In this document: positions 1-57,245 of the stretch, one piece after another
Layout of the letters: every line of letters begins with the position of its first letter
Numbering within the stretch: position 1 is the stretch's first letter
Assembly: GCA_036389875.1 (NCBI GenBank)
Contig: DASVVZ010000256.1
Location: 1-57,245, forward strand
DNA: 57,245 nucleotides
Source of the DNA: Pyrinomonadaceae bacterium
GTDB lineage: Bacteria; Acidobacteriota; Blastocatellia; Pyrinomonadales; Pyrinomonadaceae
Direction of reading: 5' to 3'
Made by a program: the position numbers and the translations under genes
The notes under the pieces: model-generated
Seen by the model: the letters and a program-made list of their open reading frames with translations, nothing else
Databases searched by the model: none
Told to the model about the DNA's origin: nothing

Positions 1-2499
1 ACAGAGCATTTCTCCGATCATGAGGTTGACCTACGGAAGAAGCTCGTCGAATGGCTTAAAGCCGAGGGGGTAGAGGTTAGGTGTGACGTAGAATGCGCGG
101 GCGGGGCTGCGGACGTCGTAACGGAGGAAGCGATCTTTGAAATCAAGCACGCGCTTACCCTTGCCGATTTCTATAAGACCTCGAACGATCTGCTCTCTTA
201 CTGGCGGGCGCTTGTCAATTCGGAGCAGCTGGACGATGGGGCCGACGCTATCATCCTGGTTTGTTGTGCGGAAGATTTGAATGCGCTCAAGGCCGCGGCA
301 GACACGGTAGCCGTCATGACGCTGGAAGAGATAATGGTCCCTTCCCCTCCTGAATTCTTCGAGTCTCTCTTAACCCAAGCCAATCAGACAGGCTCAATCG
401 CTGCATTCAGGAAGCTCATTGAAGATAACCAACTCCAGGATGTAACTATTGACAGAAGATTTACCCCGTCACAACGCACCAAGCTCCATGAAGCATTGGA
501 TGCATGTAATGTTTGTGTGTACGCTGGCCTGTCGGATTCTGAAGAGACGAGCGGCATTCTCACACAGCAGATGGATCCGGCCAGGATTAAGACCCACCCA
601 TCGCTTTTAATGCGCGCGCAGGGCCTTGACATAGATCACGTGGAAGAACTGGAGGCGGGCTACAGGGCCGGGCGGACCTACCCTCCTGCTGACATTTTCT
701 TCGACGGTGAAAATTATTGGCTCGCAGACGGAAACCACCGACACGCGGGAGCCACCAGGGCCGGCAAGCTTCTCGACGTTACAGTCCATCATGGGACGTT
801 ACGCGATGCCATCAGATTCGCGCTTGAAGCCAACGTCGAACACGGCCTGAAGCTCACCAACGACGACAAGCGGCTGAAGGTCGTGACGCTGCTATCCGAC
901 CCGGAGTGGTTCAAAGAGAGCGACACCATTCTGGGCGGGATTGCCCATGTTACACAGCAGTTCATAAGCAGCGTGCGCCGTGATCTCGTACCCCTGCTGC
1001 CGGCGCTGGAGCTCAACGAAGGGCAGGAGACGGATGAGACTTTGGCCTCAATGTTGAATGTTCCTGTTGGGCTCGTACGCGTGGTGCGCAGAATACCGAC
1101 GGATGAGCGCGCTTCCCTGACCCAAAATATTTTGAGTGATGACGGGCGCAGGCGCGGCGCCGATGGGGTTGTCAGGTCTATTCCGTCGAAGCCAGCCCAG
1201 CCTCGCGCTGAGGAACCCGAATTATTCTCAGAGGAAAGCGATGCGGCGAATGAATTCGTTGAGGAGACTTCAGCCCAGGCAGCTGAGGCCGCGCCGGCGG
1301 AAAGCAGCGATGAGATCGTCGAGGCCCAAAGGCCCGGCGCAAGTGATGCAGCAGCCGATTCGGTGTCGTCCTCGCCCGAGGCCACCGAACATGGCACTGC
1401 GCTCGCCAAACCTTCCGACGGCGCGCGTGCTGAATCTACCACATCCGGCGGCGGCGAAGCACTCACAGAACAACTCTCGCCGTCATACAGGCTCGCCTCT
1501 CTCTTGAAGAAATGCCCAGAGGGCATGACGACAGAGGAAGTACTGGCGCAGGGCTTCACCATGCATGACATCAACCAGGCCCGGACCGCGCGCGAAATCG
1601 AGCGCCACGAAAACGGGCGATGCTTCTACGTGTGGAAGCCTGCGGACGTCGTCTCGGCCCTCGAAGAATATGGAATGCTCTCCAGACTGGAGCTTGAAGA
1701 TCTCGGCTGCCAGTCCTATGTCATCAACGCGACGCTCTCGGAAGGCCTCATCAGCCAGCCTGAGACTGGCAAATTCACACTCCCCAAAGAGGCTTCCGGC
1801 GACCGTCCCGTGGAGCGAGCCGCTTCCGAATCCCGTCAAGAGACGAGGCCGGAGGCACCGGCCGAGAAGCATCCCGCACAGCAGGCCCCTTCCTCGAGCG
1901 CGCAAGTACAATCGGCGCCCAGGCAGGCTCCGCCCGTCGGGCTCGCAATCGAAAAGGGCCTTAAGAACAGGAAGATGATCATAGGCTTCACATTCATAGC
2001 CGGACTCAAGGGTAAGGTGCAGGCCACGGTAAACGTCGCAGACAACGTGCAGGGGGCAGGGCGTGAAGTCATCCCGCTTGAGGAACTGGTGCTGCCCGAC
2101 CGAGTCCTGAAAATGATTGACTATCAGCTTGGCACCAACATTTTCAATAAGGCAGACACCACCGCGGCTGAGAAAGCGGAGCCCAAGCCCAAAGTCGAGC
2201 GGATATTGGAAGGCTTGAAGGGGGCGAAGGACTTGGAGGCCCTTAACAGGTTGGCCGAGCACTATCACATCGGCAGTTCTAATTTCTATTCGCGGTTTGA
2301 TGCGAAGGACGCCAAGCGTATCACCGACGCGCTGGCCGCGCAGAAGAAAAAGTTTTCACCTGCCTCCAAGAAGAGAGTCTCCACCAAAAAATCCGCGACT
2401 AAGAAGCCGTCGGCGCGCGCGACCAAAGTGTCTGCGAAGAAATCATCCACTAAAGGCTCTAAGAAAGGAGCGCGCTCAAGTACCCGCGCCCGTGCCTGA
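1..2499 (+). CDS. ParB/Srx-like nuclease-domain protein (PRTRC-type) with N-terminal PD-(D/E)xK-like module and Lys-rich C-terminal tail; 5' end probably outside the window
   Basis: Frame 1 has no stop from nt 1 (track ORF starts at TTG 277; first ATG at 316). D-x8-ExK motif ADVVTEEAIFEIKH (112-147). ParB box YWLADGNHRHAGATRAG (DGNHR 727-741). Acidic/Pro/Ala low-complexity centre. Tail KKKFSPASKKRVSTKKSATKKPSARATKVSAKKSSTKGSKK. Confidence 0.75.
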   Translation, partial: TEHFSDHEVDLRKKLVEWLKAEGVEVRCDVECAGGAADVVTEEAIFEIKHALTLADFYKTSNDLLSYWRALVNSEQLDDGADAIILVCCAEDLNALKAAADTVAVMTLEEIMVPSPPEFFESLLTQANQTGSIAAFRKLIEDNQLQDVTIDRRFTPSQRTKLHEALDACNVCVYAGLSDSEETSGILTQQMDPARIKTHPSLLMRAQGLDIDHVEELEAGYRAGRTYPPADIFFDGENYWLADGNHRHAGATRAGKLLDVTVHHGTLRDAIRFALEANVEHGLKLTNDDKRLKVVTLLSDPEWFKESDTILGGIAHVTQQFISSVRRDLVPLLPALELNEGQETDETLASMLNVPVGLVRVVRRIPTDERASLTQNILSDDGRRRGADGVVRSIPSKPAQPRAEEPELFSEESDAANEFVEETSAQAAEAAPAESSDEIVEAQRPGASDAAADSVSSSPEATEHGTALAKPSDGARAESTTSGGGEALTEQLSPSYRLASLLKKCPEGMTTEEVLAQGFTMHDINQARTAREIERHENGRCFYVWKPADVVSALEEYGMLSRLELEDLGCQSYVINATLSEGLISQPETGKFTLPKEASGDRPVERAASESRQETRPEAPAEKHPAQQAPSSSAQVQSAPRQAPPVGLAIEKGLKNRKMIIGFTFIAGLKGKVQATVNVADNVQGAGREVIPLEELVLPDRVLKMIDYQLGTNIFNKADTTAAEKAEPKPKVERILEGLKGAKDLEALNRLAEHYHIGSSNFYSRFDAKDAKRITDALAAQKKKFSPASKKRVSTKKSATKKPSARATKVSAKKSSTKGSKKGARSSTRARA
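1119..1138. repeat. Degenerate copy of the 20-bp palindrome family (GACCCAAAATATTTTGAGTG), inside the parB-like ORF
   Basis: Two mismatches to GACTCAAAATATTTTGAGTC. It is the only copy well inside a coding region. Confidence 0.5.
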
Positions 2500-2540
2500 A
2501 ACACCGCAGAGAGAACAGCATCCGAGGAGGATAAGCATTC

Positions 2541-3020
2541 ATGGCAGTCGTAAAAATTGAAGGTAAAGAAGTGACGCTCCCCGACGAGATCGTCGCGCTC
2601 GGCAAAGAGGCGGTGCGCACGGCTCTTGAGGCTGACTTTCCCGGCGCGGCGAACGCCGACATCCAGATTGAAGGTAAGAAGGGCGGTGGCGCTCCAGCGG
2701 TCGTGACTGTCTCCAAGCGAGCAGCGCCGAAGCAGAATGTGCCGGCACTGGCTGGCAAAGCCACTTCACCTCTCGCGCGAGTCGTCGAATCGCTACTTGG
2801 TGCCCCTGACTATGTAAACCCCGCGATAACGATGGCGGCCGCCTGCCAGTTGGCCGAAACGAGGGGCGACAAGGAATTCTTCGGCCAGATGGCGCGCCGC
2901 GGCGAAATTGAGCGCGCCATCGTGGAGGGGGAGAGAGAGGCTAAGGCTGTACATCGCGCGCTTGCCGTCCTCGGTCAGTCGAAGCCGGCATCGTCTAAGA
3001 CTGTTCCCTTAGGATTCTGA
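2541..3020 (+). CDS. Ubiquitin-like (beta-grasp) candidate with C-terminal extension (PRTRC protein C-like position)
   Basis: N-terminus MAVVKIEGKEVTLPDEIVALGKEAVRTALEADFPGAANADIQIEG resembles small ThiS/MoaD/Ub-like modifiers. GAGGAGG Shine-Dalgarno lies upstream. It sits first in the E2/JAB/E1 cassette. C-terminus is ...TVPLGF. Confidence 0.5.
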   Translation: MAVVKIEGKEVTLPDEIVALGKEAVRTALEADFPGAANADIQIEGKKGGGAPAVVTVSKRAAPKQNVPALAGKATSPLARVVESLLGAPDYVNPAITMAAACQLAETRGDKEFFGQMARRGEIERAIVEGEREAKAVHRALAVLGQSKPASSKTVPLGF

Positions 3021-3023
3021 GAG

Positions 3024-3977
3024 ATGGAAGCTTTAACCACACAGAGCGCGGCCTCCATGCTGCTCGCCGACAAGTCGAAGCTCGGCACGACGGACGCGCG
3101 CTTTTACCTGGCGGGGCGCATGCGCACCAGGACAGCGGCAGGCGCCGTGGAGTATCTGAAGGTACTCTCCACTCATAAGAAGGAGGCTTGGGACGCGCGC
3201 GTAAAACTATCGCTTGACCTGATGAGCATTTACCGCGACCTCTACCCGCGACATTATGCGGCCTCGCAATCGCCAGCTTTTTCGACGGCGCGCGAGCATG
3301 AGTTTTACCGGCTAGTCAACGAGCACCTTTTCCCGCTGGTCGTAGCCGGTGACCGCAGGCACTCGCTCCTTGAGAAGTTAATCGAGCGCGACCCGGACTT
3401 TCTGTTGCCTGCTATCCCCGTCATGGGAACTCAACAGCACGACTGGCTACAACTGGGAGGTTGCTGCCCCTGGGACAATATCCAGCTCGTTTTCCAGTTG
3501 GTGCTGGTACTTGCGGGCCACCCGCTCGGCAGAAGGCATCGCAGCGAGTTTCTCAACTCATACGGGCTGGACGAATCACAGGTCGCGCCGCAATTGGGTG
3601 CGTACGCCTGGACGCACTTCAATTACTGGTGCGCGGTGGCCGGGAACTGGCTGAGCTACCTTCCCCTCGCATTCAAGTTCGTCGGTTACAAGACCGGCTC
3701 GCTATGGCTCGACATTCCGCCCGGGCAGGGGCCCGTGCTGCTGCCCTGGACGCGCCGTAATGTAGGCATGCTCTTCCTCCACCGACGTCAGGCCGAGGAG
3801 ATAAACCAGCAGGTGCTTGACTTCGACCGTTGGCTCCGCGTGACAGGACGGGTCGGCGTCATCCTTGCGATCCAGATGTGGAACGACGCCTACGAGATGG
3901 AGGCCGAATCGGGTCTCACGGGCGTGATGAGGGCGGAAGATTTACAGGACGCTTTAGAGAGGTTGGAGAGAGAATAA
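3024..3977 (+). CDS. Conserved-cassette protein of unknown function (PRTRC protein F-like position)
   Basis: 317-aa ORF starting 3 nt after the upstream stop; its stop overlaps the next start (TAATG at 3975-3979). No motif recognised. Confidence 0.55.
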   Translation: MEALTTQSAASMLLADKSKLGTTDARFYLAGRMRTRTAAGAVEYLKVLSTHKKEAWDARVKLSLDLMSIYRDLYPRHYAASQSPAFSTAREHEFYRLVNEHLFPLVVAGDRRHSLLEKLIERDPDFLLPAIPVMGTQQHDWLQLGGCCPWDNIQLVFQLVLVLAGHPLGRRHRSEFLNSYGLDESQVAPQLGAYAWTHFNYWCAVAGNWLSYLPLAFKFVGYKTGSLWLDIPPGQGPVLLPWTRRNVGMLFLHRRQAEEINQQVLDFDRWLRVTGRVGVILAIQMWNDAYEMEAESGLTGVMRAEDLQDALERLERE

Positions 3978-4726
3978 TGGAAGAGAACCAGCGATTACTC
4001 ATGCCCCGGCAGGACGAACAGTCCTGCCCGACAATTAAATTCTTCGACGGCCAGTTTCTGTTTACGATGGTGACGCTACAGGGCACGAAGATTGAAGCCC
4101 TCCGGAGCGAGGCGGCCGTTCGTGAGGCCTTCACCAACATCCCGGTCGATACGGGCTGGATCAACCAGGACACCACCTGCCGTTCGGTCGTGCGCTGGGG
4201 CGATGGCGGCCGCGGCGAGTGGGCCGTGCTCTACGTACCGCCCGGGCTTCATAAGCTTGAGCTGACGACGGACGCGAAGGCCATTGCCGACAATCTGGAG
4301 CGCATCACGGCGCCTTTGCCCTCCCTCATCTTCTTCGGCGCCGGGACGAAATACTGGCTCTGGGCTCTGAGGGCACCGAAATTCGAACCATACAACGATC
4401 TCATGCGTGCTCCCCTGCCCAACGTCTTCGAGGACGGGGAAGTCTGCTGGGGACCGCACAAGCCACCGGCGTGCACCGGGCGCGCGATTGTGAACGCATG
4501 GGAGCTATTTATCTCCACGACCTTCAGCAACCACGCCGCTTCCGGCAAATCCAGGAAGTATGACGAGGATGTACGCGATGGGCTACGCGAAGCCGCGCGC
4601 TCGGGAGAAAGCCCCTCCTATCCGTCTGAAGACCTTATCCGCTACATGGGGACGGGCCTGAGCATTGACCAGGTGATTAGGGCGTTTACTAAGGATGGCG
4701 AGATTGCGCCCTCAGAGGAAGAATGA
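3977..4726 (+). CDS. E2 (UBC)-like protein, candidate catalytic Cys157
   Basis: Start chosen at the ATG overlapping the upstream TAA. LPNVFEDGEVCWG (Cys codon 4445-4447) resembles the E2 motif HPN..G.IC. Flanked by Ubl-like, JAB and E1 genes. Confidence 0.6.
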   Translation: MEENQRLLMPRQDEQSCPTIKFFDGQFLFTMVTLQGTKIEALRSEAAVREAFTNIPVDTGWINQDTTCRSVVRWGDGGRGEWAVLYVPPGLHKLELTTDAKAIADNLERITAPLPSLIFFGAGTKYWLWALRAPKFEPYNDLMRAPLPNVFEDGEVCWGPHKPPACTGRAIVNAWELFISTTFSNHAASGKSRKYDEDVRDGLREAARSGESPSYPSEDLIRYMGTGLSIDQVIRAFTKDGEIAPSEEE

Positions 4727-5385
4727 TCACGTCGGGTTTCAATTCTTACCAGTTCGCGCTGCGCGGTCAGCCCCTGCCGGAGGTGGATGACTCCATGGCC
4801 GTCTGCTACTTAATCGGCGCAAACGGGGTGCTCGCGCGCTCGCGCCGCCCCGGGCTGGAGGTGGGGTTGCCCGTCGGCGTCCACTTCCAGCAGCTCAGGG
4901 GCCTGGAGCCCGTCACGCCTTACGTGAAGTGGGACCTGCCGCGTGTTCCGATGCAACTGGTAGAGCTAATGCTCACGGTCTCGCGCGCGTGCGCTTCTCC
5001 AGAGCCGACAGAGGCGCTCTTCTACCTGAACCATGGCGAGCCGCATACCAGTGACGCAATCATAAGCGAAGGCGGTTGGAACCTGGAGGCACCGCCGCAG
5101 CGCGCGAGCCGGGAGTGGGTTGAACCCGAAGAGACTGGTGCGGGCTCTTCTACCGAGCGCGCGTTGATAGAAGTCCACAGCCACCATTACATGAGGGCGG
5201 AATTCTCTCCCGGTGATGACACCGACGAGCTGGGCTGGTTCCGGGTCTATGGGGTGATCGGCAACATCTTCGAGAGGCCTGAGTTGCGCGTGCGCGTCTC
5301 ACTCTTCGGCCACGGGTGTGAATGGCCGGCCTCCGAATTCTTTGAACTGCCGACTGAATTAAATGACTGCTTGAAAGGTAACTAA
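4723..5385 (+). CDS. JAB/MPN (JAMM) metallopeptidase
   Basis: Complete JAMM motif H-S-H-x7-S-x2-D in EVHSHHYMRAEFSPGDD (5176-5217), with an upstream Glu (PTEALFYL). ATGA overlap with the E2-like gene. Confidence 0.8.
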   Translation: MITSGFNSYQFALRGQPLPEVDDSMAVCYLIGANGVLARSRRPGLEVGLPVGVHFQQLRGLEPVTPYVKWDLPRVPMQLVELMLTVSRACASPEPTEALFYLNHGEPHTSDAIISEGGWNLEAPPQRASREWVEPEETGAGSSTERALIEVHSHHYMRAEFSPGDDTDELGWFRVYGVIGNIFERPELRVRVSLFGHGCEWPASEFFELPTELNDCLKGN

Positions 5386-5388
5386 GAG

Positions 5389-6351
5389 ATGGGAAAGAAG
5401 GGTAAAAAATTTCAGGGCCGCAAGGCGCAGCCCCGGCCAGTAAAGACGGAGGTGCTCCCCACCCTCGACACGAACTATCTGAAGGCATCGGCGGTAAAGC
5501 TCCCCGACTGGGAGTTCGTGCAGATTGTGCAGGTGGGTGCCGGTGGTGGCGGCTCCTTCATGGCGATGCATATAGGGCGGCTGATGCACTCGCTATACAG
5601 GATGGGCAAAGCCTCGCACTTAACTATCGTTGATCCGGACATAGTGAAGGAGGAGAACGTCGGGCGATCGCTCTTCTGCGACGCGGAGTTCGAGGCCGCG
5701 GTGCCGAAAGCGGAGGCCCTGGCGCGCCGCTACGGCCAGGCGTGGGGCTTGAACGTCAGCTCTTACGTGGGCGAGTTCGACGAGAGCATGATTCTCGGCC
5801 GTGAGCTTACAGTAGTGGTTGGCTGCGTAGACAACGCGCGGGCGCGTCAGACTATCAACGACGTGCTCAAGCACAACCCCGAAGATCCAAACGAGCAGCC
5901 CCCCTCCTTCTGGTGGCTCGACAACGGCAACGTCAGCAACTTCGGCCGCGTGCTCTTAGGCTCGGCCTACTCCGCCGAGCACGTGCGTGGGGCATTCCCC
6001 GAGCCCGGAAAATGCGTAGCACTCCCAAGCCCCGCGATTCAATATCCGGGCCTTTTAGAGCCGCAGCCCGAAGAGGAGGCTGCGAGCGCCGACGGGATGA
6101 GCTGCGCGGAGCGGGCGGCGGCGAACCTCCAGAGCCTGAACATCAACGCCGCGATTGTCATCCAGGCCGCAGACATGCTCACGAGACTCCTGGTCACCAG
6201 AGACCTCAAACGCTTCGCGTGCGAAGTGAATCTGTCGTCGGGCGTAATGAAAAGCTCTTACTGCACTCCCGAAGAAGTGGCGCGCGCATCGCACAAGCCA
6301 ACTTCCTTTCTGACGAAGCAAAACAGGCAGGCGGCAGTAAATTATAACTGA
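5389..6351 (+). CDS. ThiF/MoeB/E1-like adenylyltransferase
   Basis: Rossmann loop VQVGAGGGGSF (5533-5556), then DPDIVKEENVGRSLF and VGCVDNARARQTIN, as in the ThiF/E1 family. Confidence 0.85.
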   Translation: MGKKGKKFQGRKAQPRPVKTEVLPTLDTNYLKASAVKLPDWEFVQIVQVGAGGGGSFMAMHIGRLMHSLYRMGKASHLTIVDPDIVKEENVGRSLFCDAEFEAAVPKAEALARRYGQAWGLNVSSYVGEFDESMILGRELTVVVGCVDNARARQTINDVLKHNPEDPNEQPPSFWWLDNGNVSNFGRVLLGSAYSAEHVRGAFPEPGKCVALPSPAIQYPGLLEPQPEEEAASADGMSCAERAAANLQSLNINAAIVIQAADMLTRLLVTRDLKRFACEVNLSSGVMKSSYCTPEEVARASHKPTSFLTKQNRQAAVNYN

Positions 6352-6441
6352 CCAAAATAAGGTAAGAGTTGAGAAAAAGGGCGCGGCCCCCGTTTGCCTG
6401 TGAAGACTTTCGAGGGCCGCGGTCTATGCCTTTCGGCGTGA

Positions 6442-6678
6442 TTATCGACGCAAGCGTTTGACGGAGCGTATTACCTGCGGAGCGTTTTGCAGCACCAGAC
6501 GGGCTATCTCTGTTACGTTATTGTCGTTCGGGTTGGAGTAAATGCCGTAGATTCCGGTGATGAAGAAGAAGGTCAGGATGGTGAGTCTCAGACTTTCAGC
6601 CAGCATGTCGAAAATACGACGGGGTTGTCGGTTGGACGAGGCGTGGTGGATCCACGTCGCCTTAGATCTAGTTTTCAC
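6442..6678 (-). CDS. Small membrane protein (hypothetical)
   Basis: GTG start preceded by AAGGAAA. One hydrophobic helix, LTILTFFFITGIYGIY. Confidence 0.35.
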   Translation of the reverse strand: MKTRSKATWIHHASSNRQPRRIFDMLAESLRLTILTFFFITGIYGIYSNPNDNNVTEIARLVLQNAPQVIRSVKRLRR

Positions 6679-6910
6679 GATAGTTTCCTTTGCCCCATTG
6701 CAGGGCGGTCTAGAGGGTGTGAGCTACAAACGACACAAGAGGGGCTTGCGGAGAATTGAGGTTGCTCTCAAAAGCTAATGTGCCATTCAGATTAATGACC
6801 GGGAAAGGACTCCCCGGCTAGGCCCCTGAGGGTAAGAGCGCGTGCTCTTTCGGAGCCGGCGGCAAGATAACAATAATTGAACTGCTTGACAAGTGGCCGA
6901 ACGTCAGGTG

Positions 6911-7840
6911 TCACTCGTCGTAGCTGAAAGAATTTACAGGGTTCCTCTCCAGATTCTCCCTACCCTTATCATAGCGCTGCACGGTCTTCGGATCCCTATG
7001 TTTTGTCACCATCTGAATGTCCCTATAGCTATGCCCCTTATTCAGCAGGTGCGTGACGACCGTCCGGCGCAGGTCGTGCGGCGAGACCTTCCCCAGGCGG
7101 CCGTAGTCGCCCCACTTCCCTACGATGTAATGCACCATCCTGGGCGATAGTCCCTTGTCGAATTCCAGGCTCCTGTAATTGACCGTGGGCTGGAAGAGGA
7201 AGGCATCCCCTCCCCCGCTCTTGACTGTCTCACGCCGCTTCTGGTCTAGCCTGAGGCAGTCGTCGATCGCGGCCTTGACGTCCTGCGGGAGCGGCCACTT
7301 CTCTTCCCTACCGCCCTTGACCTTGCAGGTCAGAGTCCAGCGCCCCTCTTCCCACCTCACGCTCGAGGCGCGCAGCGCGCAGACCTCGCTGACTCTCAGG
7401 GAGAGCCGCAACATGACGAGCATCATCGCGTAGTCGCGCGCGCCCTCGGGCTTTGACCTGTCCGGGCCAGCCAGGAGGTGCTTGACCTCCTTGGCCGAGA
7501 GCGCCCGCCCCTTCACGACGTCAGAGTTCCGCGGCGCCGAGACGAGCTTCGTCGCTGCCGGGTTGCGGGAGACCATGCCTCCCTCGCGCAGGTAGTCGAA
7601 GAGCGAGCGGACGACGCAGAGCTTGAAGATGATGGTGGAGTCACGTAGATTGCGCGCGCGTAGGCGGTCCCGCCAGGCGGCCACATGTGCCGGCGTCACT
7701 TCATGAGGCGCAACTCCTCCGACGAACCGAGAGAACTCCTCTACAGTCGCCCTATATTTGCGCCTGGTCTCCGCTGACAGAGACTTCTCTACGAAGAGCG
7801 CTATAGCCTTCTGGTCAAATTTTTGAAGCTCTGTGGACAT
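6911..7840 (-). CDS. int: Tyrosine recombinase / phage integrase
   Basis: Catalytic signature R (LRLSLRVSEV), HDLRRT and H..Y (KHRDPKTVQRY). N-terminal core-binding-like domain. Confidence 0.9.
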   Translation of the reverse strand: MSTELQKFDQKAIALFVEKSLSAETRRKYRATVEEFSRFVGGVAPHEVTPAHVAAWRDRLRARNLRDSTIIFKLCVVRSLFDYLREGGMVSRNPAATKLVSAPRNSDVVKGRALSAKEVKHLLAGPDRSKPEGARDYAMMLVMLRLSLRVSEVCALRASSVRWEEGRWTLTCKVKGGREEKWPLPQDVKAAIDDCLRLDQKRRETVKSGGGDAFLFQPTVNYRSLEFDKGLSPRMVHYIVGKWGDYGRLGKVSPHDLRRTVVTHLLNKGHSYRDIQMVTKHRDPKTVQRYDKGRENLERNPVNSFSYDE

Positions 7841-7992
7841 TCACCATTGCCCTTTCACTATTCACAAATTCCCTTTTGCCTCATAGCTTTTCAGGATAGC
7901 GCCATTTCCAGAAATGCCATGCTAAAAGAAAAGCCAAGCTCTATAGCGGCCTCACTTTTCCTCAATATTTCGCTATTTCTCAGTGTTTTCAT

Positions 7993-8009
7993 GTTTCACA
8001 GGGTTTCAC
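7993..8009. repeat. Two GTTTCAC direct repeats 10 bp apart in the int / 104-aa-gene intergenic region
   Basis: GTTTCAC at 7993-7999 and 8003-8009. Further TTCAC/TCAC motifs lie at 7841-7866. Confidence 0.3.
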
Positions 8010-8030
8010 GCAAGAGTTAAACCTCGGTCT

Positions 8031-8345
8031 TTATTTGGTCGTGATATTAATTATTTTAGATTTCGGATCCCAGCTAATATCGCCTTGGGTAGACCCCGCT
8101 CCCGGATTAAGAGGCTTTCCGTCTACATACACATTCCAAAAGTCTCTATCGAACCAAGTAGAGTGATATCCTCCCGTGCTCATAGACACGTTAGATCTGA
8201 GTACTGCCTTGCCTGTAGATGGATCGTAGAGCTCGAGAACTCCTTCAGCTTCACTAACTCGCGAGAAAACACTTTTGATGTAGCTTGTATCAGCTACCAC
8301 AACTGACTTGCCGACGGGCGTGTTAGTTACGTCTATATCTCCCAT
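8031..8345 (-). CDS. Hypothetical protein
   Basis: 104-aa ORF abutting the upstream rep-like gene. AT-richer than the phage core. No motif recognised. Confidence 0.5.
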   Translation of the reverse strand: MGDIDVTNTPVGKSVVVADTSYIKSVFSRVSEAEGVLELYDPSTGKAVLRSNVSMSTGGYHSTWFDRDFWNVYVDGKPLNPGAGSTQGDISWDPKSKIINITTK

Positions 8346-9319
8346 TATTTCTCTCCTAATCTTTCATGCCTGCAGCGCTTAATTCCCTTCTCAGGCCCCT
8401 CCGGGTAATACCAGGTAGACCCGCCGCAGTCGGGGCAAGCCTTGATCTGTTCTTCAGTCAGGGCCTGTGCGGCAGGCGTCTGGGGAGTTGCAGTTTGCTC
8501 GCTGGCGAGCTGGGCCTTGTCCTTTTTCCAGAGACGCCGCCGCAGGTGCTCGGCCAAGAAAGCAGGAAGGCTAGAGACGGTCGTGCGTGCTGCGGCTATC
8601 TTCGCTTCCATTACCAGGACTTCGGCCAGCTCCCTCCACCGCTCGTTCTCGGATGGAGACGGGTCCCTGCCTGTGATCTCCTTTGCGGCCTGTTTCAATA
8701 TTTCGTTCAGACCGGCCAGCGCAGCGTCATCATCAATTCTTTTGTCTTTAATACTTGTATTTAATTGTCTGGTAGAATTTGACTCAAGTACTCCACTACT
8801 TTCGACCCGAGTACTAGAGTGGTCTGGTACTCTAGTACTAGACCTATCGAGAATAATATATTCATCCCCAAGAGGGTCGTTGTTCCTGCTTATCTTCTTA
8901 ATAATACCTTTTGATATAAGACCGAAAAGGGCAATGCGAACAGTCTTCGCCGAACTATAGCCGGTTCGCTCTTTTAATTTGGAGACTCGGATCTGCCTGC
9001 GATCTGTGTTGAAGCCAACCGTGAGGCGCAGGAGATGGTCCAGTACTTTGCTTTCCGCAGGCGTTAAGGTTCTATCCAGACTGTCTACAGTCTCGTTGGG
9101 CTTCCTGTAAAAGTTCGACTGTGGTACTAGACCGCTCTGGTACTCTGGTACTAGAGTAGTAGAGAAAGGCTTTTCCTCAATAATTGGCGGCGTTTCAAGA
9201 TTATCGCTCTGGGACTCTAGTACTAGAGTACTAGAGTCTTTTTTCTGCTCCTGTTCCTGTTTCTTACGCTCGCTTATATCGTAGAGTGCGGCGTATCCCC
9301 GCTTATTGGATTGACTCAT
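8345..9319 (-). CDS. Replication-initiator-like winged-helix protein with C-terminal zinc ribbon (paralogue of 53693-54628)
   Basis: wHTH-like segment TGYSSAKTVRIALFGLISKGIIKKISR. C-terminal CPDCGGSTWYYPEGPEKGIKRCRHE. Iteron-like DNA repeats lie inside the gene. Confidence 0.5.
   Translation of the reverse strand: MSQSNKRGYAALYDISERKKQEQEQKKDSSTLVLESQSDNLETPPIIEEKPFSTTLVPEYQSGLVPQSNFYRKPNETVDSLDRTLTPAESKVLDHLLRLTVGFNTDRRQIRVSKLKERTGYSSAKTVRIALFGLISKGIIKKISRNNDPLGDEYIILDRSSTRVPDHSSTRVESSGVLESNSTRQLNTSIKDKRIDDDAALAGLNEILKQAAKEITGRDPSPSENERWRELAEVLVMEAKIAAARTTVSSLPAFLAEHLRRRLWKKDKAQLASEQTATPQTPAAQALTEEQIKACPDCGGSTWYYPEGPEKGIKRCRHERLGEK
8783..8844. repeat. Iteron-like cluster A (GTACT-containing units) inside the rep-like gene
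   Basis: GTACT cores at 8788, 8811, 8827 and 8835 (for example GAGTACTAGAGTGG, GGTACTCTAGTACTAGACC). An AT-rich stretch follows (GAGAATAATATATTC). Confidence 0.5.
9121..9238. repeat. Iteron-like cluster B (GGTACTAGA / AGTACTAGAG units) inside the rep-like gene
   Basis: Units start near 9123, 9139, 9147, 9219 and 9227. The last two form a tandem TACTAGAGTACTAGAG. Confidence 0.5.
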
Positions 9320-10118
9320 TCACCACCTCTGCTGTGATTAAATCTTCCTCCATCATCCCGCCGATAGTGATAGCGTTCATGCAGACTTTAACCACCTCGC
9401 GGGGGACGCCTTTTGAAAGCTCATAAATTAAATTCAGCGCATCTGGCGCGAAAAGAGGAGCATGGCGTCCTACGACAGAAAGTCGAAAGGCAATCATATC
9501 GGCAGTCTCTTCAGGAGTCAGAGGATCAAGAGTAGCCACGGCTGCGGCGCGTGAAACCAGGGCCCGCTTGAGTTTCAGCTTGTTTCGCAGGTTATTCTGT
9601 CCGGCGAGTATAATTTGAACCAACTTCCGGTCGTCACTTTCAAAGTTGGTAATCTGCCGTATCAGCTCAAACTGCTCGCCCCGCATCATTTGCGCCTCAT
9701 CAATAAGAATGAGCACGTTCCGATCGGCGGCAAACCTATCCACAAGATGGCCCTCCAGCTCCTGCATCTGGTCAAGTTTCGACGGACGACGAGGAAGCCC
9801 GAATTCATCCGTTAGCCGCTTTAATAGTTGGAGGGCAGTGGGGTAGTCGGGGTTGGTGACAAGCAGCGTCTCGTACGCTTCCTGGTCTTTATAAAGGCCG
9901 TAGAGGCGGCGAATAAGAGAGCTTTTCCCATGACCGACGTCGCCATACAGGACAGCAAATCCCTGCCGGCGCTCCATGACGTAGCGAAGTTTTGCCAGAG
10001 CAGCTTTATGCTGATTGGTGAGATATAAAAATCTGGGGTCTGGTGAAAGGGAAAAGGGGTCTTCTGCTAAACCATAACGACCTAACACCTCGTCGGCAAT
10101 GGTCATTGCTTTGGCCAT
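9303..10118 (-). CDS. AAA+ ATPase, ExeA/GspA-TniB-like (AAA_22 type)
   Basis: Walker A YGDVGHGKSSL, Walker B VLILIDEAQ, then ILAGQNNL. N-terminal EDPFSLSPDPRFLY is typical of ExeA-like proteins. Overlaps the rep-like gene by 17 nt. Confidence 0.8.
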   Translation of the reverse strand: MAKAMTIADEVLGRYGLAEDPFSLSPDPRFLYLTNQHKAALAKLRYVMERRQGFAVLYGDVGHGKSSLIRRLYGLYKDQEAYETLLVTNPDYPTALQLLKRLTDEFGLPRRPSKLDQMQELEGHLVDRFAADRNVLILIDEAQMMRGEQFELIRQITNFESDDRKLVQIILAGQNNLRNKLKLKRALVSRAAAVATLDPLTPEETADMIAFRLSVVGRHAPLFAPDALNLIYELSKGVPREVVKVCMNAITIGGMMEEDLITAEVVNESIQ

Positions 10119-10244
10119 TCAGCTCCTCCTATCAAGCCTATATACCACAAGCAAGTGGAATAGCAAAACAAAATAAGGACTATAGTGCTGAAATGAGCAT
10201 AATCCGGGCTTAGCTAGGAGGGTATGAAGGGAAGAGAAGTGGGT

Positions 10245-10264
10245 GACTCAAAATATTTTGAGTT
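10245..10264. promoter_or_regulatory. 20-bp palindrome family copy (GACTCAAAATATTTTGAGTT)
   Basis: One mismatch to the consensus. Lies in the divergent intergenic region between the AAA ATPase gene (start 10118) and the plus-strand Zn-ribbon ORF (10325). Confidence 0.6.
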
Positions 10265-10324
10265 GAGACTAGCACGTCAATGAAATCTGGAAAGTAAAAG
10301 TGTCGGTGTGCTATTTTCTCGCGC

Positions 10325-10486
10325 ATGGCTCTAGTTTCATGCCCTGACTGTCAGCGCAAGATTTCGAGTACAGCGTGGTTTTGTCCTCGTTGCGGCTGGA
10401 TTAACCTTCTCCCTCTAACTGTTTTCTTTATCGCCGGGTTAGCATTATTTTTTATCGGATTGAAAATCTACAACACCTATTTATAA
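10325..10486 (+). CDS. Small zinc-ribbon plus transmembrane protein (53 aa; below the ORF-track cutoff)
   Basis: Hand translation MALVSCPDCQRKISSTAWFCPRCGWINLLPLTVFFIAGLALFFIGLKIYNTYL: a CxxC..CxxC pair followed by a hydrophobic helix. Confidence 0.45.
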   Translation: MALVSCPDCQRKISSTAWFCPRCGWINLLPLTVFFIAGLALFFIGLKIYNTYL

Positions 10487-10507
10487 CATTCTTGCCATTA
10501 CATGCTT

Positions 10508-10690
10508 TTATTGCTGGCTACTTAATTCCGCAAACAGCCATACAATTAAGACCAGGGCCATCAGAGCCCGAATCAAGCGCCACATTGTCATACGACTTAT
10601 TAATATACTTGTTGCCCGGCCACAATTAGGGCAAGTTTTTGCTTGTTCTGATATTTCTTTTCCACAATCCAGACAGGGATAAAGAGCCAT
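10508..10690 (-). CDS. Small zinc-ribbon plus transmembrane protein
   Basis: CLDCGKEISEQAKTCPNCG followed by LIRALMALVLIVWLFAEL. Convergent with the paralogous 10325-10486. Confidence 0.55.
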   Translation of the reverse strand: MALYPCLDCGKEISEQAKTCPNCGRATSILISRMTMWRLIRALMALVLIVWLFAELSSQQ

Positions 10691-10691
10691 T

Positions 10692-11441
10692 TTACTTTTT
10701 AGGTTTTAGTTTCGCAGCCTCATTAGGTTTGAGTATGGCGCGTGCCACAATCAGCGGGACAGCAACATCCCATTGTGCAACTGATTTATACTGATAAAGA
10801 TGCTTTGCCAGATAACCCACTACTACTATACGATCTCCTTTAACAAAGGGCGTCTGAGAGACAACACTCACCATCACATAATCCCGTCCCCAATTCATTA
10901 GAACATCGGTAAAGAATTTGCCATCATCAGCAGGGTACTCAAAAATTTGGTAGATCCTTCCTGTAATTACAATAGGTTTTCCGTAGAAGGGAATTGGGTT
11001 TTTCATGACCTGATTGTAAGTGATGCTCTTATCAGCCTCTTGCATATTTCTAGCTATTGCTTCCGCGCTCTGATCTCCATCATCTCTCATCCGGTAGTAT
11101 AAATCACGGCAGCCATCTTCTGCCTTAAACCCATACTCTGCTTTTTCTAGTCGCCCTACTCCTTCCTCCGTTGAGCCTATTTCTGCATTGAGACCTTGAG
11201 TATTGTTAGTGGAATTAGGTTGCGCGCCTTTTGATGAAGCGCCTGCTGTTTGGTCAGTTGTTGGATTTAACCCTGATTTTCCATAAGCAAGAAAATATAT
11301 GACCGCGAGGGCCCCTACAACCAATACAAATATGAGCAACAGAAATAATGTCCAACTTCGTCGAGTGGCCTGTTCCTCATTATTTATTCGCGCCTTCTCT
11401 TCTTCGTAAATTCTGCGACGTTCTTCCGGGGTGAGATTCAT
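10692..11441 (-). CDS. Membrane-anchored protein of unknown function
   Basis: Start moved to the ATG at 11441 (AAGGA upstream). Charged N-terminus, TM helix WTLFLLLIFVLVVGALAVIYFLAY, Ser/Thr/Asn linker, beta-rich C-terminal domain. Confidence 0.6.
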   Translation of the reverse strand: MNLTPEERRRIYEEEKARINNEEQATRRSWTLFLLLIFVLVVGALAVIYFLAYGKSGLNPTTDQTAGASSKGAQPNSTNNTQGLNAEIGSTEEGVGRLEKAEYGFKAEDGCRDLYYRMRDDGDQSAEAIARNMQEADKSITYNQVMKNPIPFYGKPIVITGRIYQIFEYPADDGKFFTDVLMNWGRDYVMVSVVSQTPFVKGDRIVVVGYLAKHLYQYKSVAQWDVAVPLIVARAILKPNEAAKLKPKK

Positions 11442-11571
11442 GGGGCAAATCCTTTGAGATAATAAGGTCAAGCGAAACTGGCTGATGCTAACACAAGAAT
11501 GTCTCCTTGTGTGACAAGGCACGCAGTGAGCGACCTGTAACCCATGCTCTAACAAACGCCTCCAGCAACCC

Positions 11572-11614
11572 AAAGCCCGGATTCCTGCTTCGTGACGGCA
11601 GGAATCCGGGCTTT
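11572..11614. terminator. Bidirectional intrinsic terminator-like hairpin
   Basis: AAAGCCCGGATTCCTGC, 9-nt loop, GCAGGAATCCGGGCTTT: a 17-bp stem with an A-tract on one side and a T-tract on the other. Lies just downstream of 11641-12114. Confidence 0.7.
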
Positions 11615-11640
11615 TCTCGTTTACACTGTGAAAGCTGCTT

Positions 11641-12114
11641 TTAACCTTCTACGATAAGCCACGAGAGCGCGTACATATCGTGGGCGCTCAGCCTGACCAT
11701 ATTCTGGCCGCAGGTAGGGCAGGGATTGTGAAGCTCCTTGAGTCGCACCGGCGCGACATCTATCTTCACCTGCATGCTCTTCAGCTTCTCAATCTCCCGG
11801 TCGAACTCCTCCTGATTATCCCCGAACTCAAAAAGGTTGGATTTCTCATTAAGAGTTCCCAGCCTCTGGCAGAGTTTTATGCGGGTCGAGTGATAATGAG
11901 ATAACTTCTCTTCAACCTGCCCGATCGATTGGCTGAGCCGGTAAGAGAGGAACGGGTCGACAGGCTGGGCGTTGAGCCTGTGCAGCGCTCCGGGCCGCCC
12001 CGGCTGGCCAACGGAATCGAGCAACTCCCCGAGCCTGGGCATGACATACGACGCGTCGTTGCTCTTTGAAGCTCGCGCCGCCTTTCTCATGGCCGTACGT
12101 GTTGCGTTACTCAT
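11641..12114 (-). CDS. Hypothetical protein
   Basis: 157-aa ORF overlapping the upstream stop by 4 nt. Single CPTCGQ motif near the C-terminus. Confidence 0.5.
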   Translation of the reverse strand: MSNATRTAMRKAARASKSNDASYVMPRLGELLDSVGQPGRPGALHRLNAQPVDPFLSYRLSQSIGQVEEKLSHYHSTRIKLCQRLGTLNEKSNLFEFGDNQEEFDREIEKLKSMQVKIDVAPVRLKELHNPCPTCGQNMVRLSAHDMYALSWLIVEG

Positions 12115-12494
12115 TGTGCGTCAGCGGCTCCTTCAAAGAATGACCTGCGCGTGTCCGGTTGATCTTCGGCAGGTGGCTCGCCCACGTCTTTCTTCAGCAG
12201 TGCTTCGCTCCACATCCCGTTGAGCAGCATGCCCACCAGGTCAGGGTGTCGAGCTATCAACGCGTCGAACTCTTCGCCCTCGAAGGTGTAAGGCTTGGAA
12301 GCTCCGGCGATGGGCCATTTCTCCGCATCGTACGCGTCAGTGTCGTGATGCGCGACAGTTACAAACTGCAATCGTCTGCCGGAAATGTTCAGTTGTAATT
12401 CGTCTATGTACCAGAATGACTCTTCATGTGCCACGCCGTCGGCAGACTCGAAAGCCATTATCTTGCCGAGCCGCCTTCTGTAATCCAGTGCCAT
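12111..12494 (-). CDS. Hypothetical protein immediately downstream of the tail fibre (possible fibre-assembly factor, by position only)
   Basis: 127-aa acidic ORF 25 nt after the fibre gene's stop. Confidence 0.4.
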   Translation of the reverse strand: MALDYRRRLGKIMAFESADGVAHEESFWYIDELQLNISGRRLQFVTVAHHDTDAYDAEKWPIAGASKPYTFEGEEFDALIARHPDLVGMLLNGMWSEALLKKDVGEPPAEDQPDTRRSFFEGAADAQ

Positions 12495-12518
12495 ATTCTT
12501 CTCCTTTATCCAATGTTA

Positions 12519-14300
12519 CTAATTGGGAATCCTGAGCAACCTGAAGCCAACCCCGCCAGAGTCGGCCGCGCCACGGGACACGCGAACCAGCGCCCCCGCA
12601 GACACATCGTAAACAAGAAACCGAGTGTCACCGGCAGTCGCTGAAGCGTCGAACCTTCCGGCCTCCGCATTGGCGGCATAAAGCCTGATGCTGGAGCTGG
12701 CGGCTTGAGCATTGAAGACGAAAGCCGCGGCCGTGTTGTCCCAGTAATAAACAGCCTTCGTGACGTTATTATTTCTAATGTAGACCTGCGTGTACTGCTC
12801 GCCGGCGTTGTCCAGCACCAGTTGATTGCCGTTGCCGCCGCTGATGAGTGCTTTGAAGGTGCTTGCGGAAGCCGCGCCCACAGCCAGAGTCGTGAGGTTA
12901 ATCGCGTTGCGAGAGCTATCTATGACGTTCGTTGTGCCCAGCTTCAACGCGCCGTTCTGTATGTTCACGTCGCCGTCAAAATATCCGGCGTAAGCAGTGC
13001 CGGGCCCAGCACCTGTGACGGCAGCATAGATGCCGTAGCGAGTATTGGACGAAGCCGAGCTGTTATCCGCGATGAAATAGCCTCCGTAAATATTTCCTCC
13101 GGTGTTATTCGTCGCCATGCTCGCGCGACCGTAAACGCCAGTCAGCGTCTTGGCCCCTATAATGTTCGCGCTGCCTATAGCTTCGAAGTAGCCTCCGTAG
13201 GCTTTGGCGTCGTAGTGGCTCACTTCGCCGTAGCCTCTCACGCCCATCACGGAGCTGGTGAGGTTTCCGCCCCCGTTGTAGCCGTGGCCGTACACTCCAG
13301 CGCTGGTGACTCCGTTGAAGCCGCTCCCGATAATGCCGCTCACGCCGTAGCGTGTCTGTCCGTCTGCTGTGCTGGCGTTCTCGCCATGAATCGCCGAGTT
13401 GACTACAGGCACGCCGCCCGCAGCCTCACGAACCACCGAAAGAGCGCCGGTCATGGCATCCCCGGTGACGTTCACATAACGCGCGTCGTTGTGCGCGTCC
13501 ATCGCAGCAACGTCAAGGTCAAGAGTGAGCAGGTTTCCAGGGTCGTTGTAGTTCTTCGTGAAATAAACGCTATCCACAAACAGCCCGTTGACGCGGTCGT
13601 CTATGTACTCATGAAGATTTGCATCTCCGATGAACTGGTTGATGTCGTCTATCTGAGCCCATGCGTCGTAGAGCGAGCGGGCCAGTGGCCGCACGTCCGT
13701 TATCTTGTCGGCCGTCAATGCGACCGCCCCGGCCTCGACTCTCACTCGATACAGCGGCACCTCGTTCGGACCGGCGGCAGGAGGAACCGGATCAGCATTT
13801 GCCACACCGGCCCGGACCGCAATCGTGACCGTGTTGCGCCGCTCGGTCGCCACATTGAAAGGAACAGGATCACCCGGCTCTACGCCTGACTCCACCTCCA
13901 GCTCTGTGAGGAGCTTCCTGTGCGGGAGCAGCACGGGTTCAGCCTCCTGATCCTTCGCCAGGACGGCTACAATCAAATCTATGCGCGGCAGAGCGACGTT
14001 GGCCGCGCCTATCTGCGCTATAACATCGTCTTCGCCCGGGTACTGGTCGTAACCGTAGCCGTCTTCATCCACGGCGTGTCCCGGAGCTATTGAGACCTGG
14101 AGGAGGCCGGGAAGGTCATACTCGAATCCGGCAACAACCGGGTCCGCTGCGCCCTGCATCAGCAGATCGCGCGTGATGCCCTGTATATGGGCGTGTGAGT
14201 ACTCCTGCGACTTCATCAAATCAGAAGACTTGAAGACGCGGCCGTACTCTCTGCCGTCTATCGGATTGTCGTAAACCTGTACGAGAACTTCTCTGCTCAT
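12519..14300 (-). CDS. Tail fibre protein
   Basis: 593 aa following the gpI-like gene. Gly/Ala/Asn-rich C-terminal half with recurring G-Y-F motifs (AYGGYFEA, IYGGYFIAD, AYAGYFDGD). Confidence 0.65.
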   Translation of the reverse strand: MSREVLVQVYDNPIDGREYGRVFKSSDLMKSQEYSHAHIQGITRDLLMQGAADPVVAGFEYDLPGLLQVSIAPGHAVDEDGYGYDQYPGEDDVIAQIGAANVALPRIDLIVAVLAKDQEAEPVLLPHRKLLTELEVESGVEPGDPVPFNVATERRNTVTIAVRAGVANADPVPPAAGPNEVPLYRVRVEAGAVALTADKITDVRPLARSLYDAWAQIDDINQFIGDANLHEYIDDRVNGLFVDSVYFTKNYNDPGNLLTLDLDVAAMDAHNDARYVNVTGDAMTGALSVVREAAGGVPVVNSAIHGENASTADGQTRYGVSGIIGSGFNGVTSAGVYGHGYNGGGNLTSSVMGVRGYGEVSHYDAKAYGGYFEAIGSANIIGAKTLTGVYGRASMATNNTGGNIYGGYFIADNSSASSNTRYGIYAAVTGAGPGTAYAGYFDGDVNIQNGALKLGTTNVIDSSRNAINLTTLAVGAASASTFKALISGGNGNQLVLDNAGEQYTQVYIRNNNVTKAVYYWDNTAAAFVFNAQAASSSIRLYAANAEAGRFDASATAGDTRFLVYDVSAGALVRVSRGAADSGGVGFRLLRIPN

Positions 14301-14314
14301 ATTTTATCCACCTC

Positions 14315-14932
14315 TCAAGCGGCAAGTTTGTCTTCCACGATGATGTGCTGTCCTAAAGGCTGCTGAAATCTTAAGAGCTCGTCTATGTCGAGCCTTGTAA
14401 TCTGAAGCTGGGGGTCTATCGCTATGTCCTGATCTAGCGTGAAGTCTTCAAAGTAGGAAAGGTTCTCAGGCACGCCTTCTACGCGAGGGAATATCTGCAC
14501 GAAGATGTAGAGGGGGCCGTCGACCGTCCACTCCTCCTGGTCGAGCGTCACATCCTCATAGAATTGCGGCCTGTTGATGACGCGAGCCTTGACGCCGAAC
14601 TCTGCCAGAAACTCACGGAGGCCGCGCGCCGTTCCGCGCCTCGCGTAGTGAGTAGCCACGTTGCGGTAGAAGCTCCGCTTGCGCTCTAGGGTGAACCAGG
14701 CGGGGAACCAGCCCCAGCCGAAGAAGGAGAAGAGGAAGTAGTCTAAGAATTCCTCCGTGGCCGTGTCGGGATTTATATTCCTGTGGAACTCCGAAAAGAC
14801 GCGGTCGTATTCGTCCAGCTCCTGGCAGAAGGGGCTCATGAAACGCTTGAGAAAAAGGAATTCATCTGCCGCGAGGAAGTGCTCGGGCAGGTTCGAGTAG
14901 AAGAATTCAAGATTGTTGATAAAGGCGCTCAT
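14315..14932 (-). CDS. Baseplate/tail protein I-like (P2 gpI family)
   Basis: INPDTATEEFLDYFLFSFFGWGW..WFTLERKRSFYRNVATHYARRGTARGLREFL matches the gpI pattern (dp..a...fL.wLa...g..w....kR........rGT..gl). Confidence 0.7.
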   Translation of the reverse strand: MSAFINNLEFFYSNLPEHFLAADEFLFLKRFMSPFCQELDEYDRVFSEFHRNINPDTATEEFLDYFLFSFFGWGWFPAWFTLERKRSFYRNVATHYARRGTARGLREFLAEFGVKARVINRPQFYEDVTLDQEEWTVDGPLYIFVQIFPRVEGVPENLSYFEDFTLDQDIAIDPQLQITRLDIDELLRFQQPLGQHIIVEDKLAA

Positions 14933-14949
14933 TTACGCTATTAGCCGGT

Positions 14950-15192
14950 CTATACCTGTAAGTGTCCTGTATTTAGCCAGTGCTGTAGATGTGAAACCAT
15001 CTCGGTCACTTCCTCGCGGTTCAATCGATGTTTCTCTCCAATCCACAGGTAGCTACTACCCGGACGGTTATCAGAATCTTCGTAAGGCCCTATATGCGAG
15101 CATTCTTGAATTAATAATTCCTGTACCGAGGGGTTTACATAGCTTTCATGAGTGACTTTTACAAAGCCTCGTTCTGTCCGTTCAGCGTTCAT
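14950..15192 (-). CDS. Hypothetical protein
   Basis: Start moved to the ATG at 15192 (GGAGAA Shine-Dalgarno). No motif recognised. Confidence 0.4.
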   Translation of the reverse strand: MNAERTERGFVKVTHESYVNPSVQELLIQECSHIGPYEDSDNRPGSSYLWIGEKHRLNREEVTEMVSHLQHWLNTGHLQV

Positions 15193-15352
15193 CTCTAATT
15201 CTCCTCTAAACAACATTCAGGGTGACGGTCACATCCCACTTCAGGGTCTATAAGTTCCAGCGCAGGCCCGACTATCAGCGGCGGCAATCTTATGAGCCGT
15301 TAGTAATCCCCTTCGCTCCCATTCTCGCTTAGTCATGTGTTAAACTCTCTTA

Positions 15353-15553
15353 ATGTCTCGTTGCTCCCATTGCCGTACTAAAATCGGCACCTTAACCGCC
15401 ATCTGTCCCATGTGCAGAAACAGGCGGCCACTGTTTTATACCTGTATTGCTATGGGTATCATCCTCGCCTTTCTGGTCACGCTGTACTGGAGCGGCTCTC
15501 TGGGTGATTTCGTCCCCGTAAAGAAGACTAAAACATGGATAAAGCATAAGTAA
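15353..15553 (+). CDS. Small zinc-ribbon plus transmembrane protein
   Basis: CSHCRTKIGTLTAICPMCRN followed by FYTCIAMGIILAFLVTLYW. Its stop overlaps the methyltransferase start (TAATG). Confidence 0.55.
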   Translation: MSRCSHCRTKIGTLTAICPMCRNRRPLFYTCIAMGIILAFLVTLYWSGSLGDFVPVKKTKTWIKHK

Positions 15554-16251
15554 TGAGCACGGTAAGCAAACAGCTTGTTGATAATTACGCTGGCTACTAT
15601 CACGGCGAGAGCCGGTGGCGTGCTATTGGTGCCAGAGATAAAGCCGCGAATATAATTAAACTTTGCTCCGGCATTCCTCATGAAACTATTCTCGACATAG
15701 GTGCCGGGGAGGGTGCCGTTCTTTCCGAGCTTAGAGACTTTGGTAAAGAACTCCACGCGATTGAGCTTTCCCCTTCGGGCGCCGAAGCAATTCAACAGAG
15801 AAATATCCCGGGACTTAAAAGCGTTCAGGTGTTTGACGGCTACAAGATACCTTTCCCTGACAAATCGTTTAACCTTGCCTATCTTTCTCACGTCATTGAG
15901 CACGTTGAGCACCCGAGGGCGCTTCTTTACGAAGCAAAGAGAGTCGCGGAGTATGTTTTCGTTGAAGTGCCTCTTGAAGATACCCTGACGAGAAGAAAAG
16001 ACTACGTCGCTACTTCTGTCGGGCATATCAATAGATACAGCCCTAACTCTATCCGCTGGCTGCTTCAGTCCTGTGATTTGAGAGTCGTTAAACAAATCGT
16101 TACAAATCCTTCGTGGGGTGCTTATAAGTTCAAAACAGGAATGAAAGCCCTCCCTCGTTATGCTATGAAGGAAGGGCTTCTTCGCCTTCTCCCTTCTATT
16201 GCCACTCGTATATGGAGTTACCATTCAGCGCTCCTCACTGCCACACGTTAG
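15553..16251 (+). CDS. Class I SAM-dependent methyltransferase (Methyltransf_11-like)
   Basis: Motif I ILDIGAGEGAVLSEL. Post-motif FPDKSFNLAYLSHVIEHVEHPRALLYEAKRV. Confidence 0.85.
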   Translation: MSTVSKQLVDNYAGYYHGESRWRAIGARDKAANIIKLCSGIPHETILDIGAGEGAVLSELRDFGKELHAIELSPSGAEAIQQRNIPGLKSVQVFDGYKIPFPDKSFNLAYLSHVIEHVEHPRALLYEAKRVAEYVFVEVPLEDTLTRRKDYVATSVGHINRYSPNSIRWLLQSCDLRVVKQIVTNPSWGAYKFKTGMKALPRYAMKEGLLRLLPSIATRIWSYHSALLTATR

Positions 16252-19039
16252 CCCTCAAAGTACCTGACGCCAGATTCACAGTTGCCCCGGTATTATTAAT
16301 AAACACCACTCTCACGGTATCAGGCGATACGACATAAGCCCTGACCGTCCATCCCGATACTGCTATCGAAGAATGATCCGCGTGGGCCGCGTCTCCGACT
16401 ACGGCCCCGGTGACAGTGACGGTTGTCGAAGTGGAAGCGCCATTTGCTAAAGATGGTGGATCGTAAGTTGTCGTACTGGATAACCTGTCCGTTCTTTGTC
16501 TTGTGATGGGCCATACGAAGGCTTTCAGGGTGCCGGAGGCTAAATCTGCCGTCCCTCCAGTACGATTAACTATCGTCACTGTCACGGTGTCCCGTGCTGT
16601 CACGATCCCCGATATGTCCCAACCCGAAGCAGTTGCCGTGTCCAGACTCACAGCCGAGGGGTCGCCTGCGCTGGCACCCGGTACCGTAATGGTCGTAGTG
16701 GTAGACGAGCCGTTAGTAAGGGAGGGAGCATCGTAGGTGGCCGTCCCTGATAATCTCTGCGAGCGGGCCGAAGATATAGCCGTCACCGCAAGGTCGTAAA
16801 CATCAGCCCGGTTGTTCTCAACCAGTGTGTTGGTGACGCCCGCGCCGTAAACTCTTATGTCGTCGGTGACATGGCCCGTTGAAGTGTTGCCGACGACTCT
16901 TACATCATCCGTGAGCGTCGTCGTGCTGGTATTCCAGACCACAATCCCGTGATAGCCGTATGGAAGGAGGTTGATGCGTCGGCAGTTATTTAGAGAAACG
17001 ACAGTGCGAGAGCTTGATCCGCGAACGATTATATCCCCAAGCTTTACCGCATCGAGGTTGTTCGTCCACTGGCTATCGGTGATGATATTTTCAGTAATAA
17101 CATTATCAACGCCCTGTGAAAATATGCCGTACGTCCCTGAATGGCTTATTCGATTTCCGGAGATCAACCCCCTTGCCCCGTGAACAGTGATGCTGGAATC
17201 CTGGCTATCCTCTATTGTGTTGTCGGTTATTCTATACTGCTCTCCATAAACACTAATCTGGTCAGACCATCCACGTCTTAATGTGTTACCTGAAATCCTG
17301 ACTAATCTTGTGCTGGCCTCTAGGTTAATCGGGTAATTAGGATGTGAATACAATACTTCGTATCTAGTGCCTGAAGGGGGTGTGGCGGAGTTTCCGTCGA
17401 AGTCCCTCCACCTGTCCACACTGACAGTCGTTCCGGTTGAAGAGGAAACGCTGCCGAGCCACAATCCGTAAATTGTGAACGCGGTGTTAGTTGCCGGTCT
17501 GGCTACCGGGAGCCTGTCAGTATCGGAGAGCCAATCCTCGACTCTCAGAACCGTGTTTGAATCAACACTTGAGACCACGGCGAAGGCTGAGCCCGCACGA
17601 ATTATGTCCCCACGTTCTACCGCCCTCCCCATTGGATTTGAAGTGGAGTTGAAATTAACAGAGGTGTCCGTAATCTTTAGTCTGTCGTAAGTAACGGTAG
17701 CTCCCGAAGTTACTTTAACAGGCATGATTCGGACGGTATCGCTTGCGGATATTGCGGAAAAAGCAGCCGCGGAATCGGTCAGTACCGTACCCGTGTACGT
17801 ACCCGTAGAGCCTGTGTATTTCTCTTTGAGCGTCCACCACCCCGCGTTAAAAGTATTATTTTCTATATTGATGTTTTCTATAAGGTCGGCATACGGCCCC
17901 CCTTCGGTTCCGTTGGAATCACCCACTACGGCGTCAGTCAGATACCGAAAAGTATTCCCCCGGATGGTTATATTACTGTTGGCATTTTGCATGATTATGC
18001 CGACCGAGGAGCCGGGAATACCATCTGTCTGAAACAGATTATTTTCAATCGTGACGTTGGACATTCCGTTTAAGCCGACAGCCCCGCCGCCCCCGGGCTT
18101 CCAGAATGCACAACGGCTCACACGAAACGTTCCGCCCATCAAACTGCGGTTCGTGCTGATGGTCGAAGTGAAGGTGGCGAAGCTGTTATCGAAGCCAATA
18201 TCTTCAAACGCTATATTGAAATTCGAGCCGCCTGCGGGGCGTTGAAAGACACTTGAGGCCGAGGTCGTTCCGGCTATAATTGTCGCCCCCATCCCGGCCC
18301 CTTTAATCGTTAAGTTGTCACGGCTCATCTCTATCCCCCCGGTGGTATGCCAAATGCCCGGAGAGAAATAGAGAGTTGAAGACTGGCCGTTTGTGGGAAT
18401 GGAGTTCTTCGCGTAATTTATCGCTGCCGTATCGGGAGTGGCGTAGAACGCCTTAGCTCCCGAAACGGTAGTAGATGCCGCCAGAGTCAGAACAAAGTTT
18501 GAGCCGGAGCATGATGCTATTGTAGTGACTAAATCCGCAGCACCAGCGCCCTTAACGTTGATAGCCTTCCCCACGTCAGTCGGAGCGCAACTGGTCGCGC
18601 TCGTCATGATCGTGGAAGTGGCCGATATAGCTGCATCTGACAGCCTTACGCCGTCATGCTGTGCGCCGAACCACTCCGGGTAAACCTCTCTGGGGGACAC
18701 GGAGAAAGAAAGAGTAGCCCCCACACCCATGTAAAAAATCTGCTTGCTTGGCGGGTTAGCTATTCTTGCCAACGTGAGCGAGGTATTAACCTGAATCCCT
18801 GTTCCATCCGTGTTGTCTAAAGTAATGTTTGATGGAATCGTTAGGGTATCAACCGCGCACCTTGAGCCCCTCTTAAAAGGGAGCTTTATAGTTCCGGTAT
18901 TAGAGCCGATTGAGGCAATGATTGCCGAAAATACAGCAGTGTCATTTGACCCTGAACAGTTAGGTACGAATACGGTTTGTTGCGCTCTTACGGATGAAGA
19001 GACCAGAAGTAAAACGAACAATAGAAAAAGCTTTTTCAT
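16235..19039 (-). CDS. Right-handed beta-helix (pectate-lyase-fold) protein with N-terminal signal peptide and two C-terminal tandem ~90-aa repeats; tailspike/depolymerase-like
   Basis: Start moved to the ATG at 19039 (MKKLFLLFVLLLVSSSVRAQQ). PbH1-like repeats (ISGNTLRRG, ITDNTIEDSQDSSITVHG, ISGNRISHSGTYGIF, ITENIITDS). C-terminal repeats SQRLSGTATYDAPSLTNG... and TDRLSSTTTYDPPSLANG... Confidence 0.7.
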   Translation of the reverse strand: MKKLFLLFVLLLVSSSVRAQQTVFVPNCSGSNDTAVFSAIIASIGSNTGTIKLPFKRGSRCAVDTLTIPSNITLDNTDGTGIQVNTSLTLARIANPPSKQIFYMGVGATLSFSVSPREVYPEWFGAQHDGVRLSDAAISATSTIMTSATSCAPTDVGKAINVKGAGAADLVTTIASCSGSNFVLTLAASTTVSGAKAFYATPDTAAINYAKNSIPTNGQSSTLYFSPGIWHTTGGIEMSRDNLTIKGAGMGATIIAGTTSASSVFQRPAGGSNFNIAFEDIGFDNSFATFTSTISTNRSLMGGTFRVSRCAFWKPGGGGAVGLNGMSNVTIENNLFQTDGIPGSSVGIIMQNANSNITIRGNTFRYLTDAVVGDSNGTEGGPYADLIENINIENNTFNAGWWTLKEKYTGSTGTYTGTVLTDSAAAFSAISASDTVRIMPVKVTSGATVTYDRLKITDTSVNFNSTSNPMGRAVERGDIIRAGSAFAVVSSVDSNTVLRVEDWLSDTDRLPVARPATNTAFTIYGLWLGSVSSSTGTTVSVDRWRDFDGNSATPPSGTRYEVLYSHPNYPINLEASTRLVRISGNTLRRGWSDQISVYGEQYRITDNTIEDSQDSSITVHGARGLISGNRISHSGTYGIFSQGVDNVITENIITDSQWTNNLDAVKLGDIIVRGSSSRTVVSLNNCRRINLLPYGYHGIVVWNTSTTTLTDDVRVVGNTSTGHVTDDIRVYGAGVTNTLVENNRADVYDLAVTAISSARSQRLSGTATYDAPSLTNGSSTTTTITVPGASAGDPSAVSLDTATASGWDISGIVTARDTVTVTIVNRTGGTADLASGTLKAFVWPITRQRTDRLSSTTTYDPPSLANGASTSTTVTVTGAVVGDAAHADHSSIAVSGWTVRAYVVSPDTVRVVFINNTGATVNLASGTLRANVWQ

Positions 19040-19040
19040 G

Positions 19041-20129
19041 TTAAGGCTCCAGTAATGCCCAACCGACCACGCCATTGTCGCCGCCGTTTGAACTTGTGAT
19101 TGTGAAACTCAAGCCAGGTGTCCTTGCGGAGATTCCGAGCGTGCCTGAAATGTTCGCGTCCTGTCCTGTTGGGTGAATGATGGAATTAGCCGTGACGATA
19201 GAAGATGCAACGACTACCGAGCCATCAACCATCGCTGCGTTACCTATCGCTTTAGGAGCGAGGTCCGCCACGGCGTTTATTGAGCTAAGAAGAGAAGTGT
19301 CAGCGGCAGCCCTTGCCGCCACCTCGCTTGTAATATTGGCCTGAAGTGTCGTATCAGCACTTGCTCTTGCCGTCGCTTCATTCGTGATGTTTGTTTGTAG
19401 TGCAGAATCCGCCGCCGCTCTTAGAGTTGCTTCAGCGCTGACAGCACTTGCAACCTGTGCATCAGTAGCAAAAGCAGAATCTAAGTCACCTAAACTTAGT
19501 ATTCCGTCTTCATCAATTACTAACCCTTCACCGATTCGGACATGGCCTAAATCGTCAGCAGAAGCTATAAAGGACGTGTGGGCATTAAATGCAGACTGCA
19601 GCGCTTGGTCTACCTCCTCCCGCGCACCGACCTCAGTGTTAAGTTGAGCGGTAGTGGCATAAGGCGACAGGTCGATATCTGCGAGATGTTCATCCGTATA
19701 GTCATTGGCTGAAGCAAGGGTGGCAGAGTCGCCATCAGTTCGCGCCTCCGATTCAATTTCAGCATGCGAATCCACAAGTGCCAGCAACAGTTCCTGTGTG
19801 GAAGGCGCAGACCCGACCTCACTCGCCACGCGCAGCGGGCCTATATCAATCGGCTCTCCTGGCGGTAAGAAGAAGGAGAAGATGTGCTCTTCTTCCTCAT
19901 AGTATCTATACTTTGTCTGCTTTATGCCGCTCGACAGGCCGGTTGAATTACACCAAAGCTCAACCTGAAATTTACCCTCTTCATCAGTAACTGTAGAAAC
20001 GCTTGACTTGGGGAATTGTGCCTCCGCAGTGTAGTTGCTGTTCGGAACGGAGAATCTGATACGAGCCCCCACCCAGGGAGCGCCGTTCAGTCGTCTTACT
20101 GTGCCTCTGACTATTCTGGTCTCTATCAT
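19041..20129 (-). CDS. Tail fibre-like protein
   Basis: Follows baseplate J. Central Ala/Thr-rich repeats (AEATLRAAADSALQTNITNEATARASADTTLQANITSEVAARAAADTSL). Confidence 0.6.
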   Translation of the reverse strand: MIETRIVRGTVRRLNGAPWVGARIRFSVPNSNYTAEAQFPKSSVSTVTDEEGKFQVELWCNSTGLSSGIKQTKYRYYEEEEHIFSFFLPPGEPIDIGPLRVASEVGSAPSTQELLLALVDSHAEIESEARTDGDSATLASANDYTDEHLADIDLSPYATTAQLNTEVGAREEVDQALQSAFNAHTSFIASADDLGHVRIGEGLVIDEDGILSLGDLDSAFATDAQVASAVSAEATLRAAADSALQTNITNEATARASADTTLQANITSEVAARAAADTSLLSSINAVADLAPKAIGNAAMVDGSVVVASSIVTANSIIHPTGQDANISGTLGISARTPGLSFTITSSNGGDNGVVGWALLEP

Positions 20130-20148
20130 TTAGACCCTTCTCCTCTCC

Positions 20149-21375
20149 CTACACTATGTTGAGCATCACGCCCAGAAGTCGGGGCAATTTATAGGGAGCT
20201 ATATCCACATCAACCACGGGCTCGGCCAGGATTTCTCCATCAAGCTGAGGCTCTATTCGCCTGACGCCTTTTGTGCCTTCGATCACGGCGATGATCTCGC
20301 TTCTGGAAATGGCGCGCCCGAAGTTCTCCTCTTTCGCCGAATAGAAGTCCCTCAGGTTGGTTTCGACGGCCGCGAGCGTAGCGCTCTGGGTAATAAGCCC
20401 GTCGAGCTTTATGTCGGCCTCGATATTGAAATCCACGAACTCGGGGTCGATGACGCTGATGAAGATGCCGCCGACCCACTCATTAGCCTTGCTTCTGGCA
20501 AGGGATTTCACTTCATCAGAAAAGGCATTGCCGGTGCTCGTCATCATTACGACCGTCACATAACCGGCTGTTGTCTTTATTGAGCCGTCCAGGTTCAGCC
20601 AGTCACCGTCTTTGATTTTGTCGAAGACTTTAACAATGCCGTTTCCGAGCAATACTTCCTCAAGTATTGCCTCCTGCAAATCCCTGACATTGACTATCCG
20701 CTCGCCGCGTCGCTGGTAATGCCGCGCCCTCTCAAGCGCAGCTTCTAAAGTCTCAGCCTCCGAGCCTGAGTCGATTGCGTCAGGATTAGTGACGGCCGTC
20801 ACATAAAGCACGGCATCCACGAGCGCCGTAACAGTGCCTGGTGCCAGCCTGACGCTTCCCGTTTCGCTACAGGTAGCCGCGACACTCCCTTCCGTTTCGC
20901 CGGCAGGAATCACCAGTTCCTCGTCCGTCGCAAAGACGGAGCCGTCCGTGGCGCGCGCTTCAGTGCCTGCCGGGATGACGGTGTCAACTCCGGGAGGAGC
21001 AGCAGAAGTAAATAGCAAAGTAGTAGTAGCAGGCGTCGCCTCTCTCAGCTCAACCTTGAAGAGGCGCGCAAACTCTATGACGTTCTGCTCCGGCACCTGG
21101 TTGATGGCGCGCGTCACGAAGCTCACGAGCCAGGCGAAGGTTTCAATCAGCGTGTTTTCCGGCGTAGGATCATTAGCATTGGTCAGTTCAGGACACACGG
21201 GCGGCGCAGGGAAGGTTCCCGCCAGCAGCATTGCTTTAGCTTCGCGCATGATGGCTATGTAGCGGTCGCACAGCTCAGGAGTCAGAGCGCCCGAAACGCG
21301 CGCAATAGCCTGTGCCGCCAGAAGGTCTTCGTTTCGTACGTCCAGCACCGGTGCCGGAACAAGCTGTGCCATCAA
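20149..21375 (-). CDS. Baseplate J-like protein
   Basis: 408 aa directly after the gp25/W-like gene. Size and position match P2 gpJ / Mu gp47. Confidence 0.7.
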   Translation of the reverse strand: MMAQLVPAPVLDVRNEDLLAAQAIARVSGALTPELCDRYIAIMREAKAMLLAGTFPAPPVCPELTNANDPTPENTLIETFAWLVSFVTRAINQVPEQNVIEFARLFKVELREATPATTTLLFTSAAPPGVDTVIPAGTEARATDGSVFATDEELVIPAGETEGSVAATCSETGSVRLAPGTVTALVDAVLYVTAVTNPDAIDSGSEAETLEAALERARHYQRRGERIVNVRDLQEAILEEVLLGNGIVKVFDKIKDGDWLNLDGSIKTTAGYVTVVMMTSTGNAFSDEVKSLARSKANEWVGGIFISVIDPEFVDFNIEADIKLDGLITQSATLAAVETNLRDFYSAKEENFGRAISRSEIIAVIEGTKGVRRIEPQLDGEILAEPVVDVDIAPYKLPRLLGVMLNIV

Positions 21376-21813
21376 TTAGCTCCCAGTGATTTCAGGGCGA
21401 AGCTGCCACCCTGGGTAAACCATGTTGTGAGGCGTATTCGAGCCTCTTATCGTGTAAATAATCAGCAGCGCCACCCGCTGCTGGTCCAGAGAAAATTCTT
21501 GTATGAAGTCGCCATTTTCCAGAAAGCCCGGCCGGACGCTTATTGAAGAGATAATGGGCAGGTAATCCTTGACCTGCTCTTCCAGCTCATAAGCCAGACG
21601 AGCCAGCCATCCAGCGTCTGCTACCTGAAAGGCCGGGTCAGTTGTGCCGTAGTCGGGCACCAGCACTCTTTCATAGAGCCGTGTCTCAATCAGGTCGGTT
21701 AGGAACTGTCGCGCCATCTCTTCCGGATCCGAGACAGTGGCGAGGCTGCCCCGCGCGTCCACGCGGAAAGGGAAGGAGAGGCATGAGCCGTGAATGCTCT
21801 TTAAGTTTGCCAT
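21376..21813 (-). CDS. Baseplate protein GPW/gp25-like
   Basis: FPFRVDARGSLATVSDPEEMARQFLTDLIETRLYERVLVPDYG matches the gp25/W signature. Start at 21813 (TGATG overlap). Confidence 0.75.
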   Translation of the reverse strand: MANLKSIHGSCLSFPFRVDARGSLATVSDPEEMARQFLTDLIETRLYERVLVPDYGTTDPAFQVADAGWLARLAYELEEQVKDYLPIISSISVRPGFLENGDFIQEFSLDQQRVALLIIYTIRGSNTPHNMVYPGWQLRPEITGS

Positions 21814-22355
21814 CAGACAGCCCCCAGACAATTCATCGCGGTTTCTAGCCGCGAAGCCTGTGACTCCAGTTCGCCGAAATATTGGTTGTAGCGCTCAATG
21901 AGCTTAGCCTCAGTCCGGGTGCGAAGCTCTTCCGGGATGCTTTGTAGGCCCGTTCTGAGCTGGTCCAGCTCGCCCATTCTGGCATTGACGAAGTTGATTC
22001 CTGCCTGCAACTCTTCCGTTACTTCAGCCACTGTTTCAGTTATTGCATTAACCATCGTGGCTATGTCGGCAGTGATCCGCACAATCTCTTCTGCGAAGCC
22101 CTCGGCGCGCGGCGGATTATCTAGCTGGCCGATAGTCATAGTGATGATTCGCTGCTCGTACTCTTTTACCTTCTGCCGCAGGTGATTGAGCCTCAGTATG
22201 TCAGGGCGGTTCCCGAAATTCCTGCCGATATAGGTCTGCCCGTCGCCGGAGAAACAGCCGATAAAAGGCACGTTGATAGAGGGGGCGTTAAACTCACCCT
22301 GGATCGTAGGCACCTTCGCAGGAAGCCTTTCAATCTGCCCTGCTGCTATGCTCAC
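21813..22355 (-). CDS. Baseplate-module protein, unknown function
   Basis: 180-aa helical ORF between the spike and gp25-like genes, with overlapping stops/starts. Confidence 0.45.
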   Translation of the reverse strand: MSIAAGQIERLPAKVPTIQGEFNAPSINVPFIGCFSGDGQTYIGRNFGNRPDILRLNHLRQKVKEYEQRIITMTIGQLDNPPRAEGFAEEIVRITADIATMVNAITETVAEVTEELQAGINFVNARMGELDQLRTGLQSIPEELRTRTEAKLIERYNQYFGELESQASRLETAMNCLGAV

Positions 22356-22840
22356 GCTCCACCTCCGTCATCAACAGGACTTAAGATCAATCCGGCCGCT
22401 CCACTTATCTGCACAGTCCCGAACTCGCTTTTTATGAGGACCCGGCCGGCCTGAAGCATCAGGTCGCCTTCACACATAATTTTCAGATCGCACGGGAAGC
22501 GCAGGCAGGCCACCGACTCGTCAGGAACGTCCTCGGGCAGAGCGCCCGCCTCGTTAAACTGAGTGGTGTAAAAGAGCTCGTTCTTTCCGCCGGCGCGACT
22601 CCAGAGGGCGACCTCGACACCCTTCTGTGGAATACTCGCGAAGCCGTGGCCTTGCGGGCTCGTAGCCCCCGGGAAAGGAAGTATCCATTTCTCGCAGACC
22701 TCCTCTTCGCTTATTGCGGGGATGATGACTTTGACCCTTCCGAGGTGTAGAGGGTCTTCATTATCCGCGACGATACCAACCAGTCCCGGCGGTATTCCGG
22801 GCTGCTTTTCATCCTCTTTTTGTCGCCTCCTGCGCGTCAT
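22352..22840 (-). CDS. Baseplate spike / assembly protein V-like
   Basis: GRVKVIIPAISEEEVCEKWILPF...GFASIPQKGVEVALW is an OB-fold spike-type motif. Position follows the gpD-like gene. Confidence 0.7.
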   Translation of the reverse strand: MTRRRRQKEDEKQPGIPPGLVGIVADNEDPLHLGRVKVIIPAISEEEVCEKWILPFPGATSPQGHGFASIPQKGVEVALWSRAGGKNELFYTTQFNEAGALPEDVPDESVACLRFPCDLKIMCEGDLMLQAGRVLIKSEFGTVQISGAAGLILSPVDDGGGA

Positions 22841-22842
22841 CG

Positions 22843-23925
22843 CTATCGGATAACCTTTCCCCTCTTCACTCCCTTAATGTCGCGGTTTAGGCTCAGTTCT
22901 GCCGTCAATCCATTCGGGCGCCCCTGATATGAAACCGCGTCGACGACATAGAGGCCGCTATAGAACAATCCCACCTGCATAAGTTTGACCGTATGGCCCT
23001 GAAGAATAGGCAGCCCCCTGCGTAGGAATCCGGGCATTAAGATTATGCTGTGTTCAAACGCCTGCTCTCGGTGGCGGTTGCGGCGCGCGCGCGCGCGCCT
23101 TCTAGCTGCTCGCTCGCTGGAAGACGGTAGATCATCAATCGCCTGCACCTCTTCCGTCCCACGCGCGCCGCCTTCGGTATCTACGCCGGAAACGCGGCGG
23201 CCTGCTCGCCCCCTGGTTCTGACCTCAACGCGGCCGTGCCGCCCTCGCTTATGCTCCGGGAGTTTGTGACTAAGGCCCAGCCCACGCAGCATGCGAAAAT
23301 CGCCATCCGTGCCCTTGTAGACCAGTTCGGCGACTGCCTTATCCCCGGCCTTTCCCGCTTCCTGGGCGTAGAGCGTCTGCCCGCGAGCGTAGAGCCTCAA
23401 TCCGAGGTCGCGCGCCGTCTCCATCGCCAGTTGCCAATCCGTCTGATTCCACTGGATAATCACGTCATACTCTTCGGAGTCAGGCACCTCGCCTTTTACA
23501 ACCAGGCTCAACCCATTCTCTTCAGCCAGCTTTTTGAGCAGCTTCAGGGCAGTCGTCCTATTGTGGTAGCGCGGACGTTTCTTCTGCTTCATCTTGCTCG
23601 TAGGATCGTCGAAGGAAAAAGTAGCAACCTGCCCGTCGTGACGGTGGCAGGAGAGCAGCCCTTCGAAAAGTGGTTGGCCTTGAGCGACCTGTTCTCCGTA
23701 GCCCAGCCACACGCGCACGCGCGCTCTCTTCAGCCCCGTAGTATCGAGGAACATATCCGTGTATTTGAAAGCCGGGTCGCACATACTGATATTTGCCCCG
23801 CCTGTCTTGTCCCTGGCCATTTCAGCGCTCACCAGCGTAAGCAGTCCCGGATGACGCCATGAGTCGAATGTGACGTCGTTGATCTCCACGACATAATGAG
23901 GAACATTAAGTAAGCCTTCGCTCAT
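22843..23925 (-). CDS. Tail/baseplate hub protein (P2 gpD / Mu gpP-like, by position)
   Basis: 360 aa between the LysM tail protein X-like gene and the spike gene. Confidence 0.6.
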   Translation of the reverse strand: MSEGLLNVPHYVVEINDVTFDSWRHPGLLTLVSAEMARDKTGGANISMCDPAFKYTDMFLDTTGLKRARVRVWLGYGEQVAQGQPLFEGLLSCHRHDGQVATFSFDDPTSKMKQKKRPRYHNRTTALKLLKKLAEENGLSLVVKGEVPDSEEYDVIIQWNQTDWQLAMETARDLGLRLYARGQTLYAQEAGKAGDKAVAELVYKGTDGDFRMLRGLGLSHKLPEHKRGRHGRVEVRTRGRAGRRVSGVDTEGGARGTEEVQAIDDLPSSSERAARRRARARRNRHREQAFEHSIILMPGFLRRGLPILQGHTVKLMQVGLFYSGLYVVDAVSYQGRPNGLTAELSLNRDIKGVKRGKVIR

Positions 23926-24173
23926 AACGAATTGAACAGCCCGCTCTCAAGGGGGGCTTCAGGTATCAGCAAAGTCGTCCCCGGCTCCAGCTTGCGCGGG
24001 TCCGCGATATTATTTCTTGTTGCTATCTCGCGCCAGAATCTTCTGTCCCCCCAGTAGCGATGTGTGATGCCGTCGATGTTCTCCCCGAAAGCTACGACGT
24101 GCACGCGCAATCGCTCCTCGGTCTGAGGGTTAAAGTGTCCGTAACGGCGGAACGGGCTGATACTCTTGGCCAT
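23922..24173 (-). CDS. LysM-like tail protein X
   Basis: YWGDRRFWREIATRNNIADPRKLEPGTTLLIPE is a LysM-type motif, as in P2 gpX. Confidence 0.7.
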   Translation of the reverse strand: MAKSISPFRRYGHFNPQTEERLRVHVVAFGENIDGITHRYWGDRRFWREIATRNNIADPRKLEPGTTLLIPEAPLESGLFNSL

Positions 24174-24175
24174 CT

Positions 24176-24697
24176 TTAGAAATTCCCGATAGGCGAGAAG
24201 CTTTCCGCCTCTCCTTCGTCTATCTCCACGATCCTGGAATTTACCTGCTCTCTTAATTCAGGCAGTTCAAAGAGCGTCATGGAGACTTTGGCGCGCTGCT
24301 GATTGTTCTCCGGAGTGAAAGCATCGCGATCTATATCAAGCTCTTCGAGCGTGCATCTGACCTGCCAGTCGCCGCAGATCATTAGCAGGGGCGGCGGCGT
24401 TCCATTGTCCCGCTGGTTCATCAATGCGCGTATGTGCTCAATCGCCTCAGTCAACGAAAGGTTTGTGCCGACCGTGGTCAACCAGCATTCGTCGAAGGAT
24501 ATTTTCTGCGGCTCCCTGTTAGCGTACTGGGGCGGCTTTACACCTCCGATTGTGTCAGCCATCTCCCAGTTATTCCTGTCAGAAGTCCTGATTGACGCAG
24601 GGAAGGGTAGCCCCACGTCGCCCTCATCCAGGTCAAAAGTGTAGGTGCCCGGGCGACGCAGGTTGATAAGAACTAATTTTTTACTTCTACGCGACAT
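24176..24697 (-). CDS. Tail protein downstream of the tape measure (tube-initiator/gpU-like, by position)
   Basis: 173-aa ORF between the tape measure and LysM protein genes. Confidence 0.4.
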   Translation of the reverse strand: MSRRSKKLVLINLRRPGTYTFDLDEGDVGLPFPASIRTSDRNNWEMADTIGGVKPPQYANREPQKISFDECWLTTVGTNLSLTEAIEHIRALMNQRDNGTPPPLLMICGDWQVRCTLEELDIDRDAFTPENNQQRAKVSMTLFELPELREQVNSRIVEIDEGEAESFSPIGNF

Positions 24698-24712
24698 AAA
24701 ATATTTTGAGTC
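24693..24712. promoter_or_regulatory. 20-bp palindrome family copy (GACATAAAATATTTTGAGTC)
   Basis: Two mismatches. Spans the tape-measure stop and the start codon of 24176-24697. Confidence 0.5.
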
Positions 24713-27700
24713 AGCTCAGGTCCTCATCTCTTTCTTCCATGTCGTACATTTTTGCAGCAAGCTCCTCGAAGAAATCATCCTTGCTGCTAGCCAGCGCCTT
24801 CTCGGCTGCCGCCTGAGCCAGCTCTTGCAACTGCTGTGGGCTCAAGTTACTGCCCATCACCTGCACGGTGATGGAAGGCGCGAAAGTAACGGGACCAAAA
24901 GCCATAGAAGCAGGAGGGGGTGCAGAAGCGCGGACATAACTGCCGCCATCCTGTGCGCTGCTGACAGCCAGGTTGCGCAAAGCCTCTACGTCCTGAAGCC
25001 AGTCACCCGGGCTCCGGCGCGACAGACTGGCAGGAAATACTTGATTTCTATTTCCGTCTGCATTAAGAGTGCGAGTGTATGCAACGTATTTCTGTAGCTC
25101 ATTATTCGGAGTAACGAATCCGTTAGCGTTAGGCGTAAATAGCTCTACACCGCGCTCGCCTCCGATGTAGTCCACACCTTTAAGCACGCGCCCACCTTTA
25201 GCGAAGTAGCCGCCGAAAGGTCTAACGTTCGGCGTGTTGCCTGTCTGATTTGAAGGTGTCGGAAAAGCGGGGAATGTTGGCCGTTCTATAACAATGGAAT
25301 TTACTTTATCAGCGAGATTCTGAGCAGCAGAAGAGACGTTCTTGAATGCAGGCGGAATCTTATTAGCGGGGTCAATGCACTGGCCGAAAGCGTCTGCGGT
25401 CTGCTTGGCAGGCTCGGCTATGTTTAATATGCTTTGTGCGAAACCTCCCATTACAGAATTATCAAGGGACGGTTTAGCTGGTATCTGTACGCTTGCAAAT
25501 ACGCTCTCTATAGCACGTTGTAGATTAGCTTGGCCTTCGGGCGATAAGCCTATCTTCGGAAGCTCAGTCTGTATAAAGCTCTGGCGAACTTCTGGAATAG
25601 CAAGTTGAGGCGCGAACCTTTGAAGCATCTCTTTGTCTGTAGCTAAAGGCTGATTGCCATAGAAGGGCCGCGCTAATCTGCGATAAAGAGTATTTTCAAA
25701 TTCTGTTGCTGTGAACGTTCCCCTTGCTCTGCTCAGTTCGCCGCCGCGCATAAGAGACTCACGAACAGAGCGAGCAGATACGGAATAGTCAACTACGTCG
25801 CCTTTCTGCCGTCTCTGATTGATAGTGTTGTAATCAAGAGTTGCGCCCTGTTCTCTTCTTAACTGCTCTCTATACGCTTGCACGTTTTTGTAACTGGCGA
25901 ACGCGCCTCCAGCTATCGCCGCAATACTCATAGTCACGGGGTTGGTAGCAAGGCCAGCAGCACCAACCGCGCCCCTGCCTATCAAGCTTGCTCCGCCCGC
26001 AGCTACTTCCGAGTTGATGCCTCCGCCGCCGCTTCCACCGCGTAGCATACCGTTGAAAAGGCCAACTCCGTCTGCGGCCTCCGCGCTCGCTTTACCTAGA
26101 GACAAAAGACCAATCATAGCGGCGGACATGGCCGGATTGTCTGAAGAGGTTGCTTGTAGGCTCTTGATTTGATTTGATAGCTGCTCTGCTACGTTTCCGC
26201 CTAATGTCATAACGGGTGCGCCAGCCGCAGCCCTTGCATTCGTTTGTGAGGCTGTAAATTCTAAGAATTGTCCGAGCGGGTTTCCCCTCTCGAACATCTG
26301 ATTATAAAAGCCCTCAACATTAGGCACGCGCACATAATTCTCAGTCTCTTTCGACAACTGCCTACGCATGAGCATCATCTGCGCTACTTCACGCTTTGCC
26401 GTGCGGTTGCCGAACATCACTTCTAATTGCTTGGCTACAGCTTCTACGTTCGTAGTGTCAACGCCCTTTCTATCGAAAGCGGCCATCAACTTGTCTGTGA
26501 AGGTAAACGGGTCTCTTCCCATGTCGTTACTTATAGGAATAGCCCCGGGAAGCAGGCGCGAAATCTCGCCACGTCTATTGAACTCAACTTTTGAGCGGTC
26601 AAGCAATCCCATTTCGCCCCAATACTTGAGCTTGTGAGCAGGGATTTGACCGCCAACAACAGCGCTATAAAGTGAAGTGAGAGCAGTACCCGCAGCCTTG
26701 CCGCCCATCTGCTGAATGAGTGGCATAAACTTCATAAGCCCTTCGGGGGACATCTGCATGCCTACAATCTGACCTTGCTTGATAAAATTGCGAAACTCAG
26801 AAGGATTTACTTCTCCACCTGTTGCCAGATTCGTCTGCGCTATGAGATTCAAAAACTGTTTGGCTGTATTAGTGTCAATGTCTTTACCCATTAACTCAAC
26901 AGCCTTCACCGCGTCAGAAAATGCTTTGATAGACTGCTCTCGCCCTACTCTGTCACCGTTAAGCGCTTCGGTTGCCGCAACGAATCTTGAAGCTTGAGGC
27001 AATAACGCTATAGCCTCATTAACGCTTCCCATAGTGCCTGTAAGGTTCGTGAGTAGTTCTGTCGCGTCTACTTGACGCACGCCCCTTATTTGAGATGTGA
27101 CCTGTTCCACAGCTTGCAACCCTCTGGCCGTCTCAGCTTGTGGATAGTTGAGAAGTTGAAAGCGGGTCTGTGCGCGTTTGAGTTCAAGGGCAGGGTCAAC
27201 GAATCCACCCCTTACCATGTCGTAAGTGCGCTCTGCTACATAGCCTACGTTGCGGGCAGTCCGCACGCCCCTGTTAAATCTGTCTACGTTGTCGTAGTCG
27301 CCGGATGCGCGCCTCCCCCTGCGGCCTGTGCGGCCTGTCGCTCTAGCCGCTTCACGCTCTAAACGTGCGCGCTCTCTTAGTAGCTTTATGTCTGCTATCT
27401 CTGCTGAGCGCTGCGCGCCAGTGGCCCGCGCTTTGGTTTGAGTAAGCCTAGCCTGCTCACGCTCTAAACGAACGCGGTCTTGCATCAGCTTGACTTGCTC
27501 ACGCACGGCACGAGTCTCGCGGTTTAATGCTGTAGCAGTCGCCCCGCTCTTTGGCAGACCGCTCTTAGGCACGCTGCTATTAGGCTTTAGTTTGTTGAGC
27601 GCTCTTTGAAGTGATATTGCCTCTTTATTCGCGCCGCGCAGTTGCTTAGTGAGAGCAGAGATACGCTTCTCCGCTTGGCCCTGAACCAAGAATTGAAGGA

Positions 27701-27731
27701 TAAGCTTGTGAGTTTCAGAACCTTTGCCCAT
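24711..27731 (-). CDS. Tail tape measure protein
   Basis: Largest tail-module ORF (1006 aa from the ATG at 27731). Helical, Ala/Gly/Gln-rich, with a charged coiled-coil N-terminus and a Gly-rich patch GGSGGGGINSEVAAGGAS. Confidence 0.85.
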   Translation of the reverse strand: MGKGSETHKLILQFLVQGQAEKRISALTKQLRGANKEAISLQRALNKLKPNSSVPKSGLPKSGATATALNRETRAVREQVKLMQDRVRLEREQARLTQTKARATGAQRSAEIADIKLLRERARLEREAARATGRTGRRGRRASGDYDNVDRFNRGVRTARNVGYVAERTYDMVRGGFVDPALELKRAQTRFQLLNYPQAETARGLQAVEQVTSQIRGVRQVDATELLTNLTGTMGSVNEAIALLPQASRFVAATEALNGDRVGREQSIKAFSDAVKAVELMGKDIDTNTAKQFLNLIAQTNLATGGEVNPSEFRNFIKQGQIVGMQMSPEGLMKFMPLIQQMGGKAAGTALTSLYSAVVGGQIPAHKLKYWGEMGLLDRSKVEFNRRGEISRLLPGAIPISNDMGRDPFTFTDKLMAAFDRKGVDTTNVEAVAKQLEVMFGNRTAKREVAQMMLMRRQLSKETENYVRVPNVEGFYNQMFERGNPLGQFLEFTASQTNARAAAGAPVMTLGGNVAEQLSNQIKSLQATSSDNPAMSAAMIGLLSLGKASAEAADGVGLFNGMLRGGSGGGGINSEVAAGGASLIGRGAVGAAGLATNPVTMSIAAIAGGAFASYKNVQAYREQLRREQGATLDYNTINQRRQKGDVVDYSVSARSVRESLMRGGELSRARGTFTATEFENTLYRRLARPFYGNQPLATDKEMLQRFAPQLAIPEVRQSFIQTELPKIGLSPEGQANLQRAIESVFASVQIPAKPSLDNSVMGGFAQSILNIAEPAKQTADAFGQCIDPANKIPPAFKNVSSAAQNLADKVNSIVIERPTFPAFPTPSNQTGNTPNVRPFGGYFAKGGRVLKGVDYIGGERGVELFTPNANGFVTPNNELQKYVAYTRTLNADGNRNQVFPASLSRRSPGDWLQDVEALRNLAVSSAQDGGSYVRASAPPPASMAFGPVTFAPSITVQVMGSNLSPQQLQELAQAAAEKALASSKDDFFEELAAKMYDMEERDEDLS

Positions 27732-27740
27732 ACAAAAAGA

Positions 27741-27774
27741 CCCGCGACTCAAAATGATTTTGAGTTAAAGCGGG
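27741..27774 (-). terminator. Terminator-like hairpin embedding a palindrome family copy (27746-27766, GACTCAAAATGATTTTGAGTT)
   Basis: CCCGC and GCGGG arms extend the palindrome. On the minus strand the stem is followed by TCTTTTTGT, directly before the tape-measure ATG. Confidence 0.55.
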
Positions 27775-27822
27775 CCTCTGGTTCGGGCCTCTATGATTTA
27801 TGGCGCTCTACTTCGGCGCTCT
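27772..27822. repeat. Four GGSSCTCT direct repeats
   Basis: GGGCCTCT at 27772 and 27785; GGCGCTCT at 27802 and 27815. Lies between the lipoprotein-like gene's stop and the hairpin. Confidence 0.4.
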
Positions 27823-27872
27823 ATGTAAAGGGGATTATAACAGAGAAGCTAATTTCGTAAAGAAAAAGTTTC

Positions 27873-28247
27873 TCACTGAAACGCTACAGCGATGTTCTCA
27901 ATTCTCCATTTATGGCTTTCCCTGGTTAACGTGATGATGCTTTTACCGCCGCATTTCCATTGAATCACAACCTCTGCGGATTCATGCACGATAGTTTCGT
28001 TTAGTATCTCAAATCCTTTATTCTCACATTCCAGATAAGTCTTGCGCGTAGCAGCCGACAGTATCCTTAAACCTGTTACCTCTTGACTCTGAGCAGCGCG
28101 TGAAGAGTAGTATTGAAGAGAGCCTTCTATATCCCCCTGCTCTAGCTTACCTGCCCAATTCTTAACAGTATCAGAAGGAGAAGAGAGCGAGCCGCAGCAG
28201 ATTAGCAAGATGCATGAGAGGGCTAACAGGGTGGGCGTGCGCGTCAT
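27873..28247 (-). CDS. Secreted/lipoprotein-like small protein (NTF2/DUF4878-like)
   Basis: Signal peptide MTRTPTLLALSCILLICCGSLSSP, then SDTVKNWAGKLEQGDIEGSLQYYS. Confidence 0.6.
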   Translation of the reverse strand: MTRTPTLLALSCILLICCGSLSSPSDTVKNWAGKLEQGDIEGSLQYYSSRAAQSQEVTGLRILSAATRKTYLECENKGFEILNETIVHESAEVVIQWKCGGKSIITLTRESHKWRIENIAVAFQ

Positions 28248-28310
28248 GCGGCAGATTGTAGCTGAAAATATTTAAGGGGCAAAGCTTACACTCTGCCCCT
28301 TCCTTGTCTT

Positions 28311-28475
28311 GCCATGCCTCGCCTCACCATGCGATGCCCAGCCTGCCCACGCCACGCCTCAAAAACCTTAGAAATAATAGCGCGGGATAATAACCATGCC
28401 ATGCCTGCCAAGCCCTGCCCAGCCCGTCCGGGCCAAGCCGTACCATCCCTTGCCCCGCCGCACCAAGCCCTACCT
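28311..28475. repeat. Two blocks with CC dinucleotides at strict 5-nt periodicity (28311-28360, 10 units; 28406-28475, 14 units)
   Basis: gccat gcctc gcctc accat gcgat gccca gcctg cccac gccac gcctc, and tgcca agccc tgccc agccc gtccg ggcca agccg tacca tccct tgccc cgccg cacca agccc tacct. Confidence 0.7.
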
Positions 28476-28490
28476 CGAAAACTTAAGACT
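28473..28490. repeat. Left arm of an 18-bp perfect inverted repeat (CCTCGAAAACTTAAGACT)
   Basis: Exact reverse complement of 30992-31009. Overlaps the stop codon of 28483-28683. Confidence 0.8.
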
Positions 28491-28683
28491 TCTTTTTACT
28501 ACCCTTCTTTGTTGAAGGTCTACCCATTTTTGGCGGCGTGAAGTTTTTAAGGTCACTATCAGGAACGACCCAGCCGCCAACTTGCTTTGCGTTTGGAAAG
28601 CGCCCCTGCCTACACCACAGTCTTACCGTGGTTTCGTCTACGTTCAGCCGCGCAGCAACTTCCGATGTAGATAGTAACTCCAT
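28483..28683 (-). CDS. Excisionase-family / MerR-like HTH DNA-binding protein
   Basis: LLSTSEVAARLNVDETTVRLWCRQGRFPNAKQVGGWVVP. Basic C-terminal tail. Confidence 0.7.
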   Translation of the reverse strand: MELLSTSEVAARLNVDETTVRLWCRQGRFPNAKQVGGWVVPDSDLKNFTPPKMGRPSTKKGSKKKS

Positions 28684-28727
28684 AGGTCAGCATATTAAGA
28701 GCAGAGCAATGTTTTGTCAACAAATAT

Positions 28728-28780
28728 TTACCGCCAGCGAGAATATTTCTATTGACAAAGTTTCTCGCTGGCGGTAAACT
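28728..28780 (+). promoter_or_regulatory. Sigma70-like promoter (TTGACA-17 nt-TAAACT) overlapped by a perfect 16-bp inverted repeat (candidate operator)
   Basis: TTACCGCCAGCGAGAA (28728-28743) pairs with TTCTCGCTGGCGGTAA (28762-28777). The -35 box is at 28752-28757 and the -10 box at 28775-28780. The GAAAGGGG Shine-Dalgarno and the ATG at 28807 follow. Confidence 0.55.
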
Positions 28781-28806
28781 TATAGACATCGAAAGGGGCG
28801 AATCAA

Positions 28807-29016
28807 ATGAGCAAACTTGAGCAGGCCAAACAAAAGCTCGGATTCATAGGCCGCACGCTTGAAAACGGCTATCTGGACTTTGACACCATAGACGAGCTAC
28901 AGCATGCGGTCTGTAGCGTCAAGCGGCTAATCACTGAGCATGAGCAGGATACGTTGCAACTGCCTTTGATAGAGGGCGCTTCTACATTGGTAGTTTATGA
29001 GCCGAGAGAGGCATAA
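28807..29016 (+). CDS. Hypothetical small protein
   Basis: 69-aa ORF with a good Shine-Dalgarno; first gene after the candidate promoter. Confidence 0.5.
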   Translation: MSKLEQAKQKLGFIGRTLENGYLDFDTIDELQHAVCSVKRLITEHEQDTLQLPLIEGASTLVVYEPREA

Positions 29017-29021
29017 GAAGC

Positions 29022-29056
29022 GGGCTTAGGAAAGCGCAGCAACGCTCCCTAAGCCC
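29022..29056 (+). terminator. Imperfect hairpin between the first and second cassette genes (attenuator/terminator candidate)
   Basis: GGGCTTAGGAAAGCG..CGCTCCCTAAGCCC. No clear T-run. Confidence 0.3.
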
Positions 29057-29087
29057 TTCACCATTCACCACTTGAGAGGGGCAAACG

Positions 29088-29333
29088 ATGAAGGGACAGA
29101 ATAACACATCCCGCAAGACAAAGACACGCGCAGAGCTTCGGGCAGAACTGGCACACGACCTTGCGTTGGTTCTCAACAATCCAGAGCTTCCAAAAGAAGT
29201 ATATGAGGGAATCACGGACGACCTGAAAGAGTTTTACAGTATGCTTTCGGGGGAAGGCCAGCGCTACATTAACGACTCAGAGGATTACATCAAACTCGTT
29301 TTAGAGGGCGGCTCTAAAGGGGGTGCGCGCTGA
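29088..29333 (+). CDS. Small protein, paralogue of 29641-29880
   Basis: Shares the basic N-terminus, RAEL...NPELP.E.Y, and the C-terminal KGGAR with the 79-aa ORF. TGATG overlap with the next gene. Confidence 0.55.
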   Translation: MKGQNNTSRKTKTRAELRAELAHDLALVLNNPELPKEVYEGITDDLKEFYSMLSGEGQRYINDSEDYIKLVLEGGSKGGAR

Positions 29334-29644
29334 TGGCTAAGAGAGGCGAAGCAATAGAATCTGGCGGCTTTACAATGCAGCCTTTCACCTCCGCTGATAT
29401 TGACTACATGGTTGAGCTAACGCGACTTGCCGTAAGCTATGAAGACGACGAAGCCACAACCGCCTTCGCACTCTTAATCGCTGGCATCGCAGCCACTGAC
29501 TTTGACCGTGAAACTCTTGCTTGTTTCATCATTGAAACTGCATTAAGCAAGTCAAGAGAAATCCATTACATGATGAGCGACTACATGAATAAGGAGAGCA
29601 AGAGACTGCGAAAAGAGTTAAATAAAGGGGGTTCGCGCTCATGA
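29333..29644 (+). CDS. Hypothetical small protein
   Basis: 103 aa ending KGGSRS. ATGA overlap with the next gene. Confidence 0.5.
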   Translation: MAKRGEAIESGGFTMQPFTSADIDYMVELTRLAVSYEDDEATTAFALLIAGIAATDFDRETLACFIIETALSKSREIHYMMSDYMNKESKRLRKELNKGGSRS

Positions 29645-29880
29645 AAAAGGTTTCCGACACAAAGCGTAAGTCTAGGGTTCAATCCCGCGCTGAACTGGCG
29701 CGGCTGCTCGCCAAAGTAATGGCACACCCTGAACTCCCCTTTGAACTCTACCACGCCATAGGAGATGAAGTTATTACTTGGATTGATAACAACGCCGCAG
29801 AAGACCCGGCTTACATCGAAACAGCACTAAACGCTTATTTTCGGAAAGTGGCGCGGAATAAGAAAGGGGGTGCGCGCTGA
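29641..29880 (+). CDS. Small protein, paralogue of 29088-29333
   Basis: See 29088-29333. The 3' end AAAGGGGGTGCGCGCTGATGGCTAAGA is identical to 29320-29346. Confidence 0.55.
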   Translation: MKKVSDTKRKSRVQSRAELARLLAKVMAHPELPFELYHAIGDEVITWIDNNAAEDPAYIETALNAYFRKVARNKKGGAR

Positions 29881-30335
29881 TGGCTAAGAAATACAACCCC
29901 TTAAACCTTCCTATTCCAGATTGGAACAAGCGGAAAATGACAAGTGTGGACTTTGAAGCTGTCTGCAAACGTGAAGGAATTACAGTAGAACGCACACGTA
30001 TGAAAGGCGACACTCGCGGCCTCTACTTCATACAGGATGGATGCTCGCACATCATCATAGACACACAGTTGAGAGGGATTAGAAGGGTACAAGTTGAGTT
30101 TCACGAATTAGGCCACTACTTCCTACGACACGAAAGAAACAAGCGGGCATTGAAGCAGATTGACCCTGATACGCATAAGTACGTAAAAGGCAGTCGCTCT
30201 CCCTTACAGGAATGGCTAGAACTTGAAGCGAATATAGTCGCCTGCATAGCAATAGCACCGGGTTTGATGGGCGCTGACGAATTACGCCATCTGGCGCTAA
30301 CCGCTACGAGAATCAACTGGCTAAAGCACAAGTAA
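29880..30335 (+). CDS. ImmA/IrrE-like (COG2856-type) zinc metallopeptidase
   Basis: HEXXH in VEFHELGHYFLRHERN. About 150 aa, a typical size. Confidence 0.65.
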   Translation: MAKKYNPLNLPIPDWNKRKMTSVDFEAVCKREGITVERTRMKGDTRGLYFIQDGCSHIIIDTQLRGIRRVQVEFHELGHYFLRHERNKRALKQIDPDTHKYVKGSRSPLQEWLELEANIVACIAIAPGLMGADELRHLALTATRINWLKHK

Positions 30336-30354
30336 ACCCAAAATATTTTGACTC
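30335..30354. promoter_or_regulatory. Degenerate palindrome family copy (AACCCAAAATATTTTGACTC)
   Basis: Three mismatches. Lies between the ImmA-like stop and the 208-aa gene's start. Confidence 0.4.
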
Positions 30355-30372
30355 AAAAAGGAGAATCTAGGC

Positions 30373-30999
30373 ATGGGAAGTAACATCACAAAAGTAAAGG
30401 TCACAATCAAAGGCGTACGGCCTTTGCTATTACATCACTTCGGCCCTGACGCGCTGCCGCTCGAAAAGCGGGAGAAGACAGGCGTAGCAGGCAACGACCC
30501 CGAAGAGTGGCGCAAGACCGCGCTCGTCAATAAGGATGGTCAAATCTACCTTGACCCTTCTTATGCTTTCGCGTGCATTAGAGACGGCGCAAAGTACACG
30601 AAGAAAGGCAAAGGCTCAATCCAAGCTGTGGTTGCCGCAACTCTTCAAGTCTTGGATGATTCTGTGTTGATAAACCGCTATCTCCCCGGCTTCCCTAATG
30701 GTCATGCTTGCGACCTTGCCAGCGCGGAAGCTCCGACGCGAGACGCTAGCGCTCCCGTTTATCTGGACGTTCGCAGCGTCAAGAACCCAAGCACGAAGGG
30801 GCGCAACGTACGCTATCGCGTGGCCTGCTCTGCCGGATGGTCAACCAGCTTCACTATCCTTTTTGATAAGACCATAGTGAGCAGGGCAGAAATGGAAGCC
30901 GTATTGAATGATGCAGGCGTGCTTGTAGGCATCGCAGACGGGCGCTCTATCGGATTCGGGCGCTTCACCGTAGAAAGCTTTGAAGAGTTAGAGTCTTAA
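30373..30999 (+). CDS. Hypothetical protein (208 aa) with a C-terminal glycine-rich loop
   Basis: Good Shine-Dalgarno (AAAGGAG). C-terminal VGIADGRSIGFGRF. No family recognised. Confidence 0.55.
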   Translation: MGSNITKVKVTIKGVRPLLLHHFGPDALPLEKREKTGVAGNDPEEWRKTALVNKDGQIYLDPSYAFACIRDGAKYTKKGKGSIQAVVAATLQVLDDSVLINRYLPGFPNGHACDLASAEAPTRDASAPVYLDVRSVKNPSTKGRNVRYRVACSAGWSTSFTILFDKTIVSRAEMEAVLNDAGVLVGIADGRSIGFGRFTVESFEELES

Positions 31000-31009
31000 G
31001 TTTTCGAGG
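30992..31009. repeat. Right arm of the 18-bp perfect inverted repeat (AGTCTTAAGTTTTCGAGG)
   Basis: Reverse complement of 28473-28490. Overlaps the stop codon of 30373-30999. Confidence 0.8.
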
Positions 31010-31072
31010 CGCGGCTCGGCTCTGCATGGATTGGCGCGGACTGGCGGGGCGAGGCAAGGCGAGGCATGGTAG
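31008..31072. repeat. GG dinucleotides at strict 5-nt periodicity (13 units)
   Basis: ggcgc ggctc ggctc tgcat ggatt ggcgc ggact ggcgg ggcga ggcaa ggcga ggcat ggtag. Mirror image of the CC tracts at 28311-28475. Confidence 0.7.
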
Positions 31073-31090
31073 GCAAGGCAAGGTTCTTTA

Positions 31091-31387
31091 ATGCCAAAGA
31101 AAAGGCAACCTAAAGAAATCTGGCGAGAGACACGACGCAGGATATTGGCGCGAGACGGCTATAGATGTGTCGGGCCAACGTGCGGCGGCGTGTCTCTCAC
31201 AGAACAGACCGCCCACATAGACCACATACGAAGCGGGAAATTAGGGACTAACGCTGACGATAACTTGAGAAGCCTATGCAGGCGATGTCACGTCCTGCGC
31301 GTTGATTTCAGGCATAGAGGAATGATTGCTAATGCTTTGAGAGATGGAATCATTCCTCCGAACTGGCGCGGGTTGGTTTGGGACTGA
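31091..31387 (+). CDS. HNH endonuclease
   Basis: CVGPTCGG...AHIDHIRSGKLGTNADDNLRSLCRRCH. Confidence 0.8.
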   Translation: MPKKRQPKEIWRETRRRILARDGYRCVGPTCGGVSLTEQTAHIDHIRSGKLGTNADDNLRSLCRRCHVLRVDFRHRGMIANALRDGIIPPNWRGLVWD

Positions 31388-31513
31388 CGATAGTACGAAG
31401 GTATTGAATCTTCCGCACTTCTCACATTTAATTTCAATACAACCAACGGTTTTAGGACTCACCTTTGCGGCAAGCCTAAAACAGTCCTTTTGATTGCATC
31501 GAAGTTTTATCAT
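31274..31513 (-). CDS. Mu Com-like zinc-finger protein
   Basis: MIKLRCNQKDCFRLAAKVSPKTVGCIEIKCEKCGRFN resembles the Mu Com motif (RC..C...L......iEIkCpRC). Its 3' part overlaps the convergent HNH gene, so the true end is uncertain. Confidence 0.45.
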   Translation of the reverse strand: MIKLRCNQKDCFRLAAKVSPKTVGCIEIKCEKCGRFNTFVLSSVPNQPAPVRRNDSISQSISNHSSMPEINAQDVTSPA

Positions 31514-31668
31514 TTTCTGTCGCTTTTTCGAGCAGGTGGAGTACGGCTAGGGACTACCTGATAATGATTCAACGATCCACAGTGAAAACACTTTTTGTAA
31601 ATACCCGGCGGAGTCCTATCTGGATACTCCGCTCTCTTTCTGCAATTACTGCAAGCCGTAACAATCAT
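31510..31668 (-). CDS. Small zinc-ribbon protein (52 aa; below the track cutoff)
   Basis: Hand translation MIVTACSNCRKRAEYPDRTPPGIYKKCFHCGSLNHYQVVPSRTPPARKSDRK. ATGA overlaps at both ends. Confidence 0.45.
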   Translation of the reverse strand: MIVTACSNCRKRAEYPDRTPPGIYKKCFHCGSLNHYQVVPSRTPPARKSDRK

Positions 31669-31847
31669 CTTCTATTGCGAGTTCTTAATGCTTTCGCTGT
31701 TTCCGCAGCATCTTCGTTGATAAAACTTACATAAGTATTACGCCTTATCACAGGCAAGGCCATAACTTCGGCTTCACTCATGCCTGTTTCCTGCATCAGC
31801 CTGTATATAGTTCGCAGGTAAGCTTTCTTCTTCTTCTCCCTCCGCAC
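31665..31847 (-). CDS. Overlapping ORF downstream of the tail chaperone (candidate frameshift extension)
   Basis: Overlaps the 3' end of 31774-32445 in the +1 frame, across a (GAA)4-A purine tract. Confidence 0.4.
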   Translation of the reverse strand: MRREKKKKAYLRTIYRLMQETGMSEAEVMALPVIRRNTYVSFINEDAAETAKALRTRNRR

Positions 31848-32445
31848 GAAAGGAATTTAACCAGCCACTCTCCTTTTCAGCTAAAGCGAACAAGCTTATA
31901 GCGTCCAAACCCTCGAACATATCCAGAGGCACAGGCCCTTTCATAGTCGCCGTGCCCTCTGATTGGGAAAGCTCCGAAATCTCTTTACCTATAATGAGGT
32001 AGTTCTTTCGCAACCCCTCCAGCTCGTCGGCTTCGCCCTCCATATAGGCGTCTATCAGCGTGCCGAACTCGACCACGTCATACTCAACGCCCCCGCGCGT
32101 GAAAGGGAAAGGCAGCTGGATCTTGCTGTCTGAAAGCTGCTTAGGTTTTCGACCGCCTGCTGTTTTCAGTAGGAAGGCGTTATAGCCGCGAGCCAGCGCC
32201 ATTCGATCCGGGCGATTAAGTGACATGAGAACAGTCATCGGCACCGGCATCCTTAAATCACCGAAAGAGGTGATGGCGCCGCCCAGCATCATGAGCTGGC
32301 TTTGCGTCTCTTTGTCGAACCCTTCCTCCTCGCTCATTTCGAAAAGGTCACGGCCCGTAAGCCTTCTGCCGAACACAACCTTGCTGTGCCTCACCTGGTC
32401 AGGTCCGGTGTAACCGAACCTGAGATTAACCTCGACGTTACTCAT
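31774..32445 (-). CDS. Tail assembly chaperone-like protein (by position)
   Basis: 223-aa acidic ORF immediately after the tube gene, with an overlapping downstream ORF. Confidence 0.5.
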   Translation of the reverse strand: MSNVEVNLRFGYTGPDQVRHSKVVFGRRLTGRDLFEMSEEEGFDKETQSQLMMLGGAITSFGDLRMPVPMTVLMSLNRPDRMALARGYNAFLLKTAGGRKPKQLSDSKIQLPFPFTRGGVEYDVVEFGTLIDAYMEGEADELEGLRKNYLIIGKEISELSQSEGTATMKGPVPLDMFEGLDAISLFALAEKESGWLNSFRAEGEEEESLPANYIQADAGNRHE

Positions 32446-32471
32446 AACTTCCGCCTTTAGCTTCTATAGAA

Positions 32472-32906
32472 TTAGATCCAGCGCGCGTCTTCAGGCTGAA
32501 CGGTGAAGGTGAACTTCAGCATGTCATTTGATGTGCCGTCCCCGTCGTCAATCTTGAAGCTGGTTATCATGGTGTCTATCAGCTCCCTGGTGCGAATGGG
32601 CACGCGCTTGGCGTCGTCGTAGTAGATGACTCGGATCGTCTTTCGCTCGTCGCCGATCCGGAGCTTAGCGGTGCGGTAGTACCAGGAGTGGATTTCGCGA
32701 TCCACCTGGTTTGTACTGATAGCGCCGGAGAATGTAGCCTCTCCGATTTCCACGTTGCCCATGCCGTGCTCTGCCATCACCGTATTGCCCGGCTGATTCG
32801 TGCTGGGCGTCATCTTGTCGTCGGGATCGGTGAAGTCGTTGCACTCAAACTTTCCGATGCCGTCTATCTCGACTCTAAAATTACCTTTGGTTGTATGCCT
32901 GCCCAT
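32472..32906 (-). CDS. Tail tube protein
   Basis: 144 aa directly downstream of the sheath gene. Confidence 0.7.
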   Translation of the reverse strand: MGRHTTKGNFRVEIDGIGKFECNDFTDPDDKMTPSTNQPGNTVMAEHGMGNVEIGEATFSGAISTNQVDREIHSWYYRTAKLRIGDERKTIRVIYYDDAKRVPIRTRELIDTMITSFKIDDGDGTSNDMLKFTFTVQPEDARWI

Positions 32907-32949
32907 CTCTTCACACCTCTTTCAAAGAAGATTCAAATGCACCGGAAGT

Positions 32950-34470
32950 TTAAGCTTCGAGCTTCACCGTCAGTGGCTGCTGGTTTAGCGAGACGTTGAC
33001 GCGCTCGGCCGTGGGCGAGATTCTCACGTCCACCTTGACGTTCAGAACCTGCTGATCGAGGCTCTCCGCCGGGTTGTTCTGCTGGTCGCAAACAACCAGG
33101 AACGCTTCCTCTTCCGTCGCGCCGTAGAGGCCGCCCGCCCTCCAGAGCTGTCGGCAGATGCTTTCACATACTGACTTGGCCTCTCGGAACAGTTGCCCGC
33201 TGCCATCGATGGTCTGGAAGGGGATGTTCTGCAAAGAAGCCTTGAGCTGATAGTAGAGATAATTCAGAGTGCGAATCTCGTGAATCATCTGCACGCGGGA
33301 GTCCGGGCTTATCAGGCGCTCGCCGTATATGCGGATGCCCTGGCCCCGGAACGGCACGATGGCGTTGATCTGATTCTCATTGAGGAAGGCGCGCGTGTTG
33401 TCGTCCATCTGCGCCAGGCCCGTCGAGTACGTCTCAATGCCGAGCGCACCCGGAATAAGACCCGTCAGCCCCGCCGGTGCCTTGAACACGCCTATAGAGT
33501 CGGCCTTCGCGCACGCGCCTGCGGCAAAGGCGCTCGTCGGGTAAAACTTCCTGACGCCGGAGCCTGCGAAATCCAGCATCACGACGCGCGGCCAGTGCAG
33601 CCCCCCGAATGTAATGGCGTCGCGTACGTCTTTTACTTCGTCCTTGTCCAGACCTTCGGCGGCGTCATGAAGCGGTAACCTCTGATAGGCGAGTCCGTGG
33701 GCTTCGAGAGCGGCGTGCGCAGCATCCGTGGTCACGCCGGGGAGCGCCACTTGACCGGGGCCGAACTCTTCCGAGTTGAGCACCTGCAAGCCGGTAGCTT
33801 CAGCAGTGCCGGCGCCTGCACCGATGAAAGACGCGTCAGAAAGCCCTGCGAAGTCGTCAGAGCCTCCGACCAGTAGGGTTTCAGCTGTTAAATCCGGCAG
33901 GTTGGCGGGAGCGGCATTAGCTGAAGCAAGGTTCGTTAGCTTCACGAGCTTCGAAGCGGCGTTGACGATGGCAAGTGACGCCGCATCCATCTTCAGGTTG
34001 TTGTAAGACTCCATCAGGTCTAGCTTGTTCGACCAGACCGTGAGCCTGACCGTGTTGGCTTCGGTGCCGGCTTCTATCTTGAAGCGCACTTCCACGCTCG
34101 AAGACGGATACTTCGCGTCAATCCGCAGCGTGTCGTCTTCCGCCTCGTCCACGCCCCTGTCTTTAATGGTCTTGGTGGCCACGGCCGCCGCCGCGCCGAC
34201 GACGCGCACGACCACGGCGCGGTCGCCGGGAAAGACGTTGAAGAAGATGTACATGGCGTCCCCCAGCGCGGAATTGGCGTGCAGCCCTCCGAACTGCCGG
34301 CGGTAATCTTCGAAGCCGGTGATATTGACGGGCTGGTTGACCGGGCCCCAGGGCGAGTATCCGACGGCGAGGAGCCGCGAGTTGGTTTCCAGTTGAGAGG
34401 GGCGAGCCACCGGCGAATCGTTGACGCCTACGTGAACGCCCGGTGTCGATGAGCCTGTAATGGGTAGCAT
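32950..34470 (-). CDS. Contractile tail sheath protein
   Basis: 506 aa. N-terminus TPGVHVGVND and C-terminal INAIVPFRGQGIRIYGERLIS are sheath-like. A tube gene follows. Confidence 0.85.
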   Translation of the reverse strand: MLPITGSSTPGVHVGVNDSPVARPSQLETNSRLLAVGYSPWGPVNQPVNITGFEDYRRQFGGLHANSALGDAMYIFFNVFPGDRAVVVRVVGAAAAVATKTIKDRGVDEAEDDTLRIDAKYPSSSVEVRFKIEAGTEANTVRLTVWSNKLDLMESYNNLKMDAASLAIVNAASKLVKLTNLASANAAPANLPDLTAETLLVGGSDDFAGLSDASFIGAGAGTAEATGLQVLNSEEFGPGQVALPGVTTDAAHAALEAHGLAYQRLPLHDAAEGLDKDEVKDVRDAITFGGLHWPRVVMLDFAGSGVRKFYPTSAFAAGACAKADSIGVFKAPAGLTGLIPGALGIETYSTGLAQMDDNTRAFLNENQINAIVPFRGQGIRIYGERLISPDSRVQMIHEIRTLNYLYYQLKASLQNIPFQTIDGSGQLFREAKSVCESICRQLWRAGGLYGATEEEAFLVVCDQQNNPAESLDQQVLNVKVDVRISPTAERVNVSLNQQPLTVKLEA

Positions 34471-34536
34471 AATCTATTCGTCCTCGCTTTCAGATAAACT
34501 CGTTACTAGAGACTGCTGATTACTATGCCGCCGCTT

Positions 34537-34836
34537 CTACTTCTTGTTGTTAGTTGAAGGCGGGCGCTGCTGCGAAGAAGAAGGAGAAGCAGTACTACTA
34601 CCTGAGCTGGTTAGTGGTGCAGGCTCCGGAGCAGGCGTGCCTTCCTCTTTGGGGGGCGCGGCCTCTTTTTTCTGTCGCTCGGGCAGCACCATGAGCATTT
34701 CGGTGTCGACAAAACGCCTGCGATCGCTCTCGGAGAGCTGGACTGTTTTCTCGCTGCCGTCATGACCGGCGGCGCCGATGAGCGTGCCGTCTTCGAGCAT
34801 GATTGTTTGAAGCGTCATGTTACGGACTGTGGGCAT
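34537..34836 (-). CDS. Hypothetical protein with Pro/Ser-rich tail
   Basis: 99-aa ORF upstream of the sheath gene. Confidence 0.45.
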   Translation of the reverse strand: MPTVRNMTLQTIMLEDGTLIGAAGHDGSEKTVQLSESDRRRFVDTEMLMVLPERQKKEAAPPKEEGTPAPEPAPLTSSGSSTASPSSSQQRPPSTNNKK

Positions 34837-34841
34837 TTTGT

Positions 34842-35516
34842 CTATTCCTCCTGATTACTCTCTGCGTGAACGCCTGGAGCATCTGTCTCCGGGTGCGGTG
34901 CATTCCTGACGCCCAGGCTGAAATTGATCTGCTCTATTTCAATCGGCACATCGGGTACGACATCTGCCGCCAAGTACTTGAACATCGTATCGAAGTGGAC
35001 TGCGTAGGCCGTAAGCTCCGGCAATCTCACAACGTATTCAGGGTTGGGCGGGTCTTCCGAAACTGTCATCACATCAAGATTAAGGATGACCTCTTCCACC
35101 CCGCCCCCCTCAATCTCTTCGGTCTTTACAAATTGCCTGCCTACGACTGCGGCCTGTGCGGTGGCGATCATTTTCGCTACGCCGATTTTCTCAGCCGCCT
35201 CGCCCCGCCAGTCGGAGCCACAGCAAAGAACCGTGAACGTACAGCGATGAACACGCACTATCTCATCGCCTGGAAAGATTGGCCCGGAGCCGTCGGACGT
35301 GTCATACCCTGCGGCGTACGCAATCAGGTAAAACGGCAGGCGGCTGATTAAGGATTTGAGGGCCGACTTTGACTCCTTCTTCAGCTCCTCCTGGTCCAGT
35401 TCGCCCTTGTAAGGTCGGACGGCTTCGCTGGCAACACCGCTCTGCGCTTTAATGGCAGTGATAATGCCGTCCTCAATGCCCCTTACGTGGTAATCAAATG
35501 GCTTCATCAGCTCCAT
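34842..35516 (-). CDS. Tail-completion/neck module protein (unknown family)
   Basis: Start moved to the ATG at 35516 (MELMKPFDYHV), overlapping the upstream stop. Confidence 0.4.
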   Translation of the reverse strand: MELMKPFDYHVRGIEDGIITAIKAQSGVASEAVRPYKGELDQEELKKESKSALKSLISRLPFYLIAYAAGYDTSDGSGPIFPGDEIVRVHRCTFTVLCCGSDWRGEAAEKIGVAKMIATAQAAVVGRQFVKTEEIEGGGVEEVILNLDVMTVSEDPPNPEYVVRLPELTAYAVHFDTMFKYLAADVVPDVPIEIEQINFSLGVRNAPHPETDAPGVHAESNQEE

Positions 35517-35935
35517 AGGTGGCGCGCGAAGACTTCTCCGACGTCGCGTATGTCTTCGTCCTGCCACATGACAAAGGTTCGCGCCGGCGTAAATGAATGG
35601 CCTCGGCCAGGGCCTCCCGGGTAGCCGAAGTTTTGTCGCGGGCCATAGATGACGTTAGAAAACGCCTCGCCCCCGCTGTTGGTGGCCTTCGGCCTAAAGG
35701 AGTTTCGCAGCCGGGCTTTGGGGCCGACGAGAATTGAGCCGCCGCGCTTGGTCCTGAGGGTGCTCTTGGCAAGCCCTCGCCATTTCGGCCGCCCGCCCAC
35801 ATCGAAGTTCTTCTGGATAGACGCAATGCCGATGTCAACGGCTTTTGCGACGGGCTCTCTGGTTCGCCTGGAGCGCGTTGCCAGTTCCATCAGGCGAGCC
35901 GCCAGAGGTTCTATACCTTGAAGGCTACCACTCAT
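35507..35935 (-). CDS. Virion morphogenesis / tail completion protein (Mu gpG / HK97 gp10-like)
   Basis: IQKNFDVGGRPKWRGLAKSTLRTKRGGSILVGPKARLRNSF matches the virion-morphogenesis-family pattern. Start at 35935 (ATGA overlap). Confidence 0.55.
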   Translation of the reverse strand: MSGSLQGIEPLAARLMELATRSRRTREPVAKAVDIGIASIQKNFDVGGRPKWRGLAKSTLRTKRGGSILVGPKARLRNSFRPKATNSGGEAFSNVIYGPRQNFGYPGGPGRGHSFTPARTFVMWQDEDIRDVGEVFARHLWS

Positions 35936-36345
35936 CCTTCGCCCTCTTCCGGAGCACTGATGAGTTGCCCTTCGGTCAGGTACACCCTCATGATCCACTC
36001 ACGAGGTTCCACCACCGGTGGCTCCACGTGATCCTTTATGATCTTGTAAGCAACGCCCCCTATACCTATGTCGGTTGCTTTATCGTCAACATCCGTCAGG
36101 AAGTCTCTGAGAACCAAGCCAATAGCTGCGTTGCGCCCCGCATCCACCGTCTCTTCAATCACTACCTCCAAGTATTGAGTGGTGTCATCTTCCTCGGTAC
36201 GACGCTTAGGCCATGCGCCCCATCCGTCTTCAACTGAGAGCAACTCTTCGTACTGGCCCGCGCCCTTGAATCTTAAAAATTTCAAAGAACCTGTCGGCCC
36301 CCGCCGACTCCTGAAATAGTTCAGCCTTCTCAGTCGCGCGCTCAT
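35932..36345 (-). CDS. Head-tail joining module protein (by position)
   Basis: 137-aa ORF within the neck gene string. Confidence 0.4.
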   Translation of the reverse strand: MSARLRRLNYFRSRRGPTGSLKFLRFKGAGQYEELLSVEDGWGAWPKRRTEEDDTTQYLEVVIEETVDAGRNAAIGLVLRDFLTDVDDKATDIGIGGVAYKIIKDHVEPPVVEPREWIMRVYLTEGQLISAPEEGEG

Positions 36346-36347
36346 TA

Positions 36348-36776
36348 CTAGTATTTGCCGCGTGTCCCGTGGCCGAGCGCGAAAAATGTCGGCATCCGCG
36401 ACTTGACCGTTGCTTTGTCTGGCCCAAGAAGCGCCATCTGCTCACTCCCCATCCGTTGGAGGTTGGCAATCAGCTTGTCTACGTCAACCTGCTGCCTGCT
36501 GTATCCGCCGCCGTCCCCGAAGTCTTCCTTTGTTATGAAAGGGACAAAGCGGGCGACCGTCGCCGCAAGGAAAAGGTTCAGAGCAAGTCCTACCCGCTTT
36601 TGCTTGTCCCCTTCGTAGCCAGCCGCATCCGGGTCGCGTTGCAGCACTTCAGTGATGGCCAGATTGACGTAAAGCTCGTCATGTATAACTTCATCCGGTA
36701 GATCGCTGGCCTTCAATGAAGCATCTATGGCCCGCCTCACGCTTTCCGGCTTGATAAGCTCCGCCAAATTTCCCAC
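36348..36776 (-). CDS. Head-tail connector/adaptor-like protein (by position)
   Basis: 142-aa ORF in the neck gene string. Confidence 0.4.
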   Translation of the reverse strand: MGNLAELIKPESVRRAIDASLKASDLPDEVIHDELYVNLAITEVLQRDPDAAGYEGDKQKRVGLALNLFLAATVARFVPFITKEDFGDGGGYSRQQVDVDKLIANLQRMGSEQMALLGPDKATVKSRMPTFFALGHGTRGKY

Positions 36777-36798
36777 CGCCCACCTCCGACGAACTGAC

Positions 36799-37074
36799 TT
36801 ATTTAGTAGCGGGCGGTTTGCTCTCAGCCTTCGGCGCCGGGATTCTCGCTATCTTCCCATCACGCAGGAGCTGGCTGACGGCGGGCGTCATCGCGACCTC
36901 CACCGGCTTCTTGCCCGCGATCAGGATCTCGCCCTTCGGGTGCGCATCGTCTTTCTCCCATAGCACCACTTTATTGCCGCCGTCCTCTTCGGACTTGAGC
37001 GCCGACCTGACCCAGATGGTCCTGGGCTCGTGCTGCTCAGTTGCGCCCTGCTGCTGATCTCTCTCGTCTGCCAT
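36799..37074 (-). CDS. Hypothetical small protein
   Basis: 91-aa ORF; first gene after the palindrome at 37144. Confidence 0.45.
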   Translation of the reverse strand: MADERDQQQGATEQHEPRTIWVRSALKSEEDGGNKVVLWEKDDAHPKGEILIAGKKPVEVAMTPAVSQLLRDGKIARIPAPKAESKPPATK

Positions 37075-37143
37075 ACATTCACCTCAAGTGTTATGAGGGC
37101 GCTTCCTCCAGGAGATAAGCGCCCCGCCTTGTTCCTTGGCTTC

Positions 37144-37163
37144 GACTCAAAATATTTTGAGTC
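37144..37163. promoter_or_regulatory. Perfect copy of the 20-bp palindrome GACTCAAAATATTTTGAGTC
   Basis: Intergenic, between the capsid gene's stop (37185) and the next start (37074). Confidence 0.7.
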
Positions 37164-37184
37164 ACTCTCGCGGGCGACTGCGGT

Positions 37185-38453
37185 TTACGCCGCCAGGTTC
37201 GCCAGCTTCGTCGCGTTGTTGTCGAGCTTGCCGTAGCCCTCGGTCTCCGTCATCACGATGGCCTGCGTCTGCCTGGTGGCGAAGCGCTCCACTTCAGTGA
37301 TCTCGGACCCGATCTCGGTCACGCGCTCAATCGCGAAGCGGGTATCGACGCCCACCCAAGTGTCTGCCGGCGCTCCGTCCGTGTTGCCGTAAGCCACGCC
37401 GTCGCCCAGAGACGAGGCCGCTCCGCCCATCAGCTGGAAGTCGCCGAGGCCGATGAACTTCTGTATCAGCACGAGCGGCACGTTGGCCGTTCCCGTGTTG
37501 ATGAGCATCGCCTTCAGGATGCCCTTCTTACGCGCCAGAAGAGCCGTCATCTTGTAAGGCGACTTGAAGTTCAGGCGGAAGGAGAGCCACGCCTCGAGCG
37601 TCGTGTTCATCGCCATGGTGTCCGGGTCAAGGTCCGTCAGGTCGTAGGAAACGGCCGCCGTGTTCGGGTTGCCGTCGCCGTTGACGATGACGTCGATGAT
37701 GGTCTCCACCTTGTCGTTCTCGGCCTGGATGGCCATGAGAGCGATCTGTAGCGCAATGCGGTCCAGGCGCTCTCTGCGCAGAACTTCGTAGGAGGCCTCG
37801 ATGATGCGGCCGTACTTGAAGAGCTGCACGATGTGCTGGCTCGCCTTGAGCGTGACGCGCGGAATCTCCGTGGCCTCAACTACGCGCACCTTCCGCTTCT
37901 GCTTCGGATCAACGTCCTGCAGGTAGATGACGCGGTAGGTGTCGCCCGGGATCGGGGTCGTAATGGCGACGAGCGCCGAGACCGGAATCTCGGGCACGAA
38001 GCGGTCCGTGACGATGCGCGCCGAGTCGACGTAGGGGCGCATCGCAGAGCCGGCCACGTCTTCGGTCGAAGTCTGCACGGCGCGCGCGCCGCCCGCGGAC
38101 GCGGGCCGTGTGCTGACAGCGCCGCCGTTGGTTACGGAGAGCCACTGGCGGCGGCACCATTCGAGGCCGAGCACGCGGCGCTCCGGAGTCTCGTCAAAGG
38201 CATCCTCCCAGATGTCGGCGTAGACGCCCGCCGACGGGATGCTGCGCGTGTAGATGTTGGCTTCTGCCATGACGCGGCCGAAGGCATCACGCACGTCGTT
38301 GTCGTTCGGGTCAGAGGGATTAAGGCGCTCCATCCAGGCCGAGAGGCTCATGCCGTGCTCGTAGGCATCTCTAACCATGCGAGGGTTAACCTGCTCGAAG
38401 ATCGCCTTCGGCCCCATGCGCGTGACCTGCGCAAGCTTCTTGAATTGTTTCAT
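37185..38453 (-). CDS. Major capsid protein
   Basis: 422 aa downstream of the protease/scaffold and decoration-size ORFs. Called on size and position only. Confidence 0.7.
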   Translation of the reverse strand: MKQFKKLAQVTRMGPKAIFEQVNPRMVRDAYEHGMSLSAWMERLNPSDPNDNDVRDAFGRVMAEANIYTRSIPSAGVYADIWEDAFDETPERRVLGLEWCRRQWLSVTNGGAVSTRPASAGGARAVQTSTEDVAGSAMRPYVDSARIVTDRFVPEIPVSALVAITTPIPGDTYRVIYLQDVDPKQKRKVRVVEATEIPRVTLKASQHIVQLFKYGRIIEASYEVLRRERLDRIALQIALMAIQAENDKVETIIDVIVNGDGNPNTAAVSYDLTDLDPDTMAMNTTLEAWLSFRLNFKSPYKMTALLARKKGILKAMLINTGTANVPLVLIQKFIGLGDFQLMGGAASSLGDGVAYGNTDGAPADTWVGVDTRFAIERVTEIGSEITEVERFATRQTQAIVMTETEGYGKLDNNATKLANLAA

Positions 38454-38521
38454 CTACTTACTCTCCTTCGAGTAGTCGCGCGCAGCACGCGCGGAGGGTT
38501 ATGGGGCTGAGCGGTTAACCT

Positions 38522-38950
38522 TTACAACCTGACGGTGACTTTCGTCGGGTCAGAGGAATCGACGATGGAGCCGCGCGCCACGAGCGCGTCCGCGGCGTTT
38601 GCGGCTTCGCGAATGTAGCCGCGGTCTCCGGCGCCGCCAGCGCCAACCGCTCCGACGAACTTCTTTCCCGGGGTGAGGGCGGCGCCATTTCCGCCCGGAG
38701 CTTCTCCGTAGCCGCCGCTCTTGATGCCGACTTTACCGTCCGGCTCGACGTTCTCGAGGATGCCTTCGACCGCCGCCCCGTCGCTGGTGAGGGCGACTGT
38801 CTTATGCGCGCTCAACATCACGGCACGGCCAACCTTGTCGGAGCCGTTAGGCTGCGTGCGGTCATAAACTATGGTCACGCCGTCGGCGATGTAAGTGGCC
38901 GGCAGGCGCCCGATGTCGGTGTAATCAACAGTGTTCCTGGGGTTACCCAT
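38522..38950 (-). CDS. Head decoration-like protein (DUF2190-like position)
   Basis: 142-aa Gly/Ala-rich ORF between the protease and capsid genes. Confidence 0.4.
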   Translation of the reverse strand: MGNPRNTVDYTDIGRLPATYIADGVTIVYDRTQPNGSDKVGRAVMLSAHKTVALTSDGAAVEGILENVEPDGKVGIKSGGYGEAPGGNGAALTPGKKFVGAVGAGGAGDRGYIREAANAADALVARGSIVDSSDPTKVTVRL

Positions 38951-38983
38951 ACGTCTCTCCTTTTCGAGGGCTTAAAAGCCGAT

Positions 38984-40384
38984 TTACATGAAAGCCTGCG
39001 GCGGCACTTCAACCCGCACGGCGCGGTCCTGTTCCGAGGGCGGCAGTTCGGTCTCGTCGCTCGTAGCCCTTCCGCCCTGAAGATTCGCCTTCGCCTGGCG
39101 GGCCCAGTCGTCGCGCATGAGCTTGATCGTCTCGATCTCGGCCGAGCGCAGCGTCTTCTCGTACTGCTCCCGCTTGAAGTTGTCCGCTCCGTGCGCGCGC
39201 ACCCCCTCCTTGAGCGCCTCTTCGATCAGGTCGCGGCGGTAAGTGAGGCCGTCAAGCGCAAGGTCAAGCACGCGGACGCTCGTGGGAAGAATTGATGCCT
39301 CTAACCCGCGGGCTGTGAGAAGCGTGCGGAGTTGCGGAAGCATGCGTGCATCATCGGCCGTTGCGCCTGCGGCCTCCGTGGCAGCTTGGTCCGTCGTGCC
39401 AGGGGAGTCTGTGGTCGTCCCGCCGCCATCGGTGGTGCCGGTCGTCGTCGCGCCAGCGCCTTCACCGGCAGACGCGCCCGCATTTGCCCCAGCGCCATTT
39501 GTGCCGGCGTTCGTGCCGTCTGTAGTCGTCGTGGTCGTCCCGGCGTTCGCGTCGGTAGTGGTGGTGGCTTCACCTTCTCGTCTATGGGTAGCCATATCTC
39601 TGTTCTCCTCAGTGGAATGGCCGGGGAATGACCGGCGCGTGCGTGAAAGGTTGAGATCAAGGAATCGGTAGCGCATCTCGAGGAAGCGGGCCACGTCCGG
39701 CTTCATGCGCCCCTCTTCGACGTCGCGCAAAGCTTTGACAATGACGGCGCCGGGGGTCGCCCCCTTGTAAACGGCGCTTAGCTCAGCCAGGTGCGCGTCC
39801 TCCACGTCGGCGGTCGCGATCACTTTGCGCACGGTCTTCGAGCCGTCAGTGTTCTCCTCTTCGACCTCTACTTCGCGACCCGGATAGTGCCAGCAGTCCC
39901 AGCTCATCATGTCGAGACCGCAGATGGAGCAGATGAAGGTGCCGCCGTAGAAACCTATGGAGACATCACGCGCTATGCCCGTTCGGTACTTCGAGATGAA
40001 GTTGCCGGTCTCGGGCAGGTTCTGGATCGTGTAGAGATTAACGAGGACCCGGGCCTTGCCGTCACCCTGTGCGCCGATGTATTCACCCGTGAGTGTCCGC
40101 CCCATCATGAAGGTGAGGGCGTCCGTCTGGTGGCTGTCCTGGAAGGACACCCCCTCGGCCGCTTCCGCGGCGTAGTTCTTCAGTGAGGAGGGCATCATCC
40201 GGGTGTAGTAGGCGTCGAGCCGATTGTTAGTGGCTTCCGCCGAGATAAAGAGAGGGGGGTACTCGTCGAAGGCGGCAGGGTCCGGGGCACGGTTCTTGGC
40301 GAGCGTCATCAGCTCCTCGGAGTTGAGCGCACGAGTGACGATCCCCGCCGGGTGAGTAAATTTCATGTTGGCTAATTCGCTCAC
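38984..40384 (-). CDS. Prohead protease (HK97/S78-like) fused to a low-complexity linker and a scaffold-like C-terminal domain
   Basis: VSFQDSHQTD and ARDVSIGFYGG are S78-like motifs. Thr/Gly/Ala linker (TTTTDANAGTTTTTTDGTNAG...), then a helical C-terminus. Confidence 0.65.
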   Translation of the reverse strand: MSELANMKFTHPAGIVTRALNSEELMTLAKNRAPDPAAFDEYPPLFISAEATNNRLDAYYTRMMPSSLKNYAAEAAEGVSFQDSHQTDALTFMMGRTLTGEYIGAQGDGKARVLVNLYTIQNLPETGNFISKYRTGIARDVSIGFYGGTFICSICGLDMMSWDCWHYPGREVEVEEENTDGSKTVRKVIATADVEDAHLAELSAVYKGATPGAVIVKALRDVEEGRMKPDVARFLEMRYRFLDLNLSRTRRSFPGHSTEENRDMATHRREGEATTTTDANAGTTTTTTDGTNAGTNGAGANAGASAGEGAGATTTGTTDGGGTTTDSPGTTDQAATEAAGATADDARMLPQLRTLLTARGLEASILPTSVRVLDLALDGLTYRRDLIEEALKEGVRAHGADNFKREQYEKTLRSAEIETIKLMRDDWARQAKANLQGGRATSDETELPPSEQDRAVRVEVPPQAFM

Positions 40385-40587
40385 TGTGGCCTCCGCCTGT
40401 TCTTAGGGGCTCTTTCCTGCCTGAAATGCTGCCGAGGGTCGTCTTTGGCCTTTGGCCTGCGTCTCGGATCGGTAACCGGCTTAGTAACCTCGTCCCCGCA
40501 GCGGGGGCATTGGGCGCTCTTCAAGTCCGCGCCGTTCAGAGGCGCGCCGCAGGAAGGGCAGAATGTCTGTTGCTGGCCTTTGCTCAT
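40381..40587 (-). CDS. Small zinc-ribbon protein
   Basis: CPSCGAPLNGADLKSAQCPRCG with a basic tail. Confidence 0.5.
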   Translation of the reverse strand: MSKGQQQTFCPSCGAPLNGADLKSAQCPRCGDEVTKPVTDPRRRPKAKDDPRQHFRQERAPKNRRRPQ

Positions 40588-41088
40588 TTAGGCGACGGGT
40601 GCCCTCTTGATAGTGATGGAGACGTACAGGTCAGAGCCTGGAGTGGCGACGCCGATCTGGTCCACGTCCACTGTGATACGGTCGCCTGCCGCGACGGCTA
40701 CGATGTCAGGCAAGGTAGTGGTGCTGGCCTTCGCGCCGTCGGCGACTGTGGGGCGGTTGCCCTGCGTGGTGAAGAGCGTGACGCCGTTCTTATTGACATC
40801 GACGATGAGAGCGGCGCCGATGGGCTCGGTGTCGACATAAGCCCTGACGTCCACGATGTTGCCGGCAACTCCGATAAGGGCGGCGGCTACCTTAGCGGCG
40901 ACGGCCAGGCCGCCCGCGACGAAGAGCGTGACAGTCTCGAGCGTATTAGGCTGAGTAAGCTTCGCGGGGGTGATGCCACTCAGGCGCGCGAGCGGAACTG
41001 TGCCGGACGTCAATTCGCTGGCGTTGAGCTTCTTAATGCCGCTGCCGTCCTTGGCGCTCAGCTTGTCGAAATTCGTTTCGCCCATCAT
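40588..41088 (-). CDS. Hypothetical virion-associated protein with a fibre-like N-terminal motif
   Basis: N-terminus FDKLSAKDGSGIKKLNASELTSGTVPLARL resembles fibre N-termini. Preceded by its own repeat/promoter-like region. Confidence 0.4.
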   Translation of the reverse strand: MMGETNFDKLSAKDGSGIKKLNASELTSGTVPLARLSGITPAKLTQPNTLETVTLFVAGGLAVAAKVAAALIGVAGNIVDVRAYVDTEPIGAALIVDVNKNGVTLFTTQGNRPTVADGAKASTTTLPDIVAVAAGDRITVDVDQIGVATPGSDLYVSITIKRAPVA

Positions 41089-41158
41089 TTACCTCAACTT
41101 TGTGAATCACTCGGAGAGTAAAACCGAAAAGGAGCAACCCTTCGCTCATGTCCAGCGC

Positions 41159-41222
41159 GCATTATGGGGTTAAGGTGCAGGGCTTGTGTGTGAACAACCT
41201 CGAAAACAACCTCGAAAACAAC
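41159..41222 (-). promoter_or_regulatory. 64-bp repeat, copy 1; contains tandem GTTGTTTTCGAGG on the minus strand
   Basis: The 37-nt core at 41186-41222 is identical to 49119-49155. Lies upstream of 40588-41088. Confidence 0.6.
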
Positions 41223-41241
41223 CTTGCGCGCACTACAAAAA

Positions 41242-41277
41242 AGAGTGGGGACTCAAAACATTTTGAGTCCCCACTCT
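41242..41277 (-). terminator. Intrinsic terminator built around a palindrome family copy (41250-41269)
   Basis: 36-nt near-perfect palindrome AGAGTGGGGACTCAAAACATTTTGAGTCCCCACTCT, followed on the minus strand by TTTTTTG. Lies downstream of 41301-41807. Confidence 0.7.
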
Positions 41278-41300
41278 CTCGTTAAGGTAAAAGATATGAT

Positions 41301-41807
41301 CTAGGTGGATTCCGCCGGCTGAACCGCGGCATCGTCTCGCGCGGGGCGTCCGGCGTCTTCGCTCATCTTCTCCAGAAGCGCCTTGTTAGCGCTCGCCTGG
41401 TCGTCATGGGTGGTAACATTCCCGTTCCAATGAAGCTCGTACTTTCTGCCTTCTTCCGTATCGACAGGCTTTATTCCGTTCATGCCTCTCTCCTTGTCTG
41501 CAATGTTGAAGTTTAGGGGCTGAATTCCATAACCGAATCTCTCCCACCGAACCCTTGACTTCTCGTCCCATTCGGACTGCACCCGCCGAGCTTTATCCCG
41601 CGCATCTTCAGTGTTGATTGTGCTCTCATGAAAGATAATGCCTTCGGGGTCATCTCTTTCGTCCCAGAAGCCTGTAATGCTAACGGCCTTACCCTCATCA
41701 TCAACCAGGACTTCTAGGGCTAGGCCGAGCGGGTGAAAGAATTGGCGGTTGACCTCCTGGAGGTAGCCGAACCTGACGAATTCGTCTAAAGAAATAAATC
41801 TCTTCAT
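41301..41807 (-). CDS. Hypothetical protein downstream of the portal gene
   Basis: Start moved to the ATG at 41807 (GGGGGAA Shine-Dalgarno); 168 aa. Confidence 0.5.
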   Translation of the reverse strand: MKRFISLDEFVRFGYLQEVNRQFFHPLGLALEVLVDDEGKAVSITGFWDERDDPEGIIFHESTINTEDARDKARRVQSEWDEKSRVRWERFGYGIQPLNFNIADKERGMNGIKPVDTEEGRKYELHWNGNVTTHDDQASANKALLEKMSEDAGRPARDDAAVQPAEST

Positions 41808-41817
41808 CACGTTCCCC

Positions 41818-43434
41818 CTATTGCACTGTGTGCGTCTCAATCGTCGAAGAAGTGTGCCTGCGCACGAGGTCAACCAGGTCGCCCGAGAACGTGCGGTGGC
41901 CGTTGGCCTGCGCTTTGCGGTTACTGCCCGGATCGGGATTAGTGTTGGCGGCGTCCGTCGCCCCGTTGTTTCCGGGCGAAGGTGCCTGTCGCGGTGCGGG
42001 CGCGTCAGCTTTGGCCTTTCCCGCCGACTTCTGCGCCATCTCATCGGCCGAGATGGATCCGTTGTCATATTGCATGCGGGCCGTCTGAGTGTTCAGTAAT
42101 TCGACCTGCGCGTCGCGCAAGAGTTCCGCCGCGCGCAGCTCCGCGAACTTAAAGTCCACGGACGCGTAGACGCCCTTGGCCTGCATCGCCAGCCCGAACT
42201 GGTGCTCCAGCATCGTCTCGCCCAGCTGTTGGATGGATTTGATGAAGGCCGCGTAAATCTCCCACTGGCGGTTGGCGTTCGCTTCACTGACACCGTCCGT
42301 AGTGGCCATCAGGAGAGGCATGGACTTAGCCGCACGGGTCGTCATCCTCTCAAGGGCTTTGAATAGCCCGTCGATTGCCCCGAGGCTTGAAGTGTTTGTC
42401 GCGCCGACGGTCTGCTTGTTGACCTGAATGAAGGAGGCGTGGATGTAGGCGTCATCCGGTTCCAGCCCGCTGTAGACAGACTGAACCAGCTTGACGACGC
42501 CCTCGGCCCAGTCCATAAACTCCTGCGGGTCCGAGCCCATGTCCTCAGGCATGGAATCCCTGAGCTTCTCCAGATCGATCTCAATATCAATGCGGGGATA
42601 GCCCTGCTGCTGGATAACCCGCCTCAAATCGTGTAGCACGCCTAAGAGGAAAAGGGCGCAGAAGAGCGCGGACGAGAAGAGGGGTCTTCCTTCGGGGCGC
42701 CCGGGGAGCGGCTGTATGGGGATGTAGCTGATGGTGGGCCTGTCCAGTACGACGAACTGCCCGTTCTGCCACTGCCCTAACTGCCAGACAGCGCCTCGAA
42801 TGGGATCAGGCACGCGGCGGAAGGCGACGTAAGCCGGATCCGGAGTGACGAGGTCTACCAGCTCTCGGCCCGCCTCATCAAGGACTGCTTCGGAGAAGAA
42901 GGCGCCGCGCAGTGCGGCGTTCGTGAAGAGCCTGTCGATTACTACTTTCGGGGAGCCATACAGCTTGCGCAAAGTAGCAAGTATTGAATCCAACTCCTTC
43001 TGCGCTTCCTTGTCCTGATCATCCGTGCCGGGCCTGACCGCCCGCGCCTCATAGCCGGGGTTGCACATCAGCACGAAGTCCGAGAGGGCGCGGGAAATCT
43101 CCGGGGAGACGTCCGCCATCAGCTCCATCAGCTTCCACGGGCTAATCTTGCTCATGGGGTCTTTGTCGAGCACCAGGTCGCGCCAGTAGCGGTCGGCGCT
43201 GAAGGGCGCGACCGTCTGGAGGGCGCTCGCAAACATATCCTGCGGCGTGTCGTAGGTAACGCGGGAACTACCGGAGACGCTGCGCGCAAAGCCGTAGGTG
43301 TCGAGCGCCGGGGCAGAGGCGGAGGCACGCTTCTTTGCGTTAATGGTGGGCTGCTTTACATTACCAAGCACATTCTCCGAAGAGCCATCCGAAAACGGCT
43401 CCCAACCCGCCAGGCCCAGCATGTTGACCTTCAT
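41818..43434 (-). CDS. Portal protein
   Basis: 538 aa immediately downstream of the large terminase gene. Called on size and position. Confidence 0.75.
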   Translation of the reverse strand: MKVNMLGLAGWEPFSDGSSENVLGNVKQPTINAKKRASASAPALDTYGFARSVSGSSRVTYDTPQDMFASALQTVAPFSADRYWRDLVLDKDPMSKISPWKLMELMADVSPEISRALSDFVLMCNPGYEARAVRPGTDDQDKEAQKELDSILATLRKLYGSPKVVIDRLFTNAALRGAFFSEAVLDEAGRELVDLVTPDPAYVAFRRVPDPIRGAVWQLGQWQNGQFVVLDRPTISYIPIQPLPGRPEGRPLFSSALFCALFLLGVLHDLRRVIQQQGYPRIDIEIDLEKLRDSMPEDMGSDPQEFMDWAEGVVKLVQSVYSGLEPDDAYIHASFIQVNKQTVGATNTSSLGAIDGLFKALERMTTRAAKSMPLLMATTDGVSEANANRQWEIYAAFIKSIQQLGETMLEHQFGLAMQAKGVYASVDFKFAELRAAELLRDAQVELLNTQTARMQYDNGSISADEMAQKSAGKAKADAPAPRQAPSPGNNGATDAANTNPDPGSNRKAQANGHRTFSGDLVDLVRRHTSSTIETHTVQ

Positions 43435-43446
43435 ATCTTCAGCCTC

Positions 43447-45273
43447 CTACATGGGAATCTTGGTGCTGCCCTGGACCAGCGCGCCCGGTATGTGGCGGGG
43501 CAGCGTCCTCTGCGCTATAAGGTCGTAGACGGCCGCGTGGAACAGGTGGTCAGGCTTCGTATGCACCCACGTTGCGAAGGGCTGTCCCTCGTCGTTCGTG
43601 GTGACTTTGCGCACGGGGGCGCTCATGTGTGCGATGACTTCGGAGTCGTTATGCACTGCTGCCGGCCAGACCTCCCGCCCTCCAGCGATCAGGTTGTAAA
43701 TTGTGTCCATCGCCATGGTGCGATCGACTTGGACGATGTCTTTCTTGAGTACCTTTGGCTTACTCACCTTAATCCCGTGCATCTCCTTCTCTTCCGCAGA
43801 GGGGAGCTTAAACAATTCGCCCTTCAGATCCTTGTAGAAGGCGCGAAAGACTTTGCCCTTGTGCTTCTGCGACCAGGCCTCCGCCCCGTGCAGCTCCGGC
43901 ATCGCGTCAACTACGACGTGGCGGACCTTGTACCTGACCATAAGATCGTCCAGGTCGTCCCAGCTATTGACAGAGCCCATCGCCAGCACGTAACGCTTCT
44001 TATCTGTCCCTGTGCCTGATATGCGGTAGTGGTAGTGCGCGCCAACGTCTACCCCCATCGTGACGTCGCGCCACGGTCCGTCGGGGAGGAGCCCGTTATC
44101 AAGATCGGCGCTCAACTGCTTGAGCATGGCCTCTGTTACGCGGCTGTCGGCAGCGTCATAGGGGATTCCGAGATCGGAGCGGTAAAACTCAATTATCTGC
44201 TCCGGGTCCGTGCTGATGGAGGAGATGCACAGCTCTCTTAACGAGACTGACGGGAAGGCGAACCAGGGTACGTGGTAGCCGCGGGTGCGCGTGATCTCGG
44301 GGTGCCGCGCGATCCAGCGGCCTGGGCCGAACCTGTCAGCGTCCTGCATGGGCTCTTTACAATTGGGACAAGATACTGTGATTGTTCCCTGATGAATCCG
44401 CTCCTCATCCCACTTCTTCCACTCGTCATAGGCGGCCCCGTTTACTTTAACGTCCCGGTGGAAGCTCAACGTATTCCACGCATCACAGAGCGAGCACCTG
44501 ACTTCCCATTCCCTCTGGTCGGACTTCAAATAATCGTCGTGAATTCCGAAGCCGGGAAACGTCGGGGTGGAGAGCCTGAACTGGCGCTTGACCTGGCTGT
44601 GGCGCAGGCGCTTGACCGCAAGGGCCACGGCGCGGGGCAGCATCTCGTCGCGCTCGTCCAGTATGAGAACGTCGGCCTTGAAGGATTTCAGTGCCTTAAC
44701 AGACCACGCGCCGCGCATGTAGAAGTAGCTTTTACCAGCCTTCTTAAACCTGACGTCGTCGTAGTCATCGAAGAATTTATCGAGCTTTTCCGACTCGTCC
44801 TTGAGGGCGCTGATACGCTCCTTAGAGAAATCGAAGAGCGCCTCCTGCGTGGGAAAGAGGTAGCCTACGTTAAGGCCGTCATTGCTGGTCTTCCAGTATT
44901 GTGCCCCTATATCCAGGGCGTGAAGGGCGCGGGTGATGGCGAGCTCTGAGACGCCGACCTGTGCGGGCTTCATGACGACTATGAAAGGGTGGTCGTCATC
45001 GTAGATTTCCCTGAGAGGCTCGTAACCTGTCGCGGGCTCCGTCTCGCTCGCGGGCTTATAGTCGAGGGAGAAGGCCTGCCCCTCTATTTGGCGATACATT
45101 ATCGCCCAGGCCAGAGGCGAGAGGATAACCTTGCGAGCCTCCTCACCGGTAGCTGGGTTGATTTTAGTTTCCGAGTAGAGTTCGACGGCAATATCAATCG
45201 CCTGGTCCTGAAGATCAGGCGGAAGCGCCATGATGCGCTCGAACAGTTCTGTGCGTGAAAGCTGTTGCATCAA
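43447..45273 (-). CDS. terL: Terminase large subunit (lambda GpA-like)
   Basis: VVMKPAQVGVSE (GpA-type Walker A), VLILDERDE (Walker B), zinc-ribbon CSLCD...CPNCKEP; 608 aa. Confidence 0.9.
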   Translation of the reverse strand: MMQQLSRTELFERIMALPPDLQDQAIDIAVELYSETKINPATGEEARKVILSPLAWAIMYRQIEGQAFSLDYKPASETEPATGYEPLREIYDDDHPFIVVMKPAQVGVSELAITRALHALDIGAQYWKTSNDGLNVGYLFPTQEALFDFSKERISALKDESEKLDKFFDDYDDVRFKKAGKSYFYMRGAWSVKALKSFKADVLILDERDEMLPRAVALAVKRLRHSQVKRQFRLSTPTFPGFGIHDDYLKSDQREWEVRCSLCDAWNTLSFHRDVKVNGAAYDEWKKWDEERIHQGTITVSCPNCKEPMQDADRFGPGRWIARHPEITRTRGYHVPWFAFPSVSLRELCISSISTDPEQIIEFYRSDLGIPYDAADSRVTEAMLKQLSADLDNGLLPDGPWRDVTMGVDVGAHYHYRISGTGTDKKRYVLAMGSVNSWDDLDDLMVRYKVRHVVVDAMPELHGAEAWSQKHKGKVFRAFYKDLKGELFKLPSAEEKEMHGIKVSKPKVLKKDIVQVDRTMAMDTIYNLIAGGREVWPAAVHNDSEVIAHMSAPVRKVTTNDEGQPFATWVHTKPDHLFHAAVYDLIAQRTLPRHIPGALVQGSTKIPM

Positions 45274-45752
45274 TTAACGCGATCAGGGATCTCTTCAGGT
45301 TTGACCCCTAGAATGTCAGCCAGCGTTTTTCGCTTGTCGTCAACTTTCAACTTTCTCGTATTCGTAAAGAGGCCGCCGCGCTCTTTCGCCGCCTGCTCCA
45401 GGTGCTGCGCGGCTATCACATCCTTGCCGTCTTTAAGAGCGGCGCGGTAGAGCTTGCCCAGCTCCCTGAGGCGAAAGCTCCTGTGCGCGACGTCTATATT
45501 CGACTCGTCATCAACGAACTTCTTACGCTCTTCCCAGAACAGTTTCTTCAACTCGTCGCCGAGCTTCTGGCCCATGAACTTCGTCGGATCATAGGCTTCG
45601 ACGGCCTGGCGCGACATCTCAACGCCGAGATCCTCTTCGACTAGATCTGCCACCTCAGTGGGAGACATAAACTGCGCGAGGCATCGCACGACGAAGCGCT
45701 TCTGCGCGACATTGAGCCTCTTTTTCTTTTTCTCCTCCGCCACCTTTTTCAC
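45270..45752 (-). CDS. DUF2280-type putative terminase small subunit
   Basis: QKRFVVRCLAQFMSPTEVADLVEEDLGVEMSRQAVEAYDPTK, then AAQHLEQAAKERGG. GTG start. Overlaps terL by 4 nt. Confidence 0.65.
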   Translation of the reverse strand: MKKVAEEKKKKRLNVAQKRFVVRCLAQFMSPTEVADLVEEDLGVEMSRQAVEAYDPTKFMGQKLGDELKKLFWEERKKFVDDESNIDVAHRSFRLRELGKLYRAALKDGKDVIAAQHLEQAAKERGGLFTNTRKLKVDDKRKTLADILGVKPEEIPDRVN

Positions 45753-45774
45753 CTGCCGGGCAACTCAAAATGTC

Positions 45775-45936
45775 TTAAGCCGCCCCCTCCTTATCAATCA
45801 GCACCAGCACCTCGGCGTCATCGTCGAAGTAACGCTGTCTCATCTCGCCGTCCAGTGCGCATTTTTCGTCTGCTTTGACGTAGAGCTTCGCTTCCACGGT
45901 GAAAGGCGCTGTGACTTTCACGCTGCTAAACGGCAT
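45775..45936 (-). CDS. Possible small ORF (53 aa)
   Basis: Hand translation MPFSSVKVTAPFTVEAKLYVKADEKCALDGEMRQRYFDDDAEVLVLIDKEGAA. Weak Shine-Dalgarno. Confidence 0.3.
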   Translation of the reverse strand: MPFSSVKVTAPFTVEAKLYVKADEKCALDGEMRQRYFDDDAEVLVLIDKEGAA

Positions 45937-45968
45937 GACTTCAGTTGTAAGCACTTAGCATTCTCCTC

Positions 45969-45988
45969 GACTCAAAATATTTTGAGTC
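45969..45988. promoter_or_regulatory. Perfect copy of the 20-bp palindrome
   Basis: Intergenic, upstream of the packaging operon. Confidence 0.7.
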
Positions 45989-45993
45989 CTGCG

Positions 45994-46638
45994 TTATGCC
46001 ACCAGCCTGAGACATGTCCCGCATGCCGCGCGGACCTGAGAGGCTCCAACCTCAGGCTCAAGACCTGCGACCTCCGCCAGTTGACGCGAAGCCCCACGCG
46101 CAGCGCCCGCGCCGTACCTCCGCCACTCGCTGACGAAGACTTCAACGTCGTGGCTTCGAAGGTCGAAGATGGGAGAGCCGTCCTTTTTCCACCTCTTGGT
46201 CTTGCCGTCGTCCTCGACTGCCTGCCCGCAGTGGAGGAATTCGTGCTCTACCCCCGAACAATATGTGTAGTCGTCCGCGCGCGCGAAGAAGGGGGCATAG
46301 AGGGTGATCAGGAAGTCGAAGGTAAGATAAGCACTGCCGAACCACTGGCGGAAGGGGATTTCCTGGCGGGCCTTTTGACGCGCCTTGCCGCGAAAGCTCA
46401 GAATCTCGGCCGTGCCGATTACTTCGACTCCTCCCTTTCCTTCCCAGACGCTAGACCACAGCACGCCGATTTTGGCGTACTTCAGGTGCGTGTGCTCGGG
46501 GTTGTGGATGGGGCCCTTCTCGTCAACTACAGCCTTGCGGAACCAATCGTAGACCTCGGGCGCGGGCTTCCACAGATCACCTGGCTCGTGCATCTCGGGT
46601 GGCGGATAAGGCCTGTTGAGTTCGATTAGCTTCGTCAT
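45994..46638 (-). CDS. Putative phage metallopeptidase (HExxH)
   Basis: GVEHEFLHCG motif in a 214-aa ORF upstream of the terminase genes. Confidence 0.5.
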   Translation of the reverse strand: MTKLIELNRPYPPPEMHEPGDLWKPAPEVYDWFRKAVVDEKGPIHNPEHTHLKYAKIGVLWSSVWEGKGGVEVIGTAEILSFRGKARQKARQEIPFRQWFGSAYLTFDFLITLYAPFFARADDYTYCSGVEHEFLHCGQAVEDDGKTKRWKKDGSPIFDLRSHDVEVFVSEWRRYGAGAARGASRQLAEVAGLEPEVGASQVRAACGTCLRLVA

Positions 46639-46648
46639 TAAGCAATAA

Positions 46649-46681
46649 GGGGCGCGGGCTTTTATTCATGCCCGGCGCCCC
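46649..46681 (-). terminator. GC-rich hairpin (terminator candidate)
   Basis: GGGGCGCGGGC, 10-nt loop, GCCCGGCGCCCC, with one bulge. Confidence 0.4.
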
Positions 46682-46741
46682 GGCAAACCGTCAGTCCTGG
46701 AGGGAGCGGCCTCTCAAGTTTTGCCAGGCTTACTAAAACAT

Positions 46742-46855
46742 TCACTTACGCTTCATTCGCTTCTCCATAAAAAGAAGTAGTAGGGGCTGCGCAATCGCTC
46801 CGAGCGTCACCAGCACGATGAAGGCCCATGACGCTGCTATCAGCCAGCCCTTCAT
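46742..46855 (-). CDS. Small hydrophobic peptide (37 aa)
   Basis: Hand translation MKGWLIAASWAFIVLVTLGAIAQPLLLLFMEKRMKRK. GAGGG Shine-Dalgarno. Starts 2 nt after the receiver-domain gene's stop. Confidence 0.4.
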   Translation of the reverse strand: MKGWLIAASWAFIVLVTLGAIAQPLLLLFMEKRMKRK

Positions 46856-46857
46856 AG

Positions 46858-47319
46858 TTAGCCCTCTGGGGCCTCGCTTTTGCCGAGGGCCGAGAGCCAC
46901 CCGTCGACTACGGCCGTCAATTCCTCAATCTCAATTGGCTTTGTCATGCGGAATCGGATGTCGTACTTCTGGAACTCGGAGGACATTTCCGCCGTCTCCA
47001 TGAAGGCCGTGACGACGCCCACGATGGCCGGACGCGCGATGCCGATTTCCCGCTCCAATTCACGAAGGATGCGAGCGACCATGAAGCCGGTAGCGTCTTT
47101 CATCGCAAGATCGAGCAGGTAGAAATCGTAGGGGTGAGTCCTGAGGCGGGGATCGACGTGATTACGATCTTTTAATTGCGCGATTAGACTGATGCTCGCG
47201 TCGAAGGCGTTATCGAAGAAGTCTATGTCACAGGGCCAGCTGCGCGTGGCATCCCGCAGCAGGTCCAGCGTCTCATCGGTGTCATCTACTATCAGTCCTC
47301 TTCTTCGCTCTTTGCTCAC
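46858..47319 (-). CDS. Stand-alone response-regulator receiver (CheY-like REC) domain protein
   Basis: LIVDDTDE, phospho-acceptor region YDFYLLDLAMKDATG, VVTAF, and MTKPIE (conserved Lys). GTG start at 47319 preceded by GAGAGGTGG. Confidence 0.75.
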   Translation of the reverse strand: MSKERRRGLIVDDTDETLDLLRDATRSWPCDIDFFDNAFDASISLIAQLKDRNHVDPRLRTHPYDFYLLDLAMKDATGFMVARILRELEREIGIARPAIVGVVTAFMETAEMSSEFQKYDIRFRMTKPIEIEELTAVVDGWLSALGKSEAPEG

Positions 47320-47791
47320 GCTGCCACCTCTCAAGCTCCGCGACCCTCTGAGACAGTTCACTGAATGTTTTGAGTGCGCTTCTGATTGCGCTATTGGCCT
47401 GTTCATCCCTCTCATCACATTCTTTCTTTATGCGGTCGCGCTCCTTCTCCGCCTCTTCAACTCGTCTTTCCAGTTCCTCATTCCGGCGCTTTAGCTCCGC
47501 ATTCTCTTCTTTGATGTCCTCCAACCTCCGGGACCGCAGGTCTGCCAGTTCCTGGCTCTCCGCGGCTATCTTTCGGGCCCCCTCGGTTCTGGCGTCGACC
47601 GTGTCTTCAAGCTCGCGCGCGCGCGCCTCGTCTCCGGCCTTTAGTCTTTCGCGGACCCCCTTAAACCAGGCCCACAGCTTCCTGCCCACCCACGTGACGA
47701 CAACAGTGCCGCCGCCGAGGCCCCCAATGATAATCAGGATGACGGCCCATACTTCCTCAGCATTAGGTTTAGCCAGCCCCATCCGATTCAC
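47282..47791 (-). CDS. N-terminally membrane-anchored coiled-coil protein (i-spanin-like architecture)
   Basis: TM helix WAVILIIIGGLGGGTVVVTWV, then a long charged heptad-rich region. Confidence 0.5.
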   Translation of the reverse strand: MNRMGLAKPNAEEVWAVILIIIGGLGGGTVVVTWVGRKLWAWFKGVRERLKAGDEARARELEDTVDARTEGARKIAAESQELADLRSRRLEDIKEENAELKRRNEELERRVEEAEKERDRIKKECDERDEQANSAIRSALKTFSELSQRVAELERWQREQRAKKRTDSR

Positions 47792-47957
47792 TCTGGCGGC
47801 GCTCTTCTTCCAGGTTAAAAATCCGGCATTCTATCTCGGCCTGCTGCCGCTCAAGCATCGAGAGGCTGATTCTGCTGTCGTCACTGGCTTGCGGGGGCGC
47901 ATAAACCCGAGTAGTAATCTCTCGTAAGGCCTGCATAATGTTCTTCCGCCACTGCAA
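47769..47957 (-). CDS. Hypothetical small protein
   Basis: 62-aa ORF; start uncertain (internal ATG at 47936). Confidence 0.35.
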   Translation of the reverse strand: MQWRKNIMQALREITTRVYAPPQASDDSRISLSMLERQQAEIECRIFNLEEERRQSESDGAG

Positions 47958-48079
47958 GGTTGAAGTTTTCCGGCTCCGTGCTAATCTCCTTCATGTTGCG
48001 CGACGGATACTTTAACCGGGTCTGTCGCGTGACATGCTCGGCGGGTTGTGCAACCAGCCCGCCGGGCCTCCGCTCCGGC

Positions 48080-48577
48080 CTACTGAGGCGGATTCTTCAG
48101 CAGATCTTCGAGCCTCTTTATGTCCGCTTCCTTCACATTCAAGCCATCTGACTCCTCAGTCGCAGCGGCAGGCACGGACTTCATCAACGCGCGCGCCGTA
48201 GACGGCGGCGGCAGCCCTACGAAGGCGCGCACGAGCGCCAGGATGTCGTTCTTCCACGTCTCGGCCGTGGGGTTGTTACTTTGGACAAAATCGTCGGAGA
48301 TAACCTGCGCGATGTCGGAGGCGAGCTGGCGTTTGGCCTCTCTCTTTAATTCGGGGGTGGACTTATCGGCGGCACGATAGCCGCGCAGTGAATTGCTGGT
48401 GCGGCGAAAGCCTCCGGACCATTTCTCTTTTGTGGCCTCATCTATGTTCATACGCGAGACCGCCGACGGGCCGAGATCGGAGACCGCAATGAGCTTGTCC
48501 AGGGCGCCGCATCCAATGCTGAATAGGGCAATCAGGGAGAGGGTGACTGGAATACATATCCGAGAAAATATCTTCAC
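48080..48577 (-). CDS. Lipoprotein-like secreted protein
   Basis: Signal sequence MKIFSRICIPVTLSLIALFSIGCG with a lipobox-like IGC. Confidence 0.55.
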   Translation of the reverse strand: MKIFSRICIPVTLSLIALFSIGCGALDKLIAVSDLGPSAVSRMNIDEATKEKWSGGFRRTSNSLRGYRAADKSTPELKREAKRQLASDIAQVISDDFVQSNNPTAETWKNDILALVRAFVGLPPPSTARALMKSVPAAATEESDGLNVKEADIKRLEDLLKNPPQ

Positions 48578-48589
48578 TTCGATTCTCCT

Positions 48590-48976
48590 TTAAGTTGTGG
48601 CGTTAGATTTCCCCGAGTCAGGGAAGATGACCTTGAAGACGAGGGTGGCGATGCCGAAGACGGCCCATCCGACGGTGTACAGCTTCGACAGGTTGAACTG
48701 CCTGCCCTCCACCATCGCGTGGAGGTCCGCGTCGCCCGTCAACCAGAGAGCCACCAGTGAGACGATTGCGCTTATCACGAGGGCCACGAAGAGCGCGGGC
48801 CTGCCGTGCAAACGGCCATTCTCGTCCGTGAGATTCCAGCTCTTCGGGAGCAGTCCCCGATTGACGAACCAGGCGATGCCGGTTGAGACGGCGCCGGCAA
48901 TGCTTAATGCCATGGCCTGACCTGAAGTAAGCGCGGCGGCAATGAAAAGTGTTGCGATTAAGACAGCTGTTAGCAT
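48590..48976 (-). CDS. Multi-pass membrane protein (holin-like)
   Basis: 128 aa with about four hydrophobic helices; heads the membrane-protein cluster. Confidence 0.45.
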   Translation of the reverse strand: MLTAVLIATLFIAAALTSGQAMALSIAGAVSTGIAWFVNRGLLPKSWNLTDENGRLHGRPALFVALVISAIVSLVALWLTGDADLHAMVEGRQFNLSKLYTVGWAVFGIATLVFKVIFPDSGKSNATT

Positions 48977-49007
48977 TTACGCACCCCTCACATTTGGTTA
49001 ATTGGTA

Positions 49008-49045
49008 CCCTTGCGGGCAAAGCCGGAAAGGCCCGCCCGCAAGGG
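49008..49045 (-). promoter_or_regulatory. 11-bp perfect-stem hairpin in the leader of the holin-like gene
   Basis: CCCTTGCGGGC, 16-nt loop, GCCCGCAAGGG. Lies between the 64-bp repeat and the start codon at 48976. Confidence 0.5.
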
Positions 49046-49091
49046 CTCGCGCGGCTGGTCAGCCCCTAAGATGGCAGCCGCGGGTAGGGTT

Positions 49092-49155
49092 GCATTATGT
49101 GGGCAGGGGTGGCTGGGCGTGTGTGAACAACCTCGAAAACAACCTCGAAAACAAC
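49092..49155 (-). promoter_or_regulatory. 64-bp repeat, copy 2 (tandem GTTGTTTTCGAGG on the minus strand)
   Basis: The 37-nt core at 49119-49155 is identical to 41186-41222. Confidence 0.6.
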
Positions 49156-49168
49156 TCTACGCCGGTGG

Positions 49169-49456
49169 CTAGGCAGTCACCTTGGAGTAATAGTTTCGGT
49201 CGAAGTAGCCTTTAAGGTTCCGATGGTCCGCGCAGAGGGAGACCTCTCCCTCCTTAAGCTTCTTACCGCATTCGAGGCACCGGCCCAGCTTTTTACGGCG
49301 GGCGCGCTTTGCTTTATTGCGAACCTTCTGTTTATTGCTATGCTCTTGGGCGCAGGCCTGGCAGCGTGTGCCGGTCCCTTTGGGGCCGCGCTCTTCTCCA
49401 CAGTCGAAACATTTTCCTTCCTTAACCCATGTCGATCTAATTTTAAGACCGGGCAT
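49169..49456 (-). CDS. Cys-rich zinc-finger protein
   Basis: CFDCG...RCQACAQEH...RCLECG...LCADH. Confidence 0.55.
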   Translation of the reverse strand: MPGLKIRSTWVKEGKCFDCGEERGPKGTGTRCQACAQEHSNKQKVRNKAKRARRKKLGRCLECGKKLKEGEVSLCADHRNLKGYFDRNYYSKVTA

Positions 49457-49769
49457 CTAGGGAATCCTCCTCGGGATTAGGGGCCGAGCAGATACTCATT
49501 TCTACGATTTGCGCTGAATCAATGACGAGCGTTTCGCCTTCAACGTGAGATTCAAGAATGCGGATGGTGGTCTCGAGTCTGACCTGGTCAAGCGAGATTT
49601 GTACATATTTCCAACCGCCGAGCACGTCCGGCGATATGAATGTAAAGTCGGAGACCTGCCCTTGCGGCAGTATGGCGACAAGAGAGCTTGAAACGGTTTT
49701 CAATCGCTCTACCCTCTCGGTTTCATTCTTGTCTTCCGGTTTTCCTGCGCTCATTATCTTGTGCTCCAA
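49443..49769 (-). CDS. Hypothetical protein
   Basis: 108-aa ORF in the co-directional early string. Confidence 0.5.
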   Translation of the reverse strand: MEHKIMSAGKPEDKNETERVERLKTVSSSLVAILPQGQVSDFTFISPDVLGGWKYVQISLDQVRLETTIRILESHVEGETLVIDSAQIVEMSICSAPNPEEDSLDARS

Positions 49770-49771
49770 TA

Positions 49772-50218
49772 TTAAAAGACGTCGAAGCGAGCCTTACCGC
49801 TGCACACGGGTAGAGGCCCGGGCTTAATCGGCATGCGCGCCTCCAGGCCGTCAGGCGAAGCCATGGGCTCATGAGGGCTGAGGCCAAAAGGAAGTCCGAC
49901 GAAGTGAAAGGGCATGCCGCACTGATCACAGCTGACTGTAATGTCGGCGAAGTAGTGCGAGGCCGGCTCAGTCTCCGCAACCCCTTCATCCATGATGCGC
50001 GCGACGTTGACCTGGGCCATAAAGTTCAGGTGCTTGCAGTCCTCCGGACTACATTTAATTGGTAATGGCTCTGGTGCGCCGAACAAGCTGTTTTTAGCTA
50101 CAGGGACGGCTTCCGGAAATTCGCGTCGGTCTACGATGTTCCCATTCGGCAGGGTCCCGGCGTAGCCGCTTTTAATCAGGTCAAAGAGTTCTGGAAGAAC
50201 TCCATTTGAATCACTCAT
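49772..50218 (-). CDS. Hypothetical protein
   Basis: 148-aa ORF; contains CDQCG. Confidence 0.5.
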   Translation of the reverse strand: MSDSNGVLPELFDLIKSGYAGTLPNGNIVDRREFPEAVPVAKNSLFGAPEPLPIKCSPEDCKHLNFMAQVNVARIMDEGVAETEPASHYFADITVSCDQCGMPFHFVGLPFGLSPHEPMASPDGLEARMPIKPGPLPVCSGKARFDVF

Positions 50219-50424
50219 CTATTCTTTTTCCCTTCCTGTGGAAATGCTGCGACTTCAACGCGCTCAATCAGACGAACCTTCGTTTCTACTTTTGAAGGAT
50301 CGCCGTACACGCTGACCGATACGTCTAGGCCCAGCTTCTCCGCGTCGCGAATGCATTTCTGCATGAGCATCGAAACTTCTATGACCTTCTTTGCCGCGGC
50401 CTCCTGCTCAGGTGTTGTTGTCAT
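50215..50424 (-). CDS. Hypothetical small protein
   Basis: Start moved to the ATG at 50424 (GGTGGAG upstream). Confidence 0.45.
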   Translation of the reverse strand: MTTTPEQEAAAKKVIEVSMLMQKCIRDAEKLGLDVSVSVYGDPSKVETKVRLIERVEVAAFPQEGKKNR

Positions 50425-50986
50425 TCTCCACCTTCCGTCTCTTCGAATTGTTAGCCTTAAGCATCCTGTTTTTACGCGGGATGCGCACGGGGGATATCCC
50501 CTGCGCCATGCGCAGCGTGGCATCTAGCTGTTGAATCTCATCCCTGGTCAACTCGGGCTGCTTAGCTGACTGGTTCGTGTTGAAGATCTGGTTGACGATG
50601 ACGAAGGCGTCCAGGAGCTTCTCCTCCTCTTTCCTGAGCGCCTTCTTATAGGTTCTAAGGAGCAGAACCACTTCGGCGCGCTCGGCGGGAGTAAGCTCAA
50701 CCCAGACACTATTCTTCTGCTTGCCCTTGAAGCGCCTGACTTCGACCTGGTCAGTCATCTTTACTTTGCCGATAATATGGACCAACAGCGTGAGGTCCAG
50801 CTTGCGGCTGAAGCTGAACTGGTAGAGCTTCGGCTCGGAGGCAATCAGGTCCTCCATGCTGATGCTGTATTTTATGAGCAGTCTCTCAAGCATCTTTGCC
50901 GCTGTCTGCCTCTCGTGAGTGGTGCCGCGCTCGGCCAGCTCCTTGATCTTTCTGAGTTTGTCCCTGAGGCTATCGCCCATTTTCAC
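50408..50986 (-). CDS. Hypothetical protein with DUF2786-like N-terminus
   Basis: KLRKIKELAERGTTHERQTAAKMLERLLIKYSI. Confidence 0.45.
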   Translation of the reverse strand: MKMGDSLRDKLRKIKELAERGTTHERQTAAKMLERLLIKYSISMEDLIASEPKLYQFSFSRKLDLTLLVHIIGKVKMTDQVEVRRFKGKQKNSVWVELTPAERAEVVLLLRTYKKALRKEEEKLLDAFVIVNQIFNTNQSAKQPELTRDEIQQLDATLRMAQGISPVRIPRKNRMLKANNSKRRKVENDNNT

Positions 50987-51251
50987 CTTCAGTCTGATGT
51001 AGTTTAAGGAGGTAGGCCCCGGGCGTGGCAGGGTCGTATTCTACGCTGCGGTCGCCGCGCCCCTTTATGGAGTCCGCGATCTCTTTAATCACTACCTCTT
51101 TCCAGTCCTCGTAGGCTCTGAGAAAACATTCCCGGTAATTCTCCAGGCTCTCCAGCGCCGGCAGCCACGCCCGAAAAGTAAAGTCCCGGTAAATTACTGA
51201 GTCGCCGATTTTGAATTCAACGCTCAGGCGTGTTATCGGAGGTCTGGCCAT
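50970..51251 (-). CDS. Hypothetical protein
   Basis: 93-aa ORF. Confidence 0.45.
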   Translation of the reverse strand: MARPPITRLSVEFKIGDSVIYRDFTFRAWLPALESLENYRECFLRAYEDWKEVVIKEIADSIKGRGDRSVEYDPATPGAYLLKLHQTEGENGR

Positions 51252-51253
51252 CC

Positions 51254-51472
51254 TCAGGCTCCTCCTACGTGCTTGCCTTCAGGGACAGGGATGTTCAAAG
51301 ACATTGTCTTAGAAGAGCAGCCGGGTGAATGAAGCAGGTGGTGCGCGCCGACCGAACGCATGATCTGCTTTTCCCATGTCGCATATTTGACGCAGCGCGG
51401 CCGGGCCGGCACGGGCAACTCGCCTTTGTAGTGGCACCTGACGCATTCGTAGCTGATAGTGATTGTGTTCAT
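51254..51472 (-). CDS. Small Cys-rich protein
   Basis: CVRCHYKG...RPRC...SPGC. Confidence 0.45.
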   Translation of the reverse strand: MNTITISYECVRCHYKGELPVPARPRCVKYATWEKQIMRSVGAHHLLHSPGCSSKTMSLNIPVPEGKHVGGA

Positions 51473-51609
51473 TATCGACCACCGTTCCAGACGTCAGTAG
51501 CTATAACAATCAAGACCGTGATGAAACCCACCTTCCAGCTTATGCCCCAGTGCTGACCCAGTAGGAGGGCAACAAGAAGGATGGCCACTGCGATTAAAGC
51601 TCTCACCAT
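51472..51609 (-). CDS. Small two-helix membrane peptide (45 aa; below the track cutoff)
   Basis: Hand translation MVRALIAVAILLVALLLGQHWGISWKVGFITVLIVIATDVWNGGR. TAATG overlap with the next gene. Confidence 0.4.
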   Translation of the reverse strand: MVRALIAVAILLVALLLGQHWGISWKVGFITVLIVIATDVWNGGR

Positions 51610-51613
51610 TGCC

Positions 51614-51985
51614 TTAGACCTTTCCTTTGTGACGCATCCGCAGCCAGTTAAAACCGGCGTCCCTCAGCTCCAGAAGCCGGATGGCCAGCGTAGCCCCGTC
51701 GCGCTTACGGCGCCCAATATCCCTCCATGATGGGCGATGTTCCATACGTCTATAGGCCAAGCCCCAGACAGCCAAAGTCAATATCAATCGTGAGTAGAAC
51801 CAGTAGGTGGTGCGCTTGCCTTCGCCCACAGCCACCACGACACCCTCCAGCGGCTTCTCCTTGGCGTTATCCGGTATGACAATAAGGCTTTGTTCCTCAC
51901 TCTCATCCGCGCGACGGATGATGACTCTATCCTGAAGAGGGGTGCCGATTTGCTTTGTTGCTTGTTTGTTCATTGTCTTCTCCAT
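51614..51985 (-). CDS. GroES (Cpn10)-like N-terminal half fused to an unrelated hydrophobic/basic C-terminus
   Basis: [42 protein letters not shown] aligns by eye with GroES (PL.DRV.v.r.e.e....GI.iP..a.ekp..G.VvAvG.G). Similarity is lost after that point. Confidence 0.55.
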
Positions 51986-52019
51986 AATTTGTGCCCGCCG
52001 AGTATCTCGCCGGGGAGGT

Positions 52020-52039
52020 GACTCAAAATATTTTGAGTC
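52020..52039. promoter_or_regulatory. Perfect copy of the 20-bp palindrome
   Basis: 35 nt upstream of the GroES-like gene's start. Confidence 0.7.
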
Positions 52040-52339
52040 GTGTTAGTGCCTGAAACAGAGCGGAGTTCTGCCAGCTAAAATTAAACACTTCGTATGAAAT
52101 AACGAGGCCGTACTTATTGAGCCGGACCGCGCGAGTCGTGAAATTGATGTCTCTGGTGAGTTGGCTTTTTCTCATAGGATTTAGTCTTGACGGTCAGATT
52201 GAATGAAAACATTAACTTGTTGATAAACAACTCGCTTAAAGTAAGGCCACTCCGCTTCCCCATGCCTCAGCGTCAAGGCCGGTCAAGATTCATAGGCTCG
52301 CGGGCGTGCTTCTCGGCGATCGCTATAACCTCAAATTCA

Positions 52340-52711
52340 TCACTTCCTTACTTTCGCAGGATCCAGGACTGTAATTACAAACCAATGAACCTTCTCTATT
52401 CCTTCCAGACTCTTTAGGTAAAAGCCCGGGTCGTGCTTTAACTCCCCATCTTCACAGACTACGCTATGCAGTAAGCCATTTCTGCGGATGACAAGAATCG
52501 AAAACCCTCGTGGGGCATCGTTGTATTTCGCGTAGTACCATTCCAGGCCGAAGCCATAGGGCTTAAGCCATTCCCGCCAGATCTGCAGGGCTTCCGGCGT
52601 GTTCGGCACGTAATCCGGCATCTCCCAGACAGGCATCTCGAAGCGGCTGGCCATGCATGCTTTGAAGCAATCGCCATCGAATCTTCTAACTCTCTGAGCA
52701 AGAGGCAGCAT
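52340..52711 (-). CDS. Hypothetical protein with a possible Cys-His peptidase dyad
   Basis: N-terminal GDCFKAC and later LLHSVVCEDGELKHDP. The reading is weak. Confidence 0.35.
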   Translation of the reverse strand: MLPLAQRVRRFDGDCFKACMASRFEMPVWEMPDYVPNTPEALQIWREWLKPYGFGLEWYYAKYNDAPRGFSILVIRRNGLLHSVVCEDGELKHDPGFYLKSLEGIEKVHWFVITVLDPAKVRK

Positions 52712-52736
52712 TAGTCGCTATCCGCTATGAGACGGA

Positions 52737-53048
52737 TCATTTAACCGCCGTTATCACTCGTCCCTCGCCTGCTTCCCAGCTCCTGCATGCTGGCGAGCGT
52801 ACGAGGATGTCTGAGCCCGGGCCGCCAGTCCACAGGTGTCGTACTAGGCCGCACTTGTGATAGGTCCTCGAGTATCGGAGCTGGCAGTGATGCTTGCATG
52901 TGCCGCAGGTCTCGCCCTCGGGGCCTGTGCCGGGCTTCGCGGCGTAGCCGTTCGGCCTGGTAGGCTTTCTCTTTTTCTTCCCGGACGCATCGACCTGAGC
53001 CGGTGGTTCATTAGTCAGGGGGTCGCCGAATAGGTGGCTCTGCTGCAT
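52737..53048 (-). CDS. Cys-rich zinc-binding protein
   Basis: CGTCKHHC...HKCG...SPACRSW. Confidence 0.5.
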   Translation of the reverse strand: MQQSHLFGDPLTNEPPAQVDASGKKKRKPTRPNGYAAKPGTGPEGETCGTCKHHCQLRYSRTYHKCGLVRHLWTGGPGSDILVRSPACRSWEAGEGRVITAVK

Positions 53049-53084
53049 AGATGTTTTGGGTTCGCCGGCTACGTACGTCCTATC

Positions 53085-53477
53085 TTAGAAGCGAGATTTG
53101 TTGTATTGAACTCGCGTTCGGTCATCAATAAACGACCACATCAAATCAGCCGCTTGGGCCAGTTCCTCAGCTGCCTGCGCGACATTTCCGCCCTCATAGA
53201 TTTGAGAGAAGTGGTCGTACAGGAAAGAGCACTCGACAATGCAATAGCCTTTCTCCGCGACCGCGTCAGTTATGAGTTCAACCGCTCTGGCTTTGTATTC
53301 GTCCCTGGTGCTTGGCTTCAGGTCGCATTTATGAGTGCCCTCAAGCTCGGACTTCGCATGTAGAGCGAGAGAGCCCCAGACCAGGCGTTCGTATAAAACA
53401 ACCGTGTCGCCATAACGCTCTTGAATCATGGTCAGGCGTCCAATCAACTCGCTGATATGTAAATAGGTGAATGACAT
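53085..53477 (-). CDS. Hypothetical protein
   Basis: 130-aa ORF. Confidence 0.5.
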   Translation of the reverse strand: MSFTYLHISELIGRLTMIQERYGDTVVLYERLVWGSLALHAKSELEGTHKCDLKPSTRDEYKARAVELITDAVAEKGYCIVECSFLYDHFSQIYEGGNVAQAAEELAQAADLMWSFIDDRTRVQYNKSRF

Positions 53478-53486
53478 TCCCCACTC

Positions 53487-53696
53487 CTATCGATTTCGTA
53501 TCCTTTTCTTCGGCGCTCCCTTGATACGAACTGTGTTGGGTTTGACGTGATATTCAGTCAGCCTCTCCAGAACCTCCGTGATGGCCGCGAGCAGGATTTC
53601 ATCCGAGTAGCCAGTCACTTCAATGGTCGCGCGGCTCACGCGGTAAGGCGATCCGTCATTACGCTTCTCGACGACCTTTTTCCTGATTATGATCAT
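53487..53696 (-). CDS. Hypothetical small protein
   Basis: 69-aa ORF overlapping the rep gene's stop by 4 nt. Confidence 0.45.
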   Translation of the reverse strand: MIIIRKKVVEKRNDGSPYRVSRATIEVTGYSDEILLAAITEVLERLTEYHVKPNTVRIKGAPKKRIRNR

Positions 53697-54628
53697 GTTC
53701 TGTTCATCTCTAGTTTGGCTTCTTCGATCTCACGCTCAAGGCGCTCAAGCTCTGCCTCTAGTCGTGGGTGCTCGCACTTGGCAACCCCCTGCAATCTCCC
53801 TTCAGGGGTGTCGCCGGCGGGATAGTAGAGTCCCTTTCCTTTGCAGTCCGGGCAGCAGCTCGTATCCCTCTTGGGCTCGGTGGAAGCTGGTTTTTGAAGC
53901 TCGCGTTTGCGCTTGAGGAAGACAGAGTCGTAGGTTCCTCTGCGTGCTTCAAGCGTCATCGCATAACGCTCTGGGCTTCGAACCCCGGGCATGTTGCTGG
54001 CGATGCGGATGCGCTCTTCGTCGCAGAGCTTTGAGCGATGTGGAGTGGCACACACACACTTCTGCTGCCCGACTGCGGAAGGCGCTCGCGCGCCGTGTGT
54101 GTGTGTCTGGTTCAAATGGGTCTGGTTAGATGTATCTAGTTCGGGTACAGATTCTGTACCACCGTGGTCTAAAATCTGTATCAGGGGTGGTGCGGATTCA
54201 GTACTAGGTGGTGTAGATTTTGTACTACCGCGTCTGATAAGTTTCTCTGGGGGGTGGTCTAGATTCTGTACTACCTCTTCGGACTGAGCGCGGCGCTTTT
54301 TGATGTGCAGGATCTTGTAGTTGTTCGAGGCCGCATCGCCCGCTTCGTCCGTGCGCGCCTCCTTCCTGATTAGCTTGTGCTCTATCAAGATTTTCACGCC
54401 ATTGATGGCCGTCGTGCGAGAGATGCCGAGCTTGTCGGCGATGGTCTGGTAGGACGGGAAGGATGAAGAGCCTGACCTGTTGGCGTGCCTGACGAGGACG
54501 TTGTAGACTGCGACTCCCAGGGTGCCGATCTCGGAGCCGTAATCGTCAATCAACTCTTCGTCAACAATATAGAATCCCGGCTCGCGCCCGTCTATAAGTT
54601 GATCGTCATCCGGTTTGTGTTTAGCCAT
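53693..54628 (-). CDS. Replication initiator (lambda O-like organisation: wHTH, iteron-encoding linker, C-terminal zinc ribbon)
   Basis: wHTH-like segment YQTIADKLGISRTTAINGVKILIEHKLIRK. Iterons at 54124-54272 inside the ORF. C-terminal CCPDCKGKGLYYPAGDTPEGRLQGVAKCEH. Confidence 0.6.
   Translation of the reverse strand: MAKHKPDDDQLIDGREPGFYIVDEELIDDYGSEIGTLGVAVYNVLVRHANRSGSSSFPSYQTIADKLGISRTTAINGVKILIEHKLIRKEARTDEAGDAASNNYKILHIKKRRAQSEEVVQNLDHPPEKLIRRGSTKSTPPSTESAPPLIQILDHGGTESVPELDTSNQTHLNQTHTHGARAPSAVGQQKCVCATPHRSKLCDEERIRIASNMPGVRSPERYAMTLEARRGTYDSVFLKRKRELQKPASTEPKRDTSCCPDCKGKGLYYPAGDTPEGRLQGVAKCEHPRLEAELERLEREIEEAKLEMNRT
54124..54272. repeat. Iteron array (five good units plus one degenerate unit, consensus about GGTSTAGATTCTGTACT)
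   Basis: Units start at 54124 (degenerate), 54144, 54166, 54189, 54210 and 54256. Spacings are 20, 22, 23, 21 and 46 nt, roughly two helical turns. Confidence 0.7.
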
Positions 54629-54649
54629 GAAGTCTTAGTCCTATGCGAC

Positions 54650-54997
54650 CTAACGCTTCTCCTGTTTCTTCTTGACTGCTTCGGCAAAAGATTCAAGCTC
54701 GGGCGGTTTTACAATGCCGGAAGCCGTGGCTAGGTACTGATGCTCCTCCAACACTCCCAACGTCTCCTCGGATACAGCGGGCTCAGGCGCGCGCTCCAGG
54801 TAGACCACGAAATACTTGAGACCTCCGCGCAGCAGTGCTCGCTGTACGGCCGTCTCGCAGCCCTCTTCGAAGACGAGACGATCGCCTATGCGCGCGCCAA
54901 GTGCGTCACCGATAGCCACAGGCACTGAGGCGCGACCCTTAAGGTTGTCGCCGTCCTTACGAACCGGCGCTTCTTCTCGAATTCGATTCTTCATCAT
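54650..54997 (-). CDS. AbrB/SpoVT-like DNA-binding protein candidate
   Basis: NLKGRASVPVAIGDALGARIGDRLVFEEG resembles a swapped-hairpin AbrB/MazE motif. Confidence 0.4.
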   Translation of the reverse strand: MMKNRIREEAPVRKDGDNLKGRASVPVAIGDALGARIGDRLVFEEGCETAVQRALLRGGLKYFVVYLERAPEPAVSEETLGVLEEHQYLATASGIVKPPELESFAEAVKKKQEKR

Positions 54998-55412
54998 TTA
55001 CGGTCTCCGTGAACCCACCCTCACGATTCAGCGCAAGTATCGCCTTCTTCAGATTCTTAGCGGCGCGCTCCTTCTTTCTCTTGTTTTTCGTGGTAAGGAA
55101 GATTTGCAGGGCACCGACCGCCAGGATGGCCAGAGCTTTCTTAATGCCGCGCGCCTTGCCGTAATAGCCCTCCGCCGCGAGCGCCCCGACTTCGCGCCTC
55201 CAACCCCGGCAAATGACCAGCAACCCGGCCTGCACGCGCCCACGGCGCTCACTAGAGGTCATGGCCGGATGATCCTGCAGAGAGCCGTCCTTCGCGTGGT
55301 GGCAGTAGAAGGGCAGCCCGCCGAGCAGGGCGAGCTGGGCTTTCAGGTGACTCTGGGGCTCGCGATTAGCCTCAGCCCCTTCGGTGTATGCGCAGCCTTC
55401 GCAAGGATTCAT
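54957..55412 (-). CDS. Hypothetical protein
   Basis: 151-aa ORF with N-terminal CEGC and a basic C-terminal half. Confidence 0.45.
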   Translation of the reverse strand: MNPCEGCAYTEGAEANREPQSHLKAQLALLGGLPFYCHHAKDGSLQDHPAMTSSERRGRVQAGLLVICRGWRREVGALAAEGYYGKARGIKKALAILAVGALQIFLTTKNKRKKERAAKNLKKAILALNREGGFTETVNDEESNSRRSAGS

Positions 55413-55421
55413 CCTGACGCC

Positions 55422-55589
55422 TCACAAAAAGAAGAATCTGACAATTCGCCACAGACCGTATAGAGCGCCGACCATGAAGGCTCCTGCGCCGAACATCCAT
55501 CGCGACAGATGGGTGCAGGCCGGGCAGAGAAACCGGCGGCTAAAGGGAGGCAGCTGCTCGCGACATCTTGAGTTCTTACAATTGTTCAT
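55422..55589 (-). CDS. Small zinc-ribbon plus transmembrane protein (55 aa; below the track cutoff)
   Basis: Hand translation MNNCKNSRCREQLPPFSRRFLCPACTHLSRWMFGAGAFMVGALYGLWRIVRFFFL. ATGA overlap with the upstream gene. Confidence 0.5.
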   Translation of the reverse strand: MNNCKNSRCREQLPPFSRRFLCPACTHLSRWMFGAGAFMVGALYGLWRIVRFFFL

Positions 55590-55819
55590 CTGTCTGACAT
55601 CACCTTTCCGACCTCTCTCTCGATAGCGTCTTTGTAGTGCAACAGGTCTTGAAGCGTGCCGTTGATGACGAGGCTTGTGAATTCCCTGTACACCCTAAGG
55701 GCCTTCTTGAGAGCGGCAACGCATTGGGCAGTTGACTGATGAGGGGATGCGACCGGTACGGGCAGGTCGCATTCTCCGCAAGTGTAGGTCTCGATTTCCT
55801 TATTCTCTTCTGGCTTCAT
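55586..55819 (-). CDS. Small Cys-containing protein
   Basis: 77 aa; contains CGECD. Confidence 0.45.
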   Translation of the reverse strand: MKPEENKEIETYTCGECDLPVPVASPHQSTAQCVAALKKALRVYREFTSLVINGTLQDLLHYKDAIEREVGKVMSDR

Positions 55820-56124
55820 GGTATCTCCGAAGACATCCCCAACTCGTCATATAAATCAGGCCCGTAGCCGTAATAGCCATCTTCTTCATCGTATCGCTCG
55901 TCTTGGCACCAACTGCACGGGCAACCCCAGGGAGGCTCTCTGGTACAATGCGGGCAATGCAGGCCGTTCTCAATGAATTCGCCGCAGTCGCAGAGCCATG
56001 CCTGGCTTTCGTCGTAATCATCCAAGTCGCCCACTTCCCACCATGGGTCGCGGTAGAATCGGCGCCTGTGATGAAGGTCAAGCGAGCGCTCTTTACGCCG
56101 ATGATGTGCTTTAAGACGCGCCAT
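55816..56124 (-). CDS. Cys-rich zinc-binding protein
   Basis: CDCGEFIENGLHCPHCTREPPWGCPCSWC. Confidence 0.5.
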   Translation of the reverse strand: MARLKAHHRRKERSLDLHHRRRFYRDPWWEVGDLDDYDESQAWLCDCGEFIENGLHCPHCTREPPWGCPCSWCQDERYDEEDGYYGYGPDLYDELGMSSEIP

Positions 56125-56244
56125 ATAAGTTTTCAGCCCTTAGCAGAAAATCCAGTCAGTACCGATGCAGCTCATTCTGCGCTCTGAAAACACAGTGAAA
56201 ATTAACCGTCAATGCTCGCGGCCCATCAACATGCGTCTCTTCGT

Positions 56245-56616
56245 CTATTGCTCGCCTTCGGCTTCAACGTCGGGTGAGAGCGGAAGAGGTGTAATCGTCA
56301 GGCCGTCTCTGACCAACGGGTTATTGCCGATTTTTGCTACATAGTTCTGATTACAATGGGGGCAGCTAAGCATGATGTGGTTATTCTTCGACTCGTTATC
56401 GAGTGACAGATTGAACCCATCAACCAGCTTCCCCTGTGCTATGGAGAGAACACGTAGGAAACTCAGGGTTCGCTCGGTAAAGTCAGCCTCGACATCGGAG
56501 CGAAAGCCCTCAGAGCTATAGGCCTCATAAAGCCGGCTTAGATTGCGCCAAAGCTCTGCCTCTTTCGGATCTGTGATTTCTTCTGGTGTAGGTGCGGGCA
56601 TATCTTTTCCTTTCAT
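56245..56616 (-). CDS. Hypothetical protein
   Basis: 123 aa; contains CPHCNQ. Confidence 0.5.
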   Translation of the reverse strand: MKGKDMPAPTPEEITDPKEAELWRNLSRLYEAYSSEGFRSDVEADFTERTLSFLRVLSIAQGKLVDGFNLSLDNESKNNHIMLSCPHCNQNYVAKIGNNPLVRDGLTITPLPLSPDVEAEGEQ

Positions 56617-57074
56617 TTATCATCCGGGTCCGGGGTCAAAAAGCGCAGCACAATTGCGTCCGTATGAACGAAGATGTCGTCCTCTCTGAGACGAGCAACC
56701 ACCTGCTTTACAGAGGTGACGCAGTTATTCATCCACGTCGTCATTCGCTCAGGATCTTGAAGCATGTCTGGCGGCATGAAGCGCGTCATCTTGCCAACTT
56801 CAAGAATGACTTCGAGCACGCCGCCCGGAAGCTTTAAGACCGCGCAGCGCAGCTCATTCTCCGGGGTCACTGGCAGCGCCTGAGCCGTCACTTCATACTT
56901 CCTGCCGGGAATATGCCAACAGCCTTCGTCGCCGATGCGCAACGCGCAGATTGAGCAGATCATGCTCAGCTCTTCTTGACTCATGCCTTCGTCCTTATAT
57001 AGAGGCCGTCTATCCATTTCGTTATCAGACACAAACCATTCAACCCAAAACATTGTGGGTTGCGGGCTCAGCAT
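56613..57074 (-). CDS. Hypothetical protein
   Basis: 153-aa ORF with a 4-nt overlap with the downstream gene. Confidence 0.5.
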   Translation of the reverse strand: MLSPQPTMFWVEWFVSDNEMDRRPLYKDEGMSQEELSMICSICALRIGDEGCWHIPGRKYEVTAQALPVTPENELRCAVLKLPGGVLEVILEVGKMTRFMPPDMLQDPERMTTWMNNCVTSVKQVVARLREDDIFVHTDAIVLRFLTPDPDDK

Positions 57075-57245
57075 TAATTGGCAAAGGTTGTTGGGTGCGC
57101 CTCGCCCCGTATGAAAGATAGGTTTCCGCCAGTCGTCTGATGTGATCGCCGTCTACGGCCAGCTTCTCAACCAGGTCGGCATTAGGCTCTCTAACGCCTT
57201 CTATCTGATGGCGCTTGATGCCTAGCACCTCGGCGATTACAGGGT
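57040..57245 (-). CDS. Xre-type HTH protein, 5'-truncated by the window edge
   Basis: The frame stays open to nt 57245. PVIAEVLGIKRHQIEGVREPNADLVEKLA is a typical HTH_3 recognition region. Confidence 0.55.
   Translation of the reverse strand, partial: PVIAEVLGIKRHQIEGVREPNADLVEKLAVDGDHIRRLAETYLSYGARRTQQPLPINAEPATHNVLG

Follow-up and report, generated by a model that had tools for sequence, protein, structure and literature searches.

A probable divergent PRTRC-type ubiquitin-like cassette in the early, integrase-proximal operon of a temperate contractile-tailed phage

The window, i.e., the whole stretch of 57,245 nucleotides that was analysed, opens with six closely spaced plus-strand genes encoding, in this order, a ParB/Srx-like protein, a protein containing a ubiquitin-like (Ubl) domain, an all-helical protein, an E2 of the Prok-E2_D type, a JAMM peptidase and a ThiF-type E1. 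An earlier note on this DNA had described six co-directional, tightly packed open reading frames, and all six were recovered at the positions it gave, together with the junctions TAATG (3975-3979) and ATGA (4723-4726) that it quoted. The junctions of the cassette genes overlap or measure 3 nt, with TGAGAGATG at both 3020/3024 and 5385/5389, and no frameshift occurs. The gene for a tyrosine recombinase (phage integrase; 6911..7840, minus strand; Pfam Phage_integrase, E 1.1e-23, plus an N-terminal SAM-like domain) is convergent with the cassette. The cassette proteins were compared to the Pfam, NCBIfam and PHROG profile databases, in which the ParB, Ubl and 317-aa proteins have no direct model match; the last of these had already been described as devoid of any recognised motif. 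The best NCBIfam matches of the E1, E2 and JAB proteins are PRTRC models, with E-values well outside random expectation, all three scoring under the NCBI curated cut-offs (E1 123.5 bits vs 144.75, E2 49.9 vs 131.45, JAB 37.6 vs 101.8).

The ParB/Srx protein expected upstream retains its family assignment, but its reading frame is cut by the left edge of the window. Frame 1 is open from base 1 and the C-terminal 832 codons occupy positions 1..2499 (plus strand), whereas the full gene, contained in locus L005, starts 533-554 nt upstream of window base 1 and encodes a multidomain protein of 1010-1017 aa. A conserved N-proximal domain (19-330), the ParB/Srx core (559-1191, with DGNHR at 727-741) and a basic tail rich in Lys, Ala and Ser (from ~2335) follow one another on the plus strand, and the motifs ADGNHR and HGL..DDKRL are invariant among 14 homologues. 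Membership of the ParB/Srx family is deduced from the match of the core profile to sulfiredoxin 6ky4 (E 0.0014), in which DGNHR aligns to the SGCHR of Srx, and from relatives, one of which (P0040) bears Pfam ParB_N while another, from locus L042, matches Noc/ParB (E 8.6e-6).

The second gene (2541..3020, plus strand) encodes a 159-aa protein, delineated by alignment, BLASTP and AlphaFold2 (AF2), whose first ~65 residues had been likened to a beta-grasp. A PRTRC_C-like Ubl domain is indeed present (2541-2735, residues 1-65, ending in KRAAPKQ), but the protein is a two-domain fusion and not a Ubl with a tail, since a variable linker leads to a four-helix "GF-tail" domain (2793-3017) ending in an invariant VPxGF. 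Residues 4-42 match the 70-aa Ubl of a Pseudanabaena plasmid (BLASTP, E 1e-3), residues 82-159 match an 84-aa protein of Planktothrix (E 8e-8), and standalone Ubl relatives match TIGR03738 (PRTRC_C). The AF2 model displays a beta-beta-alpha-beta-beta N-terminal domain (pLDDT 43-65) and a helical GF domain (pLDDT 77-94), and gave no significant Foldseek match. A predicted beta-grasp fold of the Ubl domain is supported by the topology of this low-confidence model and by the chain of homology.

Depending on the relatives, Ubl and GF are encoded by separate adjacent genes, as on cyanobacterial plasmids and some viral contigs, or are fused, as in 117 of 150 representative clusters. The fused tag of this copy is unusual, although fusion as such is common among the relatives. 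The residue at the Ubl/GF junction is Gly (canonical ..KG) in 96 of 108 representative clusters and Gln in the window copy, which ends in ..APKQ in place of the usual ..GxKG at the position to be adenylated. The same Gln occurs in the 92%-identical relative P0001, Gln or Ser occurs across the closest homologues P0001-P0008, APK(Q/S) is kept in at least 8 homologues (63-92% identity), and a standalone Ubl from locus L030 ends in ..TTKH. Judged by its sequence, the window copy no longer has the Gly at which the Ubl would normally end; activation by the canonical route may therefore be inapplicable to it, or the cleavage site may lie elsewhere. In eukaryotes, UBA52 and RPS27A are ubiquitin-ribosomal protein fusion precursors. 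The likeness, a Ubl made at the N-terminus of a small protein unrelated to it, both presumably set free by a protease, would be one of analogy only, the window copy lacking the junction Gly.

The third gene (3024..3977, plus strand) encodes, according to BLASTP, alignments and AF2, an all-alpha protein of 317 aa at the position of PRTRC_F, the helical protein of the "6d" operon. Only 15 homologues were found among 5.8 billion proteins, and the conserved residues include Y70, S81, E91, E93, F103, P104, T224, D230, W242, W270 and W286. BLASTP relates it to proteins whose genes lie upstream of that for E2 on plasmids of cyanobacteria and Chlorohelix (E 1.6e-9 to 1e-6), and hhalign detects no similarity to the PRTRC_F of Ralstonia phage Dina. 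The AF2 model (pLDDT 86.3, pTM 0.76) has no Foldseek match in PDB or BFVD.

The remaining three genes encode the enzymes. The 249-aa E2-like protein (3977..4726, plus strand) matches Pfam Prok-E2_D (PF14460; E 1.7e-22, 80.4 bits vs a gathering score of 25) and PRTRC_B (E 2.5e-13), while its profile matched no PDB sequence. Its active-site stretch reads LPN(146-149)...G-E-V-C157-W-G, with F183-S-N-H186 downstream. Cys157, located at 4445-4447 as previously proposed, is invariant in 48 homologues, as are N149 and G159 (48/48), with P146/P148 in 46-48/48, and these residues stay invariant when canonical PRTRC_B proteins are added. H161 was considered as the conserved downstream His and rejected in favour of H186, in the motif F-(N/S)-x-(H/D). 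The 220-aa JAB/JAMM metallopeptidase (4723..5385, plus strand), which carries an N-terminal alpha+beta domain, matches PRTRC_A (E 1.6e-9), Pfam Prok-JAB (E 3.7e-4) and, by hhalign, the PRTRC_A of Dina (96.9% probability). Its predicted catalytic residues are E97, H152-x-H154, S162 and D165; the JAMM motif H152-S-H154...S162..D165 lies at 5176-5217, as the earlier note had it, and its four residues are found in 41/41 homologues, E97 in 37/41. The 320-aa ThiF/MoeB-type E1-like adenylyltransferase (5389..6351, plus strand) matches PRTRC_ThiF (E 8.6e-36) far better than ThiF (E 7e-8), Pfam ThiF being also matched. The announced VGAGGGGS corresponds to residues 49-56 (5533-5556), and GxGGxG (50-55), D82-P-D84, N90, R93, K107, D148-N-x3-R153 and a candidate catalytic Cys239 in the motif SCAE are kept in 44-46 of 46 homologues. 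All predicted catalytic residues of the three enzymes are intact in the window copy.

Taken together, the HMM matches, the gene order C-F-B-A-ThiF of Ralstonia phage Dina and Sulfuricystis plasmid pSTJ1, which bears out the composition proposed earlier, the invariant active-site residues and the description of the "6d" operon by Iyer et al. (2006), which fits component by component, together with the genomic evidence given next, make it very probable that the cassette is a divergent relative of PRTRC/"6d" residing inside a phage.

The window belongs to a 67,113-bp circular assembly, the 67,254-bp contig showing an exact 141-bp overlap between its ends; a second contig is broken at another place, and loci L005 and L009 connect the two ends of the window with each other. 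The cassette had been placed on, or directly next to, a temperate phage: with phage hallmark genes found in this circular genome, it lies inside and not merely beside. The phage, which is temperate, contractile-tailed and 67.1 kb long, encodes two RepO-like initiators and has the cassette in its early operon, close to the integrase. The host is probably an acidobacterium from soil (Blastocatellia/Pyrinomonadaceae), although the best genome match of the E1 is a MAG labelled Clostridia, which is at odds with this assignment. Relatives keep the order immunity genes, small ORFs, ParB, Ubl, F, E2, JAB, E1, (xis-)int. In one of them, xis (HTH_17) and int follow the cassette on the same strand and adjoin a non-phage-looking gene (DUF420), which suggests that this relative is integrated. 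Related cassettes occur on ~33 uncultivated viral contigs, and canonical PRTRC in three distinct cultured phages. A survey of homologue neighbourhoods located related cassettes in both phages and plasmids/ICEs: the family is almost exclusively carried by phages, plasmids and ICEs, adjoining replication genes, with plasmid homologues set among replication and DNA-processing genes. Linkage to ParB occurs in only ~11 of 42 related loci, and most related phage cassettes have no nearby ParB gene.

A putative strong promoter matching the sigma-70 consensus at 12/12 positions, in a host whose own promoters are uncharacterised, lies ~2 kb upstream of the window, ahead of the operon. Together with a divergent promoter it flanks HTH_31/M78 immunity genes, and both share a perfect 28-nt inverted repeat; in addition, the palindrome GTAG(T/C)GAATCACTAC follows each of them. 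Within the 21-kb locus L005, which contains the immunity region, the palindrome occurs at those two sites only (chance expectation 0.01), and it is absent from the window. Consensus promoters with operator-like palindromes also precede ParB in relatives. Inferred from consensus and repeats, this putative promoter-operator arrangement resembles the lambda pL/pR layout and points to expression in the early phase of infection or induction. The immunity genes upstream of the cassette lie on the same strand, and read-through from them could express the cassette in lysogens.

A PRTRC/"6d"-type conjugation cassette built into a phage early operon best accounts for the whole, with a probability of about 0.6. 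Family knowledge and the conserved residues make the following chemistry slightly favoured. The 159-aa protein would be a proprotein, cut by the JAMM peptidase at the Ubl/GF junction into a Ubl of beta-grasp fold and the GF-tail as a small helical protein, as suggested by the separate or fused state of the two genes, the ..KG at 96/108 junctions and the intact JAMM site. The E1 would adenylate the Ubl C-terminus, take the Ubl as a thioester on Cys239 and hand it to Cys157 of the E2, for attachment to lysines of target proteins, possibly helped by the 317-aa protein; the JAMM peptidase could undo the modification. The biological role is proposed more tentatively, from regulation and context. 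The operon would be transcribed from an early promoter that answers to a repressor and is regulated jointly with the replication operon, and it is genetically linked to a large, putatively DNA-binding ParB/Srx protein. The system would therefore most likely act for the phage during entry or induction, its targets being proteins of host or phage, perhaps associated with DNA, in favour of establishment, takeover or counter-defence rather than lysogen protection.

A prophage-borne anti-phage defence or superinfection exclusion system, placing Ubl on a structural protein of the invader and blocking its assembly as in Bil, is unlikely, even though it would use the identical parts (Ubl, E2, JAB, E1), all bacterial E1/E2 systems whose role has so far been demonstrated by experiment are antiviral (type II CBASS, Bil), prophages often hold defence genes near int and lysogen read-through is conceivable. 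PADLOC returned no match for the E2, JAB and F proteins, and the cassette is not a catalogued defence system; the E1 consists of a single 320-aa ThiF-type domain; the putative operator-bearing early promoter is the cassette's own and is paired with that of the replication operon; in one relative the cassette precedes xis-int and is transcribed in the same direction; and the family keeps almost exclusively to mobile elements, by replication genes. Still less probable is a partition or maintenance module of an episomal prophage, in which ParB would sit on the DNA of the phage, with segregation or copy number under the control of the Ubl machinery. The ParB/Srx-fold protein with its basic, putatively DNA-binding tail, the circular assembly and the two RepO-like initiators speak for it, as does the name "partitioning cassette" given to PRTRC in one paper, a label explicitly untested in the literature; yet the called genes adjoining the cassette showed no partner of the ParA/ParM type, the phage has an integrase, the DUF420 edge of the relative suggests integration, and ParB is usually missing nearby.

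About as improbable, or slightly more so, is a decaying or repurposed remnant whose Ubl is no longer conjugated and whose enzymes act elsewhere or on nothing. The Gln or Ser at the junction and the ..TTKH end in L030 would agree with it, but the catalytic residues are all intact, the gene junctions are tight and free of frameshifts, and the conservation of APK(Q/S) among homologues at 63-92% identity argues for selection. A sulfur-carrier or cofactor pathway, pairing a ThiF/MoeB enzyme with a ThiS/MoaD-like protein, is hardly credible. The weak match of the E1 to ThiF models would agree with it, but PRTRC_ThiF is matched best, an invariant-Cys E2 and a JAMM peptidase are encoded alongside, and of the genes called within ~10 kb of the cassette none is for thiamine or molybdopterin, nor did any such gene turn up elsewhere in the 67-kb genome.

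Cassettes of this kind were predicted bioinformatically in 2006 (PMC1779556), and canonical PRTRC is already annotated in cultured phages (PMC13366799). The in-phage location, the putative shared early-promoter/operator layout, the Ubl-GF fusion without Gly and the confident helical model without structural match are new here.

Among the known systems, the parallel drawn to Bil (type I/II BilABCD) holds for the Ubl, E2, JAB and E1 parts, and the adenylation, thioester and isopeptide chemistry is presumably the same. However, BilD is a large IAD-AAD-CYS E1, PADLOC detects no significant match to BilA, BilB or BilC, and Bil is a host defence, in contrast to this module, which belongs to the early operon of a phage and is accompanied by ParB and a helical protein. 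Bub ("6e") and type II CBASS Cap2/Cap3 ("6b") are also bacterial E1/E2/JAB relatives on mobile elements, but neither the JAB-E1 fusion without catalytic Cys and the poly-Ubl proteins of Bub, nor the E2-E1 fusion conjugating a CD-NTase in CBASS, is present. PRTRC (NCBIfam TIGR03734-03742), equivalent to the "6d" operon of Iyer, Burroughs & Aravind (2006) and to Pfam Prok-E2_D (PMC1779556), shares with the cassette the order Ubl, helical, E2, JAB, E1 downstream of a gene of the ParB family, an E2 whose Cys is invariant but which has no classical HPN His, a JAB with an extra N-terminal domain, and carriage on mobile elements. The cassette departs from it in several respects: the Ubl carries the fused GF-tail and misses its terminal Gly, similarity between the helical protein and PRTRC_F is undetectable, the ParB comprises several domains in 1,017 aa, PRTRC_E and PRTRC_D are absent, and the downstream E2 position described as an "absolutely conserved" His is occupied by either His or Asp in this lineage. 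The canonical PRTRC phages, Ralstonia phages Dina (NC_055026) and YO105_4, Burkholderia phage BgVeeders33 and prophage AB2 (PMC13366799), are likewise temperate, with a cassette adjoining the immunity/early region, and in the PRTRC_C of Dina, too, the Ubl continues into a C-terminal extension; they infect Betaproteobacteria and carry PRTRC_E, their E1 is only 28% identical, their E2 is undetectable by tblastn, and the Dina cassette has no annotated ParB next to it. The closest annotated relatives reside on the plasmids Pseudanabaena pPg_04, Planktothrix p1 and Ca. Chlorohelix NZ_CP128402, not on phages. There, Ubl (ending in ..KG) and GF are separate genes, no ParB lies directly upstream and the Planktothrix copy has no JAB gene, but the order Ubl, GF protein, helical, E2, JAB, E1 is the same and the E1, E2 and JAB proteins are 38-42%, 29-38% and 34-39% identical, respectively.

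The left end of the window carries a ubiquitin-like (Ubl) conjugation cassette of the PRTRC type (ParB-Related, ThiF-Related Cassette, the '6d' operon), which is securely placed within a temperate phage. The six plus-strand genes, co-directional and tightly packed as the earlier note had described them, encode a ParB/Srx-like protein (1-2499, frame 1, open from base 1), a 159-aa protein (2541-3020) preceded by a GAGGAGG ribosome-binding site, a 317-aa helical protein (3024-3977), a 249-aa E2-like protein (3977-4726), a 220-aa JAB peptidase (4723-5385) and a 320-aa E1 of the ThiF type (5389-6351). They are joined through TAATG at 3975-3979, ATGA at 4723-4726 and TGAGAGATG at both 3-nt gaps, and the catalytic motifs lie exactly where they had been read: VGAGGGGS of E1 at 5533-5556, HSH..S..D of JAB at 5176-5217 and Cys157 of E2 at 4445-4447. 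The E2 matches Pfam Prok-E2_D (PF14460; E 1.7e-22, 80.4 bits versus a gathering score of 25) and NCBIfam PRTRC_B (E 2.5e-13), the best NCBIfam family of E1 is PRTRC_ThiF (TIGR03736; E 8.6e-36, versus 7e-8 for ThiF), and JAB matches PRTRC_A (E 1.6e-9). The proposed assignment to PRTRC thus holds for the best NCBIfam matches of the three enzymes, but all three PRTRC scores fall under the curated cut-offs (123.5 versus 144.75 bits for PRTRC_ThiF, 49.9 versus 131.45 for PRTRC_B, and 37.6 versus 101.8 for PRTRC_A), and neither PRTRC_E nor PRTRC_D finds an NCBIfam match among the cassette proteins. Even up to E 10, the ParB candidate and the 159-aa and 317-aa proteins match no Pfam, NCBIfam or PHROG family. 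Taken overall, the initial reading of the cassette is supported.

Since the catalytic residues are both intact and invariant, the cassette is predicted to perform conjugation chemistry. In the E2, residues C157, N149 and G159 are invariant in 48/48 homologues, as the proposed active site would have it, with P146/P148 almost so, and the invariance persists after addition of the canonical PRTRC_B proteins. The motif LPN..G.(I/V)C.G appears to parallel the eukaryotic HPN..G.IC, with LPN replacing the classical HPN; the '6d' E2s are similarly devoid of the HPN His. The conserved downstream His corresponds to H186, in a motif F-x-x-H/D occupied by either His or Asp across the lineage; H161 (CWGPH), considered for the same role, was ruled out owing to the variability of its position. 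No UBC match was obtained for the E2 profile among the PDB sequences. The JAMM motif of JAB is indeed complete, with H152, H154, S162 and D165 kept in 41/41 homologues, and E97 in 37 of them. An extra N-terminal domain bearing a conserved Arg and Trp has been described for the '6d' JAB (PMC1779556); the JAB of the window possesses an N-terminal domain of ~100 aa, and no Arg or Trp is strictly conserved across the 41 homologues. In E1, the nucleotide-binding loop, D82/D84, N90, R93, K107 and D148/R153 are kept in 44-46 of the 46 homologues, and Cys239 (motif SCAE), probably the thioester cysteine, occurs in all 46.

The 159-aa protein is split in two by BLASTP, its residues 4-42 resembling a 70-aa protein from a Pseudanabaena plasmid and its residues 82-159 an adjacent, separate 84-aa protein ending in ..PTGF; it therefore corresponds to a PRTRC_C-like Ubl fused to a small helical protein with a Gly-Phe tail (Ubl-GF). 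A 63-aa Planktothrix relative of the Ubl domain ends in ..GSKG. With respect to the β-grasp fold suggested earlier for this protein, the standalone Ubls of related viral contigs match TIGR03738 up to its terminal Gly and the AF2 model displays a β-β-α-β-β topology in the N-terminal domain, but this part of the model is of low confidence (pLDDT 43-65), the four helices of the C-terminal domain being confidently predicted, and Foldseek gives no significant match for the Ubl-GF model, only weak ones to ubiquitin, ThiS and PB1 (TM 0.4-0.59 normalised to the target). A search among 1.84 billion representative proteins matched 245 clusters. The best 150 of these 245 comprise 117 Ubl-GF fusions, 23 Ubls with or without another extension and 10 GF proteins alone; in this same set, Gly-Phe forms the C-terminal end of 116 of the 127 GF-containing proteins, and Gly occupies the Ubl/GF junction in 96/108 clusters. 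Because Ubl and GF are separate in some lineages and fused in others, and because the internal ..KG is conserved, the 159-aa protein may be regarded as a putative proprotein; no published description of a widespread Ubl-GF proprotein was found. The sister lineages' Ubl ends in ..GxKG. The window's own copy breaks the ..KG rule, its Ubl domain ending in ..APKQ with a Gln at the junction, shared by the nearest relative. An unannotated 74-aa gene located between PRTRC_C and the F-position gene of the Sulfuricystis plasmid pSTJ1 (locus L104, 9364-9588) encodes a protein ending in ..IVPPCF, which resembles the Gly-Phe tail proteins of phage-borne and cyanobacterial cassettes, and the canonical PRTRC may therefore possess an overlooked component. 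The 'PRTRC_C' of Ralstonia phage Dina, a carrier of the canonical cassette, likewise consists of a Ubl and a C-terminal extension. From these sequences, the small tail protein looks like an overlooked member of the PRTRC-type system.

The 317-aa protein has only 15 close homologues; its relatives include the proteins encoded upstream of E2 on plasmids of cyanobacteria and Chlorohelix. Built from 15 sequences, its AF2 model is all-α and confident (pLDDT 86.3, pTM 0.76), Foldseek finds no structural match for it in PDB or BFVD, and hhalign detects no similarity to PRTRC_F of Dina. Its conserved charged residues are E91, E93 and D230. The complete ParB/Srx-like protein comprises 1010-1017 aa, its first ~180 codons lying outside the window. 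Its identification by the earlier note was borne out, the core profile matching sulfiredoxin 6ky4 (E 0.0014, DGNHR aligned to SGCHR) and homologues bearing Pfam ParB_N or matching Noc/ParB; no match to TIGR03734 was found. ADGNHR and HGL..DDKRL are invariant in the 14 homologues, and the C-terminal tail is basic and rich in Lys, Ala and Ser. Another conserved domain (window 19-330, residues ~190-295 of the full protein) displays HE.DLR and a pattern like D..(E/D)x(n)E.K, which recalls PD-(D/E)xK nucleases; such a nuclease, considered for this N-proximal domain, gained no support from profiles or from PDB, and its motif varies among the homologues. The idea of a PRTRC_E-like domain at the C-terminus was dropped (hhalign probability of 0.1-0.7%; 0.1% against PRTRC_E of Dina). 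The ParB gene occurs directly upstream only in the window's clade and a few others.

Outside the cassette, the window represents a phage with a contractile tail, in which tail sheath, baseplate, major head protein, portal and large terminase are all encoded. Source contigs were found by exact-protein look-ups. Contig k141_775101 (67,254 bp) shows an exact 141-bp end-to-start overlap (k = 141), which maps to window 16695-16835; a second public contig, 67,014 bp long, has its break at window 20534/20634, with 99 nt missing inside the baseplate-J gene; and the loci L005 (21 kb, including the immunity region) and L009 connect the right end of the window to its left end. The resulting circle measures 67,113 bp, 9,868 bp of which are absent from the window; this missing arc contains a partial SNF2 helicase gene, a cold-shock-domain gene, a TPR gene, an HTH_31 and Peptidase_M78 pair resembling ImmR/ImmA, four small ORFs and the start of ParB. 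The earlier note had left the cassette on or next to a temperate phage; the circular map and the retained synteny place it inside the phage genome, and it is therefore not a host flank. Both a host flank and a chimeric assembly, with an att site in 6352-6910 and the cassette outside the prophage, were rejected on the same grounds, since three differently broken contigs yield a single circle and the relatives are syntenic. An episomal state, prophage induction or circular permutation of the virion genome may each account for the circular map. Neither tRNA genes nor a terminal repeat occur in the window.

The stop codons of E1 and of the integrase are separated by a gap of 559 nt (6352-6910), which harbors a small minus-strand ORF (6442-6678; 78 aa, called as 54 aa by JGI) with a hydrophobic segment; no plus-strand terminator-like site was found after E1, and attP was not located. 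A minus-strand RepO-like replication initiator (8345-9319, PHROG) is followed by an AAA ATPase gene (9303-10118), the best PHROG of which is a DNA transposition protein (E 5e-23), a clamp loader scoring weaker. A second minus-strand RepO-like initiator (PHROG; Pfam HTH_36) occupies 53693-54628, and two initiators in one phage are unusual. Conflicting calls concern a SAM-dependent methyltransferase on the plus strand (15553-16251; JGI, Pfam Methyltransf_11/23/25) and a 262-aa ORF on the minus strand (15436-16224; ENA). A Cpn10/GroES-like gene (51614-51985, minus strand) rests on a Pfam Cpn10 match of the called product, of which the N-terminal half alone is GroES-like. Because of the tail-fibre/depolymerase-type proteins encoded on the minus strand at 16235-20129 (946 aa, pectin-lyase-like PHROG; 362 aa, K1-lyase_C), the sequence suggests a capsule or an exopolysaccharide as the phage receptor.

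Upstream of the cassette, a predicted promoter with a 12/12 match to the sigma-70 consensus (L005 2556-2583) directly follows the M78 gene and precedes the small ORFs, ParB and the cassette. It has in common with the opposed, likewise predicted 11/12 promoter of the replication-side operon a perfect inverted repeat of 28 nt that takes in the -35 element, and both promoters are followed by a 15-bp palindrome, GTAG(T/C)GAATCACTAC, of which there are only two copies in the 21-kb L005 and none in the window (chance expectation 0.01). These outward-facing regions (L005 1538-1613 and 2544-2609), ~2.0-3.1 kb upstream of window base 1 (L005 4613), flank the HTH_31 and Peptidase_M78 genes. By analogy, outward-facing, operator-sharing promoters around immunity genes form a lambda pL/pR-like layout, and for this reason the cassette operon would be repressed in the lysogen and would fire early together with the replication operon. 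Upstream of ParB, relatives likewise possess consensus promoters with palindromes in the spacer, and in one relative xis and int come after the cassette, in its own direction of transcription.

A related E1 occurs in 7 of 50,697 cultured-phage records, among which three distinct phages, Ralstonia Dina, Ralstonia YO105_4 and Burkholderia BgVeeders33, carry the canonical PRTRC at ~28% identity; in the same records, neither the cassette (blastn) nor the E2 (tblastn) found any match. In IMG/VR, 46 loci encode relatives, ~33 of them with E2-JAB-E1 plus an upstream Ubl and/or helical gene. The closest genomes are Blastocatellia/Pyrinomonadaceae MAGs (52-64% identity) with one exception labelled Clostridia, and homologues of the ParB and helical proteins are also named from Blastocatellia/Pyrinomonadaceae. 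The best genome match of E1 (64% identity) lies in that MAG, 'uncultured Clostridia' (L074, CAZTUB010000006.1, 337 kb), a contig that may be mis-binned or mislabelled since all the other close E1 matches are from Acidobacteriota. Among annotated replicons, plasmids of cyanobacteria and of Chlorohelix are the closest. In some relatives, extra small genes are interspersed between F, E2, JAB and E1 (L074 6337-6720, 7645-8283 and 9332-9958; L026 12022-12216 and 12900-13310); one inserted 136-aa protein matches a DnaJ-type CXXCXGXG zinc finger (E 2.2e-6) and most others match no family. On the Planktothrix agardhii plasmid p1 (L002 6946-9870), Ubl, GF protein, helical protein, E2 and E1 are present, JAB being absent between E2 and E1.

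As to its function, a role of the cassette for the element itself, in establishment, takeover or counter-defence, is favoured over lysogen defence, partition, decay or sulfur transfer, because of the early-promoter layout, the distribution restricted to mobile elements and the DNA-handling neighbours. A sulfur carrier of the ThiF/MoeB type was rejected, the gene context being one of immunity, DNA handling and phage and the best E1 match being PRTRC_ThiF; none of the genes called near the cassette belongs to thiamine or molybdopterin biosynthesis, and the structural module consists of tail, head and packaging genes of the phage. Partition has its precedent in a 2026 paper, which reports PRTRC in the Burkholderia gladioli prophage AB2 and in phage BgVeeders33 under the name of an unstudied 'partitioning cassette' (PMC13366799). 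It is tentatively proposed, with a probability of roughly 0.3, that temperate phages deploy their own Ubl conjugation early, either as a weapon or to establish themselves. The JAMM peptidase would release the Ubl from a Ubl-GF proprotein, and the targets of its attachment would be host proteins, e.g., defence proteins, or alternatively DNA-bound proteins that the ParB/Srx protein recruits. As the Ubl of the window's clade lacks the terminal Gly, E1 would there activate a non-canonical C-terminus, or else have as its real substrate the invariant Gly-Phe tail found on the partner domain.

If true, a bacterial virus would for the first time be seen to turn a ubiquitin-like cascade against its host, and the 20-year-old PRTRC/'6d' would gain a function. 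Should phages carry a full cascade in an early operon under repressor control, Ubl tagging may serve phage and host alike in their conflict, in parallel with the eukaryotic viruses that hijack ubiquitination. Experimental handles are offered by the cultivable carriers, Ralstonia phage Dina and Burkholderia phage BgVeeders33, by the invariant E2 C157, E1 C239 and JAB H152/H154, and by the confidently modelled helical protein devoid of PDB/BFVD match, and the widespread putative Ubl-GF proprotein predicts a testable cleavage event.

The operon type was recognized by Iyer, Burroughs and Aravind in 2006 as row '6d', with conjugation predicted (PMC1779556). Type II CBASS, Bil and Bub ('6e') have since been characterised as performing real protein conjugation, antiviral in the case of CBASS and Bil (PMC11601596, PMC11601603); of the E1/E2/JAB operon families from 2006 in which Ubl has a gene of its own, 6d/PRTRC is the one for which no experimental study was found. 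The cassette departs from each of them. Its single-domain E1 of 320 aa differs from the E1 that defines Bil, and PADLOC reports only a partial BilD match of E1 (E 0.0055), with nothing for E2, JAB, Ubl or the helical protein. Type II CBASS (Cap2/Cap3) associates an E2-E1 fusion with a CD-NTase and an effector, whereas E1 and E2 are here separate genes; no CD-NTase occurs in the 67-kb genome, and the PADLOC E1-E2 matches are weak and confined to the Rossmann region. Bub combines a JAB-E1 fusion devoid of catalytic Cys with a poly-Ubl, whereas JAB and E1 are here separate, Cys239 is kept and a single Ubl domain is present. The resemblance is to '6d', in which a rapidly diverging helical protein stands between Ubl and E2, and the position, all-α model and charged residues of the 317-aa protein fit this description. 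The Ubl of PRTRC/'6d' is a small standalone β-grasp protein with a conserved terminal Gly, whereas that of the window is fused and the Gly is absent; the cassette is a variant of the PRTRC/'6d' kind already known.

Follow-up and report, generated by a model that had tools for sequence, protein, structure and literature searches.

A palindrome dispersed over a temperate phage element as the candidate target of its own ParB/KorB-like protein

A 20-base palindrome recurs at the gene junctions of a temperate phage element, which raises the question of whether its copies are RNA hairpins or the operators of a DNA-binding protein and, in the latter case, which protein reads them. The window, that is, the whole stretch of 57,245 nucleotides analysed here, had been predicted from its letters to carry this palindrome at nine or more sites. 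A pattern search allowing up to three mismatches finds eight copies and reproduces the predicted coordinates: three are perfect (37144..37163, 45969..45988 and 52020..52039), two have one mismatch (10245..10264 and 41250..41269), two have two mismatches (1119..1138 and 24693..24712) and one has three (30335..30354). A ninth copy, GACTCAAAATGATTTTGAGTT, carries one inserted central base and one mismatch (27746..27766), and a tenth, diverged but still palindromic, AACCCAAAACATTGTGGGTT, is added here at 57042..57061, giving ten full copies together with the predicted half-site, AACTCAAAAT (45762..45771). The chance expectation for the 20-mer at this tolerance is zero in 100 dinucleotide-preserving shuffles, which bears out the claim that its recurrence is non-random. 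The core AAAATATTTT occurs seven times in the window, each time within the motif, and is retained in the decayed copies, where pairing is lost without compensation.

The coding density of the window is 92%, yet every copy except that at 1119 is intergenic or lies across a start or stop codon, as had been described. The 10245 copy is preceded at 244 nt by a Zn-ribbon gene and followed after 127 nt by the AAA_22/RepO-like/integrase operon. The copy at 24693 overlaps both the stop codon of the tape-measure gene and the ATG of the CIS_tube-like tail gene that follows, and that at 27746 lies 14 nt upstream of the tape-measure ATG. At 30335, within a plus-strand cassette, the palindrome overlaps the stop of an M78-peptidase-like gene, with the next start 18 nt on. 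The perfect copy at 37144 follows the major capsid gene stop by 21 nt and precedes the next gene by 70 nt, the 41250 copy comes after the portal-proximal gene, and the half-site at 45762 is 10 nt upstream of a DUF2280 (small-terminase-like) gene. The perfect copy at 45969 begins 5 nt past the PhageMetallopep stop and is directly abutted by the Shine-Dalgarno sequence of the next gene, and the perfect copy at 52020 lies 35 nt upstream of a GroES-like (Cpn10) gene. The 57042 copy, two mismatches away from the variant found in the related element L110, extends over the final six codons (THNVLG) and the stop of a Cro/Xre-like HTH gene at the right end, where the leftward lytic operon has its first junction. 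The sites are thus at gene junctions as predicted; the term 'operon junction' was too loose, as several of the flanking gene pairs are probably co-transcribed.

Many of the sites fall just past stop codons, where RNA hairpins acting as intrinsic terminators, 3'-end stabilisers or inter-cistron processing sites could account for them with no sequence-specific DNA-binding protein. Two copies fit this description well, in line with the terminator-like look originally noted for them. The 41250 copy sits at the tip of a hairpin of 19 bp (41242-41277; −32 kcal/mol, z −7.9) with eight extra pairs, followed by TTTTTT on the minus strand, and is predicted to be an intrinsic terminator after the portal-proximal gene; the 27746 copy likewise caps a longer hairpin (27741-27774; −21.6 kcal/mol, z −4.9), also followed by a minus-strand T-run. 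Both T-runs are in the sense orientation of the minus-strand genes, and the two copies resemble Rho-independent terminators in combining a GC-clamped stem with a U-run. Across all elements, five of 34 family sites have at least three extra flanking pairs of unrelated sequence against an expected 1.6%, with 27746 in addition, and the centres of 27746 and of a site at 8927 in the related element L116 are odd, as a loop would allow. Embedding in longer hairpins therefore exceeds chance, and a hairpin role is, as judged from predicted folding, real for a subset of the sites. However, the stem of the palindrome by itself is AU-rich and has a folding energy of only about −9 kcal/mol, and the other eight copies in the window lack both a GC-rich stem and a sense U-run. 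Copies 24693, 30335 and 1119 have folding z-scores near zero, their lost pairs being uncompensated. The exact 20-mer is kept between elements whose proteins are only 30–60% identical, which an element conserved for structure alone would not need; conservation of the loop-proximal sequence is likewise not a property of terminators. The phage also has ordinary terminators that lack the motif (11572-11614 and 28301-28274). Hairpins as the sole explanation are thus unlikely.

The copy at 1119, GACCCAAAATATTTTGAGTG, is located within the ParB/KorB-like gene (1..2499, plus strand), which continues beyond the left end of the window, so that one of the ten palindromes lies inside a gene for a candidate binder on the same replicon. 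It encodes LTQNILS, part of the conserved motif LTQN(I/V)L(S/G)DDGRRRG, of which LTQN(I/V)L is invariant in the family. Nine homologous genes were compared, the proteins sharing 51–75% identity over the ParB/HTH core. The glutamine codon is CAA in all nine (background 0.31), the leucine codon is TTR in eight (background 0.14) and the central codon ends in TT in nine of nine, so that the synonymous positions retain CAAAAynTTTTr. This skew points to selection on the DNA itself, and a palindrome maintained within the ParB-like gene through constrained codons is most readily explained if the palindromes are the genome-wide site of the ParB-like protein and not a set of terminators.

The ParB-like frame is already open at base 1 and aligns with P0002 upstream of residue 250, its homologues being some 250 residues longer at the N-terminus. 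The window protein has zero Pfam or NCBIfam matches, while one homologue (P0007) has a faint match to ParB_N, and the relatives found by tblastn carry annotations as ParB/RepB/Spo0J or ParB N-terminal domain proteins. An AlphaFold2 model of residues 81-310 (pLDDT 94) was matched by Foldseek to ParB, KorB, Noc and Spo0J, the alignments of about 200 columns covering the N-terminal domain and the HTH, with a probability of 1.0 and E-values of ~1e-5. The top fold matches are 7bm8, 7bnk, 8qa9, 7ng0, 6sdk and 1vz0, and both KorB structures (8qa9, 8qa8) are among them. According to the model, the protein encoded by the window element has an HTH domain after its ParB N-terminal domain. Canonical CTPase ParBs bind CTP and contain GERR (GERRxRA, box II); at the putative position of this motif, assigned from sequence, the present family has the invariant residues G152 N153 H154 R155 (ADGNHRH), and the clamp and CTP chemistry of these proteins is accordingly uncertain.

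The palindromes between genes and the copy within the ParB-like gene are of the same variant in each of six independent elements, and three classes can be distinguished. The class with a TA centre and GAGT arms comprises the window and L131, which has the exact window 20-mer at 16757; that with a CA centre and GGGT arms is found in L110, where identical 20-mers occur at 1431 and within the ParB-like gene; and that with a CG centre and AGGT arms is found in L112 and L134. Positional conservation, originally suggested as a check, is also seen: the L110 site lies between PhageMetallopep and DUF2280, the junction occupied by the window copy at 45969, and L060 has its own palindrome variant at the same junctions, including this one. 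L113 and L114 have the intragenic copy and zero intergenic copies within the 19-23 kb examined. The classes agree with neither the ParB-like protein tree nor protein identity, and there is no obvious class-specific change among the HTH residues, so the matching within elements could in part be due to repeats evolving in concert, as opposed to protein specificity.

The palindromes could instead be recombination linkers or miniature mobile elements of the REP/MITE type, spread by insertion or gene conversion and marking module boundaries. The disagreement between site classes and the ParB tree is what concerted evolution or horizontal spread would predict. Consistent with this origin, sites flank single genes, namely the tape-measure gene (27746 and 24693), the two DUF2280 paralogues in L059 and a DUF4041 gene in L056, and the same 20-mer is found in otherwise non-homologous DNA. 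However, scans of the window genes against Pfam, PHROGs and NCBIfam gave no match to a RAYT/Y1 transposase, no target-site duplications were seen, no genome was found with many copies, and the copy conserved in a coding motif would be left unexplained. This origin is improbable. The motif is likewise neither common inside genes nor spread host-wide, either of which had been named as counting against the prediction: among 185,579 GTDB species representatives the exact 18-mer was found in 54 stretches, one match each, in unrelated taxa, and no representative accounted for two or more of these 54. REP elements number tens to hundreds per host chromosome and often accompany a Y1 transposase; a host-wide REP element was rejected on these single matches and on the lack of a Y1 transposase among the window genes scanned. 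The 20-mer gave zero matches in IMG/VR, where the CG-centred pattern was found in 12 stretches, one of which belongs to a contig with a ParB-like homologue, a gene that only three IMG/VR contigs were found to carry.

The explanation we favour, at about even chances, is that the ParB/KorB-like HTH protein encoded by the phage itself has the palindromes as its cognate parS/OB-like sites, from which the lytic operons may be silenced or insulated; GACTCAAAATATTTTGAGTC would be its target. A dimer of the ParB-like protein would recognise ACyyAAAAyrTTTTrrGT, one site being fixed in the coding sequence of the regulator by constraint on its codons and about nine others lying where genes of the minus-strand lytic, packaging, head and tail operons adjoin. 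In the prophage, binding would keep the lytic operons silent or insulated or act as a road-block to them, much as KorB or stoperators do, and two of the sites would have been extended further into intrinsic terminators. The original division into two terminators and a phage-wide set of operators for a dimeric protein is thereby supported. Among the four candidate binders then put forward, the constrained 1119 copy, the matching intergenic variants and the predicted ParB/KorB fold with its HTH favour the ParB-like protein.

A close parallel is KorB of the IncP plasmid RK2, a ParB-family global regulator with about a dozen dispersed OB palindromes, near and far from promoters, on an element of ~60 kb (PMC11790492). 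The phage resembles this system in its predicted ParB-family protein (N-terminal domain and HTH) and in a short palindrome dispersed over a mobile element of similar size. Its candidate site, however, spans 18–20 bp with an AT-rich centre, compared with the 13 bp of OB, and is carried by a phage; neither KorA nor IncC or ParA was seen as a partner, the ParB-like gene stands at the head of a PRTRC E1/E2/JAB cassette, and GERR is replaced by GNHR. Shigella VirB is a ParB-family transcription regulator that acts at an inverted repeat, activating by counter-silencing from few sites; by analogy, the phage protein may be another ParB-family member re-purposed for transcription through an AT-rich inverted repeat.

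Dispersed operators are also known from temperate phages, including the L5 gp71 stoperators, the phiC31 CIRs and the P1 C1 operators; those of L5 and phiC31 are bound by the immunity repressor, also at switch promoters, and are thought to keep the lytic operons silent in the lysogen. The palindromes share with them the presence of many near-identical short sites in the lytic-operon intergenic gaps of a temperate phage, and could in the same way be operators of a different regulator, such as a CI/Cro-type HTH protein, the AbrB-like protein or a host factor. The copy directly at the end of the Cro-like gene would fit such a regulator, as would the several copies in L056 and L059, where no ParB-like gene is visible in the short fragments examined. 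In contrast to the asymmetric, orientation-dependent L5 sites, those described here are palindromic and tied to the ParB-like gene, and they are absent from the CI/Cro switch regions of the related elements L109, L110, L112, L113 and L114 (the window's own switch lying beyond its right end); L109 has CGGTAGAG repeats there instead. A different regulator would also give no reason for the synonymous-site selection within the ParB-like gene or for the match between its motif variant and the other sites of the same element, and the open literature searched contains no published operator like CAAAATATTTTG. We consider this alternative rather unlikely. In the related elements a CI-like HTH_3+S24 repressor, or an HTH protein paired with an M78/S24 protease, is encoded upstream of the ParB-like operon on the same strand, and this synteny suggests that the operon would be expressed in lysogeny. 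For the ParB-like protein as binder, this arrangement of the ParB-like and PRTRC genes makes silencing or insulation of the lytic operons its most likely role.

Precedents for a different function are the parS site inside Bacillus subtilis spo0J and, in prophage N15, the dispersed sopC sites: the ParB-like protein would bind the palindromes as dispersed centromeres to partition an episomal prophage rather than to control transcription. The palindromes resemble parS in what appears to be a dimer-type site, in the copy within the ParB gene and in their several dispersed copies; the ParB fold of the protein, two iteron-bearing replication-initiator genes and a XerC/D-like tyrosine recombinase in the window would also suit an episome. 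However, no ParA-type ATPase was found: KGGxGK[ST] is absent from every window frame, Pfam scans of 80 window ORFs gave no ParA, and the sole Walker A motif belongs to the AAA_22 protein. The sites are spread genome-wide at gene junctions, unclustered and not near an origin, and GNHR again replaces GERR. A partition role is thus unsupported and has only a slim chance of being correct.

If the ParB-like protein does bind these sites, long-range regulation of the ParB/KorB type, known from plasmids, would be found in temperate phages as well, with a binding site preserved within the regulator's own gene through selection on synonymous codons; if it does not, the palindrome still stands as a clean example of a repeat private to a phage, one that annotation pipelines would take for terminators. 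The three natural classes (TA/GAGT, CA/GGGT and CG/AGGT) make binding and cross-specificity directly testable. We know of no DNA target for the ParB-related component of PRTRC systems, for which the window and its relatives provide a concrete candidate site, and the open literature searched contains no mechanistic study of PRTRC cassettes. A broader and more tentative proposal, possible but on balance doubtful, is that, in temperate phages and mobilisable elements, PRTRC (ubiquitin-like E1/E2/JAB) cassettes begin with the gene of an uncharacterised ParB/KorB-like clade, whose proteins would silence or insulate the lytic or transfer operons of these elements through genome-wide 18-20-bp palindromes, one hard-wired in their own gene, forming a 'stoperator' network. 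The same clade might tether ubiquitin-like conjugation machinery to the element's DNA. Downstream of the ParB-like gene, the PRTRC-like cassette of the window (2541..6351, plus strand) consists of two unknown genes followed by Prok-E2_D/PRTRC_B, JAB-like/PRTRC_A and ThiF/PRTRC_ThiF genes. The NCBIfam model of the PRTRC ParB does not match the ParB-like gene, and the best NCBIfam matches of the cassette are all under their curated cut-offs (PRTRC_B 49 bits against 131, PRTRC_A 38 against 102 and PRTRC_ThiF 124 against 145). The gene order of the cassette recurs in L109-L116 and L131-L134 and is conserved across 10 related contigs.

The 20-bp palindrome GACTCAAAATATTTTGAGTC occurs eight times in the window at up to three mismatches, exactly where the original prediction had placed these copies (starting at 1119, 10245, 24693, 30335, 37144, 41250, 45969 and 52020), and the two irregular sites it had described, a copy with one extra central base at 27746 and a half-site at 45762, are both present. 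Three exact copies in 57 kb had been held not to be expected by chance, and 100 dinucleotide-preserving shuffles of the window contained no copy. To the nine or more sites proposed, a looser search added a tenth, a diverged and still palindromic copy at 57042-57061, together with a few isolated half-sites. The core AAAATATTTT is found seven times in the window, which has 55% G+C, and each time within the motif. Despite a coding density of 92%, every copy except 1119 lies in an intergenic gap or overlaps a start or stop codon, and the earlier statement to this effect is upheld by the gene placement.

The genome in the window is that of a temperate, myovirus-like phage. Its minus-strand genes start at the right end with a Cro/Xre-like HTH gene, continue with early genes (an HTH_36/DnaD-like initiator, a GroES-like gene and a response-regulator-like gene) and lead into the late genes. 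The minus strand carries packaging and head genes (PhageMetallopep, the small-terminase-like DUF2280, large terminase, portal and capsid), tail genes (sheath, tube, chaperone, tape measure, baseplate and fibres) and a last operon of AAA_22, RepO-like initiator and tyrosine recombinase genes; a plus-strand cassette (28314-31387) sits within the tail genes. The left 6.3 kb, also on the plus strand, holds a PRTRC-like cassette of Prok-E2, JAB-like and ThiF genes, whose best NCBIfam matches are PRTRC_B, PRTRC_A and PRTRC_ThiF, all under the cut-off. It is preceded by a long ParB-like gene (1-2499) that runs off the left end of the window; its frame is open from base 1 and its homologues are about 250 residues longer at the N-terminus. 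In related elements a CI-like repressor precedes the ParB-like gene and its cassette, so probably either 2-3 kb that would link the two ends of the window are missing or the window was cut from a larger contig.

Copy 1119 lies inside this ParB-like gene, where it encodes LTQNILS. Sequence-only searches with the protein (Pfam, NCBIfam, PDB phmmer) returned nothing and a word-indexed homologue search one protein; its identity was informed only by a full HMMER scan, with 11,666 relatives (36 at E<1e-30), and by a fold search. In the alignment of the best 13 of the 11,666 hits, LTQN(I/V)L(S/G)DDGRRRG varies very little. With this family as its basis, an AlphaFold2 model of residues 81-310 reached a pLDDT of 94 and best matched ParB of Caulobacter and Myxococcus, KorB of RK2, Noc and Spo0J, with about 200 columns aligned, both the N-terminal and HTH domains covered and a probability of 1.0; the TM-scores are low (0.36-0.46), as expected of a hinged two-domain protein. 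More distant tblastn relatives are annotated as ParB/RepB/Spo0J or ParB N-terminal domain, and the family carries GNHR instead of GERR. With such a protein the sites could be read as a partition centromere, but no ParA is present in the window, which argues against a partition role; we hold this reading improbable.

The DNA under the conserved peptide is constrained beyond its coding. In nine homologous ParB-like genes the motif codons keep CAAAAynTTTTr: Gln is CAA in all nine (gene-wide frequency 0.31), Leu is TTG or TTA in eight (0.14 gene-wide) and the central codon ends in TT in all nine. This codon choice indicates selection on the nucleotide sequence itself. At the other end of the window, the diverged palindrome encodes the C-terminus, THNVLG-stop, of the Cro/Xre-like HTH protein (57040-57061 region), and the same DNA motif encodes TQNILS in the ParB-like gene; the palindrome can be read in frame as T-Q/H-N-I/V-L-S/G, which may be the reason it is tolerated within coding sequence.

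The contigs of nine homologues and three IMG/VR loci were compared with the window. All relatives share a module on one strand that diverges from a small HTH gene. It opens with a CI-like repressor, which is either an HTH_3+S24 protein or an HTH protein with an M78 or S24 protease gene after it; small genes come next, then the ParB-like gene, and the PRTRC cassette closes the module. Some of these elements (L110, L131) are phages, and relaxases are carried by others (L109, L112). The intergenic palindromes match the variant within the ParB-like gene of the same element, and three natural classes are found. With a TA centre and GAGT arms, the window has GACCCAAAATATTTTGAGTG in the gene and GACTCAAAATATTTTGAGTC between genes, and L131 has GACTCAAAATATTTTGAGTG in the gene and the exact window 20-mer at 16757. 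With a CA centre and GGGT arms, L110 has AACCCAAAACATTTTGGGTG in the gene and an identical intergenic 20-mer at 1431, between PhageMetallopep and DUF2280 as at window 45969. With a CG centre and AGGT arms, L112 and L134 have (A/G)ACCCAAAACGTTTTAGGTG in the gene and AACCTAAAACGTTTTAGGTT between genes; here the intragenic copy cannot be a perfect palindrome because a TAA stop codon would arise. The classes do not track ParB-like protein identity, the window protein being 59% identical to that of L131, of the same class, and 68% to that of L112, of another, so that simple shared ancestry does not account for the matching; such class switching could reflect concerted evolution of the repeats. Site positions, like that in L110, are conserved as well: a relative with a TerL 66% identical to that of the window, L060, lacks window-type copies, but at the equivalent junctions it has a CG-centred variant of its own, placed 3-6 nt upstream of the Shine-Dalgarno sequences. 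The CG-centred pattern occurs in 12 IMG/VR stretches, one of them on one of the three IMG/VR contigs encoding a ParB-like homologue. No intergenic copy was found in the DNA examined of L113 and L114.

The conserved intragenic copy, the within-element match and the ParB/KorB fold favour the ParB-like protein among the binders originally listed as candidates, and the palindromes are putatively its parS/OB-like recognition sites, the reading with the best support, to which we give an even chance. One site would be embedded in the ParB-like gene and about nine placed at lytic-operon junctions, the first directly after the Cro-like gene, with two additionally recruited as terminator tips. Given that the ParB-like operon shares the repressor's side of the switch, we favour a silencing or insulating role in the prophage, which would be KorB-like (PMC11790492) or stoperator-like. 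Against the ParB reading stand the GNHR of the family, the lack of an intergenic copy in the L113 and L114 DNA examined, the absence of a visible ParB-like gene from the metagenomic fragments L056 and L059, and the possible concerted evolution of the repeats. Neither ParB-family regulators nor operators scattered over phages and plasmids are novel in themselves; what appears to be new is that a site family is linked to the ParB-like component of PRTRC cassettes, itself uncharacterised, is hard-wired into coding sequence and exists in three natural classes.

The sites could instead be operators of another regulator, which we consider unlikely. No palindrome is present in the CI/Cro switch regions of five elements, which argues against the immunity repressor; in the switch region of L109, CGGTAGAG repeats take its place. 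DUF2280 was considered because of the site-gene-site-gene-site layout of the metagenomic contig L059, and was dropped, as the motif follows the ParB-like gene even where an element, L109 for example, has no packaging genes.

A hairpin acting only as RNA is another alternative. At 41250 and 27746 the palindrome caps a long hairpin with a T-run behind it in the gene sense (-32 and -21.6 kcal/mol, respectively); both copies are convincing intrinsic terminators, as predicted for 41242-41277 and 27741-27774. Of the 34 sites in all elements studied, 5 are extended by at least three flanking pairs of unrelated sequence, where 1.6% is expected, so hairpin extension is real, though a minority feature. 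The bare palindrome reaches only about -9 kcal/mol and the other eight sites have no T-run, in line with the AT-rich stem noted before, and in the degenerate copies 24693, 30335 and 1119 pairing is lost uncompensated with the central AAAATATTTT kept; to a purely RNA-level role we give a low probability. Ordinary terminators that lack the motif occur in the phage as well, among them a conventional bidirectional one at 11572-11614, an 18-bp hairpin (AAAGCCCGGATTCCTGC...GCAGGAATCCGGGCTTT) flanked by A-runs and T-runs.

A promoter reading is not general in the window, where 10245 is the one copy with a sigma-70-like -35 upstream of its AATATT centre. TTGAGT as a possible -35 with a CATATA -10 is confined to L109 and L116. 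There (13550 and 8927, respectively) the palindrome follows the ThiF gene and precedes a conserved ACTTCCyTAATCATATACCG and ATG, and its right arm, TTGAGT/TTGGGT, could serve as the -35 for the CATATA 17 nt downstream; nothing equivalent is present in the window.

A host-wide or generic REP-like repeat, against which the motif was to be checked, is ruled out: the 18-mer matches 54 stretches among 185,579 GTDB species-representative genomes, each once and in unrelated taxa, a chance-level number. The exact 20-mer is absent from IMG/VR, and of the 47 IMG/VR stretches that hold the 16-mer core, none is G+C-rich DNA with more than one family copy. That the sites are recombination linkers or a mini-element seems to us doubtful. 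Two G+C-rich metagenomic contigs carry several copies: L056 (at least four) and L059 (three, flanking two DUF2280 paralogues), both fragments with no visible ParB-like gene. L059 shares with the window only DUF2280 and RepO/HTH_36 initiators, which have their own iterons, and no proteins common to the window and L056 were found. In L056, a module of about 190 nt is repeated (190-400 and 2575-2810), with two palindromes about 45 nt apart and then about 110 conserved nt, once upstream of a DUF4041/T5orf172 gene and once upstream of a secreted-protein gene; Rfam has no family for it. Another contig, L058 (41% G+C, eukaryote-like transposase-type ORFs), holds five core variants (kAsTCAAAATATTTTGAsT) at 580-1080 and 3082, probably an unrelated repeat family sharing the sequence by chance. 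Rfam scans of the window, L056 and L059 were negative, and no tRNA was found; megablast of 14 kb against INPHARED gave no match, tblastn with TerL and DUF2280 found distant phages only, and the open literature searched holds no mention of CAAAATATTTTG as a bacterial operator.

Other repeats accompany the palindrome. The opposite-polarity cassette (27873-31387), between the tail assembly chaperone (31774-32445) and the tape-measure gene, contains M78-peptidase-like and HNH genes; a 27-nt gene-junction repeat occurs in identical form at 29316 and 29863 and as a 78% copy at 29624. Iteron-like direct repeats form two sets (8801-9236 and 54144-54275), each inside a different replication-initiator gene, with GGTACTCTAGTACTAGAG-type repeats in the RepO-like gene and GGTACAGATTCTGTACCACC three times in the HTH_36/DnaD-like gene, giving the element two candidate origins. 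A 44-nt stretch with AACAACCTCGAA direct repeats occurs at 41186-41229 and, at 93% identity, at 49119-49162, one copy being directly downstream of the 41250 terminator; the equivalent junction of L060 has a different repeat, of 38 nt and 95% identity (3695 and 14348), and both are candidate late promoter or activator sites.

Follow-up and report, generated by a model that had tools for sequence, protein, structure and literature searches.

A ubiquitin-like domain fused to a Gly-Phe-ended helical partner in a divergent PRTRC-like cassette

We suggest that the 159-residue protein encoded at 2541..3020 (+) of the window (the whole stretch of 57,245 nucleotides analysed here) unites two components of a divergent PRTRC-like cassette in one chain, and that its processing site would be the end of the ubiquitin-like (Ubl) domain, at the domain junction, rather than the internal GGG or G158; on the sequence evidence, we hold this reading as a whole with about even confidence. 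Its two modules, naturally fused here, are encoded by separate adjacent genes in 8 of the 25 related loci, and the locus represents a variant of the class 6d (Iyer) / PRTRC-like cassettes, which are uncharacterised. Its junction, K64-Q65 (2730..2735, +), is predicted to be the family's site of JAB cleavage and E1 activation, with the Gly replaced by Gln in this protein.

In this model, the cassette comprises a ParB-like protein, Ubl, helical protein, E2, JAB and E1 (Iyer class 6d). The Ubl would be made with an extension after its Lys-Gly, i.e. a tail of 2-16 residues, the Gly-Phe partner or another cargo domain. From comparative genomics, we infer that JAB would cut after the Gly of KG, as deubiquitinases do on ubiquitin fusion precursors, and that the freed Ubl would then be activated and transferred by E1 and E2. 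The second module (residues 77-159) would be a four-helix partner protein with a flexible tail and a free Gly-Phe end. In the clade formed by the 159-residue protein and its 10 closest relatives, JAB and E1 would still recognise the junction, because R60 to K64 is identical across the clade, and the cut would fall at or beside K64-Q65 with an unusual specificity. This is the least certain step of the model.

The gene and its cassette

The ORF listing and its translation give an ATG ORF with the stop included. The start at 2541 lies about 10 nt downstream of a Shine-Dalgarno sequence read directly from the DNA, GAGGAGG (2524..2530, +), while the next ORF begins at 3024, 3 nt after the end of the gene. 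The codons at 2676-2696 specify K46 K47 G48 G49 G50 A51 P52, and those at the 3' end (3000-3020; act gtt ccc tta gga ttc tga) specify T154 V155 P156 L157 G158 F159 and the stop; they bear out the preliminary description of this DNA, which had given 159 residues, KKGGGAP at residues 46-52 and the end TVPLGF. By its sequence, this is not a chance ORF. A first homologue search gave 20 homologues at E<=0.01, and a profile search with the family gave 245 cluster representatives at E<=1e-3, of which 87 were at E<=1e-10. The gene is a single copy in the 4.29-Mb genome. A scan of a set of genome contigs with the close alignment gave no relative.

The two-part build proposed earlier, together with structure prediction as a check on it, is matched by an AlphaFold2 (AF2) model from a 121-sequence alignment (mean pLDDT 87.9), in which two domains are joined by a low-confidence linker. 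This linker, residues 66-76 (2736..2768, +), is variable and Ala/Pro-rich, with gapped and unconserved alignment columns, and pLDDT falls to 55 in the block 61-70 and 67 in the block 71-80. Neither the 159-residue protein nor the 317-residue protein encoded next to it could be assigned to a family: Pfam and NCBIfam, searched up to E<=10, and PHROGs had no match, and PADLOC had just a meaningless one of 15.5 bits. A sequence-profile search of the PDB returned nothing significant, the best E-value (0.043) being that of an unrelated chain, and a Foldseek search of the model against PDB and BFVD returned no match at E<=1e-3. A few ubiquitin-domain entries stood far down the Foldseek list, at E>0.5, and were not counted as evidence.

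The neighbouring genes are all on the same strand. Upstream, a ParB-like ORF (1..2499, +), which is open at the window start, is also the neighbour in related loci, by BLAST synteny in L004-L008 and L011, and has no Pfam or NCBIfam match. Downstream, the conserved 317-residue protein (3024..3977, +) occupies the slot of protein F in the canonical PRTRC cassette and is kept in related loci. It is followed by an E2-like protein (3977..4726, +) that matches Prok-E2_D over the Pfam cutoff (E 1.7e-22) and PRTRC_B weakly (49.9 bits, cutoff 131.45), by a JAB/JAMM peptidase (4723..5385, +) with weak matches to PRTRC_A (37.6, cutoff 101.8) and Prok-JAB, and by an E1-like, PRTRC_ThiF-like ThiF adenylyltransferase (5389..6351, +; 123.5 bits against PRTRC_ThiF, cutoff 144.75). 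The JAB motif HSHH-x6-S-x2-D is intact and conserved, as are the Gly loop, VDNAxAR and SC motifs of E1 and the Cys motif of E2. These profile matches confirm the co-encoded JAB peptidase of the preliminary description and place the 159-residue protein in an E2/JAB/E1 cassette. Its gene lies next to those for an E2 of family D, a JAB and a ThiF-type E1, and this synteny is seen in 25 related loci.

The full PRTRC cassette, i.e. the seven components of TIGR03734-03742 at NCBIfam cutoffs, is not present in the window's cassette, where the PRTRC ParB, E, C and F models have no match. Two candidates for the components without a match were tried and rejected, both by hhalign with single-sequence targets and hence low power: the 317-residue protein as PRTRC_F (probability 0.2%) and a PRTRC_E hidden in the C-terminal part of the ParB-like ORF (<=0.05%).

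The ubiquitin-like domain and its end

Profile comparison and the structural model support that residues 1-65 (2541..2735, +) are the ubiquitin-like modifier of the cassette and homologous to PRTRC protein C / Prok_Ub. In the AF2 model, this domain has strands at 2-6, 9-13, 40-44 and 54-58 and helices at 15-20, 22-30 and 34-38 (block pLDDT 87-95), giving a beta-beta-alpha-beta-beta topology. With hhalign, the family profile of the domain matches 120 canonical PRTRC_C proteins with a probability of 91.9% (E 7e-7) over 55 columns, with KG placed on KG, while the profile of the C-terminal domain, used as a negative control, gives 0.05%. An HMM of the domain also matches the canonical protein C ORF of pMOL28 (E 0.0018). 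Among the 121 relatives, TIGR03738 is matched by 2 (best E 5.2e-4) and PF14454 by 3 (best E 0.0039); because the 159-residue protein itself has no Pfam or NCBIfam match, the homology is at the profile level only. The beta-grasp-like N-terminal part proposed in the preliminary description is thereby supported as a predicted fold, by the profile homology as well as by the topology of the model; Foldseek gave no significant beta-grasp match. That the resemblance is due to chance and the protein is some other accessory factor of the cassette, with no relation to Ubls, appears very improbable to us. The missing curated matches, the few and weak hits among relatives and the lack of a significant fold match would fit this reading; against it stand a profile-profile match in the correct end-to-end register with a clean negative control, the same cassette slot as protein C, stand-alone forms of 63-70 residues that stop at KG or add a short tail to it (2 residues in L003), and a tail pattern that co-varies with JAB (see below).

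Within this domain, the internal GGG (G48-G49-G50; 2682..2690, +) is, by model and alignment, a turn of a beta-hairpin only and not a processing site. It is placed between strands beta3 (40-44) and beta4 (54-58), and hhalign aligns it on the "DG" turn of canonical PRTRC_C, i.e. internal to the fold and not at its end. Cleavage here, one of two ways in which the preliminary description had a Gly being exposed, has in our view next to no likelihood: it would remove the last strand, because the GGG lies between beta3 and beta4 of the predicted beta-grasp. Three glycines are indeed available and the last is moderately conserved, but the Gly counts among the 121 fused relatives are 9 in column 48, 27 in column 49 and 92 in column 50. 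The proposed comparison of homologues gave a divided answer, in that the penultimate Gly is kept and the GGG as such is not.

The position that corresponds to the conjugation Gly is instead residue 65, neither the GGG nor G158, because in the hhalign register the C-terminal "AGxKG" of the PRTRC_C family aligns with RAAPKQ of the 159-residue protein. At the level of the alignment, this junction residue is the homologue of the conjugation Gly, and the preliminary description had missed it. In canonical protein C (n=120), RAAGAKG is followed by variable tails of 0-13 residues. Among the 121 fused relatives, K64 is kept in 119, and position 65 carries Gly in 108, Gln in 7, Ser in 4 and Ala in 2; KG is followed by a small residue that varies (A 42, N 18, S 16, G 11). 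In the clade of the 159-residue protein, however, position 65 is Gln or Ser in all 11 members and G62 is gone too (RAAPK[QS]). The conserved Gly that ends the Ubl domain in the curated family is accordingly Q65 here. In Cap2, a bacterial E1 that needs a terminal Gly or Ala and is the only bacterial E1 so tested, replacement of the terminal Gly by Ser, Val, Arg or Trp is reported to have abolished conjugation (PMC10097602). Canonical cutting and activation at K-Q is therefore doubtful.

For this clade, permanent tethering of the Ubl domain comes close in likelihood to a cut at K64-Q65, and the fallback of the preliminary description, in which the protein is no modifier but an adaptor or a target, is here a live possibility. 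As an account of the 159-residue protein, we regard tethering as a less probable but substantial alternative. In other words, the loss of Gly65 would make the junction uncleavable, and the protein would act whole and never be conjugated; by analogy with eukaryotic UBL-domain proteins, Ubl and helical domain together might scaffold or regulate E1, E2, JAB or the 317-residue protein. The Q/S at position 65 and the lost G62 favour this reading, as do the fusion of all 11 clade members, the block that a Ser terminus imposes on conjugation by Cap2 (PMC10097602) and the fit of a sequence with Q65 to an integral UBL-domain adaptor. Very weak and non-significant UBA-like hints point the same way (UBA_HOIP in 1 of 121 relatives, E 0.0058; the ubiquilin-1 UBA chain with the family profile, E 0.33). 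On the other hand, the catalytic motifs of E1, E2 and JAB are kept in both visible loci of the KQ/KS clade, i.e. the window and L004. Moreover, a search of the genome found no other Ubl of the same or the canonical type, so that the enzymes would lack a modifier if the protein were tethered. Finally, R60-A-A-P-K64 is identical throughout the clade while the linker beyond it drifts, which suggests that the tail is still recognised, in line with the junction cut that we favour.

The helical partner and its Gly-Phe tail

The second module consists of a four-helix domain, residues 77-145 (2769..2975, +), with helices at 77-87, 94-107, 113-120 and 122-145 (pLDDT 90-98), and a flexible tail, residues 146-159 (2976..3017, +; pLDDT about 66), that carries V155-P156-x-G158-F159 at a free C-terminus. 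L85, N93, P94 and G130 are near-invariant in the 121-sequence alignment. The domain belongs to no Pfam or NCBIfam family and has no fold match at E<=1e-3, and its HMM finds nothing in the canonical pMOL28 locus (n=1 locus). As to an acceptor Lys, no near-invariant column of the domain is Lys in the 121-sequence alignment; K153, the one Lys column of the domain for which counts were made, is Lys in 25 of the 121 sequences. That the domain might be a UBA was also considered, and was dropped because it had too little support. The domain is a gene of its own, of 81-94 codons, in L003, L006, L008, L009, L011, L012, L014, L026, L028 and L029.

GF is the extreme C-terminus in 133 of the 144 stored proteins with this domain, and G followed by V, L or M in 6 of 144; P156 is kept in 104 of the 121 fused relatives. 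The penultimate Gly is therefore conserved, but the proposal of the preliminary description that removal of the Phe exposes G158 for conjugation is not supported. G158 sits in a different module, the two JAB-less cassettes, L009 and L012, retain GF, and in a Nostocales subclade, four plasmid loci with intact E2, JAB and E1 have tails that end in YPVV or YPVL, with no Gly. A conjugatable end would be expected to keep its Gly wherever the enzymes are present and to need a peptidase, a pattern that G158 does not show.

We nevertheless weighed the option that JAB or another peptidase removes Phe159 and that either the entire protein or its released helical domain is adenylated and conjugated via Gly158, and consider it unlikely. 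It would account for the near-invariance of G158 and F159 at the very end of the chain, and for the persistence of the enzymes in the clade that has lost G65. There are also precedents: QbsD, a JAMM peptidase that comes with an E1-type system, is proposed to shorten the Phe-ended tail (GG-CF) of QbsE, the beta-grasp sulfur carrier for thioquinolobactin (PMC5925218), and CD-NTase, which is not a beta-grasp protein, is described as an E1 substrate of Cap2 that has one terminal Gly or Ala (PMC10097602). Besides the JAB-less and Nostocales loci, the conservation of the last residue itself (F, or V/L/M) speaks against this option, because in a cap that is cut off one would look for the kind of variation seen in the tails after KG, and the residue that follows KG is unlike Phe. 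Because GF is kept without JAB and the Nostocales tails are Gly-less, the Gly-Phe is probably a docking tail rather than a hidden Ubl end. Most likely, it is a C-terminal hydrophobic docking motif that would tether the partner to another component of the cassette.

Related loci and known systems

Among the 25 complete loci, the Ubl is fused to the Gly-Phe domain in 16 and to a different domain in 1, while the other 8 are split. The split state requires 3 changes on the E1 tree, of which branches with good support impose at least 2; in L006, the split is made by an in-frame stop immediately after ...PKG. JAB is present in 22 of 22 loci that have residues beyond the Ubl's terminal Gly position, a correlation that draws on two independent JAB losses. 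These are the only JAB-less cassettes, L009 and L012, and in both, the Ubl ends exactly at KG, while their JAB-containing sisters, L011 and L014, have Ubl tails of 16 and 2 residues. A JAB of the same type is absent from the whole Planktothrix plasmid, in a search whose positive control worked. The exception is L029, in which the Ubl ends at KG and JAB is still present.

Of the 168 stored proteins, 20 have the Ubl domain joined to unrelated domains, always after ...KG, with GerE (P0037) and Lar (P0040) among them. This raises a broader reading, which we put forward as tentative, in which the class 6d Ubl would be a cleavable N-terminal pro-domain for a set of cargoes and the clade of the 159-residue protein its tethered Gly-to-Gln/Ser variant. 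The cargo set, equally tentative, might comprise the Gly-Phe partner, a Lar-type restriction-alleviation protein, a LuxR-type HTH and several uncharacterised domains. On a mobile element, JAB could then free the cargo and the modifier at once, which is again speculative, and the Gly-Phe protein could, with similar reserve, be an unrecognised core subunit that docks via its free hydrophobic C-terminus.

Eukaryotic ubiquitin-ribosomal protein fusions and polyubiquitin are precursors processed by deubiquitinases. The likeness to the favoured model is that a Ubl lies N-terminal to another protein or a short tail, that a dedicated peptidase would cut after its last Gly and so set both parts free, and that Ubl genes are tail-less where the peptidase is missing. 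The differences are that the class 6d-like end is K-G and not G-G, that the putative processing peptidase is a JAMM metalloprotease of the same operon, and that the commonest cargo is a cassette-specific partner.

The closest relative is PRTRC protein C (TIGR03738) / Prok_Ub (PF14454) of the Iyer-Burroughs-Aravind class 6d, for which a small beta-grasp protein that conserves a Gly at its C-terminus is described alongside JAB, E1 and E2 (PMC1779556). Shared features are the domain of about 65 residues, here a predicted beta-grasp, the slot upstream of E2 family D, JAB and ThiF-type E1, the tail motif R/K-A-G-x-K-G in register and the mobile-element context (conjugative plasmids). By contrast, the 159-residue protein has an additional helical domain, about 85 residues long, which was not found in the pMOL28 locus (n=1), its terminal Gly is Gln, it falls below detection by both curated models, and proteins E and F are undetectable in the window's cassette. 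QbsE differs in that its trimmed tail sits directly on the beta-grasp domain, whereas the Gly-Phe here sits on a separate helical domain, survives JAB loss and can be replaced by a Gly-less tail. Bil/Bub operons, reported to encode Ubls with C-terminally fused E2 domains (bioRxiv 10.1101/2024.11.21.623966), and type II CBASS Cap2/Cap3 likewise combine E1, E2, peptidase and modifier in one operon, and some Bil/Bub Ubls share the feature of C-terminally fused domains. However, they are other families (PADLOC gives weak E1-domain similarity, best E 1.7e-6), the E2 here is of family D, and the context is plasmid/ICE replication and partition and not known defence islands.

The analysis now names the residue at which the modifier should end, correcting the two sites of the preliminary description, and identifies a new conserved partner module with a near-invariant free Gly-Phe end. 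A cleaved fusion would be the bacterial analogue of ubiquitin fusion precursors, an uncleaved one a modifier on its way to becoming an adaptor domain, and a truly tethered variant would be a bacterial counterpart of eukaryotic UBL-domain adaptors that evolved from a conjugatable modifier. Natural variants provide ready controls, namely the tail-less Ubls with JAB lost, the Gly-to-Gln/Ser fusions and the YPVV tails. Class 6d / PRTRC cassettes, which were reportedly predicted in 2006, are widespread on plasmids and integrative elements, and among the papers listed by a literature search, none dealt with their mechanism by title or abstract. Relatives of the cassette were found on conjugative plasmids, and 169 plasmids in PLSDB match the window's E1.

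The gene, its cassette and its ubiquitin-like module

The ORF at 2541-3020 (forward strand) is a real, conserved gene. The ORF listing and direct reading of the sequence both bear out the 159 codons, the KKGGGAP at residues 46-52 and the C-terminal SSKTVPLGF of the preliminary description, and a TGA stop follows. A Shine-Dalgarno sequence (GAGGAGG, 2524-2530, forward strand) lies upstream, and 3 nt separate the ORF from the next. Homology search and alignment gave 20 homologues with 34-92% identity over aligned columns, and a profile search with the family across 1.84 billion representatives gave 245 matches at E≤1e-3 and 87 at E≤1e-10; the gene is single-copy in the 4.29-Mb, 93%-complete genome.

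The gene is part of a co-directional cassette that also contains a ParB-like ORF (1-2499) and genes for a 317-aa protein (3024-3977), an E2 (3977-4726; Pfam Prok-E2_D, E 1.7e-22), a JAB/JAMM peptidase (4723-5385) and a ThiF-type E1 (5389-6351), all on the forward strand. In NCBIfam, the E2 corresponds to PRTRC_B, the JAB to PRTRC_A and the E1 to PRTRC_ThiF, each match scoring below the curated cutoff. The catalytic motifs of all three are intact and also kept in relatives: the Cys of E2, HSHH...S..D of JAB, and the Gly loop, VDNAxAR and SC of E1. The window cassette is a divergent relative of the canonical PRTRC cassette, which Iyer, Burroughs and Aravind described in 2006 as class 6d, with a small beta-grasp protein bearing a conserved C-terminal Gly beside JAB, E1 and E2 (PMC1779556), and for which Cupriavidus plasmid pMOL28 has the order ParB, E (155 aa), C (74 aa, Prok_Ub), F, B, A, ThiF. 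The NCBIfam models for PRTRC ParB, E, C and F find no match in the window cassette, which PADLOC and PHROGs also do not recognise. Synteny across related metagenome loci is kept for both the 317-aa protein and the ParB-like ORF. Neither matches a Pfam or NCBIfam model, and in a small hhalign profile test the former showed no relation to PRTRC_F and the latter none to PRTRC_E. A 105-aa ORF of Pseudanabaena plasmid pPg_04 (L003:4072-4389), immediately upstream of a split Ubl gene, looks, by eye, like the N-terminal part of canonical protein E and has no NCBIfam match.

As the preliminary description had proposed, the 159-aa protein is built of two parts. AlphaFold2 gave a poor model of the N-terminal part from an alignment of 20 sequences; from 121 sequences, its model (mean pLDDT 87.9) separates an N-terminal block with strands at residues 2-6, 9-13, 40-44 and 54-58 and helices at 15-38 (pLDDT 87-95), a low-confidence linker (61-76), four helices between residues 77 and 145 (pLDDT 90-98) and a flexible tail (146-159). 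Neither half has a significant structural neighbour in Foldseek, and the proposed N-terminal beta-grasp therefore stands on topology and sequence homology and not on a fold match. The protein on its own has no match in Pfam or NCBIfam, and the C-terminal GF domain is likewise without a family in either database.

Profile comparison identifies the N-domain as the predicted Ubl of the cassette, with its end at residue 65. In hhalign, the family profile (residues 1-66) matched the profile of canonical PRTRC_C with 91.9% probability (E 7e-7, 55 columns), aligning K-R-A-G-x-K-G exactly onto the canonical R-A-A-G-A-K-G, while the C-terminal domain, as negative control, scored 0.05%. Weaker signs are that the N-domain HMM selects the protein C ORF of pMOL28 (E 0.0018), that 2 and 3 of 121 relatives match TIGR03738 and PF14454, respectively, and that Prok_Ub is found on 11% of the members of the ESM-Atlas cluster to which the protein belongs. 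The 120 canonical PRTRC_C proteins compared end in RAAGAKG followed by a variable tail of 0-13 residues, eight of them stopping exactly at KG; KG with variable tails is the usual signature of a peptidase-matured modifier. Among 121 fused relatives, Lys64 is present in 119; 108 have Gly at position 65, and the others have Gln (7), Ser (4) or Ala (2). All Gln and Ser cases belong to the window protein and the ten relatives closest to it, where the sequence is RAAPKQ or RAAPKS. The internal GGG (residues 48-50), previously put forward as a cut site, lies within the beta3-beta4 hairpin, is aligned with an internal turn of PRTRC_C and has Gly in 9, 27 and 92 of the 121 relatives, column by column; cleavage there is very unlikely.

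Separable modules and the link between Ubl tails and JAB

The two halves of the protein are separable modules. Classification of 168 stored family proteins by domain HMMs gave 135 with both domains, 9 with the C-terminal domain alone (8 of them span 81-87 residues and have their own Met or Val start), 4 with the N-terminal domain alone and 20 in which something else follows the N-domain after KG. The 25 readable cassette loci (the window, 5 metagenome contigs and 19 cyanobacterial plasmids) comprise 16 with the Ubl-GF domain fusion, 8 in which the Ubl gene stands on its own immediately upstream of that for the GF domain and 1 with the Ubl fused to another domain. In an E1 tree of the canonical locus and 24 of these loci (L005 is absent, as the contig stops before its E1), the split state requires three changes, of which well-supported branches force at least two. 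At L006, a locus too short for inclusion among the 25, an in-frame stop immediately follows PKG.

The Ubl may also be an N-terminal module that can be cleaved from different kinds of cargo. For instance, it is followed in relative P0037 by a LuxR/GerE HTH (37.3 bits) and in P0040 by a Lar restriction-alleviation domain (30.7 bits), both above the Pfam cutoff. Other-cargo fusions also occur at L008:1534-2088 and L019:3522-3971; three such fusions share a Cys/His-rich domain, and two of the three end in TGGQ or TGGV.

In all 22 loci in which residues follow the terminal Gly position of the Ubl, be it a tail of 2-16 residues, the GF domain or another domain, a JAB gene lies between E2 and E1. The Ubl stops exactly at KG in three loci. 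Two of these, on a soil metagenome contig (L009:2123-3968) and on Planktothrix agardhii plasmid p1 (L012:5160-6867), have cleanly lost JAB, with E2 abutting E1. No JAB of this type was found on the whole 119.6-kb Planktothrix plasmid, while the same query finds JAB on two plasmids as positive control (E 2.7e-166 and 4.3e-52); for L009, the absence refers to 9,064 of the 30,073 bases of the contig. In the E1 tree, L012 is sister to L014, which has JAB and the Ubl tail KG+VK, and L009 is sister to L011, which has JAB and KG plus 16 residues. These two independent contrasts in the same direction, which are not statistically strong, are suggestive of a tie between Ubl tail and JAB, and the pattern would fit JAB maturing the Ubl by a cut after KG. 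In the third locus (L029), the Ubl ends at KG yet JAB is present, as would be explained if JAB may also deconjugate.

The Gly-Phe tail and the Lys-Gln junction

The preliminary description's penultimate Gly is indeed conserved: among the 144 stored proteins that carry the C-terminal domain, GF forms the very end of 133, and a further 6 finish with G followed by V, L or M; the other 5, among them 2 fragments stopping mid-domain, end differently. Trimming of a Phe tail has a precedent in QbsE, the GG-CF end of which is reported to be cut by the JAMM enzyme QbsD (PMC5925218); QbsE resembles the present protein in having a Phe-ended tail beside a JAMM enzyme. However, three observations argue against Phe159 as a removable cap, and the earlier proposal that its removal exposes Gly158 is disfavoured. 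GF is kept in 20 of 24 loci with the C-terminal domain, including both JAB-less loci; the fused proteins of four Nostocales plasmids (L023:3369-3815, L031:3237-3683, L032:3372-3815 and L033:3369-3815) end in YPVV or YPVL, without Gly, while E2, JAB and E1 are intact; and the last residue of the GF domain is always hydrophobic, while small, variable residues follow KG. The YPVV/YPVL subclade includes pCC7120beta of Nostoc PCC 7120. The final residue of the GF domain is itself under selection, and we favour a free hydrophobic C-terminus that would dock somewhere. A search of one canonical PRTRC locus, pMOL28, did not find the GF domain.

Based on the observed architecture, homology, conservation patterns and co-variation with JAB, we suggest that in this family JAB would cut the Ubl after Lys-Gly and that E1 and E2 would then handle the released Ubl. 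In the window's clade, Gln or Ser replaces the Gly at this junction. Of bacterial E1s, Cap2 alone has been tested in this respect, and a terminal Ser, Val, Arg or Trp is reported to abolish conjugation, with Ala the only tolerated replacement (PMC10097602). A permanently tethered Ubl-domain protein is the second most likely reading, not far behind continued cleavage. Against this stand the intact enzymes, the lack of any alternative Ubl found in the genome and the perfect conservation of R60-A-A-P-K64 across the clade, while the linker after Lys64 drifts. These features lead us to prefer, tentatively, that the junction may still be recognised, with cleavage at or next to K64-Q65. Use of Gly158 ranks behind the tethered protein and is improbable.

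Related systems and plasmid setting

The Ubl module falls, as a divergent member, into Prok_Ub/PRTRC_C of class 6d, a family already known but experimentally untouched. A full-text search gave no study of PRTRC mechanism by title or abstract among the matches listed, nothing relevant was found joining PRTRC with ubiquitin, and in a broader search the 2006 class 6d paper was the sole relevant work. Bacterial Ubls with fused C-terminal domains, like those of the window family, are described for Bil/Bub operons (bioRxiv 10.1101/2024.11.21.623966), so the principle of Ubl fusion is not new. New relative to the literature found are the recurrent fusion and fission of the Ubl with a conserved GF-tailed partner, the Ubl as N-terminal module on other cargo domains, the natural JAB-less variants with a tail-less Ubl, and the Gly-to-Gln/Ser clade that includes the window protein.

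On the cyanobacterial plasmids (L003, L012-L014, L017, L018, L021, L023, L026-L029 and L031-L033), the cassette lies among genes for replication and establishment, including those for SSB, a siphovirus Gp157-family protein, a primase-polymerase, the beta, gamma/tau and delta subunits of DNA polymerase III, and CyRepA1. These neighbours hint that the cassette serves plasmid replication or establishment and not classical defence. Immediately downstream of the cassette E1 on plasmid pOSC7112.01 of Oscillatoria nigro-viridis, the opposite strand carries a CBASS-like pair (L014:6946-10143), with annotations of a DncV-like nucleotidyltransferase and a SAVED-domain protein. On plasmid pAzo01 of 'Nostoc azollae' 0708 (L034, approximately 3196-6693), the whole cassette is in short fragments, with the Ubl fusion truncated and E2 and E1 in pieces, which looks like pseudogenisation.
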